Shown here piece by piece: positions 1 to 64,000 of a stretch of DNA of 64,000 nucleotides (positions are counted from its first letter, which is position 1; each line of letters begins with the position of its first letter). This DNA is from Promethearchaeota archaeon (GTDB lineage Archaea; Asgardarchaeota; Lokiarchaeia; Sigyniarchaeales; SOKP01), in NCBI GenBank assembly GCA_048937405.1, contig JBHLNF010000003.1, forward strand, positions 1-64,000, given 5' to 3'. Made by a program: the position numbers and the translations under genes. The notes under the pieces are model-generated. The model saw only the letters and a list, made by a program, of their open reading frames with translations. It made no database searches and was not told the DNA's origin.

Positions 1-117
1 AAAGAAGCTCTTTTTGCAAGTTTTCCACTTTACACGAAATTTCTCCAGTCTTATGATTTTAGAGAAGGTCCAAAAGCTTTTAGTGAAAAAAGAAAACCTG
101 TTTGGAAAGGAGAATAA
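1..117 (+). CDS. Enoyl-CoA hydratase/crotonase family protein, C-terminal fragment (runs off window start)
   Basis: Manual translation of frame 1: KEALFASFPLYTKFLQSYDFREGPKAFSEKRKPVWKGE*. D-x-x-EG-x-x-AF-x-EKR-x-P-x-W is the typical crotonase C-terminus. Confidence 0.8.
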   Translation, partial: KEALFASFPLYTKFLQSYDFREGPKAFSEKRKPVWKGE

Positions 118-262
118 TCTATGAATTCATCTGAATTTTAATTAAATGAATGATTATAGTATTTAAATTAAGCAATCTCTAGCATTCAACGAAGTTTAAA
201 CTTTTAAATATTTTGAGAAATAACATCAGTTAAAAATATAAAAAAATGGGTTAGAAGAAAAT

Positions 263-2578
263 ATGGTAAATCAAGATGAAAATGTAGAGGAAGAAGGAAT
301 TAAAATAATAAGAACTAGTTCTGCCTTTGATTGTGGAGGTCGATGCCCTTTAAAATTCCATGTTAAAGATGGAAAAGTGATACGAGTAGAGGGCGATGAT
401 TTTCCAGATCCAGACAAACAACTTAGAACATGTTTAAGATGTAGATCAATTAGACAGTATATCTATCATCCAGAGAGATTAAGATATCCATTAAAAAGAG
501 CTGGTCCTAAAGGTTCTGGGAAATTTGAAAAGATTTCATGGGATGAAGCTTATGACATTATCGCAGAAAAACTAAAAGAAACAATAGAAAAGTATGGAAA
601 TCAAAGTATATTATTTATTACTGGAGGAGGTTATCTTGCTGCATTACATAGTCCCGGAGCAGCTTATGCTAGATTACTTAACGCATTAGGTGGATATTCA
701 TCATCTTATGGTAATATTTCTTCCCAAGGAGCAATTTTTGGAACTCAAGCATCATATGGCTTTGGACAGATCTTTGTTGGTAACAGCCGGGAGGATTGGA
801 TGAATACAAAATTAATTATATGCTGGGGTTGGGATCCTGCACGTCAGATTTCAGGAACAAATACATTGTGGTGGTTAATTAAAGCAAGAGAAAATGGTGC
901 AAAAGTGATTGTAATTGATCCACGCTATACGGATACTGCTTTGGTAGTTGCTGATCAATGGATCCCAATAATTCCCGGAACAGATACAGCTATGATGGCT
1001 GCTGTAGCTTATGTAATTCTTAGAGAAAATCTGCAAGATCAAGAATTTCTCGACAAATATACTCATGGTTTTGATAAATATAAAGCATATGTAATGGGTG
1101 ATGAGGATGGAATTCCTAAAACACCAGAATGGGCTGAAAAGATATGTGGAGTGAAAGCATCTGTTATAGAAGATTTAGCGATTGAATATGCTACAACCAA
1201 GCCTGCTGCCTTAGAGGATTGCCAAGGTCCTGCTCGGTCAGCTATGGGAGGGCAATATAATCGAGGTGCTATAACGCTCTCTGCAATGACGGGAAATATT
1301 GGAAAACATGGTGGTAGTGCCTGTGGTGGACTTCATGGGATTCCGTATGGTCATATGTTTAGAGGAATTAGGATTCCTTCTGGTACAAACAAAGCTTATC
1401 CAAAAGGTAAGTCTTTAAAGGGTAATATTAATCCAAGAGATCGTTTAGATACTAGAATGCATGTAAATAAAATCTTTGATGCAATTCTAAAGGGAAAATC
1501 TGGAGGTTATCCTTCGGATATAAAGTTTGCCTGGTTCTGTGTATGCGATTTCCTAAATCAGATAGGAAATACTAACAAATCAGCAAAAGCTATGAGCCGA
1601 GAAGATTTGTTTACAGTAGTTCCAGAACTATGGTTAACACCCACAGCTCAATATGCTGACATTGTCCTCCCTGTAACTGGATTTCCTGAAAGGAGCGACA
1701 TTTCAAGACCATGGCCTTCAGGACCTTATTTTGGTCACATGAATAAAGCAATCGAGTCTATAGGTGAATGCAAGGATGATATACAAATAGCTGAAGAATT
1801 AGCTGAAAGATTAGGGATTAAAAATTTCAAAAGAGAAAAAGTTCTTAATCAATTTCTAGAAAATCCTCAATTAGCTCCAGCAAAACCTCTTATAGATAAA
1901 TACGATGGTATTAATGATAAATGGCTTCGTTTATTCACTGTTATGGCTCAAGATTTACGAACAAATATAAAAGATTATGATAAGTATAAAAAAGAAGGGA
2001 TCCATAGAATTGAACTTAAAGAACCTTATGTGGCATTCAAAAAGAATATAGATGATTTGGAAAACAATCCTTTCCCAACACCTTCGGGGAAGATTGAAAT
2101 ATATTCTGATCAGATTGCGAGTTGGAATAGACCTCTATGTCCTCCAATTGCTAAATATATACCAACCTGGGAAAATCGTGATGATCCATTAGCAGAAAAA
2201 TATCCCCTTCAATTAATCTCACCTCATCCAAGGCAACGGGTGCATTCAGAATTATATAAGATTAAATGGCTAATGGAAGCAATTCCACACAGAATGTGGA
2301 TAAATCCAGTTGATGCTGAGCCTCGAGGTGTTAGAAATGGTGATATGTGTTTAGTCTTTAATGATAGAGGAACTGTAGCGATTGAAGCTTTTGTAACGAA
2401 ACGAATTATACCGGGAGTCGTATGCATTTATGAAGGTGCATGGTATAATCCAGACGAGAACGGAATTGACAGGGGTGCTTGTGCTAATACTCTAACTAAG
2501 GATGCCATGGCTGAAGGAGGTGCTGCTGCATTAAAGACTTGTTTAGTTCAAGTTAAATTGGAAAAAGGAGTTGATTGA
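263..2578 (+). CDS. Molybdopterin oxidoreductase catalytic subunit, DMSO reductase family (DmsA-like), no Tat signal
   Basis: DCGGRC..CLR Fe-S region, YHPERLRYPLKR, ISWDEA, IDPRYTDT, PGTDTA, TAQYADIVLP, TPSGKIEIYS and a C-terminal molydopterin-binding domain (INPVDAEPRGVRNGD..NDRG). No twin-arginine leader. Confidence 0.9.
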   Translation: MVNQDENVEEEGIKIIRTSSAFDCGGRCPLKFHVKDGKVIRVEGDDFPDPDKQLRTCLRCRSIRQYIYHPERLRYPLKRAGPKGSGKFEKISWDEAYDIIAEKLKETIEKYGNQSILFITGGGYLAALHSPGAAYARLLNALGGYSSSYGNISSQGAIFGTQASYGFGQIFVGNSREDWMNTKLIICWGWDPARQISGTNTLWWLIKARENGAKVIVIDPRYTDTALVVADQWIPIIPGTDTAMMAAVAYVILRENLQDQEFLDKYTHGFDKYKAYVMGDEDGIPKTPEWAEKICGVKASVIEDLAIEYATTKPAALEDCQGPARSAMGGQYNRGAITLSAMTGNIGKHGGSACGGLHGIPYGHMFRGIRIPSGTNKAYPKGKSLKGNINPRDRLDTRMHVNKIFDAILKGKSGGYPSDIKFAWFCVCDFLNQIGNTNKSAKAMSREDLFTVVPELWLTPTAQYADIVLPVTGFPERSDISRPWPSGPYFGHMNKAIESIGECKDDIQIAEELAERLGIKNFKREKVLNQFLENPQLAPAKPLIDKYDGINDKWLRLFTVMAQDLRTNIKDYDKYKKEGIHRIELKEPYVAFKKNIDDLENNPFPTPSGKIEIYSDQIASWNRPLCPPIAKYIPTWENRDDPLAEKYPLQLISPHPRQRVHSELYKIKWLMEAIPHRMWINPVDAEPRGVRNGDMCLVFNDRGTVAIEAFVTKRIIPGVVCIYEGAWYNPDENGIDRGACANTLTKDAMAEGGAAALKTCLVQVKLEKGVD

Positions 2579-4587
2579 GAATGCAAGTAGGATTTTATTT
2601 TGATCAAACGAGATGCGCGGGTTGTAACGCATGCAGAATTGCTTGTAAGGATTGGCATGACCAGCCTTCAGGTCCTGCATCATGGATGAGAATTAATTAC
2701 CATGAAGAAGGTCCCTTTCCTAATATCTTAGCTTGTTATCTTATCTCAAACTGTTATCATTGCGAAGAACCAGTATGTTCATACATTTGTCCTAATGAAG
2801 CAATTACTAAACGCGAAAAAGATGGTATTGTAATAGTTGATAAAGAAAAATGCCGCGAAGAACATCCTTGTGGTATAATATCAAAAGAAACTATGGGCAC
2901 TAATTACCTTTATGGTGAATCTGAAGCACCCTGTCAAATAGCATGTCCTGTTCACCTTCATATCCCTGCTTATACTGTATTAATCGCTAAAGGAAGATTC
3001 AAAGAATCACTAGATTTAATTAGGCGTAGGATGCCACTACCTTCCGTTTGCGGTCGTGTATGCTTGCATCCATGTGAAGAAGTCTGTAGTCGAAAAGAAG
3101 TGGATCAAGCTATTGCTATTGAATCTCTTAAACGTTTTGTGTCTGATAATGTCCCTATCGAACTTCCAAAACGTCTTCCACAAACACAATCAGATAAAAT
3201 AGCTATTATTGGCTCTGGTCCTGCTGGTTTAGGTGCAGCTTATGATTTAATAAGATTAGGGTATGGCGTAACCATTTTTGAAGCATTATCTAAGGTTGGA
3301 GGAATGATGACATTGGGGATCCCAGAACATCGTTTACCTCGTGATATTCTCAATCGTGATATTGATTATATTAAGGCTCTTGGTGTTGAAATTAAAACTA
3401 ATAGCCCTGTTGATTTAAATTCAGGGTTAGATGATCTTTTGAACCAAGGTTATGGTGCTGTATTAATAGCAATTGGCTCTCATAAAGGAAAGAAGCTTAG
3501 TATTCCTGGTGCGGATTTGGAAGGCATTTTAGTAGGAACTTCATTCATGCGAGATATCAATCTTGGCAAAGAAGTAAAATTGGGTAATAAAGTTCTTGTA
3601 ATTGGAGGTGGGAATGTTGCTATGGATTGTGCTCGTACTGCTCGTCGACTTGGTGTTTCTGAAGTAGGCGTTTCATGCCTTGAATGTTGTGATGATATGC
3701 CTGCAGATGTTTCCGAAGTTGAACAAGCTCGTGAGGAGGGAATTGAGATCTATGATTCACGTACTTTTACAAAAATTCTAAGTAATAATGGAAGAGTTAC
3801 TGGAGTAGGTTGTCTTAAAATTACAAGATGCACCTTTGATGAGGATGGAAAAGCACATTTTGATGTTGTTGGTGAAGAAGAACACACTCTTGAAGCTGAT
3901 ACAATTATTTTCGCCATTGGCCAAATTCCTGATATTGAGAACAATGAAAAGGTAAATATTAGTAAAACAGGAACAATTGGAGCAGATTCAGAAACTATGA
4001 TGCTTGACAGTAAGGGAATTTTTGTAGCTGGAGACTGCTTTAGTGGTATAGCAAGTATAATAGATGCAATTGCTAGTGGACAAAAAGCAGCTTCAACAAT
4101 AAATCGTTTTATTCAAGGTGATGTGCTTCGAGTCAAACCTCGACCAATTATCAAGGCAGTTGATATAAAAGTAGATATCCCTCCCGGAACTCAGAAACAG
4201 GAACGCCAAACAATGCCTTTATTATCCTCATCCGAAAGAGTTACGAACTTTAAAGAAGTTTCTTTAGGTTTTACAGAAGAAGTTGCGATTGCTGAAGCTG
4301 AACGATGCCTTAATTGCGCCGGACATTTATGTAAAGATGCTTGTCCTTACTCTGCACCTCAATTTGTAGAGGAAGAAAAAGCTAGGATGCAAAAATGTAA
4401 TTATTGTGTTGATCGATTTGATATTGGGAAATTACCAATATGTATTGAGGCTTGTTATGCACGAGCTCTTGATGCAGGTACTTTAGAAGAATTAAAAGCG
4501 AAATATGGAGATGTCCAAATAGCTCATGGATTTGAATATTCTGATGGAATAAAACCTGCAATAATATTCAAGTCAAAAAAGAAATAA
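2575..4587 (+). CDS. DmsB-like 4Fe-4S subunit with an inserted GltD/NfnB-type FAD/NAD(P)H oxidoreductase module
   Basis: N-terminal GFYFDQTRCAGCNACRIACK..CYHCEEPVCSYICP (DmsB first half). Central PCQIACP..CGRVCLHPCEEVC, IIGSGPAG, VIGGGNVAMD, AGD..EAERCLNC (GltD-like). C-terminal CKDACPYSAPQF..KCNYC..PICIEAC (DmsB second half). Overlaps the dmsA-like stop by 4 nt. Confidence 0.85.
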   Translation: MRMQVGFYFDQTRCAGCNACRIACKDWHDQPSGPASWMRINYHEEGPFPNILACYLISNCYHCEEPVCSYICPNEAITKREKDGIVIVDKEKCREEHPCGIISKETMGTNYLYGESEAPCQIACPVHLHIPAYTVLIAKGRFKESLDLIRRRMPLPSVCGRVCLHPCEEVCSRKEVDQAIAIESLKRFVSDNVPIELPKRLPQTQSDKIAIIGSGPAGLGAAYDLIRLGYGVTIFEALSKVGGMMTLGIPEHRLPRDILNRDIDYIKALGVEIKTNSPVDLNSGLDDLLNQGYGAVLIAIGSHKGKKLSIPGADLEGILVGTSFMRDINLGKEVKLGNKVLVIGGGNVAMDCARTARRLGVSEVGVSCLECCDDMPADVSEVEQAREEGIEIYDSRTFTKILSNNGRVTGVGCLKITRCTFDEDGKAHFDVVGEEEHTLEADTIIFAIGQIPDIENNEKVNISKTGTIGADSETMMLDSKGIFVAGDCFSGIASIIDAIASGQKAASTINRFIQGDVLRVKPRPIIKAVDIKVDIPPGTQKQERQTMPLLSSSERVTNFKEVSLGFTEEVAIAEAERCLNCAGHLCKDACPYSAPQFVEEEKARMQKCNYCVDRFDIGKLPICIEACYARALDAGTLEELKAKYGDVQIAHGFEYSDGIKPAIIFKSKKK

Positions 4588-4736
4588 TCATATACAGGGT
4601 AATTTTATACATGAATGAAGAATTATAAAGAATTTCAACTTTTTTCGTTTATAAAATCATTCTACCCACTTTTTTTATCAATTAATGTTAATTAATAAAT
4701 ATCCAATATTTCTTTGAATTAAAGTATATTCATTCA

Positions 4737-5585
4737 TTATTTTGATTCAAGAATTTTGCGAATTTTGTCTAACCTTTCATTTCTCGACAGTTTATTATTT
4801 ATAGGGTTATGATCTCCATATAATTCTTTATGATAAACTGGTCTATTAGTTCTATAGAAAACTCCGATTGTAAATTTATGTTTTTCTTTAGCAAATTTGA
4901 TGGCATCAAAATAAGTCTTTGGTTCTGTTTCAAGATACTTTATTTTGTTCCTATATTCCTCCCAATTATGATATGGAACAGCAGGTTGCAAGACTTCTAT
5001 GAAAGCGAAACCTTTATGTTCAATTCCTTGTACCATGAGTTCAGTAAGATGTTTTATGTCTCCTGCAAATCCTCGAGCAACAAAAGAAGCTCCAGCCTCA
5101 ATCATTAGAGATATTGGATTAAATGGTTCCTCGTAGCTACCTCTAGGGGTAGAGGGTCCTTTCCAGCCCTTTTCAGTTAAAGGAGAAAATTGACCAGTTG
5201 TGAGAGCATAAACACTATTATTATGTAAAATAAATGTTATATCTTGGTTTCTTTTTGCTGCGAACATTGTGTGAGTTAGACCTTCAGCTAATCCATTTGC
5301 ATCTCCAGAAAAGTTAATCACTTTTAAATCAGGATTCCCTATTTTAATACCCTCTGAGTTTGAACAGTTACGTCCGTGAAGTCCATAAATCCCACTTAAA
5401 TTAAGATAATCAAAAATTTTTGCATGGCATCCAATTCCTGCTGTCATAATCATATTCTCTCGTCTAATACCTTTTTGCTCTAGCATAGGAATTGCATTTC
5501 TAATTGCGGTAAAAATTCCGAAATTCCCACATCCAGGGCACCATGTAATTTCAGCATAGGTTTTAAGATCTTCCATTTTATCCAA
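4737..5585 (-). CDS. 2-oxoacid:ferredoxin oxidoreductase beta subunit (KorB/OorB-like)
   Basis: TWCPGCGN, GIGC, HGR, TPP-binding GDA..NN motif, YALTTGQFSP. Confidence 0.92.
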   Translation of the reverse strand: MDKMEDLKTYAEITWCPGCGNFGIFTAIRNAIPMLEQKGIRRENMIMTAGIGCHAKIFDYLNLSGIYGLHGRNCSNSEGIKIGNPDLKVINFSGDANGLAEGLTHTMFAAKRNQDITFILHNNSVYALTTGQFSPLTEKGWKGPSTPRGSYEEPFNPISLMIEAGASFVARGFAGDIKHLTELMVQGIEHKGFAFIEVLQPAVPYHNWEEYRNKIKYLETEPKTYFDAIKFAKEKHKFTIGVFYRTNRPVYHKELYGDHNPINNKLSRNERLDKIRKILESK

Positions 5586-7239
5586 GCACCTCCTTTATTT
5601 GATTTGATAAATCAATAGGATCAAATGGACGACCATCATATTGTTTTATCGTATTTCTTATCTTTAATCCTGCTTTTTCATTTAAAAGTTTAGTAAATTG
5701 ACCAGTAGAACTTTGCTCAACAACAATATTATCCTGATCTTTAAACTCTTCCAATTCCCAAATAGGTAAAGGACTCAAATATATTGGTGCAATAATGGTA
5801 GGATTCATTCTTCCATATTTAAGAGCCTCTAAGACACTCATATAAGTAGAACCATAAGTAATGATGTTGGTAGGACTTTCACCCTGAATTATTTTAACAG
5901 TTTTTTGCTCTTTTAAATAATCTATAAGTGAATTTAACTTTTTATTTCTTTTATCATGCATAAAGGAAATCATCTTTGCATTCTCTGTAGTAATTCCTAA
6001 TTCATCATGCTCATAACTGTTCCATTTTATTATCTTTTTAGATGGTGGAAATAACATAGGAGAAATTCCATCATCAGTGTCCAAGTATCGTTTATATTCA
6101 CCCTCCTTATATATTTTTGGCTCTGCCCACTTAGATTTTTCTAATTCAATTTCCACAGTCATACTACTCTCTGAAAGATGTTTTTCAGTTAATAATATTC
6201 CTGGTGTCTGAAATTTCCATACTAGATCTAACATTTCGGCAGTAAGATAATAGGCCTCTCTAATTGTTGTAGGAGAAGCAACTATTCTTAGAAAATCTCC
6301 ATGACCTGTAGTTAAAGCGAAAGCTAAATCTGCCTGTTCTGTATAAGTAGGTACTCCTGTTGCTGGACCTGGTCGCTGAGATAAAACAACCAATACAGGT
6401 GCTTCTGTCATACCTGCTAAAGAGAAACCTTCTGTCATAAGAGCAAACCCCCCTCCACTCGTACCAACCATAGCTTTTGCTCCTGTGAAAGCTGAACCAA
6501 TTGCCATATTTATAACGGCAATTTCACTTTCAGCATGAACTACTGCTAATCCAAAATTTTCTGCTTCCATAGCTAGAGTGTGTAAGATTGTTGATGCTGG
6601 AGTCATGGGATAACCATAATATACATCTAATCCTCCGGCTATTGCCCCTAAACTAATTGCTTCATTTCCTGTAAGAATTGATCTCTTTTTATCTCCTCTA
6701 TCTAAATTAAATTTCTTTCCACAATCAGGATAAATAATATCATAAATTTTATTTGCAAAACTAACATTATCTTCAATTCCTCTTGGATACTCCTCTTCAA
6801 TAATTTGTTTCATTTCTTCTTTTTCGAATCCGATTGTTGCTGCTAGTATCGCAACAGCCCCGACCCCAAACATTAAATTTTTCATTGGATACTTTTCTGC
6901 TTCTGATGTTAATGGTATCCCAATACCAATATCAAATTCTTGTTCATCTGAATTAAAAATCAAAATACCATTTTCTGCAATATCATTTTTATGAGTTTCA
7001 CTACTTCGTTGATCAAAATTTACAACCAAATTGGCTTTCATATAATGACTACTAATCCATCCAGGTCTCGTACTTATAACAGAAAAGTTATGTCCGCCTC
7101 TTATTAAACTCATATAATCATCAATTTGAAACACATGCCGACCTAAGTTAGAAAACATATGTGCTGCCACAGATCCCGCTTTCTTTACACCCTCACCAGC
7201 TTTACCTCCGACTAAAAGTGTAAAAACCTCTGAATCCAT
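5578..7239 (-). CDS. 2-oxoacid:ferredoxin oxidoreductase alpha subunit, gamma-alpha fusion (KorA-like)
   Basis: GKAGEG, IRGGHN, GNEA, YPMTPAS, ESEIA, TSGGGFALM, RPGPATG. Overlaps the beta subunit gene. Confidence 0.92.
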   Translation of the reverse strand: MDSEVFTLLVGGKAGEGVKKAGSVAAHMFSNLGRHVFQIDDYMSLIRGGHNFSVISTRPGWISSHYMKANLVVNFDQRSSETHKNDIAENGILIFNSDEQEFDIGIGIPLTSEAEKYPMKNLMFGVGAVAILAATIGFEKEEMKQIIEEEYPRGIEDNVSFANKIYDIIYPDCGKKFNLDRGDKKRSILTGNEAISLGAIAGGLDVYYGYPMTPASTILHTLAMEAENFGLAVVHAESEIAVINMAIGSAFTGAKAMVGTSGGGFALMTEGFSLAGMTEAPVLVVLSQRPGPATGVPTYTEQADLAFALTTGHGDFLRIVASPTTIREAYYLTAEMLDLVWKFQTPGILLTEKHLSESSMTVEIELEKSKWAEPKIYKEGEYKRYLDTDDGISPMLFPPSKKIIKWNSYEHDELGITTENAKMISFMHDKRNKKLNSLIDYLKEQKTVKIIQGESPTNIITYGSTYMSVLEALKYGRMNPTIIAPIYLSPLPIWELEEFKDQDNIVVEQSSTGQFTKLLNEKAGLKIRNTIKQYDGRPFDPIDLSNQIKEVLG

Positions 7240-7401
7240 TTAAATCTTACCCTAAATAAATTTTTATTTAAAATACTTTAAAATTAAATCTTAATTCTGA
7301 TTTAGCGATAAATTATTTAAATATATGGATTATAATCTCTTAATCTTAGAATTATATAATTTTATGAAGCTAAAATGAAAGAATTTTTCAAATCTAAATA
7401 G

Positions 7402-8445
7402 TCATTTTCTGGACTTTATTCTCTGTTTTAATTCTTTATATTTTATTATGTTACTTAAAATTATTATCGGTCCAACTATTACAAATGGAACTATATGCAA
7501 AAAAAGTAAAAAAATTATGATAATTAAGGAAGACGGAATATAAATTATATTTAAAGCCCAAAGAAGATAACATGCCTCAAGAAATACAAATAGCCAGAAT
7601 AGAATTAATAATAGTTGATAATATGACCCTCTAATTAGAGAATTATTTGAAATACTTTTTCCGCATTTAGGACAGAGTTCTTTTCTAGCAATTCTTCTTT
7701 CAGTGCCACAATCTGGGCAGGAATATAAGTCTTTTCTAACAAAAAAAAACGTGCCAATTAACATAGAAAAGATTAAAATTGAAGAAATAATTGTGGTATA
7801 AGATATAATGAATACTTCATAAGTATATAAAAGTCTGATATTCCCAATACCAATATAATAATCCAATTCTGGATTATTTTCTGTAATATTAATGCCAAGA
7901 CTAATCTCACTTAACTGTCTCTCTTTAAAAATTTCTGTTAAATTAATAGTTTCTTCAAGATCATATTCATTCCAAGGGGCTTGTATAATTTCAGAAATAT
8001 TGACAGTATCTATTATTTCTTCATGCTTAGGTTTATTATTCCAAGTTATCTCAGAAAAATTCCAATTTGATTCTACAAAAATTAAATTTATCTCAATATC
8101 TTCTACATCAGGACCATGAATATTACGTAAGCTTAAAAAATTAACAACAAGGTGAAGAGCTTCTGTTTCTTTTGGTAAAATTTTGAGATTATAATTAATA
8201 TAAACTTCACAAGAATTTCCAAATTCTGTGTATTTGCTTGAAGGGATAAAATAATTCATATTAGGATTGTTTTGGTCTACATGTGTTAGACTGTCTACTT
8301 CTAATTCTCTGAGATATTTGGTAGTTATACCTATATTCGTTCCAAAGAAAGGAATAAAATTAATGATTAATAGAAAGAAAGAAATGATTGCTAAACTAAT
8401 AAAAATTGTTTTACTTCTCAAATTCTTAATGTTTAGTTTTTTCAT
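7402..8445 (-). CDS. Membrane protein: N-terminal TM, DNRLRE/CBM96-like domain, TM, zinc ribbon, C-terminal TMs (paralog 1)
   Basis: ESNWNFSEITWNNKP motif, CPDC..CPKC, hydrophobic segments. Confidence 0.6.
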   Translation of the reverse strand: MKKLNIKNLRSKTIFISLAIISFFLLIINFIPFFGTNIGITTKYLRELEVDSLTHVDQNNPNMNYFIPSSKYTEFGNSCEVYINYNLKILPKETEALHLVVNFLSLRNIHGPDVEDIEINLIFVESNWNFSEITWNNKPKHEEIIDTVNISEIIQAPWNEYDLEETINLTEIFKERQLSEISLGINITENNPELDYYIGIGNIRLLYTYEVFIISYTTIISSILIFSMLIGTFFFVRKDLYSCPDCGTERRIARKELCPKCGKSISNNSLIRGSYYQLLLILFWLFVFLEACYLLWALNIIYIPSSLIIIIFLLFLHIVPFVIVGPIIILSNIIKYKELKQRIKSRK

Positions 8446-8446
8446 T

Positions 8447-9502
8447 TTAATTCAATTTTATGGAATCTTTTAGTTCTCTATAGTTCTTTGCTTTTTTATA
8501 TATTTTTTTCATAATAATAATTATTGAGAAAATTAATAAAGCTCCAATGAGAAAATAAATCTCCGTAAATCCAAAAAAAGGAAGAATGAGATAAAAAATA
8601 TTAGTAAATACTGTTATAAGAAGGAAATTTATTTCAAAAAAAGAAAATATCCATAATAAAATGATTAATCTTTGATAATACAAATTAGTTCTTAGCATTT
8701 CATCTTCAAAATTTTTTTGACATGATGAGCACATTCTTTCAGTAAAATTCCTCTTTGTATTACAATTTGGACAATAATATATACCCTTTCTTAAATAAAA
8801 TATTATTCCAATTAACATAATGAAAATTATAGTTGAAGAAATAATCGTTGTATACGATATAAGAAATTGTTCATAACTATATAAAAGCTTGATTCCCCTT
8901 AAATAAACAAAGTCTTTCAATTCTGCATTATTTTCTGTAATATTAATACAAAAGCTAATCTCACTTAGTTGCCCTTCTTCAAAAAATTCTATTAAATCAA
9001 CAGTTTTTTCGAAATCATAATATTCTACGGTAAAGTCATTGCAAATTTTCGAAGCATTTACCGTTTCGATTATTTCTTCATGTTTAGGTTTATTATTCCA
9101 ATTTATCTCAGAATAATTCCAATTTGATTCAACTAAAATTAAATTTATTTCAACATCTTCGATATCAGATAGATAATAGGAATAATAATGAAAACCTTCT
9201 ATTGTAAAGTATAGCTCTTCTTTTTCTTTTGGTAATAACTGAAGATTAAAATGGACAAAAAGTTCACAAGAATTTCCAACAATACTATTCCTATATAAAT
9301 AACCATAATAATTCATATCTGGATTACTTTGATTTACATATGCTACACGATCCATATATAAATCTCTGGTATATTTAGTAGTTATGCCTACATTCCCACC
9401 AAAGAAAGGGATAAAATTAATGATTAATAGAAAAGAAGATATGATTGCTAAACTAATAAAAATTACTTTACTTCTCAAATTCTTAATATGTTGTTTTTTC
9501 AT
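8447..9502 (-). CDS. Membrane protein, tandem paralog of 7402..8445
   Basis: Near-identical N-terminus (IKNLRSK.IFISLAIIS.FLLIINFIPFFG), ESNWNYSEINWNNKPKHEEII, CPNC..CSSC. Confidence 0.6.
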   Translation of the reverse strand: MKKQHIKNLRSKVIFISLAIISSFLLIINFIPFFGGNVGITTKYTRDLYMDRVAYVNQSNPDMNYYGYLYRNSIVGNSCELFVHFNLQLLPKEKEELYFTIEGFHYYSYYLSDIEDVEINLILVESNWNYSEINWNNKPKHEEIIETVNASKICNDFTVEYYDFEKTVDLIEFFEEGQLSEISFCINITENNAELKDFVYLRGIKLLYSYEQFLISYTTIISSTIIFIMLIGIIFYLRKGIYYCPNCNTKRNFTERMCSSCQKNFEDEMLRTNLYYQRLIILLWIFSFFEINFLLITVFTNIFYLILPFFGFTEIYFLIGALLIFSIIIIMKKIYKKAKNYRELKDSIKLN

Positions 9503-9513
9503 ATTAATCCCTT

Positions 9514-10863
9514 TTAAATTAATTTATTTGTTTGATATTTATCAATAGAAATGATTGGTTCTAATTCTGATAAATTATTTTTCTGATTTTTTAATAATTT
9601 TAATTCTAGTTTAACATCTTTTTTAATTTGAGATTTGTTCTGAACTTTTGTTATATTTAAGAGTTTTAATGTTCTTTTATAATATCTAAGTGCTTTTTGC
9701 TTTAAATTTGAATTAATAAAGACTCTTGCCAAATTCCAATAATAGAGAAAATTATCTCTGTACAACTTTATTGCTGTTAAGAATCCATTTAATGCATTTT
9801 TATAATCTTGGTTATAAAAACTTTTAATACCTTGATAGAATATATCTAAAGAATATCTTCTTATAATATTAGGAGAAAATATTTTGAGATGATGTTTTTG
9901 AATATCTTGAGATAATTGCTCAATCTTTTTTACCATCTTATCTTTCTCAATTTTAGAAGAAAGTAGTGTTTCAATCATACCCAAACCATATGATTCAATA
10001 GAAGCGAATATTATTTTTTGACTTCCTGGTATTAAAGGAGCTTTTATTAAAGCGTTTAGTAAAATTTCATGAAATTTATATTTAATTAGAATTTCTGATA
10101 ATTCTAAAATTTGAGATCCATCAAAATCAGCGAAAAATTTAAAATTCTTCATTTCGTCTATAAAGATTTTAACAATTAGGGGGGAAGTAATTAATGATTC
10201 TTTAAACAATTTAAGATTTATTTTTCTGTTATCATTTTTTATAAATTTAATTGTCTCTATAAGTAAATTATTTAAAATTTCTTCTTGTTCTTTTGTAATA
10301 AATAAATCTTTGAAATCTATTATCTTATTTATCAATAATTTTTTACGAATATATGAAAAACATTGAAAAATTTCAACGATATTACTCATTTCTGGCTTAT
10401 TACACACAAATTCCACAGAAGGGATTGATTCTTTATTATAAAAACTTGTTTGAATTACATTCTCAAATCCAATTTTTTCTAGAATTTCTTGCAACAATTG
10501 AGGAGGAAAGCAAAATTTATGTTCTAAACCTTCGTGAGGAAGACCATATATCCAACTTAAAATATCCTTTTTTCTTTCATAATCTGAATTTAAATATGTG
10601 CGAAAAGCTTTTTCTAAATCAGGAGTCTCTAAGATCAATTCACCTTTGGGTTCTAAAACTCTGAAAAATTCACTTAAAGCATAAATGGATTGGTATAATC
10701 CTAAATGCTCAATTAAATGAATTGCCTTTATTTCTTGGCAGGAAAAATCTTCAAACTCAAGATTTACTGCTGACATCTTTTTGTCAGCAATTAGATCCTC
10801 ATAAAGATCTATATTAATATATTCCGGTTCAAATTGTTTCCCACATCCAATATTCAATTTCAT
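9514..10863 (-). CDS. Class I SAM-dependent methyltransferase with C-terminal TPR region
   Basis: LNIGCG motif I, INID, HLIEHL, EFFRVLEPKGELILETPD. TPR-like C-terminus (FYQGIKSFYNQDYKNAL..YYWNLARV..ALRYYKRTL). Confidence 0.75.
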   Translation of the reverse strand: MKLNIGCGKQFEPEYINIDLYEDLIADKKMSAVNLEFEDFSCQEIKAIHLIEHLGLYQSIYALSEFFRVLEPKGELILETPDLEKAFRTYLNSDYERKKDILSWIYGLPHEGLEHKFCFPPQLLQEILEKIGFENVIQTSFYNKESIPSVEFVCNKPEMSNIVEIFQCFSYIRKKLLINKIIDFKDLFITKEQEEILNNLLIETIKFIKNDNRKINLKLFKESLITSPLIVKIFIDEMKNFKFFADFDGSQILELSEILIKYKFHEILLNALIKAPLIPGSQKIIFASIESYGLGMIETLLSSKIEKDKMVKKIEQLSQDIQKHHLKIFSPNIIRRYSLDIFYQGIKSFYNQDYKNALNGFLTAIKLYRDNFLYYWNLARVFINSNLKQKALRYYKRTLKLLNITKVQNKSQIKKDVKLELKLLKNQKNNLSELEPIISIDKYQTNKLI

Positions 10864-11120
10864 TTTCTGGGCTTAAAGTCTTCTATACTTATACTAGAAT
10901 ATAAAGTTCCACGAGGATATATTGGATCTGTGGTTTTTGCATATAAAATTAAAGCAACATTCCAAAAAACTAGTGCAAAAATCGAGAGAATTACAATCAA
11001 CATTAAGGTAAGGATTAAAGGGTACCGATTTTTTAAAAAAAGAGTATTTGTAATTTCCTTATGTGATAAACCCAATTCTTTTCCAATTTTATAAAGTTGA
11101 AAAATATTTTTAAAAACCAT
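10860..11120 (-). CDS. Small single-TM hypothetical protein
   Basis: 86 aa with one hydrophobic helix. GGAGG-like SD upstream. Overlaps the methyltransferase start by 4 nt, consistent with translational coupling. Confidence 0.65.
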   Translation of the reverse strand: MVFKNIFQLYKIGKELGLSHKEITNTLFLKNRYPLILTLMLIVILSIFALVFWNVALILYAKTTDPIYPRGTLYSSISIEDFKPRK

Positions 11121-11149
11121 TTTTTTTCCTCCAATTTTTTATTTTAGTT

Positions 11150-12274
11150 TTATTTTAATTTAATTTTTTGATATAGATATTTGTATTTTGAAATTTTAGA
11201 TTCTATTTTCCATCTAAATGGTAAAACATCATTTTTTAATAAATCTTTCTCAATTGCTCTTAAGCAGTATGGAATATCAGGATTACTTAAAGCCAGCATC
11301 GTTCCTAAACAACCAGCTTGACATTTTTTAAACATTTTACATGTAGCACAATAACTTTTTAAGGCTACTTTATTAGAATATTGAGCATATTTCAAATCAA
11401 ATCTGTAATTTAAGATACTTGAAAGTTTAGTGGTTCTAATATTTCCTTCAATAAAATTATCAGGTAAAGTTAAACATCCCTTAATATTACCATTACTTTG
11501 AATTCCTAAAACAGATTTACCTGCTTGACAACCAATCCATGGTTCCAATCCTAATTCTGGTAAAAATATAGAAAAATATCCAAAACAATGAGCACCTATT
11601 AGTGGCAATTCTTTTATTGAATACTTTTGAAGGCTTGATGCTATAAACATAGCTACTCCATAAAATTCTTTTCGAGAAATCACCAAATCTCTTGGAAATC
11701 TTCCAATTGGTAAGGCTATTTGAATTTGCCAAGCAATTTTTCTATTAAGTAATAAATCTCGAATTAGTTTCAATTCCTTAATGTTGAGTTTACTAACTGT
11801 AGTTATAACACTTACTGGAATATCTTCATTTTGGAGTAATTTTATTGATTCTAATACTTTATCATATGCTCCTTTAATTCCCCTTATATAGTCATGCGTT
11901 TCAGGAATCGCACCATCTAAACTTAAAGAAACACAATCTGGCTGTAACCTTTTTAGCTTAGGAATGTAATTTTTTATTACTAGACCATTAGAAACAATAG
12001 TAAGCTTCATTTTTTGTTTTTTAATTTCTTGTGCGAGTTCATACCAATCATCTCTTAAGAAGGGTTCACCACCCATTAAGGCAATCCCATCATATTCACA
12101 AGATCTTAAATCTTTGACTAATGATAATGCTTCTTCTGTATTGAGTTCATCTGAGCGAATTTTACCGGCTGATGACCCACAGTGAATACATTTGCTATTA
12201 CATTTTAATGTAATTTCCCATACAGCACATTTATGTTTGAAGAAATTGGATAATTGATAATGTAAATTTGACAT
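11150..12274 (-). CDS. Radical SAM protein with SPASM domain
   Basis: CNSKCIHC (CxxxCxxC), MGGEP, SLDG..HDYIRG. SPASM cysteines CQAG..GNIKGC..CATCKMFKKCQAGC..C. Confidence 0.9.
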   Translation of the reverse strand: MSNLHYQLSNFFKHKCAVWEITLKCNSKCIHCGSSAGKIRSDELNTEEALSLVKDLRSCEYDGIALMGGEPFLRDDWYELAQEIKKQKMKLTIVSNGLVIKNYIPKLKRLQPDCVSLSLDGAIPETHDYIRGIKGAYDKVLESIKLLQNEDIPVSVITTVSKLNIKELKLIRDLLLNRKIAWQIQIALPIGRFPRDLVISRKEFYGVAMFIASSLQKYSIKELPLIGAHCFGYFSIFLPELGLEPWIGCQAGKSVLGIQSNGNIKGCLTLPDNFIEGNIRTTKLSSILNYRFDLKYAQYSNKVALKSYCATCKMFKKCQAGCLGTMLALSNPDIPYCLRAIEKDLLKNDVLPFRWKIESKISKYKYLYQKIKLK

Positions 12275-12456
12275 GATTTTTTGGATTCCATATCCATGCT
12301 ATTTTTTTTCTTATATTAGAAAATAATCCAAATGGCATTTTTATATTTTGTTATCAATTTTATTTTAATCTAAATCATATAAAATTGATGTTATAATGAA
12401 AGTCATATTAAAAAAGCTTTAAGGTCCACTTATAGAACATTCCATTTCATTCTTTT

Positions 12457-13578
12457 TTAGAATAAGAGAAAATCACAACTGGGACATTTTTTCTTGTCCC
12501 CTTTTATAATCTTACTACAATTAGGACAGATTTTTACTGAAGGCTTTTTATTATCTTGTTCAGGTTCGAGTTGTGCTCTAATTGCTATTGCCATTGGATC
12601 AACAGCTTGAATGATCTTAGGTTGAGTCCTTGCTTCTAATTCATGTAAATATTCAACAATATTTTTCTTCTTCACTTGGGTCTTTTCCGCAATTGTAGGA
12701 ATCTTGCCAGCTTGTACATCATTTACAAAACCACTATCAAGTTTTAAAATGTTGAAACAATTATGGCATCTGAACACATGAGGTATTCCTATATTTGAGG
12801 TTTTAGCCCATTGAGCCCAACAGACCTTATGAGCAATTGTTTCACAGGAAGGACACTTAACAATATCTGCATTATCTCTCTTAAAACAAATAGAACAAGT
12901 CGTTGTTTCATTTACTGTTTCAGGATCATCTGCCAAATTAGTATAAAATGGTTGATTATCAGGTAAAATCATTCTTAATCGTTGTTTAATAAATGAAGGT
13001 TCTGATACATATTTTTTCTCTGAAAGAATGGTTAATATCTGATTTAAATCTTTAAGTTTATATATTTTATGATAACTTCCATTGCATAAGTTTACTAATT
13101 TCATTAATTTAGATTTTAATTCTGGTTCTGGTTCCCCGATTCTTATAATATCAATAAAAAAAGGCATATCTTTTACAACTTTAATTAGTTCTTCTATAGG
13201 TGGTAGATATTCTGGAGGGATATCATAAGCGCCTTTATCTATTAATATTATCAATCTGAATATTTTTTCAGAAATTTTTTTATATACTTCAATAATAAAT
13301 GTTATTGCTAAGAATATCCCTCCTGCAATATTTGCATTAGTGATATCTCCCGCTAATGATTTTAATGTGTCAAGAATATTATCTGGATTAAATGTAAAAT
13401 GTTCCAAATAATTTGGTCCTTCTTTTTTAAATACTATAAGATTAAATCTATCAGATGGATCAATACTCTGTTTATTTTTCATAAATTCTGCTATTGAATT
13501 GTAAACCTGACGCAATTTAATTATCTTTGGAGTGAAACCATAAAAGATGAGACAATCTTCGCTTTTTGTGGATTCCAT
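12457..13578 (-). CDS. vWA-like domain + C4HC3 (RINGv/PHD-type) zinc finger + C-terminal zinc ribbon protein
   Basis: DRFNLIVF, NIAGGIFLA, RLIILIDKG and FFIDIIRIG follow the vWA strand/helix pattern. CSIC-x10-CPSC-x4-H-x2-C-x17-CHNC finger; terminal CPNC..CPSC. Confidence 0.65.
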   Translation of the reverse strand: MESTKSEDCLIFYGFTPKIIKLRQVYNSIAEFMKNKQSIDPSDRFNLIVFKKEGPNYLEHFTFNPDNILDTLKSLAGDITNANIAGGIFLAITFIIEVYKKISEKIFRLIILIDKGAYDIPPEYLPPIEELIKVVKDMPFFIDIIRIGEPEPELKSKLMKLVNLCNGSYHKIYKLKDLNQILTILSEKKYVSEPSFIKQRLRMILPDNQPFYTNLADDPETVNETTTCSICFKRDNADIVKCPSCETIAHKVCWAQWAKTSNIGIPHVFRCHNCFNILKLDSGFVNDVQAGKIPTIAEKTQVKKKNIVEYLHELEARTQPKIIQAVDPMAIAIRAQLEPEQDNKKPSVKICPNCSKIIKGDKKKCPSCDFLLF

Positions 13579-14017
13579 TATAAAAATAAAGATTTAAATT
13601 ACAAATTAAAAATAAAATACTTAATATAAAAATCGTGTAGGAATTAATAAGTTTAAAGTTACTTCTGCTTAAAGATTTATTTATAACGTATTAAATAATT
13701 TCTCATTATTTTAAGATTCTTTGATATAACCTACATGTCACTTTTATCTATAGATTCTAGCAGTGTTATTAGAATTATGGAATATTACAAATTTTAAGAG
13801 CTTCTCCTAATTAAAATGAATTAATTTAATGTTCTCAAGTTTATTTAAATTTATACATTGCAATATACTTTATATTTTACTGAATAAGTTAGATTTAGAA
13901 TAAATTTATATTTCTTAATGTTTAAAGTTAAATTTTTCAAATAGATGCAAACAATTAGTTAAAGAACTTGTTTATTATGGTTATAGAACTCATTTCTATA
14001 ATGCAAGGAGGACTTTT

Positions 14018-15277
14018 TTGATGAAAAAATATGTAATAATTGGAGGAGGTCCTGCTGGAGCTACAGCAGCAGCAGAATTAAGAAAAAGAGACCCTAATTC
14101 TCAAATAACTATAATTTCTGATGAAAAATATGTATTCTATAAAAGAAGTCAAATAATAAAACTTATTTCCGCAAGTTGTACCGAGGAGGACCTATTTATT
14201 GGAGGTAAAGATGTATTTGAAAAAAGTAAAATCAATTTTCAAAACGGGCATGTAAAAAGGGTGGATACCAAAAACCAACAAGTAATATTAGAAGATAATT
14301 CTTCTATACAGTTTGATTCTTTACTAATTGCGAGTGGAGGAAAACCCACTGTTATTCCATGGGAAGGTGCTAACCTTAGGGGGATCTCTACTTTATATTC
14401 TCTTGATGATGCTAAGCGAGTTGCAGATTTAGCTTGTGATTCTGAGAAAGTTGTTGTAATCGGTGGTGGGTCGATAGCTATGAAAATCGTCCAGAATTTC
14501 ATAAAAATAGGTTTAGACATTTCAATTATTGAAAAAGCATCTCATCTGTGGCCAGTAGGATTCGACAGAAAAGTTTCCCGGATAATTGAAAATAAATTGA
14601 AGGATTATGGGATTCATTTATACCTGAAGGAAGAAGTAGAGCATTTTGAAGGAAAAGATGGTAGGGTCTCATCAGTTGTTTTGAGAAGTAAAAAGAAAAT
14701 TCCCTGTGATTTGGTAATAGTTACCATAGGAATGCGTCCTAGTATCGAATTTTTAAAAGATAGTGAAATAATATATCATCGAGGAGTAATTACTGATGAG
14801 TATATGAGGACTAACATATCAAATGTATATGCTGCTGGAGATGTTGCAGAAACTAAGGATCCATTATATAATGACTTTATCCTACATCCAACATGGGGAA
14901 ATGCTAAAAAACAAGCTAGAATTGCAGCAAAAAATATGACGAGTAATAGCGTTAAGTATAAGGGAACAATTCCAATTCAAAAAATAAAAGTATTAAATTA
15001 TTTAGCAATTGCAGCGGGAATTACTCATTCAAAGAAAACTTATGATGAAATCTCGTGGATTTCATATAAAAATGAAACTGCACGTAAAGTTGTTTTAGAT
15101 GGGGATAGATTGATAGGACTGTTAATCTTAGGCTCAAAATTAGATAAGAAGAAATTAAAAAAGCTGATGAAAAAAGCAATATTTAAAGGATTAAATATAA
15201 CAAATCCAGCTAATTTAATGCTAGAAGCTAACTTTGGTTTAGAACAGCTATTTGAAGTAAGTAAATATTATCCTTGA
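14018..15277 (+). CDS. FAD-dependent pyridine nucleotide-disulfide oxidoreductase (NADH:rubredoxin reductase/NirB-N-like)
   Basis: IIGGGPAG, LLIASG, VVIGGG, TNISNVYAAGD. Confidence 0.85.
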   Translation: MMKKYVIIGGGPAGATAAAELRKRDPNSQITIISDEKYVFYKRSQIIKLISASCTEEDLFIGGKDVFEKSKINFQNGHVKRVDTKNQQVILEDNSSIQFDSLLIASGGKPTVIPWEGANLRGISTLYSLDDAKRVADLACDSEKVVVIGGGSIAMKIVQNFIKIGLDISIIEKASHLWPVGFDRKVSRIIENKLKDYGIHLYLKEEVEHFEGKDGRVSSVVLRSKKKIPCDLVIVTIGMRPSIEFLKDSEIIYHRGVITDEYMRTNISNVYAAGDVAETKDPLYNDFILHPTWGNAKKQARIAAKNMTSNSVKYKGTIPIQKIKVLNYLAIAAGITHSKKTYDEISWISYKNETARKVVLDGDRLIGLLILGSKLDKKKLKKLMKKAIFKGLNITNPANLMLEANFGLEQLFEVSKYYP

Positions 15278-16014
15278 AGATTCATCTCAAATCCATCATT
15301 TACAGTCATTGTATTTTTAAATATACGTATTGCTTTATTTCCAAATTCCACACGTGATTCTAGCGAAGGAAAAATACTAGCGTCAAAATGAGTGAGGATC
15401 AATGTTTTTACATTCGATTTATGAGCAATATGAGCAATTTCCTCGGGTTTCAAATGAGGCCAACCCCATTCTTCTTGACCTTTTTTATAAGAACATTCAC
15501 TGATTAGTAAATCTGCATCCTTCGATAGTTCATAAAGAGCATCACACACCCCCGTATCTGTACAATAGGTAATGATTTTATTCTCAAGATTAATTCTAAA
15601 ACCCAAACAATCATCGGAATGAATTAACAGCCTACAAGAAAAGGGAATGGGATTTTCATAATCACCCTCGTCAACTTCCGAAATTTCAATTTTATAGGAG
15701 AGATTTTTTAAAGAGGATGTATAAGGATGTCGAATTATATTATTTAAAGCCTCTTTAATTCCAGAATAACCAATAATATTGAAAGATTGTTTAAATCTGA
15801 ATTTGCTAAGTATATGAAATCCAATAATATGATCAAGATGTGTATGACTTAAAAATAAAATTATGGGCTTATTTTCATTAATATACATATCTAGCTTATG
15901 AAGTCCATCCCCCGCATCAAATATAACATAAAAATTTTCAGAATCAATCAAGGTACATATTGTATTATTATGGGTAGAATACCAACCATTTGTACCTAAA
16001 AAAATTAGTTTCAA
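15268..16014 (-). CDS. Metallo-beta-lactamase fold hydrolase (RNase Z/ElaC-like)
   Basis: FLGT, DAGDG, SHTHLDH, YCTDT, HLKP, LTHF. Confidence 0.85.
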   Translation of the reverse strand: MKLIFLGTNGWYSTHNNTICTLIDSENFYVIFDAGDGLHKLDMYINENKPIILFLSHTHLDHIIGFHILSKFRFKQSFNIIGYSGIKEALNNIIRHPYTSSLKNLSYKIEISEVDEGDYENPIPFSCRLLIHSDDCLGFRINLENKIITYCTDTGVCDALYELSKDADLLISECSYKKGQEEWGWPHLKPEEIAHIAHKSNVKTLILTHFDASIFPSLESRVEFGNKAIRIFKNTMTVNDGFEMNLQG

Positions 16015-16098
16015 TGTCTACTACTCCTAAATATCTTTATATAATTATGGGAAATTATTTTATGCCTTATAAATAGATTAAGATTTACATATTCAAGA

Positions 16099-17181
16099 TT
16101 ACTTTTTTCTTCTTTTTTTTTTCTTTTTCTTTTTTGGACTTTCAGATTCATCTTTCTTTGTTTCAATCATTGCCCTTACCTCAGCTGCGAATGGATCTTC
16201 AGTATGCACGACTTGAGGTGTGCTCTGAGCTTCAATTTCTCTTAAATAATCAACTATATCTTTCTTTTTCATCTTATTTAATTCAGCGATAGTAGGTATT
16301 TTCCCTTCTAATACATCATTAATATAATTCATATCTAATTTTAAAATATTAAAACAATTGTGACAACGATATACATGTGGTATTCCAATATGAGAAGTTT
16401 GTGCCCATTGAGCCCAACATACTTCATGAGCAACTGTGTGACATGATGGACACCTTATAATCCCTTCATTAGCCTGTTGAAAACAAATTGAACAAGTTGA
16501 AACATCAACAACTCTTTCAGGTTCATCAGCTAAATTTATATAAAACATTTGATTTTCTTCAGGTATCCTACGAATTTCTTGCTTACCAAACGCTGGTTGC
16601 GTGATTTTTTTTTTATATGAAAGTTCCATTAACAGAGGATTTAGTTCATTAATAGTATTAATTTCATAGAATTCTCCATTAGTTAGGTTCACTAGTTTAT
16701 TCAATCTGTTACGTTCTTCATAATCTGGCTGGCCTATATATATAACGTCAATAAAAAAAGGCATATCTTTAACTTTATTAATTAATTCTTCTAAAGCGGG
16801 AAGATATTGAGGTGGAATTGCATAAGCTCCATCATCTATGATGATTAAAAGACGAAATATCTTTTCTGAGATTTTTTTATACACTTCTATTATAAATGTG
16901 GTTGCTACAAATACACCACCAGCGATATTTGCTTTAGATATATCTTTTTCTACTGACTTTAACATTGATAAAATTAAGTTTGTATCGAAAGCAAAATGAT
17001 CCAAATAATTTGGACCATCAGGTAGAAATAAAATCAAATTAAACCTATCTGAAGGATCATTAGCTTGTTTTTTTTTCATAAAATCTGATAATGAATCGTA
17101 AATTTCCTTGAACTTAGTTAATTCAGGAGTTAATCCATAAAAAATTAAACAATCTTCACTTTTAGAAACTTTTAGAGTCAT
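16099..17181 (-). CDS. vWA-like + C4HC3 zinc finger protein, paralog of 12457..13578, with basic C-terminal tail
   Basis: Shared KSEDCLIFYG, DPSDRFNLI, CSICF..CPSC..HEVCWAQWA..CHNCF. Ends PKKKKKKKRRKK. Confidence 0.65.
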   Translation of the reverse strand: MTLKVSKSEDCLIFYGLTPELTKFKEIYDSLSDFMKKKQANDPSDRFNLILFLPDGPNYLDHFAFDTNLILSMLKSVEKDISKANIAGGVFVATTFIIEVYKKISEKIFRLLIIIDDGAYAIPPQYLPALEELINKVKDMPFFIDVIYIGQPDYEERNRLNKLVNLTNGEFYEINTINELNPLLMELSYKKKITQPAFGKQEIRRIPEENQMFYINLADEPERVVDVSTCSICFQQANEGIIRCPSCHTVAHEVCWAQWAQTSHIGIPHVYRCHNCFNILKLDMNYINDVLEGKIPTIAELNKMKKKDIVDYLREIEAQSTPQVVHTEDPFAAEVRAMIETKKDESESPKKKKKKKRRKK

Positions 17182-17537
17182 AATTACTAATGTATAAATT
17201 TGATTATTTGTAACATAAAATTCTTAGTTAATAATAATTTCGAGGAACAATAAATTAAGTTTAAGGATAATAATGTAATATTTTAGAAATCCTCTCATCA
17301 TTTAAAAGATATAAAAGAATTTAAAAAAAATAAATTCATTTAGTCAGCTGATTTCTTTGACTTTTTTGAACTTAAGAATTTATACAACAAATTTTTTATA
17401 AAAATATACTTTCTACCTATTAAGTTAATTATAAAACTCAATACAAAGACGGATATTTTTAGATTATTATAAAGTTACAATTATTTTACACAAATGTAGA
17501 TGTTATTATCTATTGTATTACGTAATGAGGGAAAAAT

Positions 17538-17795
17538 ATGCAAATTTATCGCTTAAAAATAAATAAGAATGCTTGTATTGGTTGCAATGATTGCGTTGTA
17601 AGTTGTCCCCTAAATTTTCAACAATTAAAGGAAAAAGGTTATTTAACTGAAGAGAATGCGGTTGTTTTAGTGAAAAATGGCGTGGCTTACGATATTTATA
17701 TTGAGGGTAGAGACGTTAATTGTGATGGATGCGGAGTTTGTTTGAAATATTGCCCTGTCTCTGCTATTGAATTACAATTAATTGAAGTTAAATAA
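17538..17795 (+). CDS. 2[4Fe-4S] ferredoxin, FwdG-like
   Basis: CIGCNDCVVSCP and CDGCGVCLKYCP separated by a long insert, as in FwdG; lies near the fwd genes. Confidence 0.75.
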   Translation: MQIYRLKINKNACIGCNDCVVSCPLNFQQLKEKGYLTEENAVVLVKNGVAYDIYIEGRDVNCDGCGVCLKYCPVSAIELQLIEVK

Positions 17796-18051
17796 GATGT
17801 TAAAAAAGTCATTTCCTAAAAATTTAACAGTATAAATTAGGGAATTTGAGTTTTTAATATCTTAATTCACTATTTATATATTTTTTATCTGTAATTTTAT
17901 TTTATTCTTCAATTTATTATATCCCAAAAAAAGTGTCTTGTTGAATAGTCGAAAAACAAATAATTATCCATCTAAGATAAGGAAATAATCCGATTTTTTC
18001 TAAAACCATATTCTATTGACTTTATATATTACCTTCCATTATTGGTAACCT

Positions 18052-20025
18052 ATGAAAAATCTAACTAATAGTGGCGAAGGAATCACAAAAAAGAAACTTA
18101 TAGGTATGTTTCAAGGGATTCCCATTGAAGGTTTATCTTTTCAAACACCCACATTTTCCGGAATAACAGATAAAAATGGAAAATTTCATTACATTGCTGG
18201 AGAATCTATAATATTTTCGATTGGTAAATTAATTCTTGGAGAAACTATTGGTAAAGAAATGATATCCCTAATCGATATCATTGCGGGAGGAAAAAACTCC
18301 AATGATGAACGTGTTATTAATTTATGCATCCTATTACAAACGTTAAATATGGAAAATAATATCAACAACGGAATTAGAATTTTGGAAAATATTGCAACAA
18401 TTATTTCAGAATGTAGCGAGCAACTAAATTTTAATCAACCTCCTAAAACATTTCAATCTGATCCTGTATTAAGAGCTTTAATGGGAAAGTTGAATTCTAA
18501 GAAGCTTTTTCCTGATACTGGAAATTTCGGTATTCGCCTTATACGAAACATTTCAGCAGCCCGAGCTAGTTTTGAAGCAAGTCTAAATCCTAATCATTTA
18601 GAATCAGATTGTCATAAAATTGTAGAGATCTCATCAGGTAAAATTAATGGTTTTGCAACTAGCAACAATACATATACATGGCTAGGTATTCCTTACGCTA
18701 AACCACCAATTGGAGACTTACGTTGGAAACCACCGCAAAAAGTAGTCCCGTGGGAAGGAATACGCGATTGCACTCAGTGGGGAGATCAGTGCGGTCAAGG
18801 AGAATTAGGACCAGCTAGTCATGGTAATTTAAGCGAAGACTGCCTAAACTTAAATATTGTTGCCCCAAAAAATATAGGGAAAAAGAAGTTACCAGTGATG
18901 GTCTGGTTTCATGGGGGAGGATTTCACGCAATGTCAGCTAACAATTTAGCCTATAATCATACTGCTCTTCCTGCTAAAGGTGTCATTATTGTGACCGTGA
19001 ATCATCGACTTGGTCCATTGGGATATATGGCTCATCCAGAATTAAGTGTTGAATCTGAAAATGGAGTTTCAGGAAACTATGGTCAATTGGATTTGATTGC
19101 TGCTTTAACATGGGTTAAACAAAATATTTCCGTATTTGGAGGAGATCCAGACTGTATAACAATTTTTGGAGAATCTGGTGGTGGTGGCAAAAGTTTTAAT
19201 TTGATCATTTCTCCACTCGCTAAAGGATTATTTCATCGGGCAATTATTCAAAGTGGGGTATGGGCAATAAGCGAAACGCGTGGGATGTATCTAAAAGAGG
19301 CTGAAGCTCGAGGGAAAGCGCTCGTAGAAAAAATGGGCATTAAAGATAGTCCATATATACTTAAAAAAATGAGGGAAAGACCCTGGCAGGACATAATAAA
19401 AGCTGCACAAGATATAAAATTTAATGATATACGTCTGATTACAATCGACAATTGGTATCTCTTGGATAAAGCAACAACGGTGTTTGAGAAAAAAATGCAC
19501 AACGATATACCTATTATTATTGGCGCCAATCGTACAGACATGGGTTCCGGGATGATACAGGGGATTAAGGATTGGTCTAAATTAATAAGTAAAAACAGTA
19601 AAGCAAATATTTTCGTCTACCTTTTTGGACATGTTCCCACAAGATGGAGAAAGGAAGGTGTTGTAGCATTTCATGGTCTTGAAATTCCATATGTTTTTGG
19701 TTGTGTTAAAGAAGGTCTGAAAGGTGGTACTCTCTTAGCGCTATCAAGAACGGGAGGTGCTAAACAACCTGATCCCGGTATTGATGAACTGGATGATCAG
19801 ATATCTAATCAGATGATGGATATGTGGGTTCAATTTGCTAAAACTGGTGATCCTAATATCCAAGGTAAGATTAATGAAAAAACCACGTGGACACCTTACG
19901 ACATTTTAAAAGATAATTTTCTTTTTATTAATGATGAAGAGATCCCACTACGGATGGAAACAGGTATTATTGAACATTATGAACTACCTCCAAAGGGTAC
20001 ACCTCCATTAATACCAGTAAGATAA
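18052..20025 (+). CDS. Carboxylesterase type B (para-nitrobenzyl esterase-like) with an extra N-terminal domain
   Basis: WLGIPYAKPPIGDLRW, SEDCLNLN, WFHGGG, GNYGQLD, GESGG nucleophile elbow, FHGLEIPYVF. Confidence 0.9.
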   Translation: MKNLTNSGEGITKKKLIGMFQGIPIEGLSFQTPTFSGITDKNGKFHYIAGESIIFSIGKLILGETIGKEMISLIDIIAGGKNSNDERVINLCILLQTLNMENNINNGIRILENIATIISECSEQLNFNQPPKTFQSDPVLRALMGKLNSKKLFPDTGNFGIRLIRNISAARASFEASLNPNHLESDCHKIVEISSGKINGFATSNNTYTWLGIPYAKPPIGDLRWKPPQKVVPWEGIRDCTQWGDQCGQGELGPASHGNLSEDCLNLNIVAPKNIGKKKLPVMVWFHGGGFHAMSANNLAYNHTALPAKGVIIVTVNHRLGPLGYMAHPELSVESENGVSGNYGQLDLIAALTWVKQNISVFGGDPDCITIFGESGGGGKSFNLIISPLAKGLFHRAIIQSGVWAISETRGMYLKEAEARGKALVEKMGIKDSPYILKKMRERPWQDIIKAAQDIKFNDIRLITIDNWYLLDKATTVFEKKMHNDIPIIIGANRTDMGSGMIQGIKDWSKLISKNSKANIFVYLFGHVPTRWRKEGVVAFHGLEIPYVFGCVKEGLKGGTLLALSRTGGAKQPDPGIDELDDQISNQMMDMWVQFAKTGDPNIQGKINEKTTWTPYDILKDNFLFINDEEIPLRMETGIIEHYELPPKGTPPLIPVR

Positions 20026-20034
20026 GGTGATTAT

Positions 20035-20877
20035 ATGAAGATTAAAAACAGAAGAAAAAGCCTTTTAGAATTTATCAATGAATATATCGAAGCATTATTG
20101 GTTCATGATCACACTCAGTTAAAGCTAACTAAAAATTATAAGGCTACTGAAAATGGGACCCCATTAATTTTAGGTAAAGGGATATGGCAGACAGTTCGAA
20201 CTATATTTTTACGTAAATCATTTGTAGATTCTATAGAAAATCAGGTAGGATTTTGGGGTGTCTTGGAAGAACAAGATAGTAATAAGGCACTGTTTACACT
20301 CCGTCTAAAAATTAGTGACAATTCGATTTCGGAAATAGAAACCTTGCTCTCAAGAAAAGGATGTCATCCCTTATTCAGTCCAGATACAGCACAAAACAAC
20401 CCACTTTGGGATACACTAATCCCGGAATCGGATCGATTGTCTCGAGAGGAACTTATTAATATTGTGGATAGTTATTTTGAAGGGATCGAAAAATCAGATG
20501 GAAAAATTGTCATGTTCCATCCAGATTGTCAACGGAAAGAAAACGGAATTAAAACAACAAACAATCCTGGTTTACTAAATTTTAGCGCACAAGCTGGACT
20601 TTATCGCATGGACTATATCGAGAAGGTCCGGGAACGAAGATATCCTATTGTGGATATCGACAGAGGTCTGGTTTGGGGTATAGTAGTTTTTGATATACCG
20701 GGAACAAGCGTAAAAGATGAACAATTACCTGAAGGTTCAGTACAACATGATTTACGGGCCAAACCACGTAGTTTATTACTTCATGAGCTCTTTAAGATCG
20801 AGGATGGTTTGATCCGGGATATTACTGCTTATATGACCAACGCCCCTCTTAATGCAACTCATGGCTGGAGTACATAA
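20035..20877 (+). CDS. Hypothetical protein with two internally repeated SnoaL/NTF2-like domains
   Basis: Repeated Y..ENG..D...G and (F/L)KI....I..I patterns in both halves. SD-like AAGGTGA upstream. Confidence 0.55.
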   Translation: MKIKNRRKSLLEFINEYIEALLVHDHTQLKLTKNYKATENGTPLILGKGIWQTVRTIFLRKSFVDSIENQVGFWGVLEEQDSNKALFTLRLKISDNSISEIETLLSRKGCHPLFSPDTAQNNPLWDTLIPESDRLSREELINIVDSYFEGIEKSDGKIVMFHPDCQRKENGIKTTNNPGLLNFSAQAGLYRMDYIEKVRERRYPIVDIDRGLVWGIVVFDIPGTSVKDEQLPEGSVQHDLRAKPRSLLLHELFKIEDGLIRDITAYMTNAPLNATHGWST

Positions 20878-21273
20878 AAATTAAGGAGGAAATAGTTAAT
20901 AAACCATCAATTTATGTTCTGTGAAATTATCTTGAATAACTTAATATCAAAAATTAGTTGTCATAATTAATTTTTCTTCCATGTTCTACCTCCATTTTAT
21001 TATTTCTTTAGAAAAGAAATTCAGTTATGCTATTATAATCAATAGACAGACTTTTATCAATTTTGTCTTTAAGGTTTTATATGCCTTTATATTGCTAACT
21101 TTTAAATATTCTTATAACCTTTGAAATGCTTAATCCTATTATTTAAGTCATGTAGCATGCTCAATTTATTTAAAAATGGATTTTTGACTTGGCTTTTTAC
21201 AATTTATTATGACAAATTTTTTAAAAAACAATACTTTACCCTTTATAACTATAACAAGAGTATTTATTATATT

Positions 21274-21981
21274 ATGTCATTTCCAAAAATTACACGAACA
21301 ATATCAAAAGAAATCGAACATGTTAAAGTTCAATTCTTAACAGAAAGTTTAGAGCTTCTTTTGGATCGAACAAAATGCGTTGGTTGTGGTACATGTGCCA
21401 GAGTTTGTCCAAAAGAAGCAATCTCACGTGGTCCAGTAGCTGCAGCTCGACGTTTCCCAAATATGGAAGATATTATTCCTGAAATATATGATCCAAAAAA
21501 GTGTGTTTTTTGCGGCACTTGTGTTGTAATGTGTCCCTTTAGTGCTTTAACACTTAAAAAAGATGGGGAAATAATTGAACTAAATGATATCCAGATTGTT
21601 AAAGAAAAAGTGGTTCCAAAATTAGAATTTGAAGCTAATAAGGTAAAAGATAAAGCTGGAATTGAACGAGTTGTCAAACAATACGCGAAAGGGGAAATAA
21701 GTATTGTTGATGAGGAATGTGCAGGAGGATGTGAAGCTTGTGCAGATGTATGTCCAAGTGGAGCCATAACTGTTCCAGAAAAATCAGACAAAGGGTGGGA
21801 GACTGTTCCAAACGTGGTTGTAGACGCTGAAAAATGTATATTTTGTGGAAGTTGTGATAATGCGTGCCCTACTGGAGCAGTTAAGTTAAAATTAACTGAT
21901 ATTAAAACTTCGGGAGAATTTAGTGAAATGTTTTGGGAACCTCTTTTAGAAAGATTGAAAACATTAAGGTGGAGTGAATAA
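21274..21981 (+). CDS. fwdF: Polyferredoxin, formylmethanofuran dehydrogenase subunit F-like
   Basis: Four CxxCxxCxxxCP-type motifs; first gene before fwdD-B-C. Start moved from TTG 21121 to ATG 21274 (MSFPKITR). Confidence 0.75.
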   Translation: MSFPKITRTISKEIEHVKVQFLTESLELLLDRTKCVGCGTCARVCPKEAISRGPVAAARRFPNMEDIIPEIYDPKKCVFCGTCVVMCPFSALTLKKDGEIIELNDIQIVKEKVVPKLEFEANKVKDKAGIERVVKQYAKGEISIVDEECAGGCEACADVCPSGAITVPEKSDKGWETVPNVVVDAEKCIFCGSCDNACPTGAVKLKLTDIKTSGEFSEMFWEPLLERLKTLRWSE

Positions 21982-21997
21982 ATGGAGGGAAAATCAA

Positions 21998-22393
21998 ATG
22001 AGAATTAATAACTTAATATTAATAACTTGTCGTACAATCAATCAAGGTATAGCCCTTGAAGGTGGTAAAAATACTACAGAAAATGTCAGAGCCGCAGGAA
22101 TCTGTGCTTTCGATAAAGAAGACTTCAGAAAACTAGATTGTCCTGTAGGAACGCCTGTTAAAGTGATTACTGAACATGGAGAAGTTATTGTTTACTCAAC
22201 AATTTCAGAAGAAGGACCTCATCCAGGAATTATTTTTATTCCAATGGGTCCTTGGGCAAATCAAGTAGTAAATCCTGATTCTCAATCATGTGGTACTCCT
22301 ACTTATAAAGGAATGAAAGCAAGTGTGGAAGCTTTACCAAGTGGAAAGGTTTTCGATGCTGTTAATTTAATTAAAATGTTAAAGGAGGTTTAG
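21998..22393 (+). CDS. fwdD: Formylmethanofuran dehydrogenase subunit D
   Basis: LITCRTINQG, GIIFIPMGPWAN, GTPTYKG. ATG at 21998 follows a GGAGG SD. Confidence 0.9.
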   Translation: MRINNLILITCRTINQGIALEGGKNTTENVRAAGICAFDKEDFRKLDCPVGTPVKVITEHGEVIVYSTISEEGPHPGIIFIPMGPWANQVVNPDSQSCGTPTYKGMKASVEALPSGKVFDAVNLIKMLKEV

Positions 22394-22395
22394 AA

Positions 22396-23724
22396 ATGGT
22401 AGATAAAAATATTAGAACAGTAACTGATGTTATTTGCCCATTCTGTGGAACTCTTTGTGATGATCTTGAAATAGATATTGATACTAAGGAAGAAAAGGTA
22501 GTAGAAGTTCGAAATGGATGCCAAATTGGTACTAAAAAATATTTTTCTTCAAATCCTAGTGAACATCGATATGATAGACCACTAATCAAAGATAATGGTT
22601 CCTATAAAGCAGTATCTTGGGATGAAGCTGTTGATAAAGCAGCGGATATTTTGGTAAAAGCAAAACGACCTTTACTATATGGTTTTTCAAGTACTGAATG
22701 TGATGCTCAAGGAAAGGGAGTGGAATTAGCTGAAATGCTGGGGGGTGTATTAGATAATACAGCATCAGTATGTCATGGTCCCTCATTACTTGCTATTCAA
22801 GATGTTGGTGCTCCAACTTCAACTCTTGGTGAATATAAAAATAGAGCTGATCTTGTAATTTTTTGGGGAAGTAATCCTGTTCATGCTCACCCTAGACATC
22901 TTGGAAGATATAGTGATTTTATACGAGGATATTTTAGAAAAGATGGAACTAATGACAGATTTTTAGTAGTTGTTGATCCAAGAAATACACATACAGCTCA
23001 ACTTGCTGATATGCATATTCAAATAAATCCTAATGAAGATTATGAATTAATAAATGCTATTAGAGCTTTATTAAGAGGTGTTGAATTAGACGGGGAAGAA
23101 ATTTCAGGAGTTCCAAAAAAGAAAATCATAGAATTAGTTAATATTCTTAAGTCATGTAACTATGGTGTAATCTTTTTTGGAATGGGTTTAACTCAGACCT
23201 TATCCCATCATAGAAATATAGATGCCGCTATTTGTTTAGTAAGAGAATTAAATGATCATACCAAATTTTTATTAACTCCTATGCGGGGACATTATAATGT
23301 TGCAGGGGCAAATCAAGTTTTTTCGTGGCAAACAGGTTATTCTTATTCAATAGACTTTTCAAAAGGTTATCCACGGTATAATCCAGGAGAATTTTCTTCT
23401 GTTGATTTACTATTAAGAGATGAAATAGATACATCTTTAATTGTGGCATCTGATCCTGCTAGTAATTTTCCAGCTGCAGCTGTAAAAAATATGTTTAAAT
23501 ATCCTTTAATTTCCATCGAACCTCATCATACACCAACATCAGTAAATGCGGATATTATATTATCTCCTGCTATCGCGGGGATAGAATGTGAAGGAACTGC
23601 TTACCGTATGGATAGTGTTCCTTTACGATTACGAAAAGTTAAAGACGCACCTGGTGATTGTTTAACAGATAAGGAGATACTAGAACGATTAGTAGAAGCA
23701 GTAAAAAAGAAAAAGGGGGAATAA
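22396..23724 (+). CDS. fwdB: Formylmethanofuran dehydrogenase subunit B (Cys-type)
   Basis: CPFCGTLCDD, DNTASVCHGPS, KNRADLVIFWGSNPVHAHPRH, PMRGHYNV, GTAYRMD. Confidence 0.95.
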   Translation: MVDKNIRTVTDVICPFCGTLCDDLEIDIDTKEEKVVEVRNGCQIGTKKYFSSNPSEHRYDRPLIKDNGSYKAVSWDEAVDKAADILVKAKRPLLYGFSSTECDAQGKGVELAEMLGGVLDNTASVCHGPSLLAIQDVGAPTSTLGEYKNRADLVIFWGSNPVHAHPRHLGRYSDFIRGYFRKDGTNDRFLVVVDPRNTHTAQLADMHIQINPNEDYELINAIRALLRGVELDGEEISGVPKKKIIELVNILKSCNYGVIFFGMGLTQTLSHHRNIDAAICLVRELNDHTKFLLTPMRGHYNVAGANQVFSWQTGYSYSIDFSKGYPRYNPGEFSSVDLLLRDEIDTSLIVASDPASNFPAAAVKNMFKYPLISIEPHHTPTSVNADIILSPAIAGIECEGTAYRMDSVPLRLRKVKDAPGDCLTDKEILERLVEAVKKKKGE

Positions 23725-23728
23725 AAAA

Positions 23729-24580
23729 ATGGCAGAAATTAAATTAAAATTAAAAATTGAACCTGAATTTCCTTTAGAAGCTGAAGTTATATCACCAGAT
23801 AAATTTACCGGAAAATCAGCAGCAGAAATTAAGAAATTAGTCGTATATCATGGAAATGAAGAAAAAGTATTAGGAGATTTTTTTGATGTTTCTGGAGATG
23901 GAGGAGAAATCAATGAAAATAAAATACTTATTGAAGGAAATCTTTCAAATATCAAAAGAATCGGAGAAAAAATGACTGGTGGTGAAATAGTCATAAATGG
24001 AGATGTTGGAATGCATGTAGGGAATAATATGTCTGGTGGTAAAATATTAGTTAACGGAAATGCTGATGATTGGGCGGGTGCCATGTTAAAGGGCGGAGAA
24101 TTAGAGATAACTGGGAATGCTGGTAATTATGTTGGAGCTGCTTATAGAGGATTTTGGAAAGGGATGCAAAATGGAATAATAAAGGTGAAGGGAAAAATTG
24201 GAAATGAAGCTCTATCATGGGTGAGAGGATCAAAACCAGGCAATAGATTTCCAACTCTTATATGTGGAGGTGCTGGTTCATTCTTAGGTATTCATAGCCA
24301 TGGAGGTACAATTATAGTTGAAGGTGATTGTGATAGATGCATTGGAGCAGATCAAGTAAGAGGTACAATTGTTGTTAAAGGTAAGATAAACAGAATCCTT
24401 CCTTCTTTTAAAAAAATCGGAGAAGTTAAAGAAATTGAATTAATGAATGGAGAAAAAATAAAGGGTAAGTTTACTGAATATAGTGGGGATCATTCTGTTG
24501 AAAAAAATCATTCTAAAATTGATAGGAAAACTGGTAATATTTCTAATAGCTCTAACGGTAGACTATATGTCGCTGTTTAA
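23729..24580 (+). CDS. fwdC: Formylmethanofuran dehydrogenase subunit C
   Basis: PLEAEVISPD, Gly-rich GXGXG beta-helix repeats, GAAYRG..GM. Confidence 0.93.
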   Translation: MAEIKLKLKIEPEFPLEAEVISPDKFTGKSAAEIKKLVVYHGNEEKVLGDFFDVSGDGGEINENKILIEGNLSNIKRIGEKMTGGEIVINGDVGMHVGNNMSGGKILVNGNADDWAGAMLKGGELEITGNAGNYVGAAYRGFWKGMQNGIIKVKGKIGNEALSWVRGSKPGNRFPTLICGGAGSFLGIHSHGGTIIVEGDCDRCIGADQVRGTIVVKGKINRILPSFKKIGEVKEIELMNGEKIKGKFTEYSGDHSVEKNHSKIDRKTGNISNSSNGRLYVAV

Positions 24581-24730
24581 TTCTTTTTTTCTCTCAAATA
24601 AATAATTATTTTGAATTTTCTATTTATAATACTTTTACAACTTTATTTTCTTACTTCAATTTAATTACAGAAAATATTAAATATTATTTATGGTAATAAA
24701 ATTCAAGTCAACTAGTTTATATTTTTAATC

Positions 24731-25546
24731 TTGTATAAAAGAAAAGTAAAAATTTTCAGATTAAAGAAAGATAGGAAAGAAGAAATTGACGATATTATTC
24801 TATATGAAACACCTATCGATATTTATGTCAATTCTGAAAAAATTGTAAATATCATCTGCTTAGCTAAAAATTTAAAAGAACTTTCAGTGGGTTTTTTATT
24901 TTCAGTAGGTATTATCAATTCTATCAACGATATTAAAAATACTGAGGTTAATGAATTAGAAAACTATGTGAAGGTAAATCTGAATGATAATATTACATTT
25001 AACATAAATGAACTTGAAATTAATTCTATAAGTCGGGTTGTAGATACTACCTGTGGTATTTCAACTCCATGGCGTGACACTATTAAAAGAAGTTTGGAAA
25101 AAGCTAGAGTTGAGGAAGATATAAAATCAAAATCTAATATTAGAGTAAATGCTAGTACTATTTTTTCAGCAATAAAAGAAATGCAAAAATCAACACCTTT
25201 ATATAGAGAAACAGGAGGATGCCATGGCGCTGCTATATTCGATTTAAACGGAAACCTACTAAGCGTGAAAGAAGATATAGGAAGACATAACGCAATTGAT
25301 AAAGTTGTTGGAGATCTACTTATAAAAGAACATGATTTTGAAAACATATTTCTCACTTCAACAGGGAGATTAACTGGAGATTCAGTTCTAAAGGCTATTC
25401 GTGCAAAAATTCCTATTGTATCTTCTTTATCGGCTGCAATTGAATCTGGCATTAGATTAGCTTTTGCCTATGGAATCACATTAATAGGTTTCGCACGGGG
25501 TTCCAGAATGAATATTTATACTCATTCTTATAGAATTGATTTTTAA
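24731..25546 (+). CDS. fdhD: Formate dehydrogenase accessory sulfurtransferase FdhD
   Basis: TTCG, TGGCHGAA, EDIGRHNAIDKVVG, TGRL, TLIGFAR. Confidence 0.93.
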   Translation: MYKRKVKIFRLKKDRKEEIDDIILYETPIDIYVNSEKIVNIICLAKNLKELSVGFLFSVGIINSINDIKNTEVNELENYVKVNLNDNITFNINELEINSISRVVDTTCGISTPWRDTIKRSLEKARVEEDIKSKSNIRVNASTIFSAIKEMQKSTPLYRETGGCHGAAIFDLNGNLLSVKEDIGRHNAIDKVVGDLLIKEHDFENIFLTSTGRLTGDSVLKAIRAKIPIVSSLSAAIESGIRLAFAYGITLIGFARGSRMNIYTHSYRIDF

Positions 25547-25679
25547 GCTTTTAATTTTTTAATTATAGGAAAAAATAATTCAATTTCTCTAAATTACCAA
25601 TATTTTTTTTAAAAAGATATCATTTAATTTCAATTATCATTTTAAAAGAATTTCTCATGAAAGGAAAAAATACAGAAAG

Positions 25680-27125
25680 ATGTTATTAAGTGTTATTATC
25701 ATACTTTCATGTTTTGTAGGAGTAATTTTTTTTATTATAACTGAAAAGTTGAATAGAGCAATAGTCTCATTATTAGGGGCAATAATAACCTATTTTGTTC
25801 TAATATTTCTTGAAGGGTTAGATTTTTCGGTAATAGTCGATTTATTATTTAGTTCTGAAGAGGATGGCTTTGTAAATTTACATTCTTTAATTTTAATTAT
25901 AGGGATGATGATGATTGTGCAAATCTCACATGAGGTGGGAACATTTCAATTTATTGCAGGGAAATTAATTAAACTCTCAAGAGGAAAACCTATACGTCTA
26001 ATGATTATATTTTGTTGTGTAACTGTGCTTATATCAGCCATTTTGAATAATATTTTAACGGTTATTATTATAATACCTCTTACTATTACAGTTTCAAGAA
26101 TTCTAAATATAAATCCCTCACCCTATATTCTTACTCAGGCTATATTAGTAAATATTGGAGGCACAGTCTTTTCAATTTCATCAATTCCTAACATTTTAAT
26201 TACAACATACGCTGGAATAGAATTTGTAGAGTTTTTTATTAATATTGGATTAATCTCTTTTGTTGTTTTTATATTTACCCTATTATTTTTTATTTTAATC
26301 TATAAACAAGAATTAAAAATACCAGAAGAAGGCAAAAAAGCATTAGAAGAATTTGATGTCTGGAATGTTGTTCAAAATAAAAGATTATTATATCAATCTT
26401 TATTTTCTCTAATTGTTTTATTAACATTACTCACAATTATTCCTTCTTCAATTCTTCCCCCAGATATTATAGCTTTAACAATTGCTTTAATTTTAATCAT
26501 AATAACAAGATTAGAACCAAAGGAAATTATAAGCAAAATAGATTTTGAATTAATTTTCTATTTATTAGGGATTTTTATAATTGTTGGAGGACTAGAGATA
26601 ACAGGTGCAACGGAATTTCTTGGGATTTTTATATTAAATATAGGAGGAAACAATCTTTTTTTTCAACTTCTTTTGATTCTTTGGTTTTCAGCTTATCTAA
26701 GTAGCTGTATTGATAATATTCCCATTACTAAGGTACTGATCCCTGTTGTAGATACTATGACAGAATCAGCTTCATTATTTAATCGAAAACAAATTTTTTA
26801 TAATCTAGCATTAGGAGCAAATTGGGGGGATAATTTAACCCCTTTAGGTGATAATATTCTTGTGATGAATATTGCAGAGCAGAATAAACGCCCTATAACT
26901 TTCAAATCCTTTTTCAAATTAGGATTTATTACTACAAATTACCAATTAACAATTATTTCCCTCTATTATTGTCTGATATTTTATTTACCAATAGGTATTA
27001 TTATTTTAGGGATTGTGGGTTTAATCCTAATAATGATTTACTTTTTGAATAAATTTGGTTCAAAGAAGATTAGATCTTATATTTTAAATTTTGGTAATAA
27101 ACTAAGAGAAATTATTATAAAGTGA
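25680..27125 (+). CDS. ArsB/NhaD (SLC13/P-protein-like) ion permease
   Basis: Many TM helices; SAILNN, NIGG..PN, IDNIP, GANWGDNLTPLGDN. Confidence 0.85.
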   Translation: MLLSVIIILSCFVGVIFFIITEKLNRAIVSLLGAIITYFVLIFLEGLDFSVIVDLLFSSEEDGFVNLHSLILIIGMMMIVQISHEVGTFQFIAGKLIKLSRGKPIRLMIIFCCVTVLISAILNNILTVIIIIPLTITVSRILNINPSPYILTQAILVNIGGTVFSISSIPNILITTYAGIEFVEFFINIGLISFVVFIFTLLFFILIYKQELKIPEEGKKALEEFDVWNVVQNKRLLYQSLFSLIVLLTLLTIIPSSILPPDIIALTIALILIIITRLEPKEIISKIDFELIFYLLGIFIIVGGLEITGATEFLGIFILNIGGNNLFFQLLLILWFSAYLSSCIDNIPITKVLIPVVDTMTESASLFNRKQIFYNLALGANWGDNLTPLGDNILVMNIAEQNKRPITFKSFFKLGFITTNYQLTIISLYYCLIFYLPIGIIILGIVGLILIMIYFLNKFGSKKIRSYILNFGNKLREIIIK

Positions 27126-27132
27126 TGTTGAA

Positions 27133-27765
27133 ATGGTATTTAAAAATATTCTAAGAATAAAAGCGGCTTTACCTGAAGTTAAGCATGTTGCTATGTTCTA
27201 TAATAATGGCACAATTTTTCAAACTACGTTTGAACAAGAGATTAATATCCCAAAATTAGGGGAAAATTTAGCTGAAATTCTAAATCACATAAGAAAACTA
27301 TATAATCTTACTAATTATAATTTTGAAGATTACAAAAAAATTATATTTGAAACGGATGATATGTCTATAATTATTTTAAAACTTGGCGAAGATAGCAATA
27401 TCGCTCTTTTTTTCAAGAAGGAAGAAGAAAAAGAGTTAAAAATAACAGCCATCAGAAGATATATAACTAGAATTGAGGAATTAATCGATATGGATGAAGG
27501 AGAAATTATAATACAAGATATAATAGCTAAAGAGGAAGAAGTCAAAAAGCTTAAAGAAGGATTTCAGATAAAAAAAGAAAAAATTGAAAACCTAAAAGTA
27601 GAATTAAATGTTAAAAATGATGAATTGACTGAAGAGGATAAGGAGAGTATTAAAAAAGAAATTTATAATCTAGAACTTGAAAGCACTAATTTAAACCATG
27701 AGATTGAAAAAGTTGAGAATGAAGTTGAACAATTAAAAGAAAAGATAGAAAAACGTCATAAATAA
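27133..27765 (+). CDS. Roadblock/longin (profilin-like fold) N-terminal domain + coiled coil
   Basis: helix-EVKHVAMFYNNGTIFQT-helix-IIFETDDMSIIILKL-IALFF-helix topology, followed by a heptad-rich E/K tail. Confidence 0.5.
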   Translation: MVFKNILRIKAALPEVKHVAMFYNNGTIFQTTFEQEINIPKLGENLAEILNHIRKLYNLTNYNFEDYKKIIFETDDMSIIILKLGEDSNIALFFKKEEEKELKITAIRRYITRIEELIDMDEGEIIIQDIIAKEEEVKKLKEGFQIKKEKIENLKVELNVKNDELTEEDKESIKKEIYNLELESTNLNHEIEKVENEVEQLKEKIEKRHK

Positions 27766-27786
27766 GCTTAATACGGGTAAATAAAA

Positions 27787-27987
27787 TTATCTAAATATTT
27801 CTTGGATTAATCCTATATTTAATGGCAATAACAAAGCAATAATAAAGCCTAATAATATACTTAGAATCAAGAATCCATCTGATTTTTCTTTTAAATTCAA
27901 TAAAATTGTATATAAGAGTACAATTATCAATAAAAGAAGTTGCCCAAAAAAGATTATAATTAAAATTATTTGTGGGGTTAATATCAT
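27787..27987 (-). CDS. Small two-TM membrane protein
   Basis: 66 aa, two hydrophobic helices, AAGGA upstream, same strand as the upstream operon. Confidence 0.5.
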   Translation of the reverse strand: MILTPQIILIIIFFGQLLLLIIVLLYTILLNLKEKSDGFLILSILLGFIIALLLPLNIGLIQEIFR

Positions 27988-28073
27988 GTTTATTATCCTT
28001 GATATTTATCTATTCATTGAAAAATTAAAAAAAAATTTTATTTGCTATTTATAACGAGTTTTTAAAGTCTACT

Positions 28074-28727
28074 TCAAACAGGTCTGATTTTTTCTCGCGT
28101 AGCTAATTTTTCTGAGAGTTCCTTTTTTAAATCAGCTAATTTATTCTGTTTATCTATGATTTCCTTATTAATTTCCATTGCTTCAGTTTCAAATTTAGTT
28201 AAACCTTTTTGAATTTTTAGATAGGCTTCCTCTGCTTTGGAAATTTTTTCATCATGAGCGTTAGTATTTATTAATTTTACATAAGCGAGTTGTTTTTTCC
28301 CTAAGTCTTCACGTTCTTTAGCTTCATCAAGTTTCTTATTAGCTAGTTTTACATGAACTTCAGCAATTTCTGTTTCAATATTCGCAATCTTTCGATTAAT
28401 TTCAGCTATTTTAATTTGAATCTCAGCAACTTTTTCATTGTAATCAGCTTGAGTTTTCTCTGCTTTTAATGTATCTGTTCCAATTTTTAAAATATTTTTT
28501 ACTTTTTCTTTTTTTTCGACAAGTTTTCTTGTTTTCTCAGCTAGATTCTCTCGTATTTTTGCTAAATCAATTTCATTTTTTACAAGCATTTCTCTAGCCT
28601 TGGCTCGTTTTACATTTAGTTTGGCCATGAGTCTCATATCATTAGCTGTTTCTTGTTCACTTTTTGCGATTTTTATATTTTCATTCGCTATGTTTTCAAT
28701 ATTTTTAACATCTTCCATTATTTCCAT
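28074..28727 (-). CDS. All-helical coiled-coil protein (paralog A)
   Basis: Continuous heptads rich in A/E/K. C-terminus NKLADLKKELSEKLATREKIRP is shared with 30950..31618. Confidence 0.75.
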   Translation of the reverse strand: MEIMEDVKNIENIANENIKIAKSEQETANDMRLMAKLNVKRAKAREMLVKNEIDLAKIRENLAEKTRKLVEKKEKVKNILKIGTDTLKAEKTQADYNEKVAEIQIKIAEINRKIANIETEIAEVHVKLANKKLDEAKEREDLGKKQLAYVKLINTNAHDEKISKAEEAYLKIQKGLTKFETEAMEINKEIIDKQNKLADLKKELSEKLATREKIRPV

Positions 28728-28762
28728 ATTTCTACACCTTTTAATTTTTTTTTTTAATTTAA

Positions 28763-29320
28763 TTAATTTATTTTTATTTCCTTTTTTTCCTTTCTTTCAA
28801 TTTCTTTCTTAGGTATTCTTATTTTCAGAACACCTTTATCTAGGTTTGCTTCAATTCCATCTTCATCTGAATTTTCAGGCAAACTAAAACTTCTGTAATA
28901 TCGAGAGCTTCGAAACTCTCTTCTTATTAATACACCTTCTTTCTCCTCCTTTTTTTCTTCTTTAGTTTCTCCTTTAATCTCTAATGTACCTTCTTGAATT
29001 ATAATTTCGATATCCTTTTTTTGAAGTCCAGGTATCTCTACTTCAATATTAAAACTACTTTCATCTTCAGTAATATTTGTTAACGGTGTTCTGAATAATG
29101 GTTCAATTTCAGTTGCTCCTAAACTTAATGGGCGTGTTCTTTTGAGAGAAAAAGGCCAATACCAATCATCAAAATAGCCTCTCGTCAAATCATTAAAATA
29201 TCGATCCATTCTTTGAAATAATGAGAATGGGCTTTCTCTCCTTATTGCTAATTCTTTTGACTTTTGTTCCTTTTTCTCATCCTTTCCTTTTTTACTTTTT
29301 TTTATTTCAACTACTTCCAT
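28763..29320 (-). CDS. Small heat shock protein (Hsp20/alpha-crystallin)
   Basis: EVEIPGLQKKDI, YYRSFSLP, ANLDKGVLKIRIPK, terminal IKI (IXI) motif. Confidence 0.95.
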   Translation of the reverse strand: MEVVEIKKSKKGKDEKKEQKSKELAIRRESPFSLFQRMDRYFNDLTRGYFDDWYWPFSLKRTRPLSLGATEIEPLFRTPLTNITEDESSFNIEVEIPGLQKKDIEIIIQEGTLEIKGETKEEKKEEKEGVLIRREFRSSRYYRSFSLPENSDEDGIEANLDKGVLKIRIPKKEIERKEKKEIKIN

Positions 29321-29408
29321 TTATAACACCTCTTTATTTTATTTAGCTTTTCAAAATTTTATAATAGGGATTTTTAAAAGTAATATTTTTTAGTTTTACT
29401 ATTACAGA

Positions 29409-29603
29409 TTAACTATAAATTTCGTCAAAATTCTCTGCATTTTCTTCTTCTTCATCATCATCCCAATCATCATCTTCATCTTCATCTTCATCTTCATCAT
29501 CGTCATTATCATCCCAATCATCATCTTCATCTTCTTCATCATCATAATACCCATCATTCTCATAATCATACAATTTCTTCTTTTGTTTGGTTTTTCCTCT
29601 CAT
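29409..29603 (-). CDS. Small, very acidic low-complexity protein
   Basis: Basic N-terminus followed by a D/E tract with two DDDWDD repeats. AGGAGG SD upstream. Confidence 0.65.
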   Translation of the reverse strand: MRGKTKQKKKLYDYENDGYYDDEEDEDDDWDDNDDDEDEDEDEDDDWDDDEEEENAENFDEIYS

Positions 29604-29781
29604 AATAACTTATTTTCCTCCTATTTTTTTATAAATTAATTATATGACTCATTATGATTACATAATATTTAAATGTTTTCAAATGAAAACATATGCAATT
29701 GTCGATAGCTTTATATACTTTGATATCGTTTATTTATTTAGGAATTGATGACCAAAATAAAAGACCTTATTATTTTTTATA

Positions 29782-30351
29782 ATGACAAAAAAAATTACTA
29801 AAAAAAAAAGTAATTTTCTTGGATTTAGGCTTTCTGAAGAGGTACTTAATAAATTAGAATTGATAGCAAAACAAGAAAATAAGACACGTGGATTAGTTGC
29901 GAAAGATGCTATTGAACAATGGCTTAATCTAGAATTATTCAATCAAACCAACCAAATGATGATGATATCTAAATCGATTTTCTCAAAAATTCTTTCAAAA
30001 TTAGATGAGCAATCTTTAGATACCATAGCTAAGGATTTTGCGGATTTATTCTCAGATATAATGAAATTTTCAACAGCAAAACCAATGAATGAAGATAATT
30101 TGAAGTTATATACAACTTTTTTGATTAATTTTTTTGGAAAAAATGGATTAAAATGGTTTAATACACTTGATATTCAAACAAGGGATAATAGTTTCATTTT
30201 TAGAGGTTTACATGATATGGATGAGGTTTATTCAAAATTCTTCACACAATTTTATAAATTTCTCTTATCCGAATATTTTAACTTAGAATTTACTACAAAA
30301 GTAGAAGATACAACTTCTAACTTAATTCATCTTGATTTTAAAATGAAATAA
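29782..30351 (+). CDS. Ribbon-helix-helix (CopG-like) transcription regulator with C-terminal domain
   Basis: FLGFRLSEEVLNKLELIAKQENKTRGLVAKDAIEQW fits the RHH pattern. Confidence 0.75.
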   Translation: MTKKITKKKSNFLGFRLSEEVLNKLELIAKQENKTRGLVAKDAIEQWLNLELFNQTNQMMMISKSIFSKILSKLDEQSLDTIAKDFADLFSDIMKFSTAKPMNEDNLKLYTTFLINFFGKNGLKWFNTLDIQTRDNSFIFRGLHDMDEVYSKFFTQFYKFLLSEYFNLEFTTKVEDTTSNLIHLDFKMK

Positions 30352-30369
30352 AAGGTATTTTGAGAAAAT

Positions 30370-30567
30370 ATGAATAATAGAAAGGAAATAAAGGGAAAAT
30401 TAAGAAATTATTTCTTAACTTTAGAAAAAAGTTCCAAAAAATTACAGTATCTAGAAAATATGGAAAAAAATTTGGATTTTGTTATAAATTATATTCAAAT
30501 GGTTATACCAGTAAAAAAAATAAAATTAGGGAAAAAAATTAAAAATGATTGCAAGAAAAATTATTGA
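30370..30567 (+). CDS. Small hypothetical protein
   Basis: 65-aa ORF filling the gap between two co-oriented genes; no motif recognised. Confidence 0.35.
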   Translation: MNNRKEIKGKLRNYFLTLEKSSKKLQYLENMEKNLDFVINYIQMVIPVKKIKLGKKIKNDCKKNY

Positions 30568-30736
30568 GAGTTTGGTTGAAACGTATGTATATGTCTACAT
30601 AAAAAATATCGGTAAAGAATTTGGAGGAATATTAAAATCTATAAATGAATTTGATAATGTGATTATACAAGATAAGAATGAAAATCTTATCTATATACCA
30701 CTTTCAGAAATAAGCGTAATTACAGAGAGAAGATAA
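30545..30736 (+). CDS. Sm/Lsm-like fold small protein
   Basis: helix-VYVYIK..EFGGILKSINEFDNVII..LIYIPLSEISVI resembles the Sm1/Sm2 motifs. Confidence 0.6.
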   Translation: MIARKIIESLVETYVYVYIKNIGKEFGGILKSINEFDNVIIQDKNENLIYIPLSEISVITERR

Positions 30737-30949
30737 TACATTCTAAATTTGAGATAGAATTAATTAAATATAGACATAGAATATATAAATAAACAAGATA
30801 ATCTAAAAAAGAGAAATTATTTTTTTTTTATTTAATACTTATTTTAAAATGAAACTGGTAATTATAAACTAATAAGATTTAAAAAAAACTAAAGTTATGT
30901 AAATTCTGGTATTTAATCCATTAATAAAAATTTTTGAAGGTATAAAGAG

Positions 30950-31618
30950 ATGGAAGATATAAAAAAACTCGAAAAAGAGATTCAAAATAATTTTAAAATA
31001 GCACAATTTGAAAAAGAACTTGCCCAAAAACAAAAATCTAATGCTCTAATTGAAATTAAAAAAGCAAAAGCAAGAGAATCTTTAGCAAAAATTGAATATG
31101 AACTTGCGGAAACAAAAAAGGATTTGGCAATGAAAAGAAAGACTTTAGCAATGGAAAAAACTGAAATTAAAAAGAAGGAAATTTTAGATTTTTCAGAGGA
31201 AGAACTAAAAATTGAAAATAATTATGCAATTTATAATGAACAGATCTCAAAAAATCAAAAAGAGGTAGCTGGAATTCAGCGAAAGATTGCTAATACTGAA
31301 GTAGAAATTGCTGAACAAAAATTAAAACTAGCTAAAGAAAAATTGGATGTAGCAAATGCACGAGAAAAATTAGCTAATATACAAAATAAATATATAAAAG
31401 CAGCTCAAACGCAACTATCAGAAACAAAAATTTCAAAGCTTAAAACTGGCGTAGAAAATCAAAAACATAAACTTTTACAACAAAAAAATGACGTAATAAA
31501 CAAGGAAAAAGACGTAAGAAAAAAAGAAAATAAATTGGCTGATTTAAAGAAGGAACTTTCTTTGAAGTATGCTGAAAGAGAAAAAATTAGACATCCTGGA
31601 GTTATTGTTGCAGGGTAA
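30950..31618 (+). CDS. All-helical coiled-coil protein (paralog B)
   Basis: Shares AKARE.L.K.E..LA, RKIAN.E.EIAE and NKLADLKKELS...A.REKIR with 28074..28727. Confidence 0.75.
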   Translation: MEDIKKLEKEIQNNFKIAQFEKELAQKQKSNALIEIKKAKARESLAKIEYELAETKKDLAMKRKTLAMEKTEIKKKEILDFSEEELKIENNYAIYNEQISKNQKEVAGIQRKIANTEVEIAEQKLKLAKEKLDVANAREKLANIQNKYIKAAQTQLSETKISKLKTGVENQKHKLLQQKNDVINKEKDVRKKENKLADLKKELSLKYAEREKIRHPGVIVAG

Positions 31619-31658
31619 ACGTTTAGACTCAATAATCAAGAAAAAATTAATATTTTCT

Positions 31659-32747
31659 TTAAATCCACTTTTTCTTTTTAAATAGCAGGAGCATTAATAG
31701 GGCAATAACAATCATTATTATTATAAATATCATAAGCAAATCATATCGAAAATTAGGGTATACAATAAAATTCATTCCATAAAATCCTGCTATAAATGAG
31801 AGAGGGATAAAAATCGTAGAGATCATCGTCAAGACTTTCATAATATCATTCATTTTATTACTGACACTTGAGAGATACATATCTAACATTCCAAAAATTA
31901 TATCTCGATCATTTTCCAACTGATCACTAATTCTATAAATATGATCAGATATATCTTTCAAATAAATCTGCAGGTCATCACTAATAAGGTTTGATTTCTC
32001 TCTTTGCAATTTATTTATAACTTGTCTTAAAGGCCAAATAGATTTTCTTAGATCAATACTAAATCTTTTTAATCGATATATTGATTGCATAATCTCGGGT
32101 TCTGGATTTTTAATAACTTTATCCTCTAACTCATCAATAAGTTCTCCAAAAATTTCTAAAATTAAAAAGTAATTATCTATTATAACATCAATCAAAGCAT
32201 ATGCTAAATAATCTGCTTTCATAAATCTAATTCTTCCTCTTGCTGTTATAATTCTCTCTATTATAGGTTTAAAAGTATCACTTTCTAATTCTGAGAAACT
32301 TATTACAAAATTTTCTCCTAAAATTAAGCTTATTTGTTCGCTTTCAAAAATTTCTTTTGACTCATCCCATAAAAGCTTATTTAATACTATAAAGATATAA
32401 TTTCCATAATCTTCGAATTTTGGACGCTGATTAGGATTTAATATATCCTCTAAAACAAGTGGATGAATTTTAAACTGATTTCCGATTTCTTCAATTCTAT
32501 CAACTTCAGTTAATCCTGTAATTTCAACCCACCTGATATTATTTTTTTCTATCACTTGTAAATTTTTCTCTAAGGGAAATTCTTCTATAATTGAATAATT
32601 TTCGTCATTATAGTCGGTAATTCTTATTTTTGTTGGTATCTTTGGTTTTTCCCCTGTGTATATTAATGTTCCTGGAGGTACACCAATTTTCTTCTTTTTT
32701 TTATTATGAGACCTCGCAGTTCTTATCGGTCTAGAAAATCTCTTCAA
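31659..32747 (-). CDS. corA: Magnesium/cobalt transporter CorA
   Basis: GVPPGTLIYTG, IHPLVLEDI..QRPK, YGMNF signature between two C-terminal TMs. Confidence 0.95.
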   Translation of the reverse strand: MKRFSRPIRTARSHNKKKKKIGVPPGTLIYTGEKPKIPTKIRITDYNDENYSIIEEFPLEKNLQVIEKNNIRWVEITGLTEVDRIEEIGNQFKIHPLVLEDILNPNQRPKFEDYGNYIFIVLNKLLWDESKEIFESEQISLILGENFVISFSELESDTFKPIIERIITARGRIRFMKADYLAYALIDVIIDNYFLILEIFGELIDELEDKVIKNPEPEIMQSIYRLKRFSIDLRKSIWPLRQVINKLQREKSNLISDDLQIYLKDISDHIYRISDQLENDRDIIFGMLDMYLSSVSNKMNDIMKVLTMISTIFIPLSFIAGFYGMNFIVYPNFRYDLLMIFIIIMIVIALLMLLLFKKKKWI

Positions 32748-32889
32748 TTTCTCTCACTATTCTTTTTTAAGATATATTTTACTAATAATTTACCAAACTA
32801 AATTTTAAAATTATGGTCTTCTTATAATTTTTCTATCTTATAATTATAATTTAGGTAAAAATTAAAACAATAGAATAAGTTGTTTTCTT

Positions 32890-33813
32890 ATGAAAAGAAT
32901 TTACAAAATACCTCTTTGGATATCTTTTATTGGGATATTTTTCTTAATTTATCTTTATTTTGGTTTTAGTTTTAAGAACTTAATAATGAATTTAGTTCTT
33001 TTAAATATTGTTGTTTACGTAATAAGATCAATATTAATTGATGTATCTCAGAGTTTAATTAAAAATTTGTTTATTCGATATATATCCATGATAATAATAA
33101 ACATTATATGGTTAGTATTTCCATTTTGGTTGATTCTTGAAATTTCAGAGATTTTTTTTGTGGCAATTATATCTTTTTTAGTAGTTGCAATATCCTTAAC
33201 TTTTCAAAATATTATTAATAACATCGCTTCGGGGATAATGATGTTATCCTCAGAAGGATTTGAGGTTGGTGATTTAATAGAAACAAATGGAACTGTGGGC
33301 ATCGTTAAAGAAATTACTTTAAATAACTTGAAATTAGAGGATTTTGATGGTTCTATTACTTATATCCCGAACAAGATTGCTTTTAACTCATCAGTGGTTC
33401 GTTTCACTCACAAACCTATTAAAAGAGAAAAAAAAATAGATCTTTCGACAGTATTTAAAAAATTCAGTAAATTAATAACTAGCGAAAAAAAAATCACGCG
33501 TTATATTAAAGTAATAGAACTTTTGCCATCAGTAGATACAGAAAACCTAGAAGAATTATTAAAGCCTATATTTGATACTTATGAACCTATATTTGGAACA
33601 AGACCTTTTTTCTATGCCAATAATACCGTGAGTGGAATCGTAAACCGATTAAGTATTACGATACAAATTATAACAGATAATCCAAAGTTAGTCTTAACTT
33701 ATACAGATCCTTTATTGAAGGATATTTTATTTAAAATTTATGAAACAGAAATAAATTATGGTCAAGACTCTATCAATAAAAATTATTCAAGAAATATTCT
33801 GGAGGATGATTAA
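32890..33813 (+). CDS. MscS-family mechanosensitive channel protein
   Basis: FQNIINNIASG..FEVGDLI..GIVKEITL..DGSITYIPN. Confidence 0.85.
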   Translation: MKRIYKIPLWISFIGIFFLIYLYFGFSFKNLIMNLVLLNIVVYVIRSILIDVSQSLIKNLFIRYISMIIINIIWLVFPFWLILEISEIFFVAIISFLVVAISLTFQNIINNIASGIMMLSSEGFEVGDLIETNGTVGIVKEITLNNLKLEDFDGSITYIPNKIAFNSSVVRFTHKPIKREKKIDLSTVFKKFSKLITSEKKITRYIKVIELLPSVDTENLEELLKPIFDTYEPIFGTRPFFYANNTVSGIVNRLSITIQIITDNPKLVLTYTDPLLKDILFKIYETEINYGQDSINKNYSRNILEDD

Positions 33814-33815
33814 TA

Positions 33816-34718
33816 ATGGTACTATTTAGAACTGATTTTGAAGCGTTAATCTATCTTATAATCATTGGGATTAGTTTATATCTATTAAATAAAATTATTT
33901 CCTCAACTATAGGGAAGATTAATAAAATATCAATAAAACAAAAAACTATTATAGGTTTTTCCTTAAAAATTGCTACGGTTCTTATTTTTGCATATTTTAT
34001 TATTGAGGGTTTTCCTATAATTTCTCAAATAGACCCAACTTATACAGCAGTAATTACTGGAGCAATTAGCACTGCGATTGCCTTTGCATCTAGCGGTATA
34101 TTCGCAAATTTTATTTCAGGTATCGTTCTAATGTTAATAAGACCCTTTGAAGTTGATGATTTAGTAAAAATTGAAGGAGATAAAGGAATTGTACGAGAAA
34201 TTAGTTTAACAAAGACGATGTTAGAAACTTTTGATAATATTATAATTGAAAAATCTAACAATCAAGTTCTTTCATCTAAAATTGTTAATTACACAATTAG
34301 GCTCGGAAAAAAAAAGTCTTTTAATCATTTTAAAAACAAGATTTTAGCACCTCAAGATATTGGATTTAAAGAAATGTATGATATTAGTCCAGATTCTAAA
34401 AAAGAGTTTGAAAATAGTTTATTAAAAGCACATAATTCCTTTACTACAAAATATTATCCCAAGTTATATAATTTCACATTTAGGATGGCTTTTCCCTATA
34501 AAGGATTTCGTATAATTATGAATAAAGTTACAGAACTTTGTGATATATATAATGAGAAAGATATCTTTAGGATTAAGCCTCAGTTCGATGTAGTAAATTT
34601 AAATATAAGTATAATAGTTAAATTTCGATTATTAACATTCAATCCTCAAAAAATTTTTGATTTTCAACCAAAATTTGCTCAGGAAGTTTATGATATAATA
34701 TATAAGTATAAAACATAA
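33816..34718 (+). CDS. MscS-family mechanosensitive channel protein
   Basis: ANFISGIVLMLIRPFEVDDLVKIEGDKGIVREISLTKT. Confidence 0.85.
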   Translation: MVLFRTDFEALIYLIIIGISLYLLNKIISSTIGKINKISIKQKTIIGFSLKIATVLIFAYFIIEGFPIISQIDPTYTAVITGAISTAIAFASSGIFANFISGIVLMLIRPFEVDDLVKIEGDKGIVREISLTKTMLETFDNIIIEKSNNQVLSSKIVNYTIRLGKKKSFNHFKNKILAPQDIGFKEMYDISPDSKKEFENSLLKAHNSFTTKYYPKLYNFTFRMAFPYKGFRIIMNKVTELCDIYNEKDIFRIKPQFDVVNLNISIIVKFRLLTFNPQKIFDFQPKFAQEVYDIIYKYKT

Positions 34719-34734
34719 TTAAAAAAAAAGAATT

Positions 34735-34940
34735 AATTTAGTTTTGTTTTTTAAATTTTTCTTTTCCTGTAAATCCAAGTAAAAATCTGGCAAATCCACT
34801 TAGAAAAATAGCTATCAAAAACATTGAAAAAGTTGTTGAATCATTCAGATCTAACAAAAATAGGATTATTAATGTTAAAATAACCACAATAATACCTATA
34901 ATTAAATTGAGAATTCGAAACTAATTTTTTTAGTAACCAT
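34735..34940 (-). pseudogene. Possible disrupted small membrane protein (HdeD/DUF308-like fragment)
   Basis: ATG at 34940 (MVTKK) is out of frame with a following hydrophobic reading FRILNLIIGIIVVILTLIILFLL..FLIAIFLSGFARFLLG. End coordinate approximate. Confidence 0.3.
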
Positions 34941-34971
34941 ATTAAATTAAATTATATAAAAGTAAATTTGT

Positions 34972-35607
34972 TTAAAAATCTATTATGACCCCGTAATTTT
35001 TAAGATCTTCTATTAATTTTTCTGTATAATAATAATGGATTCCTTTAAATCCTAACGATCGAGCAATTTTTATATTTTTCTTCTCATCATCTATTAATAA
35101 CGCTTCTGATGGGGTACATTTGATATGTTTAATTAATTCTTCATAGAATTCAATGTCATTTTTATTTTTATGATAATCAAAACTAAATACAGTATCATCA
35201 AAATATTTTAAAAAATCGCATTTTTTATTTAGGTATTCAACGCGTTCTCTGATATTTCCACTGAATATTAACAATCTATATTTCATTTTTAACCTTTTTA
35301 TTAAATCTTCAATACCATAATGAATACAATAAGATCCAAACCATATATATCGAGTATGCTTTCTTTCTTTTTTGTTAATTTCTAATTTTGAAAATAATTT
35401 TTCTTCAAACTCATCAATAGTCATAAATCCCCTCCTTAATAAATTACCTTCTGAATTTGGTTCATCACTAAAAAAGTCTCGAAGTAATTTTTCATTTTTA
35501 ATATCATAAATTTCTCTAATTTTCTCAATAGCCAAAAATGATCCTGGTGTAAAATAGACACCTCCTAAATCAAAAATTATCGTCTTAATCTTTTTCATTA
35601 CTGACAA
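34972..35607 (-). CDS. HAD-superfamily hydrolase
   Basis: IIFDLGGV (motif I), FSGN, K, LLIDD..N. Confidence 0.88.
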   Translation of the reverse strand: MSVMKKIKTIIFDLGGVYFTPGSFLAIEKIREIYDIKNEKLLRDFFSDEPNSEGNLLRRGFMTIDEFEEKLFSKLEINKKERKHTRYIWFGSYCIHYGIEDLIKRLKMKYRLLIFSGNIRERVEYLNKKCDFLKYFDDTVFSFDYHKNKNDIEFYEELIKHIKCTPSEALLIDDEKKNIKIARSLGFKGIHYYYTEKLIEDLKNYGVIIDF

Positions 35608-35751
35608 ATTTCATACCTTTTTATTTAAAACTCAAAGAATTAATAAGATAAAGTTAATGCTTATTACTTTAAAAACAAGATTATTTCATAATTACCTAGG
35701 TTATGTTTATGACATGAATTATGAATATAAAAATGTAAAAATTAAATTGAT

Positions 35752-36399
35752 TTAAACATTTTTTCTACTTCTCTGAATACTCCTATAATATTTCTTTTTC
35801 CGTTGTTCCAACGGTTTCACATAACCTAATAAATCATCAAATACTATTTTTTGCTGTAATTGTGGACGAAAAATAAACTTATGATATTTTTTTTTCCAAT
35901 AGAAGCGCAAACTATTAAGATATATTAATATTTCTTTTATCTGTTGAGTTTTAATTTCTGTATACGAGGTTATTATATTTTCCTCGGTATTAGACTCAAT
36001 ATTTCTTCTTAATAAAGTACCATCAATTTTTAAAATATAGATAGTTCCATTTAAATAAGATTTATTTTCTTTATTGTGAGTTAATCCAAGGTAATGAGCG
36101 TAGAATTTAAAATTTTGACTAATTTTAGTGTTTAAATAATTCTTTTGAATAATATCTCGATTCTTATCTTTGATTAAGGCTTTTAATTCTTGCTCTTCCA
36201 TTTTTTCTTTATTTAATTGGAGAATTTCATAATATTTCACTTGTAAGTTGGTAAATATTAACATTTCTATGTTATTATAAAAATCCTGAATTTCATGAGC
36301 TAAAATCCTATCATCTTTGATATGATCCCAAATTATAAAGAAAAGTACTGCAATTGATACACCTAAACTTACATATACAAGAATATCTTCTGGTGCCAT
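35752..36399 (-). CDS. Hypothetical protein with N-terminal TM anchor
   Basis: 215-aa ORF with one N-terminal hydrophobic helix. Confidence 0.6.
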   Translation of the reverse strand: MAPEDILVYVSLGVSIAVLFFIIWDHIKDDRILAHEIQDFYNNIEMLIFTNLQVKYYEILQLNKEKMEEQELKALIKDKNRDIIQKNYLNTKISQNFKFYAHYLGLTHNKENKSYLNGTIYILKIDGTLLRRNIESNTEENIITSYTEIKTQQIKEILIYLNSLRFYWKKKYHKFIFRPQLQQKIVFDDLLGYVKPLEQRKKKYYRSIQRSRKNV

Positions 36400-36781
36400 T
36401 ATAGTGATAAAAAATTTTATTAATTTAAATGATTATTTAGTTTAAAATGGTCAAATTATATTGATTATTTCTCAGTTTAATAATTTTATCTATATAAAGT
36501 TTATATTTAAGTTTGAAGTTTGATGAATTCCCTCTGATGCTCATAAAACACTTTTAATGAACTTTATAGGTAAATAATAGATTGATTGTAATTTTCTGTT
36601 GGATGAGGCAGAAAGCAATTAAAAGATAAAGATATAATATTAAGCTTTTTTTCACTTTTTTTGATTATTTTTTTTTTTTATTTATTTACTACTCAAAACA
36701 AGAAGAGAGAAAATTTTTAAGAAGAATTACATTTTAAAATACAAATTACTATTAAAAATAATCAAAAAATGTTGATATAAT

Positions 36782-37666
36782 ATGGCAAAAGCAGAAGAAT
36801 ATAAGATGTTTCAAGGATGCGTTATTGGTAATAGAATTCCATTTATTGAAGCTTCTGCAAGAAAGGTGTTTGATAAACTTGGAATAAAAACTTCTGATGC
36901 CGCATTTGCTTGTTGTCCAGATCCCGTTGGATTTAATAGTACTGATCATTTAAGTTGGATGGCATTGAGCGCAAATAATCTTACTATCGCCGAAGCAGAA
37001 GGAAAAGATATAATTTCTTTATGTAATGGATGTTTTCAAACTCTAAAACTTGTTAATGAAGAACTAAAGCACAGTGATCATGAAAAAGAAACTATTAATA
37101 AAATTCTTAAGACAGTTGGCAAAGAATTCAAAGGAACAATTAATGTGAAGCATTTTGTAGAGGTTTTACATGACTATTTAGATAAAATAAAAGAGAACTT
37201 AAAGAAAGAATTAAGTGATTTGAAAGTTGCCTGTCATACTGGATGTCATTATAATAGACCCTCAGAAAAAATGCAAACTGATGATCCTATGAAACCTTTG
37301 AAATTAAGAGAAATTGTTGCGGCAACTGGAGCTACCCCTGTTGATTATGAGGAAGAAATGCTATGTTGCGGTTCTGGAGTTGGAAATACCGAAGAAGAAT
37401 CAGCGATGCAAATATTAGCAAATAAATTGACAAGTGCTATAAATGCTGGCGCAGAAGCTATGATCGTTAATTGTCCTGCATGTTTCCAACAATTTGATAA
37501 TAATCAGAAAAAAGCAGGAGAGATTGGGGGTCAAACATTTTCGATTCCTGTTTTATACGTAACTGAATTATTAGCTTTGGCATTTGGAGAAAAGCCAGAT
37601 GATTTAGGCTTAAAATTCCATCGAACTAGAGTAACTTCATTTTTAGAACAAAAAGGTTTAAAATAA
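36782..37666 (+). CDS. hdrB: Heterodisulfide reductase subunit B-like (CCG domain) protein
   Basis: FQGC, CCP, CNGC, HTGCH, CCG, CPAC..QFD. Confidence 0.9.
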   Translation: MAKAEEYKMFQGCVIGNRIPFIEASARKVFDKLGIKTSDAAFACCPDPVGFNSTDHLSWMALSANNLTIAEAEGKDIISLCNGCFQTLKLVNEELKHSDHEKETINKILKTVGKEFKGTINVKHFVEVLHDYLDKIKENLKKELSDLKVACHTGCHYNRPSEKMQTDDPMKPLKLREIVAATGATPVDYEEEMLCCGSGVGNTEEESAMQILANKLTSAINAGAEAMIVNCPACFQQFDNNQKKAGEIGGQTFSIPVLYVTELLALAFGEKPDDLGLKFHRTRVTSFLEQKGLK

Positions 37667-37733
37667 ACCTAAAAAACTATTATTATTAAATTTATTTACT
37701 TCTACTTTTTAACCATTTGATATTTTAGAGTAA

Positions 37734-38897
37734 TTAATTCAGAAGTAATTCAATTTCGGATAAAAGGTTTTCAGGCATTTTTTTTAAAAATCCTTGAGAA
37801 GATTTAGAATTTCCTCCTCCTTTTCCTCCAAATTTTTGTATTAATTTTTGCATTAATTTACGGGAATCTATTATTTCAGTCGGAGAGAGTAATCTTATTT
37901 TATTACCTTCAAAAATAACAATAATAAGTGATTTTGGAGGAAAATTATCTAAAGATTTATTTAAAATCTTCATATTCACATCAAAATCAATATAAAACAA
38001 TGAAATATCATTAATTGTTCTAATAGGTGTTTTAAAAATCGAATTTAATAATTTAATGGATAAATTTTTATGTTCTTCCTGTAAATTTTCAAAATTCTTT
38101 AAACGCTTTTTAATTAATTCTTTAAATTTATTTAAAGGAGAATTGATTTCATTTGCTAATTCAATTAAATCTAAATCTATTTTAGAACATATTTCTAAAG
38201 CTTTATTTCCTACGACATATCTAATCTCAGTTCCTTTTTTAAAATCATAAATAAAGATTGTACCTATTTCAGTAGTATTTTTAACATGAGTTCCTCCACA
38301 ACATACCAAATCTAAACCCTCAATCTCCATCAATCTTACTTGAGATTCATTAGGGATTGCACTTCTAATTTTTTTGGATGATTTTTCAGCTTCTTTATGT
38401 GAAATTATTTTTGTATTTACTTTTAGACAATTATTAGTACAAATTTTATTAACTTCAGTTAAAATCTCATTTAATTGCCCATAATCTATTTCTTGAGAGA
38501 TTTGAAGGAAAACATCTTCAAAATTAATTATAGCACGATTTGTATCAATATTATATTTATTTTTAATAACTGCTGAAAAGATATGCTGAGAGGAATGAGC
38601 TTTCATTATACCATATCTATTATCCCAATCAATCTCTCCTTCAACAATATCTCCAACATTTATTTTATTTTTAAATTCAGAAGAAATATGGTGTATAATA
38701 TAGTCTACATCTTTTGTAACTTTCACTACATTAAATTCTTCATCTCTAATTTTTAAATTTCCTACATCACTAGATTGATTTCCACTTTCGGGATAAAATA
38801 ACGTTTTATTTAGCACAATACCTCCTTGATTGATCAATTTTACTTTTGCTGTAAACTTAGTTTCATAAGCATTATCCCAATATAATTTTTCTGTCAT
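37734..38897 (-). CDS. Alanyl-tRNA editing protein AlaX (long form with DHHA1 domain)
   Basis: TLFYPESGNQSSD, HSSQH, CCGGTH, C-terminal GGKGGG. Confidence 0.88.
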   Translation of the reverse strand: MTEKLYWDNAYETKFTAKVKLINQGGIVLNKTLFYPESGNQSSDVGNLKIRDEEFNVVKVTKDVDYIIHHISSEFKNKINVGDIVEGEIDWDNRYGIMKAHSSQHIFSAVIKNKYNIDTNRAIINFEDVFLQISQEIDYGQLNEILTEVNKICTNNCLKVNTKIISHKEAEKSSKKIRSAIPNESQVRLMEIEGLDLVCCGGTHVKNTTEIGTIFIYDFKKGTEIRYVVGNKALEICSKIDLDLIELANEINSPLNKFKELIKKRLKNFENLQEEHKNLSIKLLNSIFKTPIRTINDISLFYIDFDVNMKILNKSLDNFPPKSLIIVIFEGNKIRLLSPTEIIDSRKLMQKLIQKFGGKGGGNSKSSQGFLKKMPENLLSEIELLLN

Positions 38898-38939
38898 ATT
38901 TTGACCTATGTTTGTTCATTTTTCTTATTTTATAATATA

Positions 38940-40253
38940 TTAAATAATTTCCCCATACAAATTGAATCCGACTATTTTATAAATTTTTACATTTACAAAT
39001 TCCCCATATTTTCCTCCATAATCATCAATAAAGACATTCTTATAGGCATAATTCCTGCCAAAACTTTGATCTGGTTCTGTTCCTTTATGCAAAACTAATA
39101 CTTTTCCACTCCAATTTCGCCACTTTTTATTCATACCAATCAAGCTATTACGATATACTTTCGATAATCTTATTGATCTTTCCTTTATTAACCTGCTATC
39201 TAATTGTTCCATATTTTTTGCTTTAGTTCCAGGTCTAGCAGTAAATTTTGATATATTTAAAATTTCAGGTTTTAACCATTTTATAAAATTGATTGTTCTA
39301 TTAAAATCATACTCAGTTTCACCAGGAAATCCACAGATTATATCAGTAGATATTGTCAAATTTTTAAATTCTTTTCTTATAGTGTCAATATTATCAATAA
39401 TATTGGAGATTAAATATTTCCTTTTCATTCGCTTGAGGATTTCATTACTTCCAGATTGAATAGGAATGTGTAGGAACTGATAAACTTTTTCCTGCCTGAA
39501 GATCGATATTAATTGTGCTACATCATTAATTAGAAAACTTGGATTGATCATTCCTATTCTTAAGAAGAATTTATAATCCAAATTAGTAATTTTAATTACT
39601 AAATGTTCTAATGTTGACCCATTATATTGATAAATACTACAATCTTGTGATGTAAGATAAATTTGTTTTATTCCTTGGTTTAGTTGATATTTAGCATTTT
39701 CAACAATCTTTTCAGGATCATAACAATTTAATTTACCTCTGGCATTTTTTACGCAACAGTATGTACAAGAACCTAAACATCCTTCTGAAATCGGAATTAT
39801 TCCAGTTATTTTTCCAGGAGAATGATTTATTTTATATTTGGCTTTATCAATTAGTCCATTTAATTTAGTTATTAGATTCTTCTTTCCATTCTTTATCTCT
39901 TGGAATATTACGGGAAGATTAATGATATTATTTAGATCAACTATAGCAGAAAATGATGGAATAATATTTTTTACTACCTCTATGTAGTTTGAAGCTATGT
40001 AAGGTAAACATCCTGCAATTATAATATGTTTATCATGATCTTTATGATAAGTTCTATGCAAGTCCGCTAAACGTGCTTTTATTTTATTTTCTGTCTGTTC
40101 TTTAACTGCACATGTATTAATAATTAAAAATTGAGCTCTTTCAAATGAAGTTTCTGTGTAATTCGATTTTCGTAAAACATTTGAAATTATATATGAATCT
40201 GCTTTATTAGATGTACATCCATATGTTTCAATATAGAATGAATTTTCTTGCAC
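38940..40253 (-). CDS. MiaB-like tRNA methylthiotransferase, archaeal/CDKAL1 (t6A37) type
   Basis: ETYGC, NTCAVK, GCL, EGCLGSCTYC, HIPIQSGS, TDIICGFPGET, TRAM-like tail. Confidence 0.9.
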   Translation of the reverse strand: MQENSFYIETYGCTSNKADSYIISNVLRKSNYTETSFERAQFLIINTCAVKEQTENKIKARLADLHRTYHKDHDKHIIIAGCLPYIASNYIEVVKNIIPSFSAIVDLNNIINLPVIFQEIKNGKKNLITKLNGLIDKAKYKINHSPGKITGIIPISEGCLGSCTYCCVKNARGKLNCYDPEKIVENAKYQLNQGIKQIYLTSQDCSIYQYNGSTLEHLVIKITNLDYKFFLRIGMINPSFLINDVAQLISIFRQEKVYQFLHIPIQSGSNEILKRMKRKYLISNIIDNIDTIRKEFKNLTISTDIICGFPGETEYDFNRTINFIKWLKPEILNISKFTARPGTKAKNMEQLDSRLIKERSIRLSKVYRNSLIGMNKKWRNWSGKVLVLHKGTEPDQSFGRNYAYKNVFIDDYGGKYGEFVNVKIYKIVGFNLYGEII

Positions 40254-40380
40254 ATTAATCCATTTATAAACAATCTAATAATTTATAAAAAGAACTAGCT
40301 TATTAGGTATTAAAAACGTTTTTTAATTAAAATAATCTATCATTAAAGAAATACAAGTTAATTATTTGACGTGTAACATC

Positions 40381-40833
40381 ATGACAAAAAAAGTAAAATA
40401 TGCGTATTGTAAAGTTTGTAAACGTGAAGTAGAAAAATCGAGTAGAAAACCATTAGATACCTCTCAAAAAATAAGATGGGTAATCATAACTATTGCCACA
40501 ATTGGAATCGGATTAATAGCATATGTGATATATTTATCTAATCGTCCCAAATCTTATTGCCCTGAATGTTTCACGAAATTGGAATATTCTGATAAACCAT
40601 TTGAAAAGCCAAAAAAGAAAAAAGAGACAATGTCCCCTAGAGAGAAAATACTTGATAAAGCAGGATTATTAGAAGAAACCGAGGAGGAAGAAGAAACTGT
40701 AGAAGAGAAACCAAAACCAAAGAAAAAAGAAAAAGAGAAAAAAAAAGAGAAAAATTATTGTAGCTATTGTGGCGCAGAATTAGAGGAAGATTATGCTACT
40801 TGCCCTTTCTGTCAAGCAACTCTAAAATCTTAA
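40381..40833 (+). CDS. LITAF-like CxxC-hydrophobic-CxxC protein with C-terminal zinc ribbon
   Basis: CKVC..WVIITIATIGIGLIAYVIYL..YCPEC, charged linker, CSYC..CPFC. ATG at 40381 preferred over TTG at 40366. Confidence 0.6.
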   Translation: MTKKVKYAYCKVCKREVEKSSRKPLDTSQKIRWVIITIATIGIGLIAYVIYLSNRPKSYCPECFTKLEYSDKPFEKPKKKKETMSPREKILDKAGLLEETEEEEETVEEKPKPKKKEKEKKKEKNYCSYCGAELEEDYATCPFCQATLKS

Positions 40834-40981
40834 TTTTCTGATAAAATTTAAAAAAAAAAAATCATATTCTTATCAATTAATTAACTAATAAAAATAAATA
40901 ATAGTAAAACTAATTATTAAAATATAGAATTTTGAAAATCTAATCAAAATTTAATTTAAAATATAAAAAGATGGATTAATT

Positions 40982-41761
40982 ATGCCACGCGCAGGAAGAA
41001 CAGCACCAGCAAGAGAGTTTCATCCCCTTGATGTATACAGTGCATGGGATCTTCGCTATGCTAAAACTATTTATTATGGATTTATACTTGCCACTGTGGT
41101 TGTTGTATTAGGAGTATGGGGAGTAATTCTTGGTTTATTGTTCGCTGGGGGTGCCTGGGAGGCTTTTTTGGAACTTGATCTTGGATTTCAAGTAGGTATT
41201 ATTGCAGGTGCAATCACAGGACATCTATTTTTACTAGTCCTTTTTTATACTCTCTTCCGTGGAGGAATGGTACGACTATGTCAGATATTATTTAAGGATC
41301 GCCTTGTAGCAAGTAAATGGGAGGACTTTTACGGACTTCGAATGCTTATTGGTGTAGCTCTCTTAGGACTTTACGTAACATTAATCAGTATAATCATTGG
41401 ATTGCTCCCAGCTACATTTTCTGATGTTGTAAAAAAAATTTGGGACTGGCAAGTTGAAACATTTGCTAAATATCCAGGATTATGGATTATGTGGGTTGGA
41501 TTACTTATTTTTCTTTTCGTTGCTGTAATTTTTATTGGGATCATGCTTTGGAATAAGGGGGTATTCTGGGTATTGCGCCACGTCAAAGAAATTGAAGAAG
41601 AGATTGAAATTGAAGAGACTATTAAGAAAGAAGCTATTAAGAATTCTGATGAAAGAACTCTCAGGGATATTTATAAAAAAGAAACTGGACAAAAAGCTAT
41701 ACACCGAGGACGAGAAACTCGTGGATATAAGGAGTGGAAGGATAAACTAGGAATAAAATAA
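40982..41761 (+). CDS. Hypothetical four-TM membrane protein
   Basis: Four hydrophobic helices and a charged C-terminal tail. Confidence 0.75.
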   Translation: MPRAGRTAPAREFHPLDVYSAWDLRYAKTIYYGFILATVVVVLGVWGVILGLLFAGGAWEAFLELDLGFQVGIIAGAITGHLFLLVLFYTLFRGGMVRLCQILFKDRLVASKWEDFYGLRMLIGVALLGLYVTLISIIIGLLPATFSDVVKKIWDWQVETFAKYPGLWIMWVGLLIFLFVAVIFIGIMLWNKGVFWVLRHVKEIEEEIEIEETIKKEAIKNSDERTLRDIYKKETGQKAIHRGRETRGYKEWKDKLGIK

Positions 41762-41807
41762 TCAAACTTTAAAAAATAAAAAAGTAATTTATAATTTTTT
41801 TTATATC

Positions 41808-42746
41808 TTATCTTCTCATCATACGTGGATTTCTAAACAAATCTAACTCTTGTTTTGGCATTTTATAATCTGTTGTTGCTGACTTTTTCATCTGCTTATA
41901 ATATTTCTTTACTAATTTTTCAGCTTCTCTCATGAAATTGCAGATACATCCAAATAATATCATATAAAGCACAAAACTTTTATCTTTAGCGTATTCTTCA
42001 TAGAAAATCTGAATTTCAAAATTCTTTTGCACTCTTTGACCATCTACTCGTGCCACCTTTTGATCTCCTATATACAACCAATAATTTCTTCCAGGACCTA
42101 TTACCCCTCTAGCTGTAACTATCTGTAATTTATCATCCTTTTGTTCTGGGAGAAGCGGGAAAGTCCAACGAGTTCCCAATAATCTCCAACCTCTTACTAC
42201 CCGCGCTAAATGAACCATTCTTGGATTCTGCATGAAAAATACAGGAGCAGGATGTTTTATTTCATAACTTTGAACCAAGGAATGAGCAATACTTAATTCA
42301 AAACCACCCTTGAAATTACCTCCTTTAGGTTGGGCATCCATTGATTCTTCCATTATAGTAAAAATTCGACATGTTAATTTCTTCTCTTCTAATGGTTTTT
42401 CTTCCCATTGGTCTTTAGTAAATGCTATGATATATTTTTTCTCTCCATCTTCTTCAATTACACCTTCAATATCAAAATACTTACTGAACCAACGTGTTTT
42501 TGCTTGATATTTGAGCTGTTGGTGAACTCCCAACTCTTCATCATGTAATCGAGTTCTCCAAAAATTAACTTTTAGCTTCTTATAAACTGCTTTTTTTGGT
42601 GGAACTGGCGTCTCTGGAGCAACTGGTTCTTTGGATGGCTTAGAAACTTTCTTTTTTGCTGGTTTTGCTCTTGATGTCGTTCTAGGTTTTTTTGCCGCCT
42701 TCTCAGCAGTTTTCTCGATTTCTTCAACTGGATCCTCTTCTGACAT
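41808..42746 (-). CDS. Tubby C-terminal/LURP-one/scramblase-like protein
   Basis: Disordered N-terminus; beta-rich body ending GRNYWLYIGDQKVARVDG..NFEIQI; hydrophobic helix FVLYMILFGCICNF. Confidence 0.5.
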   Translation of the reverse strand: MSEEDPVEEIEKTAEKAAKKPRTTSRAKPAKKKVSKPSKEPVAPETPVPPKKAVYKKLKVNFWRTRLHDEELGVHQQLKYQAKTRWFSKYFDIEGVIEEDGEKKYIIAFTKDQWEEKPLEEKKLTCRIFTIMEESMDAQPKGGNFKGGFELSIAHSLVQSYEIKHPAPVFFMQNPRMVHLARVVRGWRLLGTRWTFPLLPEQKDDKLQIVTARGVIGPGRNYWLYIGDQKVARVDGQRVQKNFEIQIFYEEYAKDKSFVLYMILFGCICNFMREAEKLVKKYYKQMKKSATTDYKMPKQELDLFRNPRMMRR

Positions 42747-42954
42747 TTAAAAAATCACATCTGTAAATTATTTTTTAAAATATTTATTTGTTAAATTTAT
42801 TTTCATTTGGATTATTAATATTTTTTATCGTTAAACTATTTTTATAACATCATATAAAATTTTTTATTTAAAAGATTTTTGAGAATTGATTAGAATATTC
42901 AACAATTTAAAAATGAGTAATTTAATAAAAATATTATAGAATAAGCTATTGATA

Positions 42955-45900
42955 CTAAAAACGAATTTCACATCTGTCAGAATCACAAAATTTCTCACCT
43001 ATCGCTCTATCTTTTGTTTCGTCTAAGTTGAATGGCCTAAGATTACTGATTATTTCTTCATATTGTTCCTTAGTAATTTCTTCATAAGGTGCTTGTTTAT
43101 ATCCGTGTTCCTTTATAGGTAAAAAACTTACACTCTTTAGTTTATCTTCATAACATTCAAGAACATGTTTGATTTGGTCTGCTTCTTCTTCTTTAAACGT
43201 AATCGTTATCGAGACTTGATTATCTGACCAATATCGTTGGTATGCAGCGGCATTTTCTGCTTGTTCCCAAATAGATACTTCATTTTTAGAACGCTCAAAA
43301 TATTTTTCATGGATAGGAAATTCTGCTACAACTGTATTAGGCGAATATAGATCATCCTCGATTTTGTATCCAGCATTTTTAATATGCTTAATTAGATCAG
43401 AATTTTTGGAAAGGCGAATTCTCCTAATATAATATTCTGAATGTGGATAGTGAATTCCTGGTGGTACACCTGGGAGTAAACTCACCGTACCACTTGGTTT
43501 TACTGTTGATATCTTTATTGAACGTGGTATACAAAGCCAACCGGAATATTGTTCATCTAACTCTTGTAAATAGTTATAACCTCGACTACACCACTCTAAC
43601 ATTTTTTTTCTTCCATGTCTTACAAAAGCTTCTATTATTCCTGTTTGTGAAATACCCATTCGTCTATTTTTTAACATAACAGCATTTGTTTCTTGCCAAT
43701 GAGTATTTACAAGGGTGACCGATTTCGAATATAAATACGCATATTTTAAGGTTTCTTGGAATTCCTCATATGATTCATGTCTGGATGGAAAAGTCTCCAC
43801 AAGACAGCAAAGTTCAAATGATTCTAATGTCTGTTCGCCACAATTCGCTGTAAAAATCATTTCTAATTTTGGTCTTCCTGTATTTGTTCTTTTTTCATTA
43901 AGAACGATACCATAATTATGAAATTCATCAACAGTACCATTATATACATCTTTATTTCCAATATATACAACTGAAACAACTTTATGATTACTACATAATC
44001 CCTTAGATATTAATTGAGTAGCCATTTCTTTACGATATGATTCTTTATTTAGAGATCGTACCGAAATCTTATTACTTAAATACCTCTGAGTAATTATATC
44101 AAGAATATATTGATAACCTTTGTAAATTCCTGCAGTTCTAAAATCATTAATATTACTCTCCTTTAGAATTGATAAAAACTTGGACAATGTAGGTACTTCA
44201 TAATTATCACATACATATTCTTCAAATATTTCAAAAAGTCTTTTTCTTGCGATTTCTCTTTGATTTTTTCCTTTTTCCTTCATTGCTGCTCCTGCTTTTA
44301 AAGCGGAAATTTTATTTGAGCAATTATGAGAACAGTATGATCTTTCTCTATCTCCATATTTTACATGAAATTCAGAATTGCATAACTCACAGCGTTTCAC
44401 AAGCCAAATACCTTTGTTAAAAATTACTTCATATTCACTTGTTTCTAATAATTTAATATATCTTTTATACTCCCTCATCATTGCAGGATTTTTTAAGTGC
44501 TCAAAACCAGATTCAATATTAGCCTTTTTAATTAAATTTACTAATTTTCCTCTAAATTCATTGAAGTTATGAATATATCCATATTTTCTTGAATGATCAA
44601 CCCAAGAAGTAGTAGTTAGAGGAATCCCTGTTTTTTTTATTATTGAAAGCATTTCTTGATACAAATGTTGATTAGTAAAACCAGAATAACGGGGATTACT
44701 TTCTTTTGCGGTTGCTTTAGACATTCTTTTATGATATCTTTGCTTTTCCTCTTTACTAGCATGAGGATACCAATATCGCATAGGATTATTATCTCCTGAA
44801 ATATCATGAAGAGAATCATGTTCATCTTTCAATAGAAGTTCTAAGTTAGAGATATTATTATTAAGACTGTTCCGATCTTTGTGATGAATAATATATCCTG
44901 GTTTAATTTTCGTTTTATTTAATTTTTCATAGATCAGTGTATGTTCAAAGATATTCTTTTTTCCATTATTTACTAACCAATATGTTGATTTTTTCTTTTT
45001 ATCTTCATCCATTATTTCTGACCAAGTGGTTTGCCACTTAGGAGTTATAAGTAAACTATCGTTAGGTTTTAAATTAATGGCAGATTTTTGAGAGCCATCT
45101 TTCATTAGAAACTTATGATTTCCTGTGCATTTGACACTACTACCATCATCAAGGGTTACTTCATATATTTTTTCATTAAATCCTGTAATTCGGGGATTTC
45201 TCATTATTCTAATAGTTGTAATCCCTTCATTATTTTTACAATATACAGGTATATCACTTCCTTCTTCAGCTAATTTTTTTATTGGCACAGCACTCCTAAC
45301 ATCAGCAACAGCTATTAATGTATCACCTGTAATACAAGGATTGACCCCTGCTGCTTTCTTGTCCTTAAAGTCTGGTGCATCTCCCATCCTTGAATATGCT
45401 CTAGCATTTTCCAACCAAAATACTCCTGGTTCCCCATTAACTGCAATTTGATTTGCGATAAATGAATAATCCAAACCTCTAACTGCAAAAACAGAATTAT
45501 TGCTTGCCCATCTATGAGAGTATAATGCCTCCTCATCTTGTTTACATAATACAAAATCCATATCTGTAGGATCACCTAATGCAATTTCAGCACTTCTCCG
45601 AACATTTCCAGCTACGACGCATTTGCCTATATAATTCATGATGTCGACGATATCAACAGAAGTAATGGTTTGACCTATGTGTGCTTTTAAAATATTTTGA
45701 ATATCTTCCAACATACCTTTTAAAGGTTGAGGTCCAGAAGCAACTCCCCCAAATCCCCTTATAGGTTTTCCAGATGGTCTGATTAGACTGAAATCGTATT
45801 GGGGAACCTGCTTTCCTAGGAAATAGGCTTCCAATATTAATTTCAATGATTCAACCCATCCTTCTCTACTATCTGGAATTTGAAAGTCAAAATGACCTTC

Positions 45901-46695
45901 TTTAGGTTGCTTTATCATTATTTTTCCAGCCCCTTTTGTATCAAATCCTACACCAACTCCAAGCATAAGGGCATCCATGACGAATTCAAACGCCTTAGAA
46001 TACTTTAGATTAATGTCTTCGGTAGATGCGAATCCACAGTTATTTAATGACATTGAGCCATGGCGTGCGATGAATTCTGTGCCCATCATCCACAATCCTC
46101 GACCTGGAGGAAGAAATTTAAAATTCCAAATTTTATTAAACATTGTTTGGGCAGATTTTTGAGCCTTTTCATCACTCCAAGGCAAACTTAATTTAATGCA
46201 ATGCTCTTTTTGAACAGAATAACATCCTTCAATTACTCTTTTAATAGTTTCCCAAAATTCTTCTTTTCTATTTTCTTTTTCAATAATTCTTGCATATGTT
46301 CGCTTATAGGTAATATATCCTAATGGTCCCCAATCAGGTTGTTTACCCTTAAAATTATTTAGAAAATCTTCATCTAAGCTAAATGAGATATTTTCCAAGT
46401 TAATTGCTCTTGCAAAGAGATTTCTATATTTATTTAGCCCTCTTTGAGTTAACTCAACACAAACTAATTCTCTTATATAGTTAGTAGTAATCTCGTCCAT
46501 TCCAAGACCTATAATTTTTCGAATGACATCTTCAGCGACTTTTTCAGATATATGCATATCCAGCCCCGTTTCTTTGTTTAAAATCTTAGCAATGTTATTT
46601 TCATCAAATTTTTGCTTTTCTCCTTTAGAATTGATTACATACTTAGGGTACAAATCTATTAACGAAAACGAGTTATTGGGCATGTTAATCATCAA
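42955..46695 (-). CDS. nrdJ: Class II (adenosylcobalamin-dependent) ribonucleotide reductase with N-terminal ATP cone and one intein
   Basis: ATP cone (VINSKGEKQKFDENNI), KRTYAR, PPGRGLW, SLNNC, VVAGNVRRSA, NP|CGEQ split by the intein, TVKPSGTVS, C-terminal FCDSDRC. Confidence 0.93.
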   Translation of the reverse strand: MMINMPNNSFSLIDLYPKYVINSKGEKQKFDENNIAKILNKETGLDMHISEKVAEDVIRKIIGLGMDEITTNYIRELVCVELTQRGLNKYRNLFARAINLENISFSLDEDFLNNFKGKQPDWGPLGYITYKRTYARIIEKENRKEEFWETIKRVIEGCYSVQKEHCIKLSLPWSDEKAQKSAQTMFNKIWNFKFLPPGRGLWMMGTEFIARHGSMSLNNCGFASTEDINLKYSKAFEFVMDALMLGVGVGFDTKGAGKIMIKQPKEGHFDFQIPDSREGWVESLKLILEAYFLGKQVPQYDFSLIRPSGKPIRGFGGVASGPQPLKGMLEDIQNILKAHIGQTITSVDIVDIMNYIGKCVVAGNVRRSAEIALGDPTDMDFVLCKQDEEALYSHRWASNNSVFAVRGLDYSFIANQIAVNGEPGVFWLENARAYSRMGDAPDFKDKKAAGVNPCITGDTLIAVADVRSAVPIKKLAEEGSDIPVYCKNNEGITTIRIMRNPRITGFNEKIYEVTLDDGSSVKCTGNHKFLMKDGSQKSAINLKPNDSLLITPKWQTTWSEIMDEDKKKKSTYWLVNNGKKNIFEHTLIYEKLNKTKIKPGYIIHHKDRNSLNNNISNLELLLKDEHDSLHDISGDNNPMRYWYPHASKEEKQRYHKRMSKATAKESNPRYSGFTNQHLYQEMLSIIKKTGIPLTTTSWVDHSRKYGYIHNFNEFRGKLVNLIKKANIESGFEHLKNPAMMREYKRYIKLLETSEYEVIFNKGIWLVKRCELCNSEFHVKYGDRERSYCSHNCSNKISALKAGAAMKEKGKNQREIARKRLFEIFEEYVCDNYEVPTLSKFLSILKESNINDFRTAGIYKGYQYILDIITQRYLSNKISVRSLNKESYRKEMATQLISKGLCSNHKVVSVVYIGNKDVYNGTVDEFHNYGIVLNEKRTNTGRPKLEMIFTANCGEQTLESFELCCLVETFPSRHESYEEFQETLKYAYLYSKSVTLVNTHWQETNAVMLKNRRMGISQTGIIEAFVRHGRKKMLEWCSRGYNYLQELDEQYSGWLCIPRSIKISTVKPSGTVSLLPGVPPGIHYPHSEYYIRRIRLSKNSDLIKHIKNAGYKIEDDLYSPNTVVAEFPIHEKYFERSKNEVSIWEQAENAAAYQRYWSDNQVSITITFKEEEADQIKHVLECYEDKLKSVSFLPIKEHGYKQAPYEEITKEQYEEIISNLRPFNLDETKDRAIGEKFCDSDRCEIRF
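43843..45336 (-). mobile_element. Intein (498 aa) with HNH-type homing endonuclease region
   Basis: Starts CITGDT after GVNP. Block B CTGNHKF; HNH motif IHHKDRNSLNNNISNL; block F DVYNGTVDEFHNY. Ends IFTAN before extein CGEQ. Confidence 0.92.
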
Positions 46696-47326
46696 TATTT
46701 TTATTAAGTATTATTATTGTAATTTTATCGTCTAAATTAATTATTAACTATTTTATAAAGCCTTAACCGTCCTATAAACTTATGATTTCTTTTAATTTAA
46801 AATTAATGTTTACTTTATATTAAGCTATTGATTAAGCTCTTTAATTATTACTTATTTATGTTTTGATAAATCTATGGTACATACATAGATTTGTAAATAT
46901 ATTTGTATTGGTTTTGTTTAATAAACTATTTGTTAATATTTTGTCGAATTAATGTCGATATTTATTCAATATTTAAAATAATCATTAATATTTAAAGAAA
47001 AATTCATATAAAGATTAGTAATTTTTGTATTATTAATTGTTGAACCAATATTCATTATAAATATAATAATCAATATTCAAATAATAGTCAATTAGACCCT
47101 CATCATGAAAATGATGATGGATATACAAAATATTAAAAAAAAGTACCCAGCTTTCTTTTGGTGGTAAAAAAAAAGAATAAATTAAAACTTAGAGTATTAT
47201 TATTGATTTTTTTTTGCTTTTCCTACAATTCTCAATCTGAAAATTTTTAAATATTCAAAAGTATATAATCAAGAAACATATAAAATCGCGAAAGATAATG
47301 AAATAATTGACATTTGTGAGAAAAAA

Positions 47327-48250
47327 ATGGTACAATCCAATTCAGATCATAAAGAAATTCCTGAAGCAAATGTTATTAAAGAAGAAATTAAATTAAAATT
47401 ACATTTTTGGTTACCTGCGTTCTTCTTTATCTATTTTTGCTCATTTTTAATACCAGGTATAATTTTCATGCTCTATATAATGTTATTTTATTTACCATAT
47501 TTCTTAACAGAAACAGAATTTATTTCTCTTTTTACAAATTTTCCTTCTCTAATTGCCATAATAACAATTCCGTTTGTTATTATAATTAGCTATTTAATCC
47601 ATTTATTTATCGTAGCTATAATAACTCGATGGTTTTGGAGTTTTTCAGAAAAAAGATCACCGACTAAATCAGGAGTGATTCCTAGAAATATCCCAAGTAA
47701 AACTTTAAATTACTATCATTTTCGTAGTTTTATAATAAAATATCCAAAGAATGCATTTTCACGAGGTCCTTTTCCATGGTTATTAAAATGGATGTATAAC
47801 TTTACTAAGACAAACGTAATAGGAAAGGGATCTGTTATAGAGGAACAGCTTGCTGGAGATAGATTTGTAGAAATTGGGGAAAATTGTTACATTGGTACAA
47901 ATGCTGGTGTGAGTTCTCATACTGTTGAAGGTATTTTTGGTAATGTTTCATTTGCAAAAGTAAAAATGAGAAATAATTTCACTACTGCTGGTTTTAATTG
48001 TGTAGCTCCGGGGGTGGATACAGGCGATAATTCATGCTGGTTACCGATGACAGGAGCGACGAAATATAATATCTTGAAAGGAAATGGAGTCTATTTTGGA
48101 GTACCACTTAGGAGAATTTTTAAAAAAAAGATTATGGAGTACCTTCAAGTTACTGAGGATGATTTAAAAAGAGCAGAAAATCTAACTCAAAAGTTAAATT
48201 TATCACAAATTAAGAAAAAGAAAAAAAGAGAGAATATATTAAATGAGTGA
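47327..48250 (+). CDS. 2-TM + left-handed beta-helix protein, Pls/PosA C-domain-like unit A
   Basis: Two TMs, GVIPRN..NYYH.RS, hexapeptide repeats (IGKGSVI, IGENCYIG), SHTVEG, YFGVP. Confidence 0.7.
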   Translation: MVQSNSDHKEIPEANVIKEEIKLKLHFWLPAFFFIYFCSFLIPGIIFMLYIMLFYLPYFLTETEFISLFTNFPSLIAIITIPFVIIISYLIHLFIVAIITRWFWSFSEKRSPTKSGVIPRNIPSKTLNYYHFRSFIIKYPKNAFSRGPFPWLLKWMYNFTKTNVIGKGSVIEEQLAGDRFVEIGENCYIGTNAGVSSHTVEGIFGNVSFAKVKMRNNFTTAGFNCVAPGVDTGDNSCWLPMTGATKYNILKGNGVYFGVPLRRIFKKKIMEYLQVTEDDLKRAENLTQKLNLSQIKKKKKRENILNE

Positions 48251-49133
48251 AATTTTAGAAACGAATGAGACTGATAAGAATAAAATAGATTATACTGTTG
48301 ATTTTGTTACAAGTAGTGCTATCAGTCGAATTGGTATTAAATTTCTCGCTTTCTATATCCCTATCCTTTGGATGTCTGGATACATGGCGATTGCTGTGTT
48401 TTTTGACTTATCACGATATATTCCATGGTATATAAATTTGTTTTTACTACCTGTATGGTTATTCATTTTATACTTCATTTTTATATTTGGTATTGCGATC
48501 TTCACAAAAGCATTCATTCTTATAATCAATATGATTCATGAACCAAAAGAGGGTATTTTCAGAGCTGAAGAAGGTGACCAAGATTATGAATTTTGGAGAT
48601 TAAGAGTTGAACTTAAAAAATTAGTATTATGGTTTATGAGTAGAGGTCCTATTCCTTGGGTAGTAATGTGGGGATTTCGATGGCTAGGTGTCAGAATGGA
48701 CTTTTCAAGTCATGCTCAGGATGGTTGGGTTGATGGAGAATTTATTGAATTTGGAAGAAATGTTACTGTTGGTCAAGGAACCTGTGTAATGAGTTCAATG
48801 GTTGTAGGAAACTATTTGATAATCAAAAAAGTCATTTTGGGAGATCACACAGTGGTTGGAGGAATGTCAAATATATCTCCCGGTACTATAATGAGAAAAG
48901 AATCTGTTCTTGGTGGTTTTACTACTACCGTTCTTAACCAAATGATAGAACAATCATGGATTTATCTGGGGCAACCTATAGCAAGAAAATTAAAACCAAA
49001 TAAATATGCCGAACAAAGACGAGATATAATAATTAAAAAACAAGTTGATGAAGAAATAAAATACGAAGTTAAACAAGAAGTTAATATTGATGAAGATAAG
49101 AAAAAGTATTTGAATAATAATAGGGTGAATTAA
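48243..49133 (+). CDS. 2-TM + left-handed beta-helix protein, Pls/PosA C-domain-like unit B
   Basis: DFVTSSAISR, two TMs, PKEGIF..DYEFW, EFIEFGRNVTVGQG, WIYLGQP. Overlaps unit A. Confidence 0.7.
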   Translation: MSEILETNETDKNKIDYTVDFVTSSAISRIGIKFLAFYIPILWMSGYMAIAVFFDLSRYIPWYINLFLLPVWLFILYFIFIFGIAIFTKAFILIINMIHEPKEGIFRAEEGDQDYEFWRLRVELKKLVLWFMSRGPIPWVVMWGFRWLGVRMDFSSHAQDGWVDGEFIEFGRNVTVGQGTCVMSSMVVGNYLIIKKVILGDHTVVGGMSNISPGTIMRKESVLGGFTTTVLNQMIEQSWIYLGQPIARKLKPNKYAEQRRDIIIKKQVDEEIKYEVKQEVNIDEDKKKYLNNNRVN

Positions 49134-49137
49134 ATAA

Positions 49138-49986
49138 ATGTCTGTACCATCTAGTTTAAACGTTGGACCAAATACTACTCTTATACTAGTAAAGAAGAGA
49201 TACTTAATTTTTTATATATTTTTAATTTGGATAAGTATTTTTTCAATTCAATTTGAATTATGGTTGTTATGGAGACTTTATGAACCAAAATTTATTCATT
49301 TCATATTTTTCTTTCCACCTCTAATATTTATAATGTATTTAACATCTGTATTCGTTTCTTTGTTTTTTGCTAAACTTCTACTAATAATTATTAATTTAAT
49401 TCATAAACCCAAAGAAGGTGTCTTTCTTAGGCATCATTCTGATAAGGATTATAGATATTGGAGTTTGAGAAGTACAATAAAAAAGTGGCCATTATGGTTA
49501 TCTCATAAATTTCCCTTTCCATTTTTAGATAATATTTGTTTAAAAGTTTTTGGAGTTAAAACAAAATACTCAAATTCTCTTTTTGAAGGATTCATAGATA
49601 CTGAATTTATAGATTTTGGCAAGCACGTGATAGTAGGCCAAAGTGCTATAATCCAATCTGCACTTATAGTCGGAAATTTATTTATTTTAAGAAAAACAGT
49701 TATAGAAGACAATGCAGTAATTGGAGCTCATAGTGTTGTTATGCCAGGAACTCATATGAAAAAAAACTCTATTTTAGCAGGAAGTTCAATGACAACTGTT
49801 GGACAAAAATTAGAGGAGAATTGGATTTATTTGGGTGGACCTGCAAAAAAATATAAAAAAAATGTATTTTTAGAAGATGATTTAGAGGAAGTAATTAAAA
49901 AACAAATCGATGAAAAAATAAGATTGGATATAAAATCTGAAGGATTATATACACTAAGGAAAGATAAACAAGTAAAAATTGAATAA
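49138..49986 (+). CDS. 2-TM + left-handed beta-helix protein, Pls/PosA C-domain-like unit C
   Basis: Two TMs, PKEGVF..DYRYW, DTEFIDFGKHVIVGQ, IGAHSVVMPG, WIYLGGPAK. Confidence 0.7.
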   Translation: MSVPSSLNVGPNTTLILVKKRYLIFYIFLIWISIFSIQFELWLLWRLYEPKFIHFIFFFPPLIFIMYLTSVFVSLFFAKLLLIIINLIHKPKEGVFLRHHSDKDYRYWSLRSTIKKWPLWLSHKFPFPFLDNICLKVFGVKTKYSNSLFEGFIDTEFIDFGKHVIVGQSAIIQSALIVGNLFILRKTVIEDNAVIGAHSVVMPGTHMKKNSILAGSSMTTVGQKLEENWIYLGGPAKKYKKNVFLEDDLEEVIKKQIDEKIRLDIKSEGLYTLRKDKQVKIE

Positions 49987-49988
49987 TT

Positions 49989-50777
49989 ATGAAAATTGGC
50001 TATATTCAGACATCTCCTATTTTTGGGGATAAAGAAAGGAACATTAAACAAGTAGAACAATTAATATCTGAAACAACTGCTGATTTACTTGTATTACCAG
50101 AACTATTTGCAACTGGTTATGCCTTTACATCAAGAAATGAAGCATTATCATTAGCGGAAGATGAGAAGGGTAGAACTGCTAAATTTTTAATGAAATTAGC
50201 TAAAGACACGAAAGCAACCGTAGTTGGTGGTTATATAGAAAAATCAGGAGAAAAAATATATAATGCTGCTATGATTGTCTCAAGCAAAGAAGTGATAGGA
50301 ACATATCGTAAAATTCATTTATATTATAAGGAGAAACTATGGTTTTCTCCTGGAGATAAATCATTTCAAATATTTCGAATCAATGGGATTAATATTGGGA
50401 TAATGATTTGTTTTGATTGGATTTTCCCAGAAACTGTACGGTCTCTTGCTCTTTTAGGCGCAGAAATTATTGCCCACCCCGCAAATTTAGTACTTCCATA
50501 CTGTCAAAATGCTATGGTAACAAGATGTTTAGAAAATAGAGTATACGCTATAACTTCAAATAGGATAGGACGTGAAAAGCGAGGTTCAGATGATTTTAAA
50601 TTTACTGGACGAAGCCAAATAACTTCATATAATGGCGAAATTTTATCTTCAGGCCCAAAAGAGAAAAAATTTATACATGTTGTTGATATTGATATTGATA
50701 AAGCAAAAAATAAAAATCTCAATGATTTTAATAATTTATTTGAAGATAGACGTCCTAATTTTTATTTAAATATCTAA
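49989..50777 (+). CDS. Nitrilase/carbon-nitrogen hydrolase family protein
   Basis: Glu-Lys-Cys triad motifs LPELF, YRKIHL, ICFDW. Starts 2 nt after unit C. Confidence 0.93.
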   Translation: MKIGYIQTSPIFGDKERNIKQVEQLISETTADLLVLPELFATGYAFTSRNEALSLAEDEKGRTAKFLMKLAKDTKATVVGGYIEKSGEKIYNAAMIVSSKEVIGTYRKIHLYYKEKLWFSPGDKSFQIFRINGINIGIMICFDWIFPETVRSLALLGAEIIAHPANLVLPYCQNAMVTRCLENRVYAITSNRIGREKRGSDDFKFTGRSQITSYNGEILSSGPKEKKFIHVVDIDIDKAKNKNLNDFNNLFEDRRPNFYLNI

Positions 50778-50808
50778 AAAAGTAAAAAATAAAAAATAAA
50801 AAATTAAA

Positions 50809-51627
50809 TTATTGCGGTTGTAATATCCCTGAAAACGCTAACCATGCTAGCAATGATTTTGCTACTAGGCTTAAGACTATATAAATACGTTCACCGAAAA
50901 GATAATCCTTCCACTTGCCTATTCCTTTATATTGAAGTATTTGGTTAATGGCAAAACTATTAAACAATATCAGATAAGTATAAAATATCCAATATACAAA
51001 ATCAGGTATACCTTCCGCATCCACACCATAAAAGTAGCCTAAAATCACGATCCAAGGAATAGCGCCAGATATACATCCCAAAATGAAAGGCATCCAATTA
51101 GTTTTTTCAGTATATTGATTAACAAGCTCCATCATATATCCAAACATTATCATCATAGCATTCAATACAAAAATCATAAGCAGTGACCAGAACTCCCAAA
51201 CTCCAAAAAGCAACGATAGAAAAACAATCATAATTGAACTAGAAAAAGCATATTCGTACCAACGATATGGATTAAAACCCTTTTTCAAATTGTTATTATA
51301 CTTTTCATTCAAGGGATAAGCAATTAAGAAATGAGCTAAGGCAGATATTAATAAGAATGAAGCCAAAACTGCTCCAAAATATGAAACAGTAAATAATACC
51401 TGAGGATCTGGGTATATATTAAAAGAATCTGGTGGAACAATCTCATAAGTTAAATAAAAAGTATAAATATCTCTAGAGAAATCTAAAATAAGTCCTACAG
51501 TGAGCATTAGTATTCCTTGTATTAGGTGAAGGATTCCCATATTTCTGTTAAACTTTTGCAAATAATCGAAGGATATATTAGAATTAGCTATAATTTCTTG
51601 TCGTTCTTTAAAATTCATTTTAACCAT
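50809..51627 (-). CDS. Heliorhodopsin
   Basis: N..MGILHLIQG, SALAH, NPYRWYEYAFSSSIM, GERIYIVLSLVAKSLLAW with the retinal-binding Lys; 7 TM. Confidence 0.95.
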   Translation of the reverse strand: MVKMNFKERQEIIANSNISFDYLQKFNRNMGILHLIQGILMLTVGLILDFSRDIYTFYLTYEIVPPDSFNIYPDPQVLFTVSYFGAVLASFLLISALAHFLIAYPLNEKYNNNLKKGFNPYRWYEYAFSSSIMIVFLSLLFGVWEFWSLLMIFVLNAMMIMFGYMMELVNQYTEKTNWMPFILGCISGAIPWIVILGYFYGVDAEGIPDFVYWIFYTYLILFNSFAINQILQYKGIGKWKDYLFGERIYIVLSLVAKSLLAWLAFSGILQPQ

Positions 51628-51818
51628 ATTTTTTTTAATTTAAAATTTCTAATTTTAATTATTCAGAGCTCAAACTTAAATTATCTTTCTAGAAATTATT
51701 AAAATTTCATTTTAATTAGTTTTAGAATAAACGAATTTAGGGCAAATTTATAATGATTAATTAATAAATCAAAAAATAAAGTACTAGTTATCATAATTAT
51801 TAAGTACTTTTTAGATAT

Positions 51819-51841
51819 TCATTAGGTTTAAAACCTAATGA
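51819..51841. promoter_or_regulatory. Perfect inverted repeat (11-bp arms), candidate operator or terminator hairpin
   Basis: TCATTAGGTTT-A-AAACCTAATGA between the Prx-like gene and heliorhodopsin. Confidence 0.45.
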
Positions 51842-51920
51842 TATATTGATATGGAAAAGTGTGGCTAACTTTAAAGAATAAAATCTCATTTTTTATTATT
51901 TTATTCTCACCAAATCATTA

Positions 51921-52394
51921 TTAATTGTTAATTTTTTTAAGAATTTTTAAAATTTCATCGTTTTCCGGGATATCATGCATATTTTTTCCATAATATGCAT
52001 ATTGAATAATCCCTTTCTTGTCAATTATTAATAGTCCAGGCATTCGACCCAATTTAATCCACCTTTTTTCTTGTTTTAACATCGTAGAAACTTTCTTTGA
52101 CTCATCATAAAAAATAGCATATTTTCGCGCATATTTCTGTTCCATTTTTTTTGCATTTTTTTCATTATCTACCAAGATTGGATATAAGAAAGTATCTAAA
52201 TTTTCAAATTTATCAATATCTCTTCTTAATCTAGCAGCATGCCATCGACAAAATGGTCAATTGATATCTCTAAATAACACAATCACAACGTTTTTTTTAT
52301 TTTCAAAATCTCTAATATTTAATGTTTCACCTCTAGAATTTGGCAGACTAAATTCATCGATTCTAGTACCAACTAAATTGAATTTATCTTTCAA
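51921..52394 (-). CDS. AhpC/TSA (peroxiredoxin-like) protein with in-frame TGA in a UxxC motif: probable selenoprotein (157 aa, U46)
   Basis: Manual translation from TTG 52394: MKDKFNLVGTRIDEFSLPNSRGETLNIRDFENKKNVVIVLFRDIN-TGA(52257..52259)-PFCRWHAARLRRD..., continuing in frame into the listed 84-aa ORF (..MPGLLIIDKKGIIQYAYYG..DIP). Confidence 0.85.
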
Positions 52395-52578
52395 TTTGAT
52401 ATCTCTTTGGTTTTTATTTATTTTTTTGATAAAAAAAGATCAAAATGATTTAATAATATCTCTATTAAGAATTATAAACTTCAACTCCTAAAATAAAATC
52501 ATGATTATGAAACAAAACCATAGATAAAATAATAACTCTAGATTATTTTTATTGTTTCATTTTTATTTTTAGCGGGAT

Positions 52579-54231
52579 TCAAGCTTCTAAAACATAAAGT
52601 GGCCATTTTTTTAAAACACCTTTAGGATTTTTCCCACTTCTGACTTTCTCTAACATCTCAGAACGTGTAGCTAAGAAGTCAACTGGATTATTCTTAATTA
52701 ATTCTATTTCTATATCATTATTCAAGATAGCTTCTTTAAAATTTTCATTTCTAATACATTCAAGTAAGACTTTCTTATAGCTATTTAAATCAGAACAATT
52801 TTTTTCTTTATTACTATAAAGAAATAATTTCAAACTATTTTTGACAGAATTTTTATAATTTACTAATAATAGGGAATCAATATTTAAGATACAATTTTCC
52901 TTCAAACAATTTAATAATAAACGAGGATTTATAATTTCGAAATCAGGAAAATTGAAATAATCACCAGCAAAAACTTTATAATACGATTTAATATCAATTT
53001 CTTTTAATAGTTTTATAGGATATTTTAATTCAAAAGTTGAACGTAAAATAGTTCCATCTATTTGAGGTAAACCTTCCTGATTTTTTATCGAAATAACATC
53101 ACCCATGTCTATATTAATTAAAACTCTTGAGTTATTAAGCCTAGAAACATAAAGCTTGCCAAATTCATTTTTAGTTCTAGAAATTAAAGCTTTTCTTCCT
53201 TTATATTCTAATACTGGAAGTGTTAAAGGAAAAATGTACATCCTGTTTAAACGTGATAATGTAAAATCACCTTCATTTATACTAGCAGCAAATGGTCCTA
53301 TTTCAGAGGCTACATAAAGATTAATAAATTTTTCTTGACCTTTCTCCCAATTCATTAATTTTCTAATTAATTTCCAATCAAATTCAGAGAGTGAGCTTAT
53401 ACTGAATATTAAGGTAGCATTCCTTATTTTTTCAGATAATCTTTTTTGAATATCTTTTGAAATAGAATCTATTCCCTTTTTTTTTATGTCGAGTAAAAAT
53501 TTCTCCGTAAGAGGATTGTCGGTTTGTTTTATCGAATTAAGTGAACTTTTTAATCCAATTTTAAGTCTGTTAATATCTGCCCATCCCAAGATAGTTATAG
53601 CAGGAGCGGAAATAACGGAGACATTCTCAATCATTAAAATATTAGAAAGGATCTCTAAATTCTTTGAATTTTTGTATTCATAAAAAGAATAAGACTGTGG
53701 CTTAATAATAGAGAGCATTATTCGTTGGGAAAATTCTGAAGAATAAAGTGACACATATTCTTTATCTTCATACTTATTAAATCCATCAAATTTAAGGCGT
53801 GATGGGACAAAAATAATAGCTGATGATCTAGAATTTAATCCACTTGATTCAAAAATTGCTTGCATTCCAGGAGCCCATTGCCTTTTTACGATATCATGTG
53901 CCATATAGAACCATTTTAACATAGATAAATTACTATTAGTAGTACCTGAAGTATGACAGAAAATTAAAGGACTAAAATCGTCGGTTCTATCTAAAAATTT
54001 TTTTAAATCTATCGAAAAATGGCTAGAAGAAGTAGTTTCAATTTTTACTTTTTCTATAATATCTTCAACAGATGATAATCCTGAAAGATTCAATGCTAAT
54101 TCTTCATATTCTTCTTTAGAACGAATTTCCAGCCAATCTCGCCAACTTACTGACTTAATGTTTGAAAAAGAAGCATTAAAGGCTTCTTGAACTTTAACAT
54201 CAAAATCAAATGAGTTCAAAATATTCTCCAA
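52579..54231 (-). CDS. GH3/LuxE/PaaK-like ANL adenylate-forming enzyme
   Basis: P-loop HTSGTT, LYVASEIGPF (GH3-like YxxSE), IDMGDVI (GD motif). Confidence 0.6.
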   Translation of the reverse strand: MENILNSFDFDVKVQEAFNASFSNIKSVSWRDWLEIRSKEEYEELALNLSGLSSVEDIIEKVKIETTSSSHFSIDLKKFLDRTDDFSPLIFCHTSGTTNSNLSMLKWFYMAHDIVKRQWAPGMQAIFESSGLNSRSSAIIFVPSRLKFDGFNKYEDKEYVSLYSSEFSQRIMLSIIKPQSYSFYEYKNSKNLEILSNILMIENVSVISAPAITILGWADINRLKIGLKSSLNSIKQTDNPLTEKFLLDIKKKGIDSISKDIQKRLSEKIRNATLIFSISSLSEFDWKLIRKLMNWEKGQEKFINLYVASEIGPFAASINEGDFTLSRLNRMYIFPLTLPVLEYKGRKALISRTKNEFGKLYVSRLNNSRVLINIDMGDVISIKNQEGLPQIDGTILRSTFELKYPIKLLKEIDIKSYYKVFAGDYFNFPDFEIINPRLLLNCLKENCILNIDSLLLVNYKNSVKNSLKLFLYSNKEKNCSDLNSYKKVLLECIRNENFKEAILNNDIEIELIKNNPVDFLATRSEMLEKVRSGKNPKGVLKKWPLYVLEA

Positions 54232-54349
54232 AATAGTAATCTATATTCCAGATAATATAACAATCATATGTGTGATTATTTCTTTTATCTAATAGAATTA
54301 ATAAAGAAAATAAAAATTAAATTGTTTTTTCAAGTATAATTTATAGAAA

Positions 54350-54880
54350 TCAATTAATTCCATATAAACCAGTCTCAGAATCTTGAAAAATTGGCAAGTG
54401 TGGTGGTAGATAGGTAAAAATTATCATTAGTAATCCTAACCCTACAATAACTAGCCAGGAAACAATATTTATCCATTTGGGAAGTGTATCTAAGCTAATA
54501 ATTCTATAACTAATCAATTGACCAATAATAACACCTATAAAAAAACTTAATATATCGATTATAAGAATTTCAGTACCTATTATTGCTGTATAAGTATAAA
54601 AGACAATTAAAATTGTACCAATACTTATTAATGCAGACAGAGCTTTTCCAATTATTATATTGTTTGCTTTATCTTTTATAAAATGACATTCTATTAAAGA
54701 AAGAAAGATTAAAGGCCAATAGGGAAGTTTTAAATGTTCCCATACGCTTTCATTGACAGGAGCAATTGCTCCAATAGGGGACCAAGAAAAAAGCCATTCG
54801 AATAGAAAATGGAACAAAGTACCAGTAATTAATATAAAGATTATACCAGCAATTTCCCATTTTAGTATACTGTTTTTCAT
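54350..54880 (-). CDS. Conserved membrane protein (NESVWEHLKL motif, DUF6512-like)
   Basis: About 5 TMs; GTLFHFLFEW, VNESVWEHLKL, PIFQD..GLYG. Confidence 0.7.
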   Translation of the reverse strand: MKNSILKWEIAGIIFILITGTLFHFLFEWLFSWSPIGAIAPVNESVWEHLKLPYWPLIFLSLIECHFIKDKANNIIIGKALSALISIGTILIVFYTYTAIIGTEILIIDILSFFIGVIIGQLISYRIISLDTLPKWINIVSWLVIVGLGLLMIIFTYLPPHLPIFQDSETGLYGIN

Positions 54881-55157
54881 TTTTCAATCAATATTATTGT
54901 AATTCAATTTAAAAAATTCTCATAAATAGATTATAATAAGAAATATACCAAAACTCTGATAATCTAAAACAGAATTTGTTTAAAAAAAATTTGGTTTTAT
55001 CTTAATAAAAAATATCTAACAGAAAGTTTATTATAATCAGAGTTTATTGTAATTATTTTATAATTTATATTTCAATTACTTAAAGCCTAAGAAAAGAGAA
55101 ATAATAAGAGAAAAAAATCATTTAAGGATATAAGGTAGGAAGCAAATTTTATAAATA

Positions 55158-55654
55158 TCAGATTTTTTCATATCTTTCAACTTCTACTTTCCCCCACGCT
55201 TCGAATTTCTTGTCCAATTCATCAATAAAGTTGTATATCGTTTCTTGATTAATGATAAGGATGTCGTTATCAATCTTGAACCCATATTCTTTTGCCCATT
55301 CAAATATTTTTGAATTAAATTCATCTTTATTCATCAGGAGAGGGCATTTCTCATCATTTCAAGGTTTAGTTTTGAAGATATACTCGTCATTTCTCTCAAC
55401 TTTTCTAAAATCTTCTTGTCCTTTTTTCTTTCAATTCTTTATTTTACTTCCCCCTCTGGAGATTTTACCTTGACGAAAAAATCACCCTCAATTACAAAAC
55501 CATATTCCATTGCCCATTTGAGAATTTTGACATCAAATAATCTTTGATAATCTGGAATTTTATAATCAATATTAAGATACTTTTTCATCAAGTTAATATT
55601 AATTCTGTCAGATGTCCGGAACATTTCTTTTGCTTTTTTTTCTAATTCTGTCAT
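55158..55654 (-). pseudogene. Disrupted gene with two tandem copies of a small helical domain (WAxEYGFxIxxD)
   Basis: After the TAA at 55439..55441 the same frame continues (RIERKKDKKILEKLREMTSISSKLNLEMMRNAL). A frameshift near 55340 then leads to MNKDEFNSKIFEWAKEYGFKIDNDILIINQETIYNFIDELDKKFEAW..KI*. Compare the first copy, KILKWAMEYGFVIEGD. Confidence 0.65.
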
Positions 55655-55956
55655 TTTTCAATTTAAGTAAAATTTATTTTACTATTTATTAATTAAATAT
55701 ATCTAACGTATATAAAAGTTAGTTTAAGGGTGTAATACATTATTAGAACTCATATGATTACCTACTAATTCAAGTATATTTCTAAAGAACAGTGTTTGAA
55801 TTCTAACATCTACTCTCTGTGTGGTAATCTATGCTTTATCTCAACAAAAAAGTTCTAATTGAAAAATAATGTAATTAGATTTTATTTGGATTACTTTCTA
55901 ATTTATACTTTAAGTATCAAAAATCTAAAAAAAATTGAAGTAGTTTAAGAAAAAAT

Positions 55957-56163
55957 TCATTTATGGATATTAACATTTTTCTTTAAATCATTTAATGCTG
56001 TTATTATAATTTCCAATATTGTTTCTCTAACTTTTGGATTTCCCTCGGTAAAATTCTTTATCTTGGAAACTATATCATCTATAAAATTCATTTGTTCGTA
56101 ATTTAATCCCATCATTTCCGCCTTTTTCACGATTTCAATCAAATTTTTTCTGTTTTATGCCAT
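55957..56163 (-). pseudogene. Small hypothetical gene, possibly with a premature stop at codon 3
   Basis: ATG GCA TAA AAC AGA AAA AAT TTG ATT GAA..: an ATG at 56163 is in frame with the listed TTG-start 61-aa ORF but separated from it by TAA. Confidence 0.35.
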
Positions 56164-56320
56164 CAAATCATAAACTAGAATATTAATAAATATAGATATA
56201 ATGTTTTAAATTTTTTTCTCCTCAATTAATAAAATTTTCACGATAAAAGCGTATTAATAAGGTAATCGAAGTAGAAATTTGTATAGTTCAAAAACATAAC
56301 AAATTTTTTTGATCTTACGA

Positions 56321-57286
56321 TTATGGTGTTAATTTATGTAACCCCTGTGAGAAAATCTTTTCTTTATACCATGATATTTGATTTCGAAGTACCGCTTCCA
56401 AACTAGTATGAGGTTCATAACCCAATATCTGCCGGGCTTTATTAATATTAGCTCGAGTATGTAACTGATCTCCTGGTCGTTTAGGTTTCATATCAAAACG
56501 AGCTTTTTTTCCCATTATTTTTTCAACAATAGTGATACCTTCCTTGGTTGTGATTTCTTTATCAGAACCAATATTAAAAATCTCGCCAATACATTTTTCA
56601 GGATGCTTAAGAACTAATAAAAAACCAGTCAAGATATCGGAAATTGCTGTATAACTACGTGAGTGACTTAGACTATCTTCATATAATGGAAAAGGCTCAT
56701 CTATTAAAATAGAACGTATAAGCTTTGTGTATAACTTCTCTGGTCGCTCACGTGGACCTAGAACTGAGAAGATTCTTAAAGAACATGCAGGTAATCCTTT
56801 TTCTCTTTGATAGACTAAAACTAATTGTTCAGCGGCTAATTTAGTAACACCATAGTATGAAGTCGGTTTTGGAGCACTATCTTCCGCATCATATGCAAAT
56901 TTACCATAAATGGATGATGTAGCAACATTGACAAAACATTTTAAACCAGAGAGAAATTTTACAGCCTCCAGTAATTTATAAGTTGCATTTAAGTTATTGC
57001 GTACATATTCTTCATATGCAGTTGTGCTTGAAATACCAGGTTGAGCAGCTAAATGAAAAATAAACTGGACATTTTTAACAACATCAGATAAATCATCACT
57101 AACTAAATCAATTTCTAAAATCTGTACACCTTTAGCGGAAATTTCTTCCGCATTAAGACGTTTTAATTCAGGAGCGTAATATGGATTGAAATTGTCAATA
57201 CCTATGACTTCATGCCCCATTTCGGATAAAGTTTCAGATAAGTGAGAACCTATAAATCCTGCAGCACCAGTAACAAGAATTTTCAT
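56321..57286 (-). CDS. NAD-dependent nucleotide-sugar epimerase/dehydratase (UDP-glucuronate epimerase-like)
   Basis: TGAAGFIG, HLAAQPG, TSSIYG, YGVTK, GPRERP, RPGD. Confidence 0.9.
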   Translation of the reverse strand: MKILVTGAAGFIGSHLSETLSEMGHEVIGIDNFNPYYAPELKRLNAEEISAKGVQILEIDLVSDDLSDVVKNVQFIFHLAAQPGISSTTAYEEYVRNNLNATYKLLEAVKFLSGLKCFVNVATSSIYGKFAYDAEDSAPKPTSYYGVTKLAAEQLVLVYQREKGLPACSLRIFSVLGPRERPEKLYTKLIRSILIDEPFPLYEDSLSHSRSYTAISDILTGFLLVLKHPEKCIGEIFNIGSDKEITTKEGITIVEKIMGKKARFDMKPKRPGDQLHTRANINKARQILGYEPHTSLEAVLRNQISWYKEKIFSQGLHKLTP

Positions 57287-57462
57287 AATTCAATCGTATT
57301 TAATTTAAAAAGTATTTATATCTTACTTTTAATAATTTAAAGAAAGTCAAAAAGATAATGTATTACAATTTGGATAATAAATTAAATATTTTTCAGAAAA
57401 TATTTAAAATTCTTTCCTTCTTGATTTAATCTATTATCATATTTTTTTGGTAACCCTAAATA

Positions 57463-58470
57463 ATGAAGGCTGCTGTATTTAATGGGAAAGAAATAACGAT
57501 AAGAAATGTATCTGAACCTAAAATAAAAGGCTCTGAAGTTTTGGTTCGTGTTAAAGTAGCTGGAATCTGTGGTACAGATCTTGCTATCGTTAATGGAGAT
57601 CTCCCAACACCAACTCCAATTATTTTAGGGCATGAATTTGTTGGTATAGTTGAAAAAGTAGGTAAGGATGTTGATAAATCTTGGATAAATAAGAGAATAA
57701 CTTCAGAAATTAATACTAATATTGATTTTAACTGTTATTATTGCAAATTAGGGTTATATACTCAATGTGTTTCTCGTAAGGCGATTGGAATTGATATTAA
57801 CGGTGCTCTAGCTGAATATATTGCTTTAGAATCATACTTATTACATGAAATTCCAGATTCTATTTCAGATGATGATGCTACATTTATTGAACCTCTTGCT
57901 GCCGCCTTCCAAACCTTCGAAATGATGCCTATAGGTGAAGATGATAACGTTATCGCTATTTTTGGGCTTGGTAAGCTTGGATTATTGATAAGTCAAGTCG
58001 CTAAATTAAAAGGATTAGAAATAATTGCGGTGGATGAGTCAGAAAGGAAATTAAAGTTAGCAAAAAAATTGGGAGTTAAAGAAATAATTAATAGATTACA
58101 GGAAAAAAACATTCCGAAAGTAATACAAAACTTCACAAATGGGCTAGGAGCAGATATTGTGATAGATGCGACAGGTAATCCGAATGCATTAGGGGAAATA
58201 GTTGCTTCTTGTAGAACGAGAGGAAAAATACATATAAAAAGTACACATGGTTTAGAAACACCTATTAATCTCACTGATATTGTTGTAAGAGAATTAACTC
58301 TTTATAGTAGTAGATGTGGTCCATTTGATAAAGCTATAGAGGGAATAAAATCGGGAAAAATAAAAGTTAATGAATTAATATCTAAGAAATTTCAATTAAA
58401 TAATATAAAAGAAGCCATTGAATCTTATAAAATAAGCAAGGATCATATTAAGACGATAATTCAAATATAA
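57463..58470 (+). CDS. Zinc-dependent medium-chain dehydrogenase (threonine/sorbitol dehydrogenase-like)
   Basis: GICGTD, GHEFVG, CYYC..C, EPLA, GLGKLG. Confidence 0.9.
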   Translation: MKAAVFNGKEITIRNVSEPKIKGSEVLVRVKVAGICGTDLAIVNGDLPTPTPIILGHEFVGIVEKVGKDVDKSWINKRITSEINTNIDFNCYYCKLGLYTQCVSRKAIGIDINGALAEYIALESYLLHEIPDSISDDDATFIEPLAAAFQTFEMMPIGEDDNVIAIFGLGKLGLLISQVAKLKGLEIIAVDESERKLKLAKKLGVKEIINRLQEKNIPKVIQNFTNGLGADIVIDATGNPNALGEIVASCRTRGKIHIKSTHGLETPINLTDIVVRELTLYSSRCGPFDKAIEGIKSGKIKVNELISKKFQLNNIKEAIESYKISKDHIKTIIQI

Positions 58471-58587
58471 AGCTTATGTATTCTTACCAGTTTTAGTTAA
58501 AATTTAAATTTAGAAAAAAAAACATTGAATTTTTTAGAAACAAACTCTTAATTACTAATAATATAGTAAAATCAATGATTTTATAGA

Positions 58588-60414
58588 ATGCAAAAAGTTG
58601 TACAACAATCATCAGAAAGTATTTCAAAAGAAGATGTTCCAAAAGAAGAAATAAAATTTCAATACTTTTGGTATCTAGTTATTTTTTTTACAATATACTT
58701 AATATCGTTGATAGTACCCGCATTTATATTCATGACTTATATATTCCTCTTTTTTTTACCATATTTTTTAAAAATTAGAAATTTTTTTACTCTTTTTACT
58801 GAAATTAATTCAATTATAGCTTTAGTATCGATGCCATTAATTATCATTGGTTGTTATTTTATTCGATTGTTTTTAATTGGATTCATTACTCGTGGATTTT
58901 GGACTTTAAGCGAAAAAAAATCACCAAGCAAAAATGGTATAATACCTAGGAATTTTTCGAGTAAAACATTGAATTATTACCACATTAGAAGCATGATGAT
59001 TAAATACGGAAAGAATATGTTTACTAAAGGAATTCTACCATGGTTTAGTAATTGGTTTTTTAACTATGTGGGATCAATTAAAATTGGAAAAGGTACAACT
59101 TTAGAAGAAAGTATAATGAATGATAAATTTGCTATTGTTGGAAATAATTGTTATTTTGGCGTCAATTCTGCTTTAGCTAGTCATATGGTAGACGGTACTC
59201 TTGGAAATATTAATTATTTCCAAGTAAAGATCGGAGATAATGTAACAACTGCAGGAACAAATCTAATAGCAGCGGGATCAGAGGTAAATGGGAATTCCTA
59301 TTTACTTCCTTTAGCTTCAACTGGTAAACACAGTATGATAAAGAAAGAAAATAATTATTTTTTTGGAATCCCTATGAGAAGAATTTTCAGAAAGAAATTG
59401 ATGAAGTATTTAGATTTAACTCCAAGACATTTTGATATTAATGAAAATATTGAGAAGTACAGGGATAAAAAAACAATAAATAAATTAAAAACTGAGATAA
59501 ATAATATTAGACCACAACCTGAGAGTAAACTTAAAATTGAGAAGTCTCAAGAAGAAAAAATTGATATAAATAAGTTGACTGAAAATGATTTAAAAATTGA
59601 TTTTACAACAAGTAGTGCCATTTCAAGAGTTAATATTAAATTCTTAGCGGTATATCTTCCAATTTTTTGGCTTTCTGGAATGGTAGACACTATAGTTTTC
59701 TATACATTTATATATTATGTTCCAAATGGTTTTTTAATGGCATTTTTTCTTCCAGCAATGATAATTATTATGTGGTTTGTATTTATTATGGGTTGTTTCT
59801 TTTTTAGCAAACTATTTTTAGTGTTGATAAATTTAATCCATAAGCCAAAAGAAGGCATATTTAAGGCAGAAATTGGAGATACTGATTTTGAATTTTGGTG
59901 TTTGCGTACTGAATTAAAAAAAATTGTTCTGTGGCTCATAAGAAATTGGCCTATTCCTTGGATGGATATTTTAGCTTTTAAATGGTTTGGAATAAAGATG
60001 ACTTTAAACAGTTCATTATATGATTCATGGTGTGATGGTGAGTTTATTACATTTGGTCGAAGAGTTTTGGTGGGTCAAGGAGCTTCTATAAATTCTTCTA
60101 TGGTATTAGGAAAGTACTTAATTATAAAAAGAGTAATATGTGGTGATTATTCTCTTATTGGTGGACAATCCACAATCTCACCTGGTAGTATCATAGGGAA
60201 GGAAACATTTGTTAGTGCGATTTCAAATACTGTTTATAATCAGGTACTTGAATCGGGCTGGCTCTATATGGGAATTCCAGTTACAAAATTAAAAAGAAAT
60301 AAATATGCTAAAGAAAGAAGAGATATAATCATAAAAAGAGATATAAATGAACAAATGAAATTTGAAATCGAACATGAAGTAAATGTTGATGAAGATAAGA
60401 ATCATGTGGCATAA
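58588..60414 (+). CDS. Fused Pls C-domain-like units A+B (4 TM, two left-handed beta-helices)
   Basis: N-half matches 47327..48250 (GIIPRN..NYYHIRS, SHMVDG). C-half matches 48243..49133 (DFTTSSAISR, PKEGIF..DFEFW). Confidence 0.72.
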   Translation: MQKVVQQSSESISKEDVPKEEIKFQYFWYLVIFFTIYLISLIVPAFIFMTYIFLFFLPYFLKIRNFFTLFTEINSIIALVSMPLIIIGCYFIRLFLIGFITRGFWTLSEKKSPSKNGIIPRNFSSKTLNYYHIRSMMIKYGKNMFTKGILPWFSNWFFNYVGSIKIGKGTTLEESIMNDKFAIVGNNCYFGVNSALASHMVDGTLGNINYFQVKIGDNVTTAGTNLIAAGSEVNGNSYLLPLASTGKHSMIKKENNYFFGIPMRRIFRKKLMKYLDLTPRHFDINENIEKYRDKKTINKLKTEINNIRPQPESKLKIEKSQEEKIDINKLTENDLKIDFTTSSAISRVNIKFLAVYLPIFWLSGMVDTIVFYTFIYYVPNGFLMAFFLPAMIIIMWFVFIMGCFFFSKLFLVLINLIHKPKEGIFKAEIGDTDFEFWCLRTELKKIVLWLIRNWPIPWMDILAFKWFGIKMTLNSSLYDSWCDGEFITFGRRVLVGQGASINSSMVLGKYLIIKRVICGDYSLIGGQSTISPGSIIGKETFVSAISNTVYNQVLESGWLYMGIPVTKLKRNKYAKERRDIIIKRDINEQMKFEIEHEVNVDEDKNHVA

Positions 60415-60429
60415 TAAATCGTTTAGATT

Positions 60430-60825
60430 TTAGTTTATTTTTAAATTTAATTGCTTTTTTAAAAAACTCTTTAAATTTTGGCAATTAAGTTTGTATTCTT
60501 TTCTGTTTTTATAAAAAAGATTAGTTCTTGGGCAATCCTTATCAAGTGTGCATTTCTTTTTGCTAGTGTCATAAATCATTGGATAGAATCTACATCCCTG
60601 AGGTCGAGATTTATAAATCTTACATTTCATTAAGTTATTGTCAAAAAAGACGCATTTTTCTATAGAATTTTTTAACTGAAAAAAACCATTTTGATTTTTA
60701 AAGATGAATTCTTCCTCTTCTAATTTTTTTGGATAGTTTTGGATTATTAAATCAATATCCTGCTGAGATAAAATCATTTCTGTATTGATACAGCATTTTC
60801 CACAAGACTCACATTTGTTTTTCAT
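60430..60825 (-). CDS. YkgJ/UPF0153 family cysteine-cluster protein
   Basis: CESCGKCC, CVFF..CKIYKSRPQGCRFYP. Confidence 0.88.
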   Translation of the reverse strand: MKNKCESCGKCCINTEMILSQQDIDLIIQNYPKKLEEEEFIFKNQNGFFQLKNSIEKCVFFDNNLMKCKIYKSRPQGCRFYPMIYDTSKKKCTLDKDCPRTNLFYKNRKEYKLNCQNLKSFLKKQLNLKIN

Positions 60826-60957
60826 TGTAAATTATTATTTTTGTGTTAATTTAATAAATTTTAAAGGAAGGTAAATATCTAGTAAAATATAATAATTATT
60901 AATTGCTTTTTAATTGAGTAAAATATAATCTAAAATGACAATTAAGACAAAAAAGTA

Positions 60958-62829
60958 ATGAACAGAGAAGATAAAGAAACGAAAACTCTTGAAGATGAAG
61001 AAAACACTGATGAAGTATTAAAAGAAGAAGTTAGTCTACAATTTCATTTATATATTTTTATTTTTGCTATAATTTATTATGTCTCATGGATATTACCTGG
61101 ATTTCTTTTTTGGTTTTATTTTATGATACCATTTCGCATATTTTTTCTTGAAAATTTGAATTTTTTCTCAATTTTTATAAATATTAATTCTCTGATAACT
61201 CTATTATTAATGCCAATTGTCCTTATTAGCTGTTATCTCCTCCATTTGTTATTAATTGGTTTAACAACACGTATTATTTGGCAAATTACTGAAAAGACTT
61301 CACCATCAAAATCAGGTGTTATACCAAGAAATATTAGAAGTAGAGCCGCAAATTATTATCATATTAGGAGTTTTATGATCAAATATGGAAAAAATACTTT
61401 TACTAAAGGAATGTTCCCTTGGTTATCTAATTGGTTTTTTAGTACAGTCGGTTCAAACAAAATTGGTAAAGGTACAACAATAGAAGAGTCTGTAGGTAAT
61501 GATAAATTTATTGATATTGGAAAAAATTGTTATGTTGGTGTAAATTCTACATTAGCGAGTCATTTACTTCAAGGAATCTTTGGCAATATTACTTATTTTG
61601 AGATTAAGGTAGGAGATAATGTTACAACTGCTGCGATGAATCAGGTTGGTCCAGGAACAGAACTAAATGATAATACTTTTTTATTACCATTAGCTTCTAC
61701 AAATAAACATAGTATTGCCAAGGGAGGTTATTATTATGGGATTCCATTTAGAAAGATCTTTAGAAAAAAAATTATCAATTATCTAGAATTATCACCTAAG
61801 GATTTGGAAAAGAACGATAATATTGAAGGATATAAGGATAAAAAACTCATTAAGGAACTTAAAAAAAAGAAATCTTTGGAAAAAGAAACTGATTCTAATC
61901 TTAGAGATGTGGGTGTAATATCTGAGGAAACGGAAAAACAATTCGAGTTTAATAAATTCTCAAATGAAGATTTAGCTATTGATTTTGCCACTAGCTCAGC
62001 AATAAGTCGAATCAATATAAAGTTTTTAATTGTATATTTACCACTCTTATGGGTTGCTGGATTAATAACTACAATAATTTGGTATTGGTATTCTGAAAAT
62101 GTACTGAGCACAATGAAATTTCGATTAGAATTTTTCCTTTTCTTTCCATTAATTTTATTCGGTCTAATATATATATTTATTGTTGCATGCTTGGTTTTTA
62201 GTAAGCTACTTTTATTGTTAGTTAATCTCATTCATAAACCTAAGGAAGGAGTATTTAAAGCTAAAAAAGGAAATACTGACTATGAATTTTGGATATTGAG
62301 AACAGTTTTAAAAAAAATTGGTTTATGGTTTATGAGAAATTCTCCTTTACCTTGGACTGATGTAGTTGCTTTAAAATTATTTGGGGTTGATATGGATTCA
62401 TCAAGTCATTTACCTGATGCGTGGTGCGATTCAGAATTTATAAAATTTGGCAGAAAGAACCTAATTGGTCAGGGTGCTTTAATAATGTCAAGTATGGTAA
62501 TTGGAAAATATTTACTAATAAAAAAGGTTTTTTTTGATGATTACGTAATGGTTGGTGGTCATACAACAATTTCTCCAGGTACAATTATAGGTAAAGAATC
62601 TGTAATAGGTGCTCTTAGTTCCACAACATATAATCAAGTTTTAGAGTCAGGATGGGTTTACTTTGGATTTCCAGCAATTAAGTTAAAAGAAAACAAGTAT
62701 GCAGAAGAAAGGAGAGATATTATCATCAAACGTGATGTAGATGAATCAAAAAAATTTACGGCAACACATGAAGTAAACATTGATGAAGATAAAAAAGAAT
62801 TAATAAAAACTCAAAAAGAAGAGGTATAA
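60958..62829 (+). CDS. Fused Pls C-domain-like units A+B, second copy
   Basis: GVIPRN..NYYHIRS, SHLLQG, DFATSSAISR, PKEGVF..DYEFW, WVYFGFPA. Confidence 0.72.
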   Translation: MNREDKETKTLEDEENTDEVLKEEVSLQFHLYIFIFAIIYYVSWILPGFLFWFYFMIPFRIFFLENLNFFSIFININSLITLLLMPIVLISCYLLHLLLIGLTTRIIWQITEKTSPSKSGVIPRNIRSRAANYYHIRSFMIKYGKNTFTKGMFPWLSNWFFSTVGSNKIGKGTTIEESVGNDKFIDIGKNCYVGVNSTLASHLLQGIFGNITYFEIKVGDNVTTAAMNQVGPGTELNDNTFLLPLASTNKHSIAKGGYYYGIPFRKIFRKKIINYLELSPKDLEKNDNIEGYKDKKLIKELKKKKSLEKETDSNLRDVGVISEETEKQFEFNKFSNEDLAIDFATSSAISRINIKFLIVYLPLLWVAGLITTIIWYWYSENVLSTMKFRLEFFLFFPLILFGLIYIFIVACLVFSKLLLLLVNLIHKPKEGVFKAKKGNTDYEFWILRTVLKKIGLWFMRNSPLPWTDVVALKLFGVDMDSSSHLPDAWCDSEFIKFGRKNLIGQGALIMSSMVIGKYLLIKKVFFDDYVMVGGHTTISPGTIIGKESVIGALSSTTYNQVLESGWVYFGFPAIKLKENKYAEERRDIIIKRDVDESKKFTATHEVNIDEDKKELIKTQKEEV

Positions 62830-62834
62830 TTATA

Positions 62835-63782
62835 ATGAGTGTACCAAATACAATGAGAGTAGGACCTTTTACACCCACAGTGTTAGTAAAAAAAAGATAT
62901 TTAATATTCTATTTTTTCTTAATTTGGATAAGTATTATCCCTATCCTTTTAGAATTTTGGGTATATTGGCATTTTCTATGGAGTTATGAAAGACCCATTC
63001 ACTTCTATACTTTTCTCCCCCTTTTATTTTTTGGAATGTATGTATCAATAGTATTTTTCTCTATTTTTTTTGCTAAAATATTGTTAATAATAGTTAATGC
63101 AATACATAAACCACGAGAAGGTATATTCTTACGCATTCCAGAAGATAGAGATTATAGATACTGGAGTCTTCGAAATACAATTAAACGATGGCCTATTTGG
63201 CTAGCACATAAATTTCCATTTCCTTTCTTAGATAATATCTGCTTTAAAGTATTCGGCGTAAAAACGAAGTTTTCAAATTCCCTTTTTGAAGGATGGGTTG
63301 ATACAGAATTTATAGAATTTGGCAAAGATGTTGTAGTTGGGCAGGGTGCAATTGTCCAATCGGCAGTAATTATTGGGAATTTATTGATAATTCGAAAAAC
63401 TGTGATTGAAGATGATGTAAGGATTGGCTCACACGCAATAGTTATGCCTGGTACTCATATTGGAAATAAATGTATCTTAGCAGCTAATTCTGTAACAACA
63501 GTTGGACAGGTTTTAGATAAAAATTATGTATATGTAGGTATTCCAGCAAAAAAGTTCAAAAAGAACTATTTCTTTGAAGATGGATTGGAAACCAAAATTG
63601 GTTACGTAGAAGATATCGAAAAATTACGAGAAAAATATGAGGAGATTTATACAAAACGTTATGATGAACTTACTCGCAAGGATCGTAGAGAATTAAAAAG
63701 AGAAAAAAAAGAGGGAGAAAAAAAGAGATTTGATACTGAGCAAGAGGAATGGGAAGATCCTGATGATGGTTTCAATATATAA
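62835..63782 (+). CDS. Pls C-domain-like unit C, second copy
   Basis: Closely matches 49138..49986 (MSVP...VGP, LVKKRYLIFY, DYRYWSLR, HKFPFPFLDNIC). Confidence 0.72.
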   Translation: MSVPNTMRVGPFTPTVLVKKRYLIFYFFLIWISIIPILLEFWVYWHFLWSYERPIHFYTFLPLLFFGMYVSIVFFSIFFAKILLIIVNAIHKPREGIFLRIPEDRDYRYWSLRNTIKRWPIWLAHKFPFPFLDNICFKVFGVKTKFSNSLFEGWVDTEFIEFGKDVVVGQGAIVQSAVIIGNLLIIRKTVIEDDVRIGSHAIVMPGTHIGNKCILAANSVTTVGQVLDKNYVYVGIPAKKFKKNYFFEDGLETKIGYVEDIEKLREKYEEIYTKRYDELTRKDRRELKREKKEGEKKRFDTEQEEWEDPDDGFNI

Positions 63783-63820
63783 CTATCTTTTAATTACCTA
63801 TATAATCGAAAAATTAAATT

Positions 63821-64000
63821 TTACTCTAAAATAAAGTACATTCTTCTATTATTTTTTCCTTTATTAACAGTTTTAATTATTTCAATTTTTCCAATTTCTT
63901 TAAGATTACTAATATGAGTCCCCCCATCAACTTGTTCATCGATATCCCCTATTCTAACAATACGAAATTCCTTAATTTTTTCTGGTAATCCTACGGCTAA
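63821..64000 (-). CDS. Alanyl-tRNA editing protein AlaX-M, C-terminal fragment (runs off window end)
   Basis: Manual translation: LAVGLPEKIKEFRIVRIGDIDEQVDGGTHISNLKEIGKIEIIKTVNKGKNNRRMYFILE*. Confidence 0.8.
   Translation of the reverse strand, partial: LAVGLPEKIKEFRIVRIGDIDEQVDGGTHISNLKEIGKIEIIKTVNKGKNNRRMYFILE

Follow-up and report, generated by a model that had tools for sequence, protein, structure and literature searches.

Enzymes of the left-handed beta-helix (LbH) type are classically homotrimers. The maltose and galactoside O-acetyltransferases (MAT/GAT) are soluble homotrimers with three active sites and use a CoA thioester donor. In mitochondrial complex I, gamma-carbonic anhydrase paralogues (CA1/CA2/CAL) make up an LbH heterotrimer that is attached to the membrane, and only some of its subunits retain residues of the active site. 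Pls and PosA are single-module NRPSs that make epsilon-poly-L-lysine and delta-poly-L-ornithine, respectively. In these synthetases, three units, each with two long membrane helices, a helical linker, a five-turn LbH and a terminal aromatic-G-x-P motif, stand in tandem in one chain that also carries adenylation and thiolation domains, and an AlphaFold model of PosA shows the three units in a pseudo-threefold assembly (PMC10522769).

The window analyzed here comprises 64,000 nucleotides of contig JBHLNF010000003.1 from a Promethearchaeota archaeon. An original prediction described six of its genes as copies of one membrane and LbH module, sorted them into three types (A, B and C) and read them as a new heterotrimeric system, devoid of adenylation and thiolation domains and equivalent to the Pls condensation unit.

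Module structure of the six genes

All six genes were found as + strand open reading frames built from the one module, of which they hold eight copies (Table 1). Each unit was composed of two hydrophobic stretches of about 38 to 40 residues with a loop of 0 to 6 residues between them, followed after the second membrane helix (TM2) by a K/R-rich segment, hexapeptide repeats and a terminal aromatic-G-x-P motif. When compared by BLASTP, all eight units sorted into the three types, with identities of 44 to 54% within type A, 50 to 57% within type B and 63% within type C. Between types, identity was 34 to 40% for B versus C and 17 to 28% for A versus B or C (E 1e-5 to 1e-16). The similarity among units is far above chance. 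A1 and B1 overlap by 8 nt, and gaps of only 4 nt and 5 nt separate B1 from C1 and AB3 from C3, respectively.

Table 1. Features of the A-B-C genes and their neighbors in the window.
Feature	Coordinates	Strand	Description
A1	47327..48250	+	Type A unit: two TM helices, linker and LbH; candidate catalytic His198 (codon 47918-47920)
B1	48243..49133	+	Type B unit; SSMVVG, without His at the catalytic column
C1	49138..49986	+	Type C unit; QSALIVG, without His at the catalytic column; TIGR02353 E 7.6e-8
C-N hydrolase (Nit/nitrilase family)	49989..50777	+	Fourth gene of the A-B-C run; PF00795 E 5e-45
ANL-superfamily (GH3/PaaK-like) adenylating enzyme	52579..54231	-	Candidate donor-activating enzyme in trans
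DUF6512 membrane protein	54350..54880	-	PF20122 E 2.5e-34; most constant neighbor of A-B-C genes
Zn-dependent alcohol dehydrogenase family protein	57463..58470	+	Recurrent neighbor
AB2	58588..60414	+	A-B fusion; His199 (codon 59182-59184); without its own C gene
CxxCxxCC (PF03692) protein	60430..60825	-	Between AB2 and AB3; recurrent neighbor
AB3	60958..62829	+	A-B fusion; His202 (codon 61561-61563)
C3	62835..63782	+	Type C unit; partner of AB3

The A1 protein folded with a pLDDT of 81.8 into two helices (residues 25-60 and 72-108) followed by beta coils. This model had 177 matches in the PDB at E<=0.001, and the 50 listed were nearly all LbH acyltransferases or gamma-carbonic anhydrases. Together with Pfam hexapeptide hits (PF00132/PF14602, with B3 and C3 exceeding the cut-off), the model and its matches place the module in the LbH superfamily, its hexapeptide repeats forming the left-handed beta-helix. 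The closest solved LbH domains were those of acetyl-CoA-dependent maltose/galactoside O-acetyltransferases, matched over the LbH part only (TM 0.26-0.42), and a top NCBIfam model for this part was NF058585, the YvoF heptaprenylglyceryl phosphate O-acetyltransferase model. MAT/GAT align with about half of a unit and, in contrast to the proteins examined here, have neither membrane helices nor degenerate subunits. The module is more than an ordinary soluble sugar acetyltransferase.

Relationship to Pls and PosA

A comparison with the Pls/PosA model TIGR02353, proposed along with the original prediction, returned this model as the top or near-top NCBIfam hit for the B and C units (top hit of C3, E 4.7e-10), and no hit was detected for A1 in the same search. 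The scores ranged from 19.7 to 49.6 bits, compared to 471 to 616 bits for genuine members, and no gene of the set reached the curated cut-off of 423.1 bits. By the reverse approach, a B/C profile detected three synthetases with adenylation domains at E 1e-23 to 1e-26; synthetases P0391 and P0383 exceed the TIGR02353 cut-off, and the match in P0383 spans profile positions 18 to 257. In hhalign, an A-type profile matched Pls units with 98.1% probability (E 8.9e-14); the alignment comprises 172 columns and begins at TM2 and ends at the C-terminal G-x-P. The nearest predicted structures of the folded A unit beyond its own archaeal clusters were Pls/PosA clusters (TM 0.60-0.64, with one cluster at TM 0.63 over 230 residues). 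Thus, by fold, fold match, hhalign and profile hits, the units have the architecture of a Pls/PosA unit (membrane-helix pair, helical linker, LbH and terminal G-x-P). The membrane and linker parts alone gave no TIGR02353 hit when searched against NCBIfam, and an N-terminal HMM gave 30 bits for one single-unit protein and no match in Pls; the link of the membrane part to Pls thus depends on the A-type hhalign result, the fold match and transitive hits via single-unit proteins. Sequence searches of the PDB copy used here turned up no solved terminal domain of the Pls type.

While the kinship of the module with Pls units was borne out, the equation of A, B and C with the Pls units C1, C2 and C3 was not. 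On a quick tree, all Asgard units formed one clade among single-unit archaeal proteins and apart from the Pls units, which suggests that the A/B/C triad is a parallel invention, derived independently from single-unit ancestors, and not an orthologue of C1-C3. The Asgard units further differ from Pls in that adenylation and thiolation domains are lacking, in their archaeal host, in the presence of several sets per genome and in their arrangement, as those of the window are divided among separate genes or two-unit fusions and no chain with three tandem units was found there.

The nearest kin of the triad units on this tree, single-unit proteins with a TM hairpin and an LbH from Thermoplasmatota and other Asgard families, share with them the module and a P-K-E-G-x-F motif after TM2. 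They differ in having one unit per gene and dispersed genes, and are presumably homotrimers with three sites. These relatives are annotated merely as 'DapH/DapD/GlmU-related' or hypothetical. Multi-unit and single-unit relatives without adenylation and thiolation domains exist elsewhere, so the module is a widespread one and not the entirely new system that had been proposed. No description of stand-alone or split forms was found in the literature. P0344 may be a stand-alone TIGR02353 protein. P0350 was rejected as a full TIGR02353 protein lacking adenylation and thiolation domains, as its source calls the sequence partial and its cluster holds a 1342-aa member.

One histidine-bearing unit per triad

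We next examined the column of the catalytic His of LbH enzymes. As predicted, a His was found only in the type A units (A1, AB2 and AB3), where it proved invariant in 28/28 A-type sequences and in 37/37 AB fusions. In galactoside acetyltransferase the same loop carries the catalytic His115, about 4 residues or fewer from the aligned position of the A-type His, and the A-type His of SHTVEG was aligned by hhalign with the His of THLFED in unit 3 of Pls. Among the Pls proteins this column holds a His in unit 3 alone, while each of the 16 single-unit proteins sampled has one there. The five bacterial triple-unit proteins sampled carry it in unit 2 (and one of them, tri4, in units 1 and 3 as well), whereas among the Asgard triads it is filled in A only. 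One His-bearing unit per triad is thus common to Pls and the Asgard sets, in agreement with the proposed single active site, and by analogy with LbH enzymes the A unit His may act as a catalytic base. B and C are strongly conserved despite having no His.

Gamma-carbonic anhydrase models and the CA/CAL subunits of complex I were also among the sequence hits. CA1/CA2/CAL resembles A/B/C as a partly degenerate heterotrimer of LbH paralogues at the membrane; it differs in its zinc-dependent CO2 hydration and has no such paired membrane helices. The zinc His triad of the gamma class was not conserved in the alignments of A, B or C, and a gamma-carbonic anhydrase reading was ruled out for lack of these ligands. 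The complexes might still be non-enzymatic, structural or regulatory membrane assemblies like the complex I heterotrimer or the LbH subunits of eIF2B or dynactin, as the gamma-carbonic anhydrase hits and the lack of catalytic residues in two of three units would allow; we regard this as very improbable, since no type retains the zinc-binding His residues and since the A unit His is invariant across paralogues only 23 to 33% identical to A1 and matches the His of single-unit proteins and of Pls unit 3.

Evidence for a proposed A·B·C complex

The original prediction of an A·B·C heterotrimer was found to fit gene order, fusions, unit counts and a complex model. Separate genes always occurred in the order A-B-C (four genera), and the fusions AB, CA and CAB, the last being a three-unit C-A-B fusion in another Asgard sequence (P0245), all respect the cyclic order A>B>C. 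Unit counts fell into threes, with about one A-type unit per three units in the genomes counted. A complex of AB3 (chain 1) and C3 (chain 2), modeled from alignments built within this analysis, scored an ipSAE of 0.85 compared to 0.00 for the best of 3 controls, although part of this high score may reflect likeness to the soluble LbH homotrimers plentiful among solved structures. Among solved complexes, 58 of 80 attained the mark used, as did 2 of 110 mismatched pairs; close paralogues could also score well by this approach. The runs agreed in at least 86% of contacts with a partner pLDDT of at least 84, and the modeled interface includes N-terminal arms that are invariant and type-specific (TSSAISR of B and residues 1-17 of C). 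Taken together, this computational evidence points to heterotrimer assembly of A, B and C. Best hits to ordinary homotrimeric sugar O-acetyltransferases with no TIGR02353 similarity, failed heterotrimer models or a lack of A/B/C co-occurrence, the outcomes that would speak against the original prediction, were not encountered.

A covalent AB or CA fusion needs a third unit to complete a simple threefold LbH trimer. This is difficult to reconcile with A, B and C each being homotrimeric and each working on a substrate of its own as a separate membrane acetyltransferase or regulator, a reading that draws on the classical LbH homotrimer, on the single-unit relatives in other Asgard families and Thermoplasmatota, on AB2 with no C gene and on a lone A-like gene on contig C20. 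B and C have lost the His yet are the most conserved units, and gene order, translational coupling, counts in threes and the complex model also argue against separate homotrimers, which we judge to be improbable. AB2 and the two tandem A genes found in genome G071 indicate that some loci depart from a strict 1:1:1 stoichiometry.

With little more than even confidence, we favor a single A·B·C membrane complex with one active site and acyl (or aminoacyl) transferase activity. Three units, one of each type, whether separate or fused as AB, CA or CAB, would form a membrane-anchored pseudo-threefold complex. Its three LbH domains would pack as a trimer on the cytoplasmic side over six long membrane helices, a topology suggested by the K/R-rich segments after TM2 and the short, K/R-poor loops between the helices. 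A alone keeps the His, which is followed three positions later by an acidic or amide residue, and such a complex would thus have one active site; B and C, conserved but without a catalytic role, would make up the rest of the trimer and probably help to form the substrate site. The A unit His may activate an acceptor held on or within the membrane, at a hydroxyl or an amine, and this acceptor would then attack a thioester donor. Catalysis and the nature of donor and acceptor we infer, the acyl-thioester donor being suggested by analogy with the family.

Donor supply and the question of polymer synthesis

The predicted absence of an adenylation-thiolation didomain was confirmed for the six genes and for the rest of the genome. 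The six proteins had no AMP-binding or AA-adenyl hit and no PP-binding domain, no NRPS-type adenylation domain scored above its cut-off in the genome, and the genome's only PF00550 (PP-binding) matches were within one 3512-aa frame on contig C22. With neither an adenylation nor a carrier domain encoded in these genes, and no free carrier protein in the genome, a CoA thioester would be the most likely donor, possibly made in some genera by the linked ANL-type enzyme.

This enzyme was recognized by the core motifs and two-domain fold of the ANL superfamily, as judged from its motifs, Atlas model and PDB hits. The motifs HTSGTT, YVASE, NIDxGD and GKxPKG were conserved in 5 orthologues, and the Atlas model matched PaaK/CapK clusters (TM 0.58/0.71), with GH3 and PaaK as top PDB hits of a low-confidence model. 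Searches with Pfam and NCBIfam HMMs gave no hit, a profile of the enzyme found nothing in the PDB, and a fold computed from 5 sequences was poor (pLDDT 62). The gene was linked to the TM-LbH genes in two of four genera (g1 and g4). An obligate partnership was ruled out, as the gene was not found by search in genus g2, which has triads, and is present but unlinked in family f18.

The occurrence of a complete ANL adenylating enzyme inside the cluster in two genera bears on whether the triads are functional equivalents of the Pls/PosA polymerizing domain, which would lengthen a chain by one activated amino acid after another and export the resulting poly(amino acid) or polyamide, the monomer being supplied in trans (e.g., by a GH3/PaaK-like enzyme) with no carrier protein. 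The whole unit is kin to Pls/PosA units and has the same single-His layout, C1 is translationally coupled to the gene of a C-N (amide) hydrolase, and the Pls acceptor chain is diffusible and held non-covalently (PMC9205021), which we count in favor of polymerization. We nonetheless consider it unlikely, since the Asgard units group on the quick tree with single-unit archaeal proteins and not as C1-C3 orthologues, since TIGR02353 scores are 20 to 50 bits against a cut-off of 423 with no carrier domain, and since the ANL gene was not found in the triad-bearing genus g2. In addition, several paralogous sets per genome suit diversified modifying enzymes better than one polymer synthase, and the nearest solved LbH domains are single-transfer O-acetyltransferases. 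Polyamide synthesis by the triads would be pure conjecture. The further notion that this Asgard family produces a poly(amino acid) or an envelope polymer with amide links by a non-ribosomal route, through a carrier-free, three-subunit Pls-like polymerase and a free-standing GH3/PaaK-like enzyme that feeds it, with each of the four to six sets making or decorating a different product, we regard as rather improbable.

Genome-wide copies and neighboring genes

The genes of the window are one part of a larger complement. The whole genome was found to encode 17 units, of which the original prediction had covered only some. Further triads, each a C-A fusion with a B gene, are on contigs C19 and C25, a unit pair is on contig C28, and the neighbors at these three loci and of the lone A-like gene on contig C20 share nothing with the cluster of the window. 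A pair of the C28 type and a lone gene of the C20 type would give a set with two His-bearing units. Units numbered 12 (3+3+3+2+1) in each of three genomes and 16 to 17 in genus g1, with four to six paralogous sets per genome, and triads were found in one Asgard family only. The AB2 arrangement (AB with no C of its own) also occurs in genome G049. AB3 had 419 homologues, with identities of 60 to 87% among the matches listed, and C3 homologues were 70 to 96% identical among the matches listed. Fused relatives of AB3 longer than 1091 aa were not found, which the search itself counts as weak evidence.

The presence of 12 to 17 units per complete genome at 60 to 96% identity suggests that these proteins are likely important for the Asgard membrane or cell surface. 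Here the Pls building block occurs as small separate proteins that can be expressed, mixed and mutated singly, such that the roles of catalytic and degenerate units are directly testable. The comparison with Pls and the bacterial triple-unit family suggests three independent transitions from a homotrimeric membrane LbH enzyme to a pseudo-heterotrimer with one site, in those two and in these archaea; such a threefold origin would be a clean case of repeated subunit specialization.

Several neighbors of the A-B-C genes recur in related genomes, and PADLOC assigned no defense-system family to any unit or neighbor. The C-N hydrolase gene begins 2 nt past the end of C1, and the best NCBIfam hit of its product was an archaeal nitrilase (300 bits, under the 500-bit cut-off). 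It also adjoins C in G049 and G071 and is close downstream in G008, and was not found beside the cluster in G040, G030 or G019. The DUF6512 gene adjoins the cluster in G049, G071 and G030. The alcohol dehydrogenase gene does so in G071, G065 and G049, the same three genomes in which the PF03692 gene was also found.

Unit types and gene layout

All six open reading frames were present in the window (Table), with an overlap of 8 nt between A1 and B1 and gaps of 4 nt between B1 and C1, 2 nt between C1 and the next gene, and 5 nt between AB3 and C3. When the two long proteins (AB2 and AB3) were split mid-way, the eight units obtained fell by BLASTP into three clean types, A, B and C, with identities of 44-54% within A, 50-57% within B and 63% within C, compared to 34-40% for B versus C and 17-28% for A versus B or C. 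Common to every unit was a layout of two hydrophobic stretches of ~38-40 residues with a very short intervening loop, a K/R-rich segment, a conserved linker (H-x-P-K-E-G-x-F ... D-Y-x-F-W-x-L-R ... P-x-P-W in B and C, S-P-x-K-x-G ... N-Y-Y-H in A), hexapeptide repeats and a C-terminal aromatic-G-x-P. The window holds part of a larger set of 17 units in the genome (4.47 Mb, 29 contigs), including a C-A fusion followed by a B gene on each of contigs C19 and C25, a unit pair on C28 and a lone A-like gene on C20; neighbours of these loci were unrelated to the window cluster. The conserved C28 pair of transmembrane (TM)-left-handed beta-helix (LbH) units is followed 6 nt on by a 531-aa calcineurin-like phosphoesterase. 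Its counterparts in Asgard genomes G049 and G077 are 780-aa open frames with one in-frame stop, and the two may be fused or nearly so there.

Coordinates of features in the window and at related loci
Feature	Location	Strand	Remarks
A1	47327-48250	+	A-type gene
B1	48243-49133	+	B-type gene
C1	49138-49986	+	C-type gene
AB2	58588-60414	+	A-B fusion
AB3	60958-62829	+	A-B fusion, partner of C3
C3	62835-63782	+	C-type gene
Putative ANL enzyme	52579-54231	-	550-aa ORF
Heliorhodopsin, complete	50809-51627	-	PF18761, E 1e-93; directly beyond the A-B-C-hydrolase run, opposite strand
B12-type ribonucleotide reductase	42955-46695	-	intein insertion carrying an HNH nuclease
TM-LbH pair and phosphoesterase, contig C28	524216-527425 (L003:6217-9426)	-
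Megasynthase-like frame, contig C22	~24037-27987	-	outside window; three tandem PP-binding domains, two phosphopantetheinyl-transferase matches
Tandem A-type genes with B and C, genome G071	L005:9163-11042	+
DUF1295 and VTT/DedA neighbours	L013:8843-9676; L010:6627-7532	+; -

Kinship with the terminal module of Pls and PosA

Pfam recognized only the hexapeptide repeats of the units. In NCBIfam, TIGR02353, the model of the terminal domain of the poly-lysine (Pls) and poly-ornithine (PosA) synthetases, ranked first for C3 and close to first among the matches of the B and C units (E 2e-4 to 2e-13), at scores of 20-50 bits that are far below the 423-bit cut-off; the membrane part alone had no NCBIfam match. 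A profile built from the genome's 11 B/C-type units was run against 1.84 billion representative proteins and matched 5712 of them at E<=1e-3, of which 782 reached E<=1e-10. Among these were three adenylation-domain synthetases (E 1e-23 to 1e-26): P0391 (1462 aa) and P0383 (1713 aa), with 571 and 471 bits to TIGR02353, and P0354 (1711 aa), which at 201 bits on the terminal-domain model was under the cut-off. The P0383 match spanned profile positions 18-257, almost the entire module. By hhalign, the A-type profile was aligned to 12 Pls units (98.1% probability, E 8.9e-14); the 172 aligned columns run from TM2 up to the C-terminal G-x-P and place S-S-H-T-V-E-G of A1 opposite Q-T-H-L-F-E-D of Pls unit 3. 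For the B/C profile, the match was to the LbH part (E 1.2e-20).

In the AlphaFold model of A1 (pLDDT 81.8), residues 25-60 and 72-108 are helical and are followed by two linker helices, after which come beta coils. The nearest non-Asgard neighbours of this model in the ESM Atlas were clusters named Pls/PosA family NRPS or with PP-binding domains (TM by query 0.60-0.64); the 230-240 aligned residues take in the membrane helices. The best PDB matches, maltose and galactoside O-acetyltransferases, covered the LbH only (TM by query 0.26-0.42), and no solved Pls-type terminal domain was found in the PDB copy searched. The published AlphaFold model of PosA has six bent membrane helices below three LbH domains in approximate threefold packing (PMC10522769). 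Unlike Pls and PosA, none of the six window proteins had an adenylation or carrier domain by Pfam or NCBIfam. The structural part of the original prediction is borne out: the genes encode a relative of the Pls terminal domain that is split, present in several copies and devoid of A and T domains. The module is widespread, occurring as single units among archaea and in triplicate among bacteria.

A single His site and probable assembly of A, B and C

Type A alone has a His after the first coils. This residue was invariant in 37 of 37 AB fusions and in 28 of 28 A-type sequences, including paralogues just 23-33% identical to A1, and in an alignment to E. coli galactoside acetyltransferase it lay in the same loop as the catalytic His115, within ~4 residues. 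Across 66 aligned units (the Asgard units plus those of five Pls-type, five bacterial triple-unit and 16 single-unit proteins), the His was present in all 16 single-unit proteins, mostly as H-x-[IV]-E, in unit 3 only of the Pls proteins, in unit 2 of all five bacterial triple-unit proteins (tri4 has it additionally in units 1 and 3) and in A only of the Asgard triads. The natural reading of this pattern is a passage from a three-site homotrimer to a one-site pseudo-heterotrimer. The five bacterial triple-unit proteins (P0304, P0305, P0333, P0343 and P0319) represent a separate family of three-unit TM-LbH proteins (650-680 aa) without A-T domains; one member is labelled Elusimicrobiota, and P0319 has an N-terminal short-chain dehydrogenase fused to its three units.

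Several independent lines (fusions, gene order, counts, conservation and a complex model) agree on A, B and C assembling. Fusions were A-B (window), C-A (C19, C25) and C-A-B (protein P0245), all keeping the cyclic order A>B>C, and split operons were ordered A-B-C in 4 of 4 genera examined. Three complete genomes from other genera had exactly 12 units each (3+3+3+2+1), genomes of the window's genus had 16-17, and A-type genes made up about one third of units in 9 of 10 genomes. B and C were strongly conserved despite having no His; homologues of C3 were 70-96% identical among the matches listed. AB3 (residues 20-605) modelled in complex with C3 (1-262), from alignments made in this analysis, scored 0.85 compared to 0.00 for the best of three controls, a score that may be inflated by likeness, since soluble LbH trimers are frequent among solved structures. 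Of 80 solved complexes, 58 reached the mark for this score, as did 2 of 110 mismatched pairs, and a close paralogue could pass too. Model runs had at least 86% contact agreement and partner pLDDT of at least 84. The modelled interface was formed by membrane helices (AB 63-90 with C 23-66), LbH faces and N-terminal arms that are invariant and specific to their type (TSSAISR in B, residues 1-17 in C). Most likely, the three units form a pseudo-trimer A·B·C with one site. AB2 lacks a C gene of its own, and in G071 two tandem A-type genes precede a single B and a single C, an arrangement that points to one B·C pair being served by alternative catalytic subunits; it is therefore plausible, as had been proposed, that subunits are to some degree shared or exchanged.

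Origin and distribution of the triad

The A-B-C heterotrimer had further been taken as equivalent to the Pls condensation unit (C1-C2-C3). In a quick maximum likelihood tree (unrooted, with long branches and SH-aLRT support only), all 20 Asgard units formed one clade (91), nested in a group with single-unit proteins (95), and within it A (98), C (95) and B (86) were separate. The 15 of 15 Pls units (89) and 15 of 15 bacterial triple-unit domains (93) each grouped together. Those single-unit proteins that bore names were from Thermoplasmatota. Since the Asgard units stand apart from the Pls units, A, B and C are on this tree not counterparts of C1, C2 and C3; the triad is probably a parallel invention, and triplication appears to have been independent in three lineages.

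When 81 Asgard genomes of 21 GTDB families were surveyed at E<=1e-20, A-type genes were detected in G000 and 8 of 9 other genomes of the window's family and in none of the other families searched. By the B/C profile, units were found in 9 of 9 other genomes of this family (2-17 each). Four other families had 1-5 scattered genes of ~250 aa with one unit each, and the other 16 families searched had no match. Homologues carried Promethearchaeota, Lokiarchaeota and related database labels, and their DNA was found in sediment metagenomes.

Possible donor, putative adenylating enzyme and gene neighbourhood

The only PP-binding domains of this genome lie in one 3512-aa frame on contig C22, beside phosphopantetheinyl-transferase matches, and no NRPS-type A domain of the genome exceeded its cut-off, which makes a donor held on a carrier, as in Pls, unlikely. 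Because carriers bear the same phosphopantetheine moiety as CoA, we infer a CoA thioester as the simplest donor. The C22 frame itself looks like a type I PKS/FAS/PUFA-synthase-like megasynthase, judging by its domains.

The protein of 52579-54231 had no Pfam or NCBIfam match. Its Atlas model matched phenylacetate-CoA ligase and CapK-type clusters (TM 0.58/0.71), a separate, weak model of it ranked GH3 and PaaK structures first, and HTSGTT, YVASE, NIDxGD and GKxPKG, which may be read as ANL core motifs, were conserved in five orthologues. By fold and motifs it is a putative ANL (GH3/PaaK/CapK-like) adenylating enzyme, with orthologues 42-70% identical in two Asgard families. In G071, which belongs to another genus, the cluster is compact, with ANL and DUF6512 sharing a strand and A, A', B, C, a C-N hydrolase (a Nit-family enzyme) and a Zn-dehydrogenase lying on the opposite one; in genome G065, C3, AB3, CxxCxxCC, dehydrogenase and ANL are side by side. 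Genus g2, whose genomes are 98-100% complete and contain triads, yielded no ANL gene; RtcB occupies that position there, and in family f18 the ANL gene lies away from any unit. The link to the units is not universal, and the enzyme is a candidate supplier for window-type sets only. Nothing yet points to a polyamide over single acyl transfer.

In other genomes, a DUF1295 (steroid-reductase/ICMT-like) gene separates AB from A-B-C, and a gene for a VTT/DedA-domain protein lies upstream of A; such scattered neighbours are weak hints of a membrane-lipid acceptor. Heliorhodopsin is also near cluster remnants in G049 and G040, and the orthologous ribonucleotide reductase frame in G030 is 1600 aa.

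Follow-up and report, generated by a model that had tools for sequence, protein, structure and literature searches.

Prx-like thiol:disulfide oxidoreductases (PrxL) are an established group of selenoproteins in Asgard archaea (Mariotti et al. 2016, PMC4989117; Huang et al. 2024, PMC11227280): they have the AhpC/TSA fold, and selenocysteine (Sec) stands for the first Cys in a U-x-x-C box. As defined by Mariotti et al. (2016), a Prx-like protein combines a peroxiredoxin fold with a thioredoxin-type C/UxxC box and has no Cys outside this redox box. The RNA signal known from Lokiarchaeota, the lokiSECIS, is described in the same paper by strict rules: the nucleotides before the stem are always AUGA, those after the stem are GA or AA, and the apical loop, of some 11 nt, starts with A's and ends in G, usually in AG. 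In later work, the search pattern of Huang et al. (2024) demands GA..[G/A]A, Sun (2021) used a eukaryotic SECIS tool, and a review of 2026 repeats the two-helix SECIS models. A full-text search for 'SECIS' together with 'three-way junction' returned nothing relevant, and we found no description of a kink-turn-less junction in the text of the Asgard selenoprotein papers.

The gene considered here lies in a 64-kb stretch of DNA (hereafter, the window). It is a real Sec-containing PrxL gene of a Loki-type Asgard archaeon and belongs to the published family, nothing essential in the protein being different. Its frame opens with a TTG at 52392-52394 and contains one in-frame TGA only, in the context ..VVIVLFRDIN-U-PFCRWHAA.., and the Pfam domain AhpC-TSA (PF00578) covers residues 8-132, on both sides of the TGA, with an E-value of 2.6e-19. 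A first-pass annotation, made from the sequence alone, had described a frame of 157 codons with a single TGA and AhpC/TSA-like sequence on either side of it, truncated by the ORF caller; re-reading of the (-) strand and the Pfam match bear out this description. The plain ORF list, indeed, breaks the gene into pieces of 45 and 84 aa, and the public protein sets contain many C-terminal fragments of its homologues, 88-106 aa in length, so that the truncation by ORF callers is real. The designation of the gene as a hidden selenoprotein holds for automatic annotation but not for the literature, where the subfamily already figures among the Prx-like selenoproteins of Lokiarchaeia. Specifically, supplement file 79 of Huang et al. 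(2024, PMC11227280) lists near-identical entries from Lokiarchaeia (..VLFRDINXPFCRWHAARLRRD.., with X at the Sec site), and the protein is, therefore, already known. Within the family, this gene represents the 'MKDKF...UP[FY]C' subfamily, as opposed to the FFRGNWUSHC and UxxU genes that were named PrxL.1 and PrxL.2 in 2016; a PrxL of the FFRGNWUSHC type is also encoded in this genome (contig C7, stop at about 839650) with a canonical lokiSECIS behind it. Downstream of the PrxL gene of the window, its neighbour on this strand encodes a heliorhodopsin (50809-51627 (-); Pfam PF18761, 313.7 bits) and starts approximately 220 nt past the 3' element of PrxL. The coordinates of the gene and of the parts of this element are collected in Table 1.

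Table 1. The PrxL gene and the RNA element that follows it; positions refer to the window.
Feature	Position	Strand	Remarks
PrxL (Prx-like thiol:disulfide oxidoreductase) selenoprotein gene	51921..52394	(-)	157 codons + TAA, TTG start
UGA codon 46, almost certainly Sec, first position of the U-P-F-C redox box	52257..52259	(-)	TGA in 50/50 aligned homologues
Cys49 codon TGT	52248..52250	(-)	aligned (to 3drn) with the peroxidatic Cys position of BCP-type peroxiredoxins
73-nt three-way-junction RNA, putative SECIS variant without GA quartet	51846..51918	(-)	3' UTR; covariance model R1
P1 5' arm GAUUUGG	51910..51916	(-)	pairs with 51848-51854
P1 3' arm CCAUAUC	51848..51854	(-)	consensus CCAAAUC; one U-U mismatch in this genome
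P2 5' arm GAGAAUAAAAU (11 nt)	51898..51908	(-)	pairs with 51874-51884
P2 apical loop AAUAAAAAAUGAG	51885..51897	(-)	13 nt, A-rich, ends in AG like lokiSECIS loops
P2 3' arm AUUUUAUUCUU	51874..51884	(-)	RNAalifold and covariation
P3 hairpin AAGU-UAGCCAC-ACUU	51857..51871	(-)	51868-51871 pairs with 51857-51860, loop UAGCCAC

The AF2 model of the protein (pLDDT 94.9) places U46 between a strand (residues 35-41) and a helix (residues 47-58). In a Foldseek search, the top matches of this model were peroxiredoxins of the BCP group, with Bcp1 of Sulfolobus (3drn, TM 0.83) as the best match in the PDB and a range of TM 0.83-0.86 for Bcp1/Bcp4. When aligned to 3drn, the protein has U46 at the Thr of TxxC, C49 at the peroxidatic position and R117, which is invariant across the PrxL family, at the catalytic Arg. 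It has the same overall fold as the BCP/PrxQ-type peroxiredoxins and keeps the conserved Arg as well as a Cys at the peroxidatic position, C49 being its sole Cys. The canonical Prx motif PxxxT/SxxC, however, is absent: Sec occupies the place of Thr and Arg that of Pro, so that the site is a thioredoxin-type UxxC box and not a Prx active site.

The machinery for Sec decoding, for which the first-pass annotation proposed to look, is complete in this genome. SelD is present (185 bits) and itself contains one in-frame TGA, SepSecS scores 474 bits, the PSTK homologue has TIGR03574 as its best match (E 4e-45), and EFSec is represented by an EF-Tu-like factor with the archaeal SelB domain III (Pfam aSelB_III). 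The tRNA-Sec gene (C7:230424-230580 (+) = L009:1266-1422) lies immediately upstream of SepSecS, at a distance of about 6 kb from EFSec. Its acceptor stem measures 9 bp and its anticodon stem 6 bp, with the UCA anticodon in a CUUCAAA loop; the variable arm is long, the discriminator is G, and CCA is encoded in the gene. Two introns interrupt it, one in the D region and one in the T loop, as compared to the single intron, in the T loop, of the Loki tRNA-Sec that Mariotti et al. (2016, PMC4989117) found some 6 kb from EFSec. With the introns in place, the gene was missed by the whole-genome Rfam search at gathering thresholds, by ARAGORN with and without its intron mode and by two custom scans; it was found only via the EFSec/SepSecS neighbourhood, owing to the synteny published in 2016. 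When introns of 28-41 nt in the D region and 24-33 nt in the T loop were removed in silico, ARAGORN recognized tRNA-SeC(tca) with 1149 combinations of boundaries and any other tRNA with none. In the whole genome (4.47 Mb, 100% complete), ARAGORN reports 7 tRNA genes only, and about 17 in intron mode; probably, most tRNA genes of this organism are interrupted at unusual positions, and tRNA counts obtained with the standard tool are, accordingly, unreliable for this genome.

How UGA 46 is read can be judged from its distribution among the homologues. A six-frame search detected PrxL homologues, of 38-89% identity, in 87 of the 150 genomes of the same order; nearly all full-length matches have exactly one in-frame TGA, with two in a few forms of the UxxU type. 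In a phylum sample of 301 genomes that was searched in the same way, four more families show the same TGA pattern, which spans at least six GTDB families. Among the 50 homologues that were read as DNA, the TGA column is kept throughout, with neither TGG nor TGT nor TGC in any of them, and the codons flanking the TGA vary synonymously (Pro CCT/CCA/CCC, Cys TGT/TGC, Arg CGA/CGG/CGT/AGA), as expected of a translated region. The alignment of Cys with TGA that the first-pass annotation suggested as a check is provided by one homologue with Cys at the Sec site (P0078, 48% identity) and by haloarchaeal entries with Cys in the supplement of Huang et al. (2024, PMC11227280).

The same annotation held that Trp in homologues, or a sequencing error, would argue against Sec. 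Trp is, in fact, found at the Sec site in 64 full-length database homologues, which might be taken to mean that UGA stands for one of the standard amino acids (Trp, Cys or Gly), whether by a genome-wide or local change of the code or by near-cognate read-through. This Trp, however, is an artefact of gene calling, and a trap for Cys/Sec alignment tests: three of the entries agree in every letter with the table-4 translation of a locus that has TGA in its DNA, some run past a true TGA stop into the 3' element or SECIS as W-F-G (WFG...), and the entries in the public metagenome sets (P0002-P0066 and others, dozens altogether) result from short AT-rich contigs having been translated with table 4. 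In the genome under study, TGA is an ordinary stop that terminates 266 of the 1822 open frames of at least 300 codons, and the only in-frame TGAs encountered were those of selenoprotein-type genes with SECIS elements behind them. Given, in addition, the complete Sec machinery and the total lack of Trp and Cys codons at the site in the 50 DNA sequences, decoding of this UGA as a standard amino acid seems very improbable. The notion that the TGA is a true stop, in a pseudogene, a split gene or a misread sequence, agrees with the two pieces that default ORF calling yields, but has next to no probability, because well over 100 assemblies, independent of one another, share this in-frame TGA, and on either side of it the amino acids are conserved, the codons vary synonymously and frameshifts are absent; this recurrence contradicts a sequencing error as well. 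Hence UGA 46 is almost certainly read as Sec, as had been surmised from the sequence alone, with the TGA column, the Cys forms, the Sec machinery and the non-canonical 3' signal described below all lending support.

The 3' flanks of the PrxL orthologues have a block in common, which begins at a distance of 0-36 nt from the stop and extends over about 75 nt, the conservation breaking off at the 3' end of P1. RNAalifold folds this block into a three-way junction, which, in the gene considered here, begins 3 nt after the TAA. In the MAFFT alignment of 34 sequences from close relatives, 96.1% of the cells are paired and 13 of the 22 pairs show compensatory changes; the observed value was reached in none of 500 shuffles, and sliding the partners by 1-3 columns brought the paired fraction down to 35-57%. 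Upon inclusion of Sifarchaeia, Jordarchaeia and other lineages in an alignment fitted to the covariance model, the paired fraction is 95.6%, with compensatory changes in 19 of the 22 pairs (again 0/500 shuffles; 31-54% with slid partners); this cross-class alignment leans towards the structure, having been fitted to it, and the MAFFT alignment and RNAalifold agree with it. In the model-fitted alignment, 99% of the cells of the 7-bp P1 are paired and 5 of its 7 pairs have compensatory changes; in P2, all 11 pairs are compensatory across the Asgard classes; and in P3, pair 71-83 flips between GC (21) and CG (10). The P3 loop (U)UAGCCA is kept in most of the Asgard lineages sampled and is replaced by UGCCCA in one family of the order (f2). 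Distant homologues, both AT-rich and GC-rich, fold independently into the same junction, with a P1 of CCUGGCC/GGCCAGG in the GC-rich case. A pseudoknot between the purines of J1/2 and the P3 loop (GUGG/CCAC) showed no covariation when the orthologue 3' flanks were inspected by eye.

The first-pass annotation had failed to detect an AUGA/GA SECIS by eye in the 3' region and considered that the recoding signal could be non-canonical. Both points are borne out. When the whole genome was scanned for the lokiSECIS as published (AUGA, a stem of 9 bp, an A-rich loop of 11 nt with G at its end, GA), none was found behind this PrxL, the matches on contig C13, to which the window belongs, all lying beyond position 70,000, i.e. 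outside the window, and no Rfam family matched in the window; behind the gene there is, instead, the three-way junction without the GA quartet. Canonical lokiSECIS elements were found behind the FFRGNWUSHC-type PrxL, three VhuD-like genes, HdrA, SelD (type II) and a few small genes. Most of those in this genome consist of an enclosing lower stem, a stem of 9 bp that is flanked by AUGA and GA and carries a loop of 11 nt, and a short hairpin on the 3' side, the apical loop of canonical lokiSECIS being taken as 11-13 nt. The stem, loop and position of the junction correspond to this type, with a 9-bp core extended by 2 pairs, the 13-nt loop AAUAAAAAAUGAG and a place next to the stop. The flanks of the upper stem do not: directly 5' of it stands GUGA instead of AUGA, with the family positions N-[A/G]-[G/A/C/U] pairing with the 3' strand, and directly 3' of it stands UU instead of GA or AA. 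Relatives read GUGG, GUAA, GAGG, GAAC etc. in place of GUGA, and the GUGA before the stem in this genome is a coincidence. In the model-fitted alignment, pair 14-63 is GU in 12 sequences, GC in 10, UA in 6, AU in 2 and CG in 1, and pair 12-65 is AU in 12, GC in 5, GU in 5 and UA in 2. Thus, covarying A-U, G-U or G-C pairs replace the sheared G-A pairs, and the junction is devoid of a kink-turn. We also considered, and rejected, a k-junction (kink-turn in a three-way junction) and a shifted core with AUGA overlapping the stop region, since the U of this AUGA varies (A/G/C/U), the GA forms Watson-Crick pairs with the UC of P1 and there is no GA before the 3' arm of P1.

The junction is tied to Sec-encoding PrxL genes without exception. 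In its own genome of 4.47 Mb, covariance model R1 has one strong match (86.6 bits, E 1.8e-15), the runner-up scoring 23.8 bits. Across the 150 genomes of the order, R1 gives 78 matches in 73 genomes, and row-by-row pairing of these with the six-frame matches to TGA-containing PrxL placed all 78 directly 3' of such a match, on the same contig and strand and starting within about 36 nt of its end. Only two genomes of the family have a PrxL gene but no R1 match, and in these the gene runs off the contig end. The sole negative control comes from a tandem pair (locus L072; G370:C126:5300-7200), in which the Sec-encoding PrxL has the junction and the non-Sec paralogue is without it. This paralogue (919-1392 (+)) has no in-frame stop and carries Asp at the Sec site (..GLM-D-LFC..), which is an unusual substitution in a redox box.

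The frame, the conserved TGA, the Sec machinery, the RNA structure with its covariation and the exclusive tie to the Sec-PrxL genes are direct observations. That the junction serves the insertion of Sec is suggested by association, namely, by its exclusive linkage to TGA-containing PrxL genes, and against such a role count the absence of the GA quartet, which every published model of an Asgard or eukaryotic SECIS demands, and the one U-U mismatch in P1. It could be argued that the selenoprotein is real but that the junction is some other 3'-UTR element, such as an mRNA stabiliser, a terminator-associated structure or a site for a regulatory protein or ligand, with Sec being inserted through a weak eSECIS-like hairpin further downstream or through an unrecognised signal. 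Besides the missing quartet, the supply of alternative hairpins would favour this interpretation: the pattern of Huang et al. (NNGAN-stem-loop-stem-N[GA]ANN; re-implemented without indels) has 30 matches in the 630 nt downstream of PrxL. So many matches, however, mean that the loose pattern cannot discriminate behind this gene; their number is at the chance level of AT-rich sequence, and they lie beyond the conserved block. The junction, on the other hand, abuts the stop as lokiSECIS do, has in common with them the stem length, the loop composition and the third arm, and is strictly linked to Sec-encoding PrxL, missing behind the one non-Sec paralogue. A SECIS of the bacterial type within the PrxL coding sequence was ruled out, because the synonymous sites after the UGA vary freely. 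On balance, a function of the junction other than that of a SECIS seems unlikely, and the junction is probably the SECIS of this PrxL gene, as far as comparative data can tell. The best explanation as a whole, to which we assign a probability of about 0.75, is that this PrxL is a selenoprotein with Sec at UGA 46 and that the junction is most likely its cis signal.

Under this explanation, Sec-tRNA(Sec) would be made by SerRS, PSTK and SepSecS, with selenophosphate supplied by SelD, and archaeal EFSec, possibly recruited by the junction RNA, would deliver it to UGA 46, where Sec would be incorporated. The cis signal would comprise the whole 73-nt junction, that is, the 7-bp P1, the 11-bp P2 with its A-rich loop ending in AG, and P3 with the UAGCCA loop. 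In the finished protein, the redox pair U46-x-x-C49 presumably cycles via a selenenylsulfide.

Further candidate selenoprotein genes were noticed in the same genome. One of them (C7:546839-547303 (+) = L082:140-604) encodes a protein of 154 aa with two adjacent in-frame TGAs (..AVHAD-U-U-ADV..) and has a canonical lokiSECIS behind it; Pfam gave no match for the protein, its homologues with 2-3 TGAs are present in 45 of the 50 genomes of the family, and the seven Asgard selenoprotein families listed by Huang et al. (2024, PMC11227280) do not include it. Another (C7:578511-578762 (+) = L083:162-413) encodes a CMD/AhpD-like protein of 83 aa (Pfam PF02627, 25.3 bits) with C-Q-P-U for CxxC and is followed by a lokiSECIS with a 13-nt loop, which makes it a candidate for a further Asgard selenoprotein family. 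A third (C19:94854-95099 (+) = L084:105-350) encodes a predicted membrane protein of 81 aa with the motif G-G-U-G-C, again with a canonical lokiSECIS behind it; Pfam gave no match, and the 49 other genomes of the family contain no homologue. Either this selenoprotein gene arose very recently, or the frame exists by chance and the SECIS downstream of it acts for something else.

As to the wider meaning of these data, the gene itself only confirms the published picture, in which Asgard selenoproteins still come out of automatic annotation truncated or, through table 4, mistranslated. Of greater importance is the RNA: it is a deeply conserved, covarying element that, by all comparative signs, appears to fulfil the same purpose as lokiSECIS without the kink-turn core. 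We tentatively propose, at somewhat less than even odds, that the GA/GA kink-turn is not required for SECIS function in Asgard archaea and that a whole PrxL subfamily, distributed over Lokiarchaeia, Sifarchaeia, Jordarchaeia and other lineages, relies on a junction that lacks it. If this is the case, the determinants of recognition would be the geometry of the junction, the A-rich apical loop and the third arm, all of which are also found in canonical lokiSECIS, and both the reading of the archaea-to-eukaryote SECIS transition and the type of SECIS-binding factor to be sought would change. Elements with and without the kink-turn in one genome amount to a natural series of 'mutants', offering a handle on what the Asgard Sec machinery recognises, and pattern searches built on the GA quartet miss or mis-assign the probable signal of this PrxL subfamily.

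Compared with the described SECIS types, the junction would share its purpose with the bacterial SECIS, which lies in the coding region, whereas no conserved hairpin follows the UGA in the PrxL coding sequence. The euryarchaeal SECIS likewise has this purpose and, in addition, the location in the 3' UTR, but its GAA_A bulge and G/C-rich upper stem are missing in the junction. The lokiSECIS (type I eSECIS-like) differs in having the conserved AUGA, the GA/AA and the 5' internal loop, none of which is present in the junction, and the junction, in turn, has a strongly conserved P3 loop of its own, UAGCCA. In the stop-abutting position, the length of the stem, the A-rich loop ending in AG and the third arm, the junction and the lokiSECIS match, and the similarity extends to the loop sequence itself: AAUAAAAAAUGAG of the junction is very similar to AAAAAAAUGAG in the lokiSECIS behind the VhuD-like gene at C13:236030.
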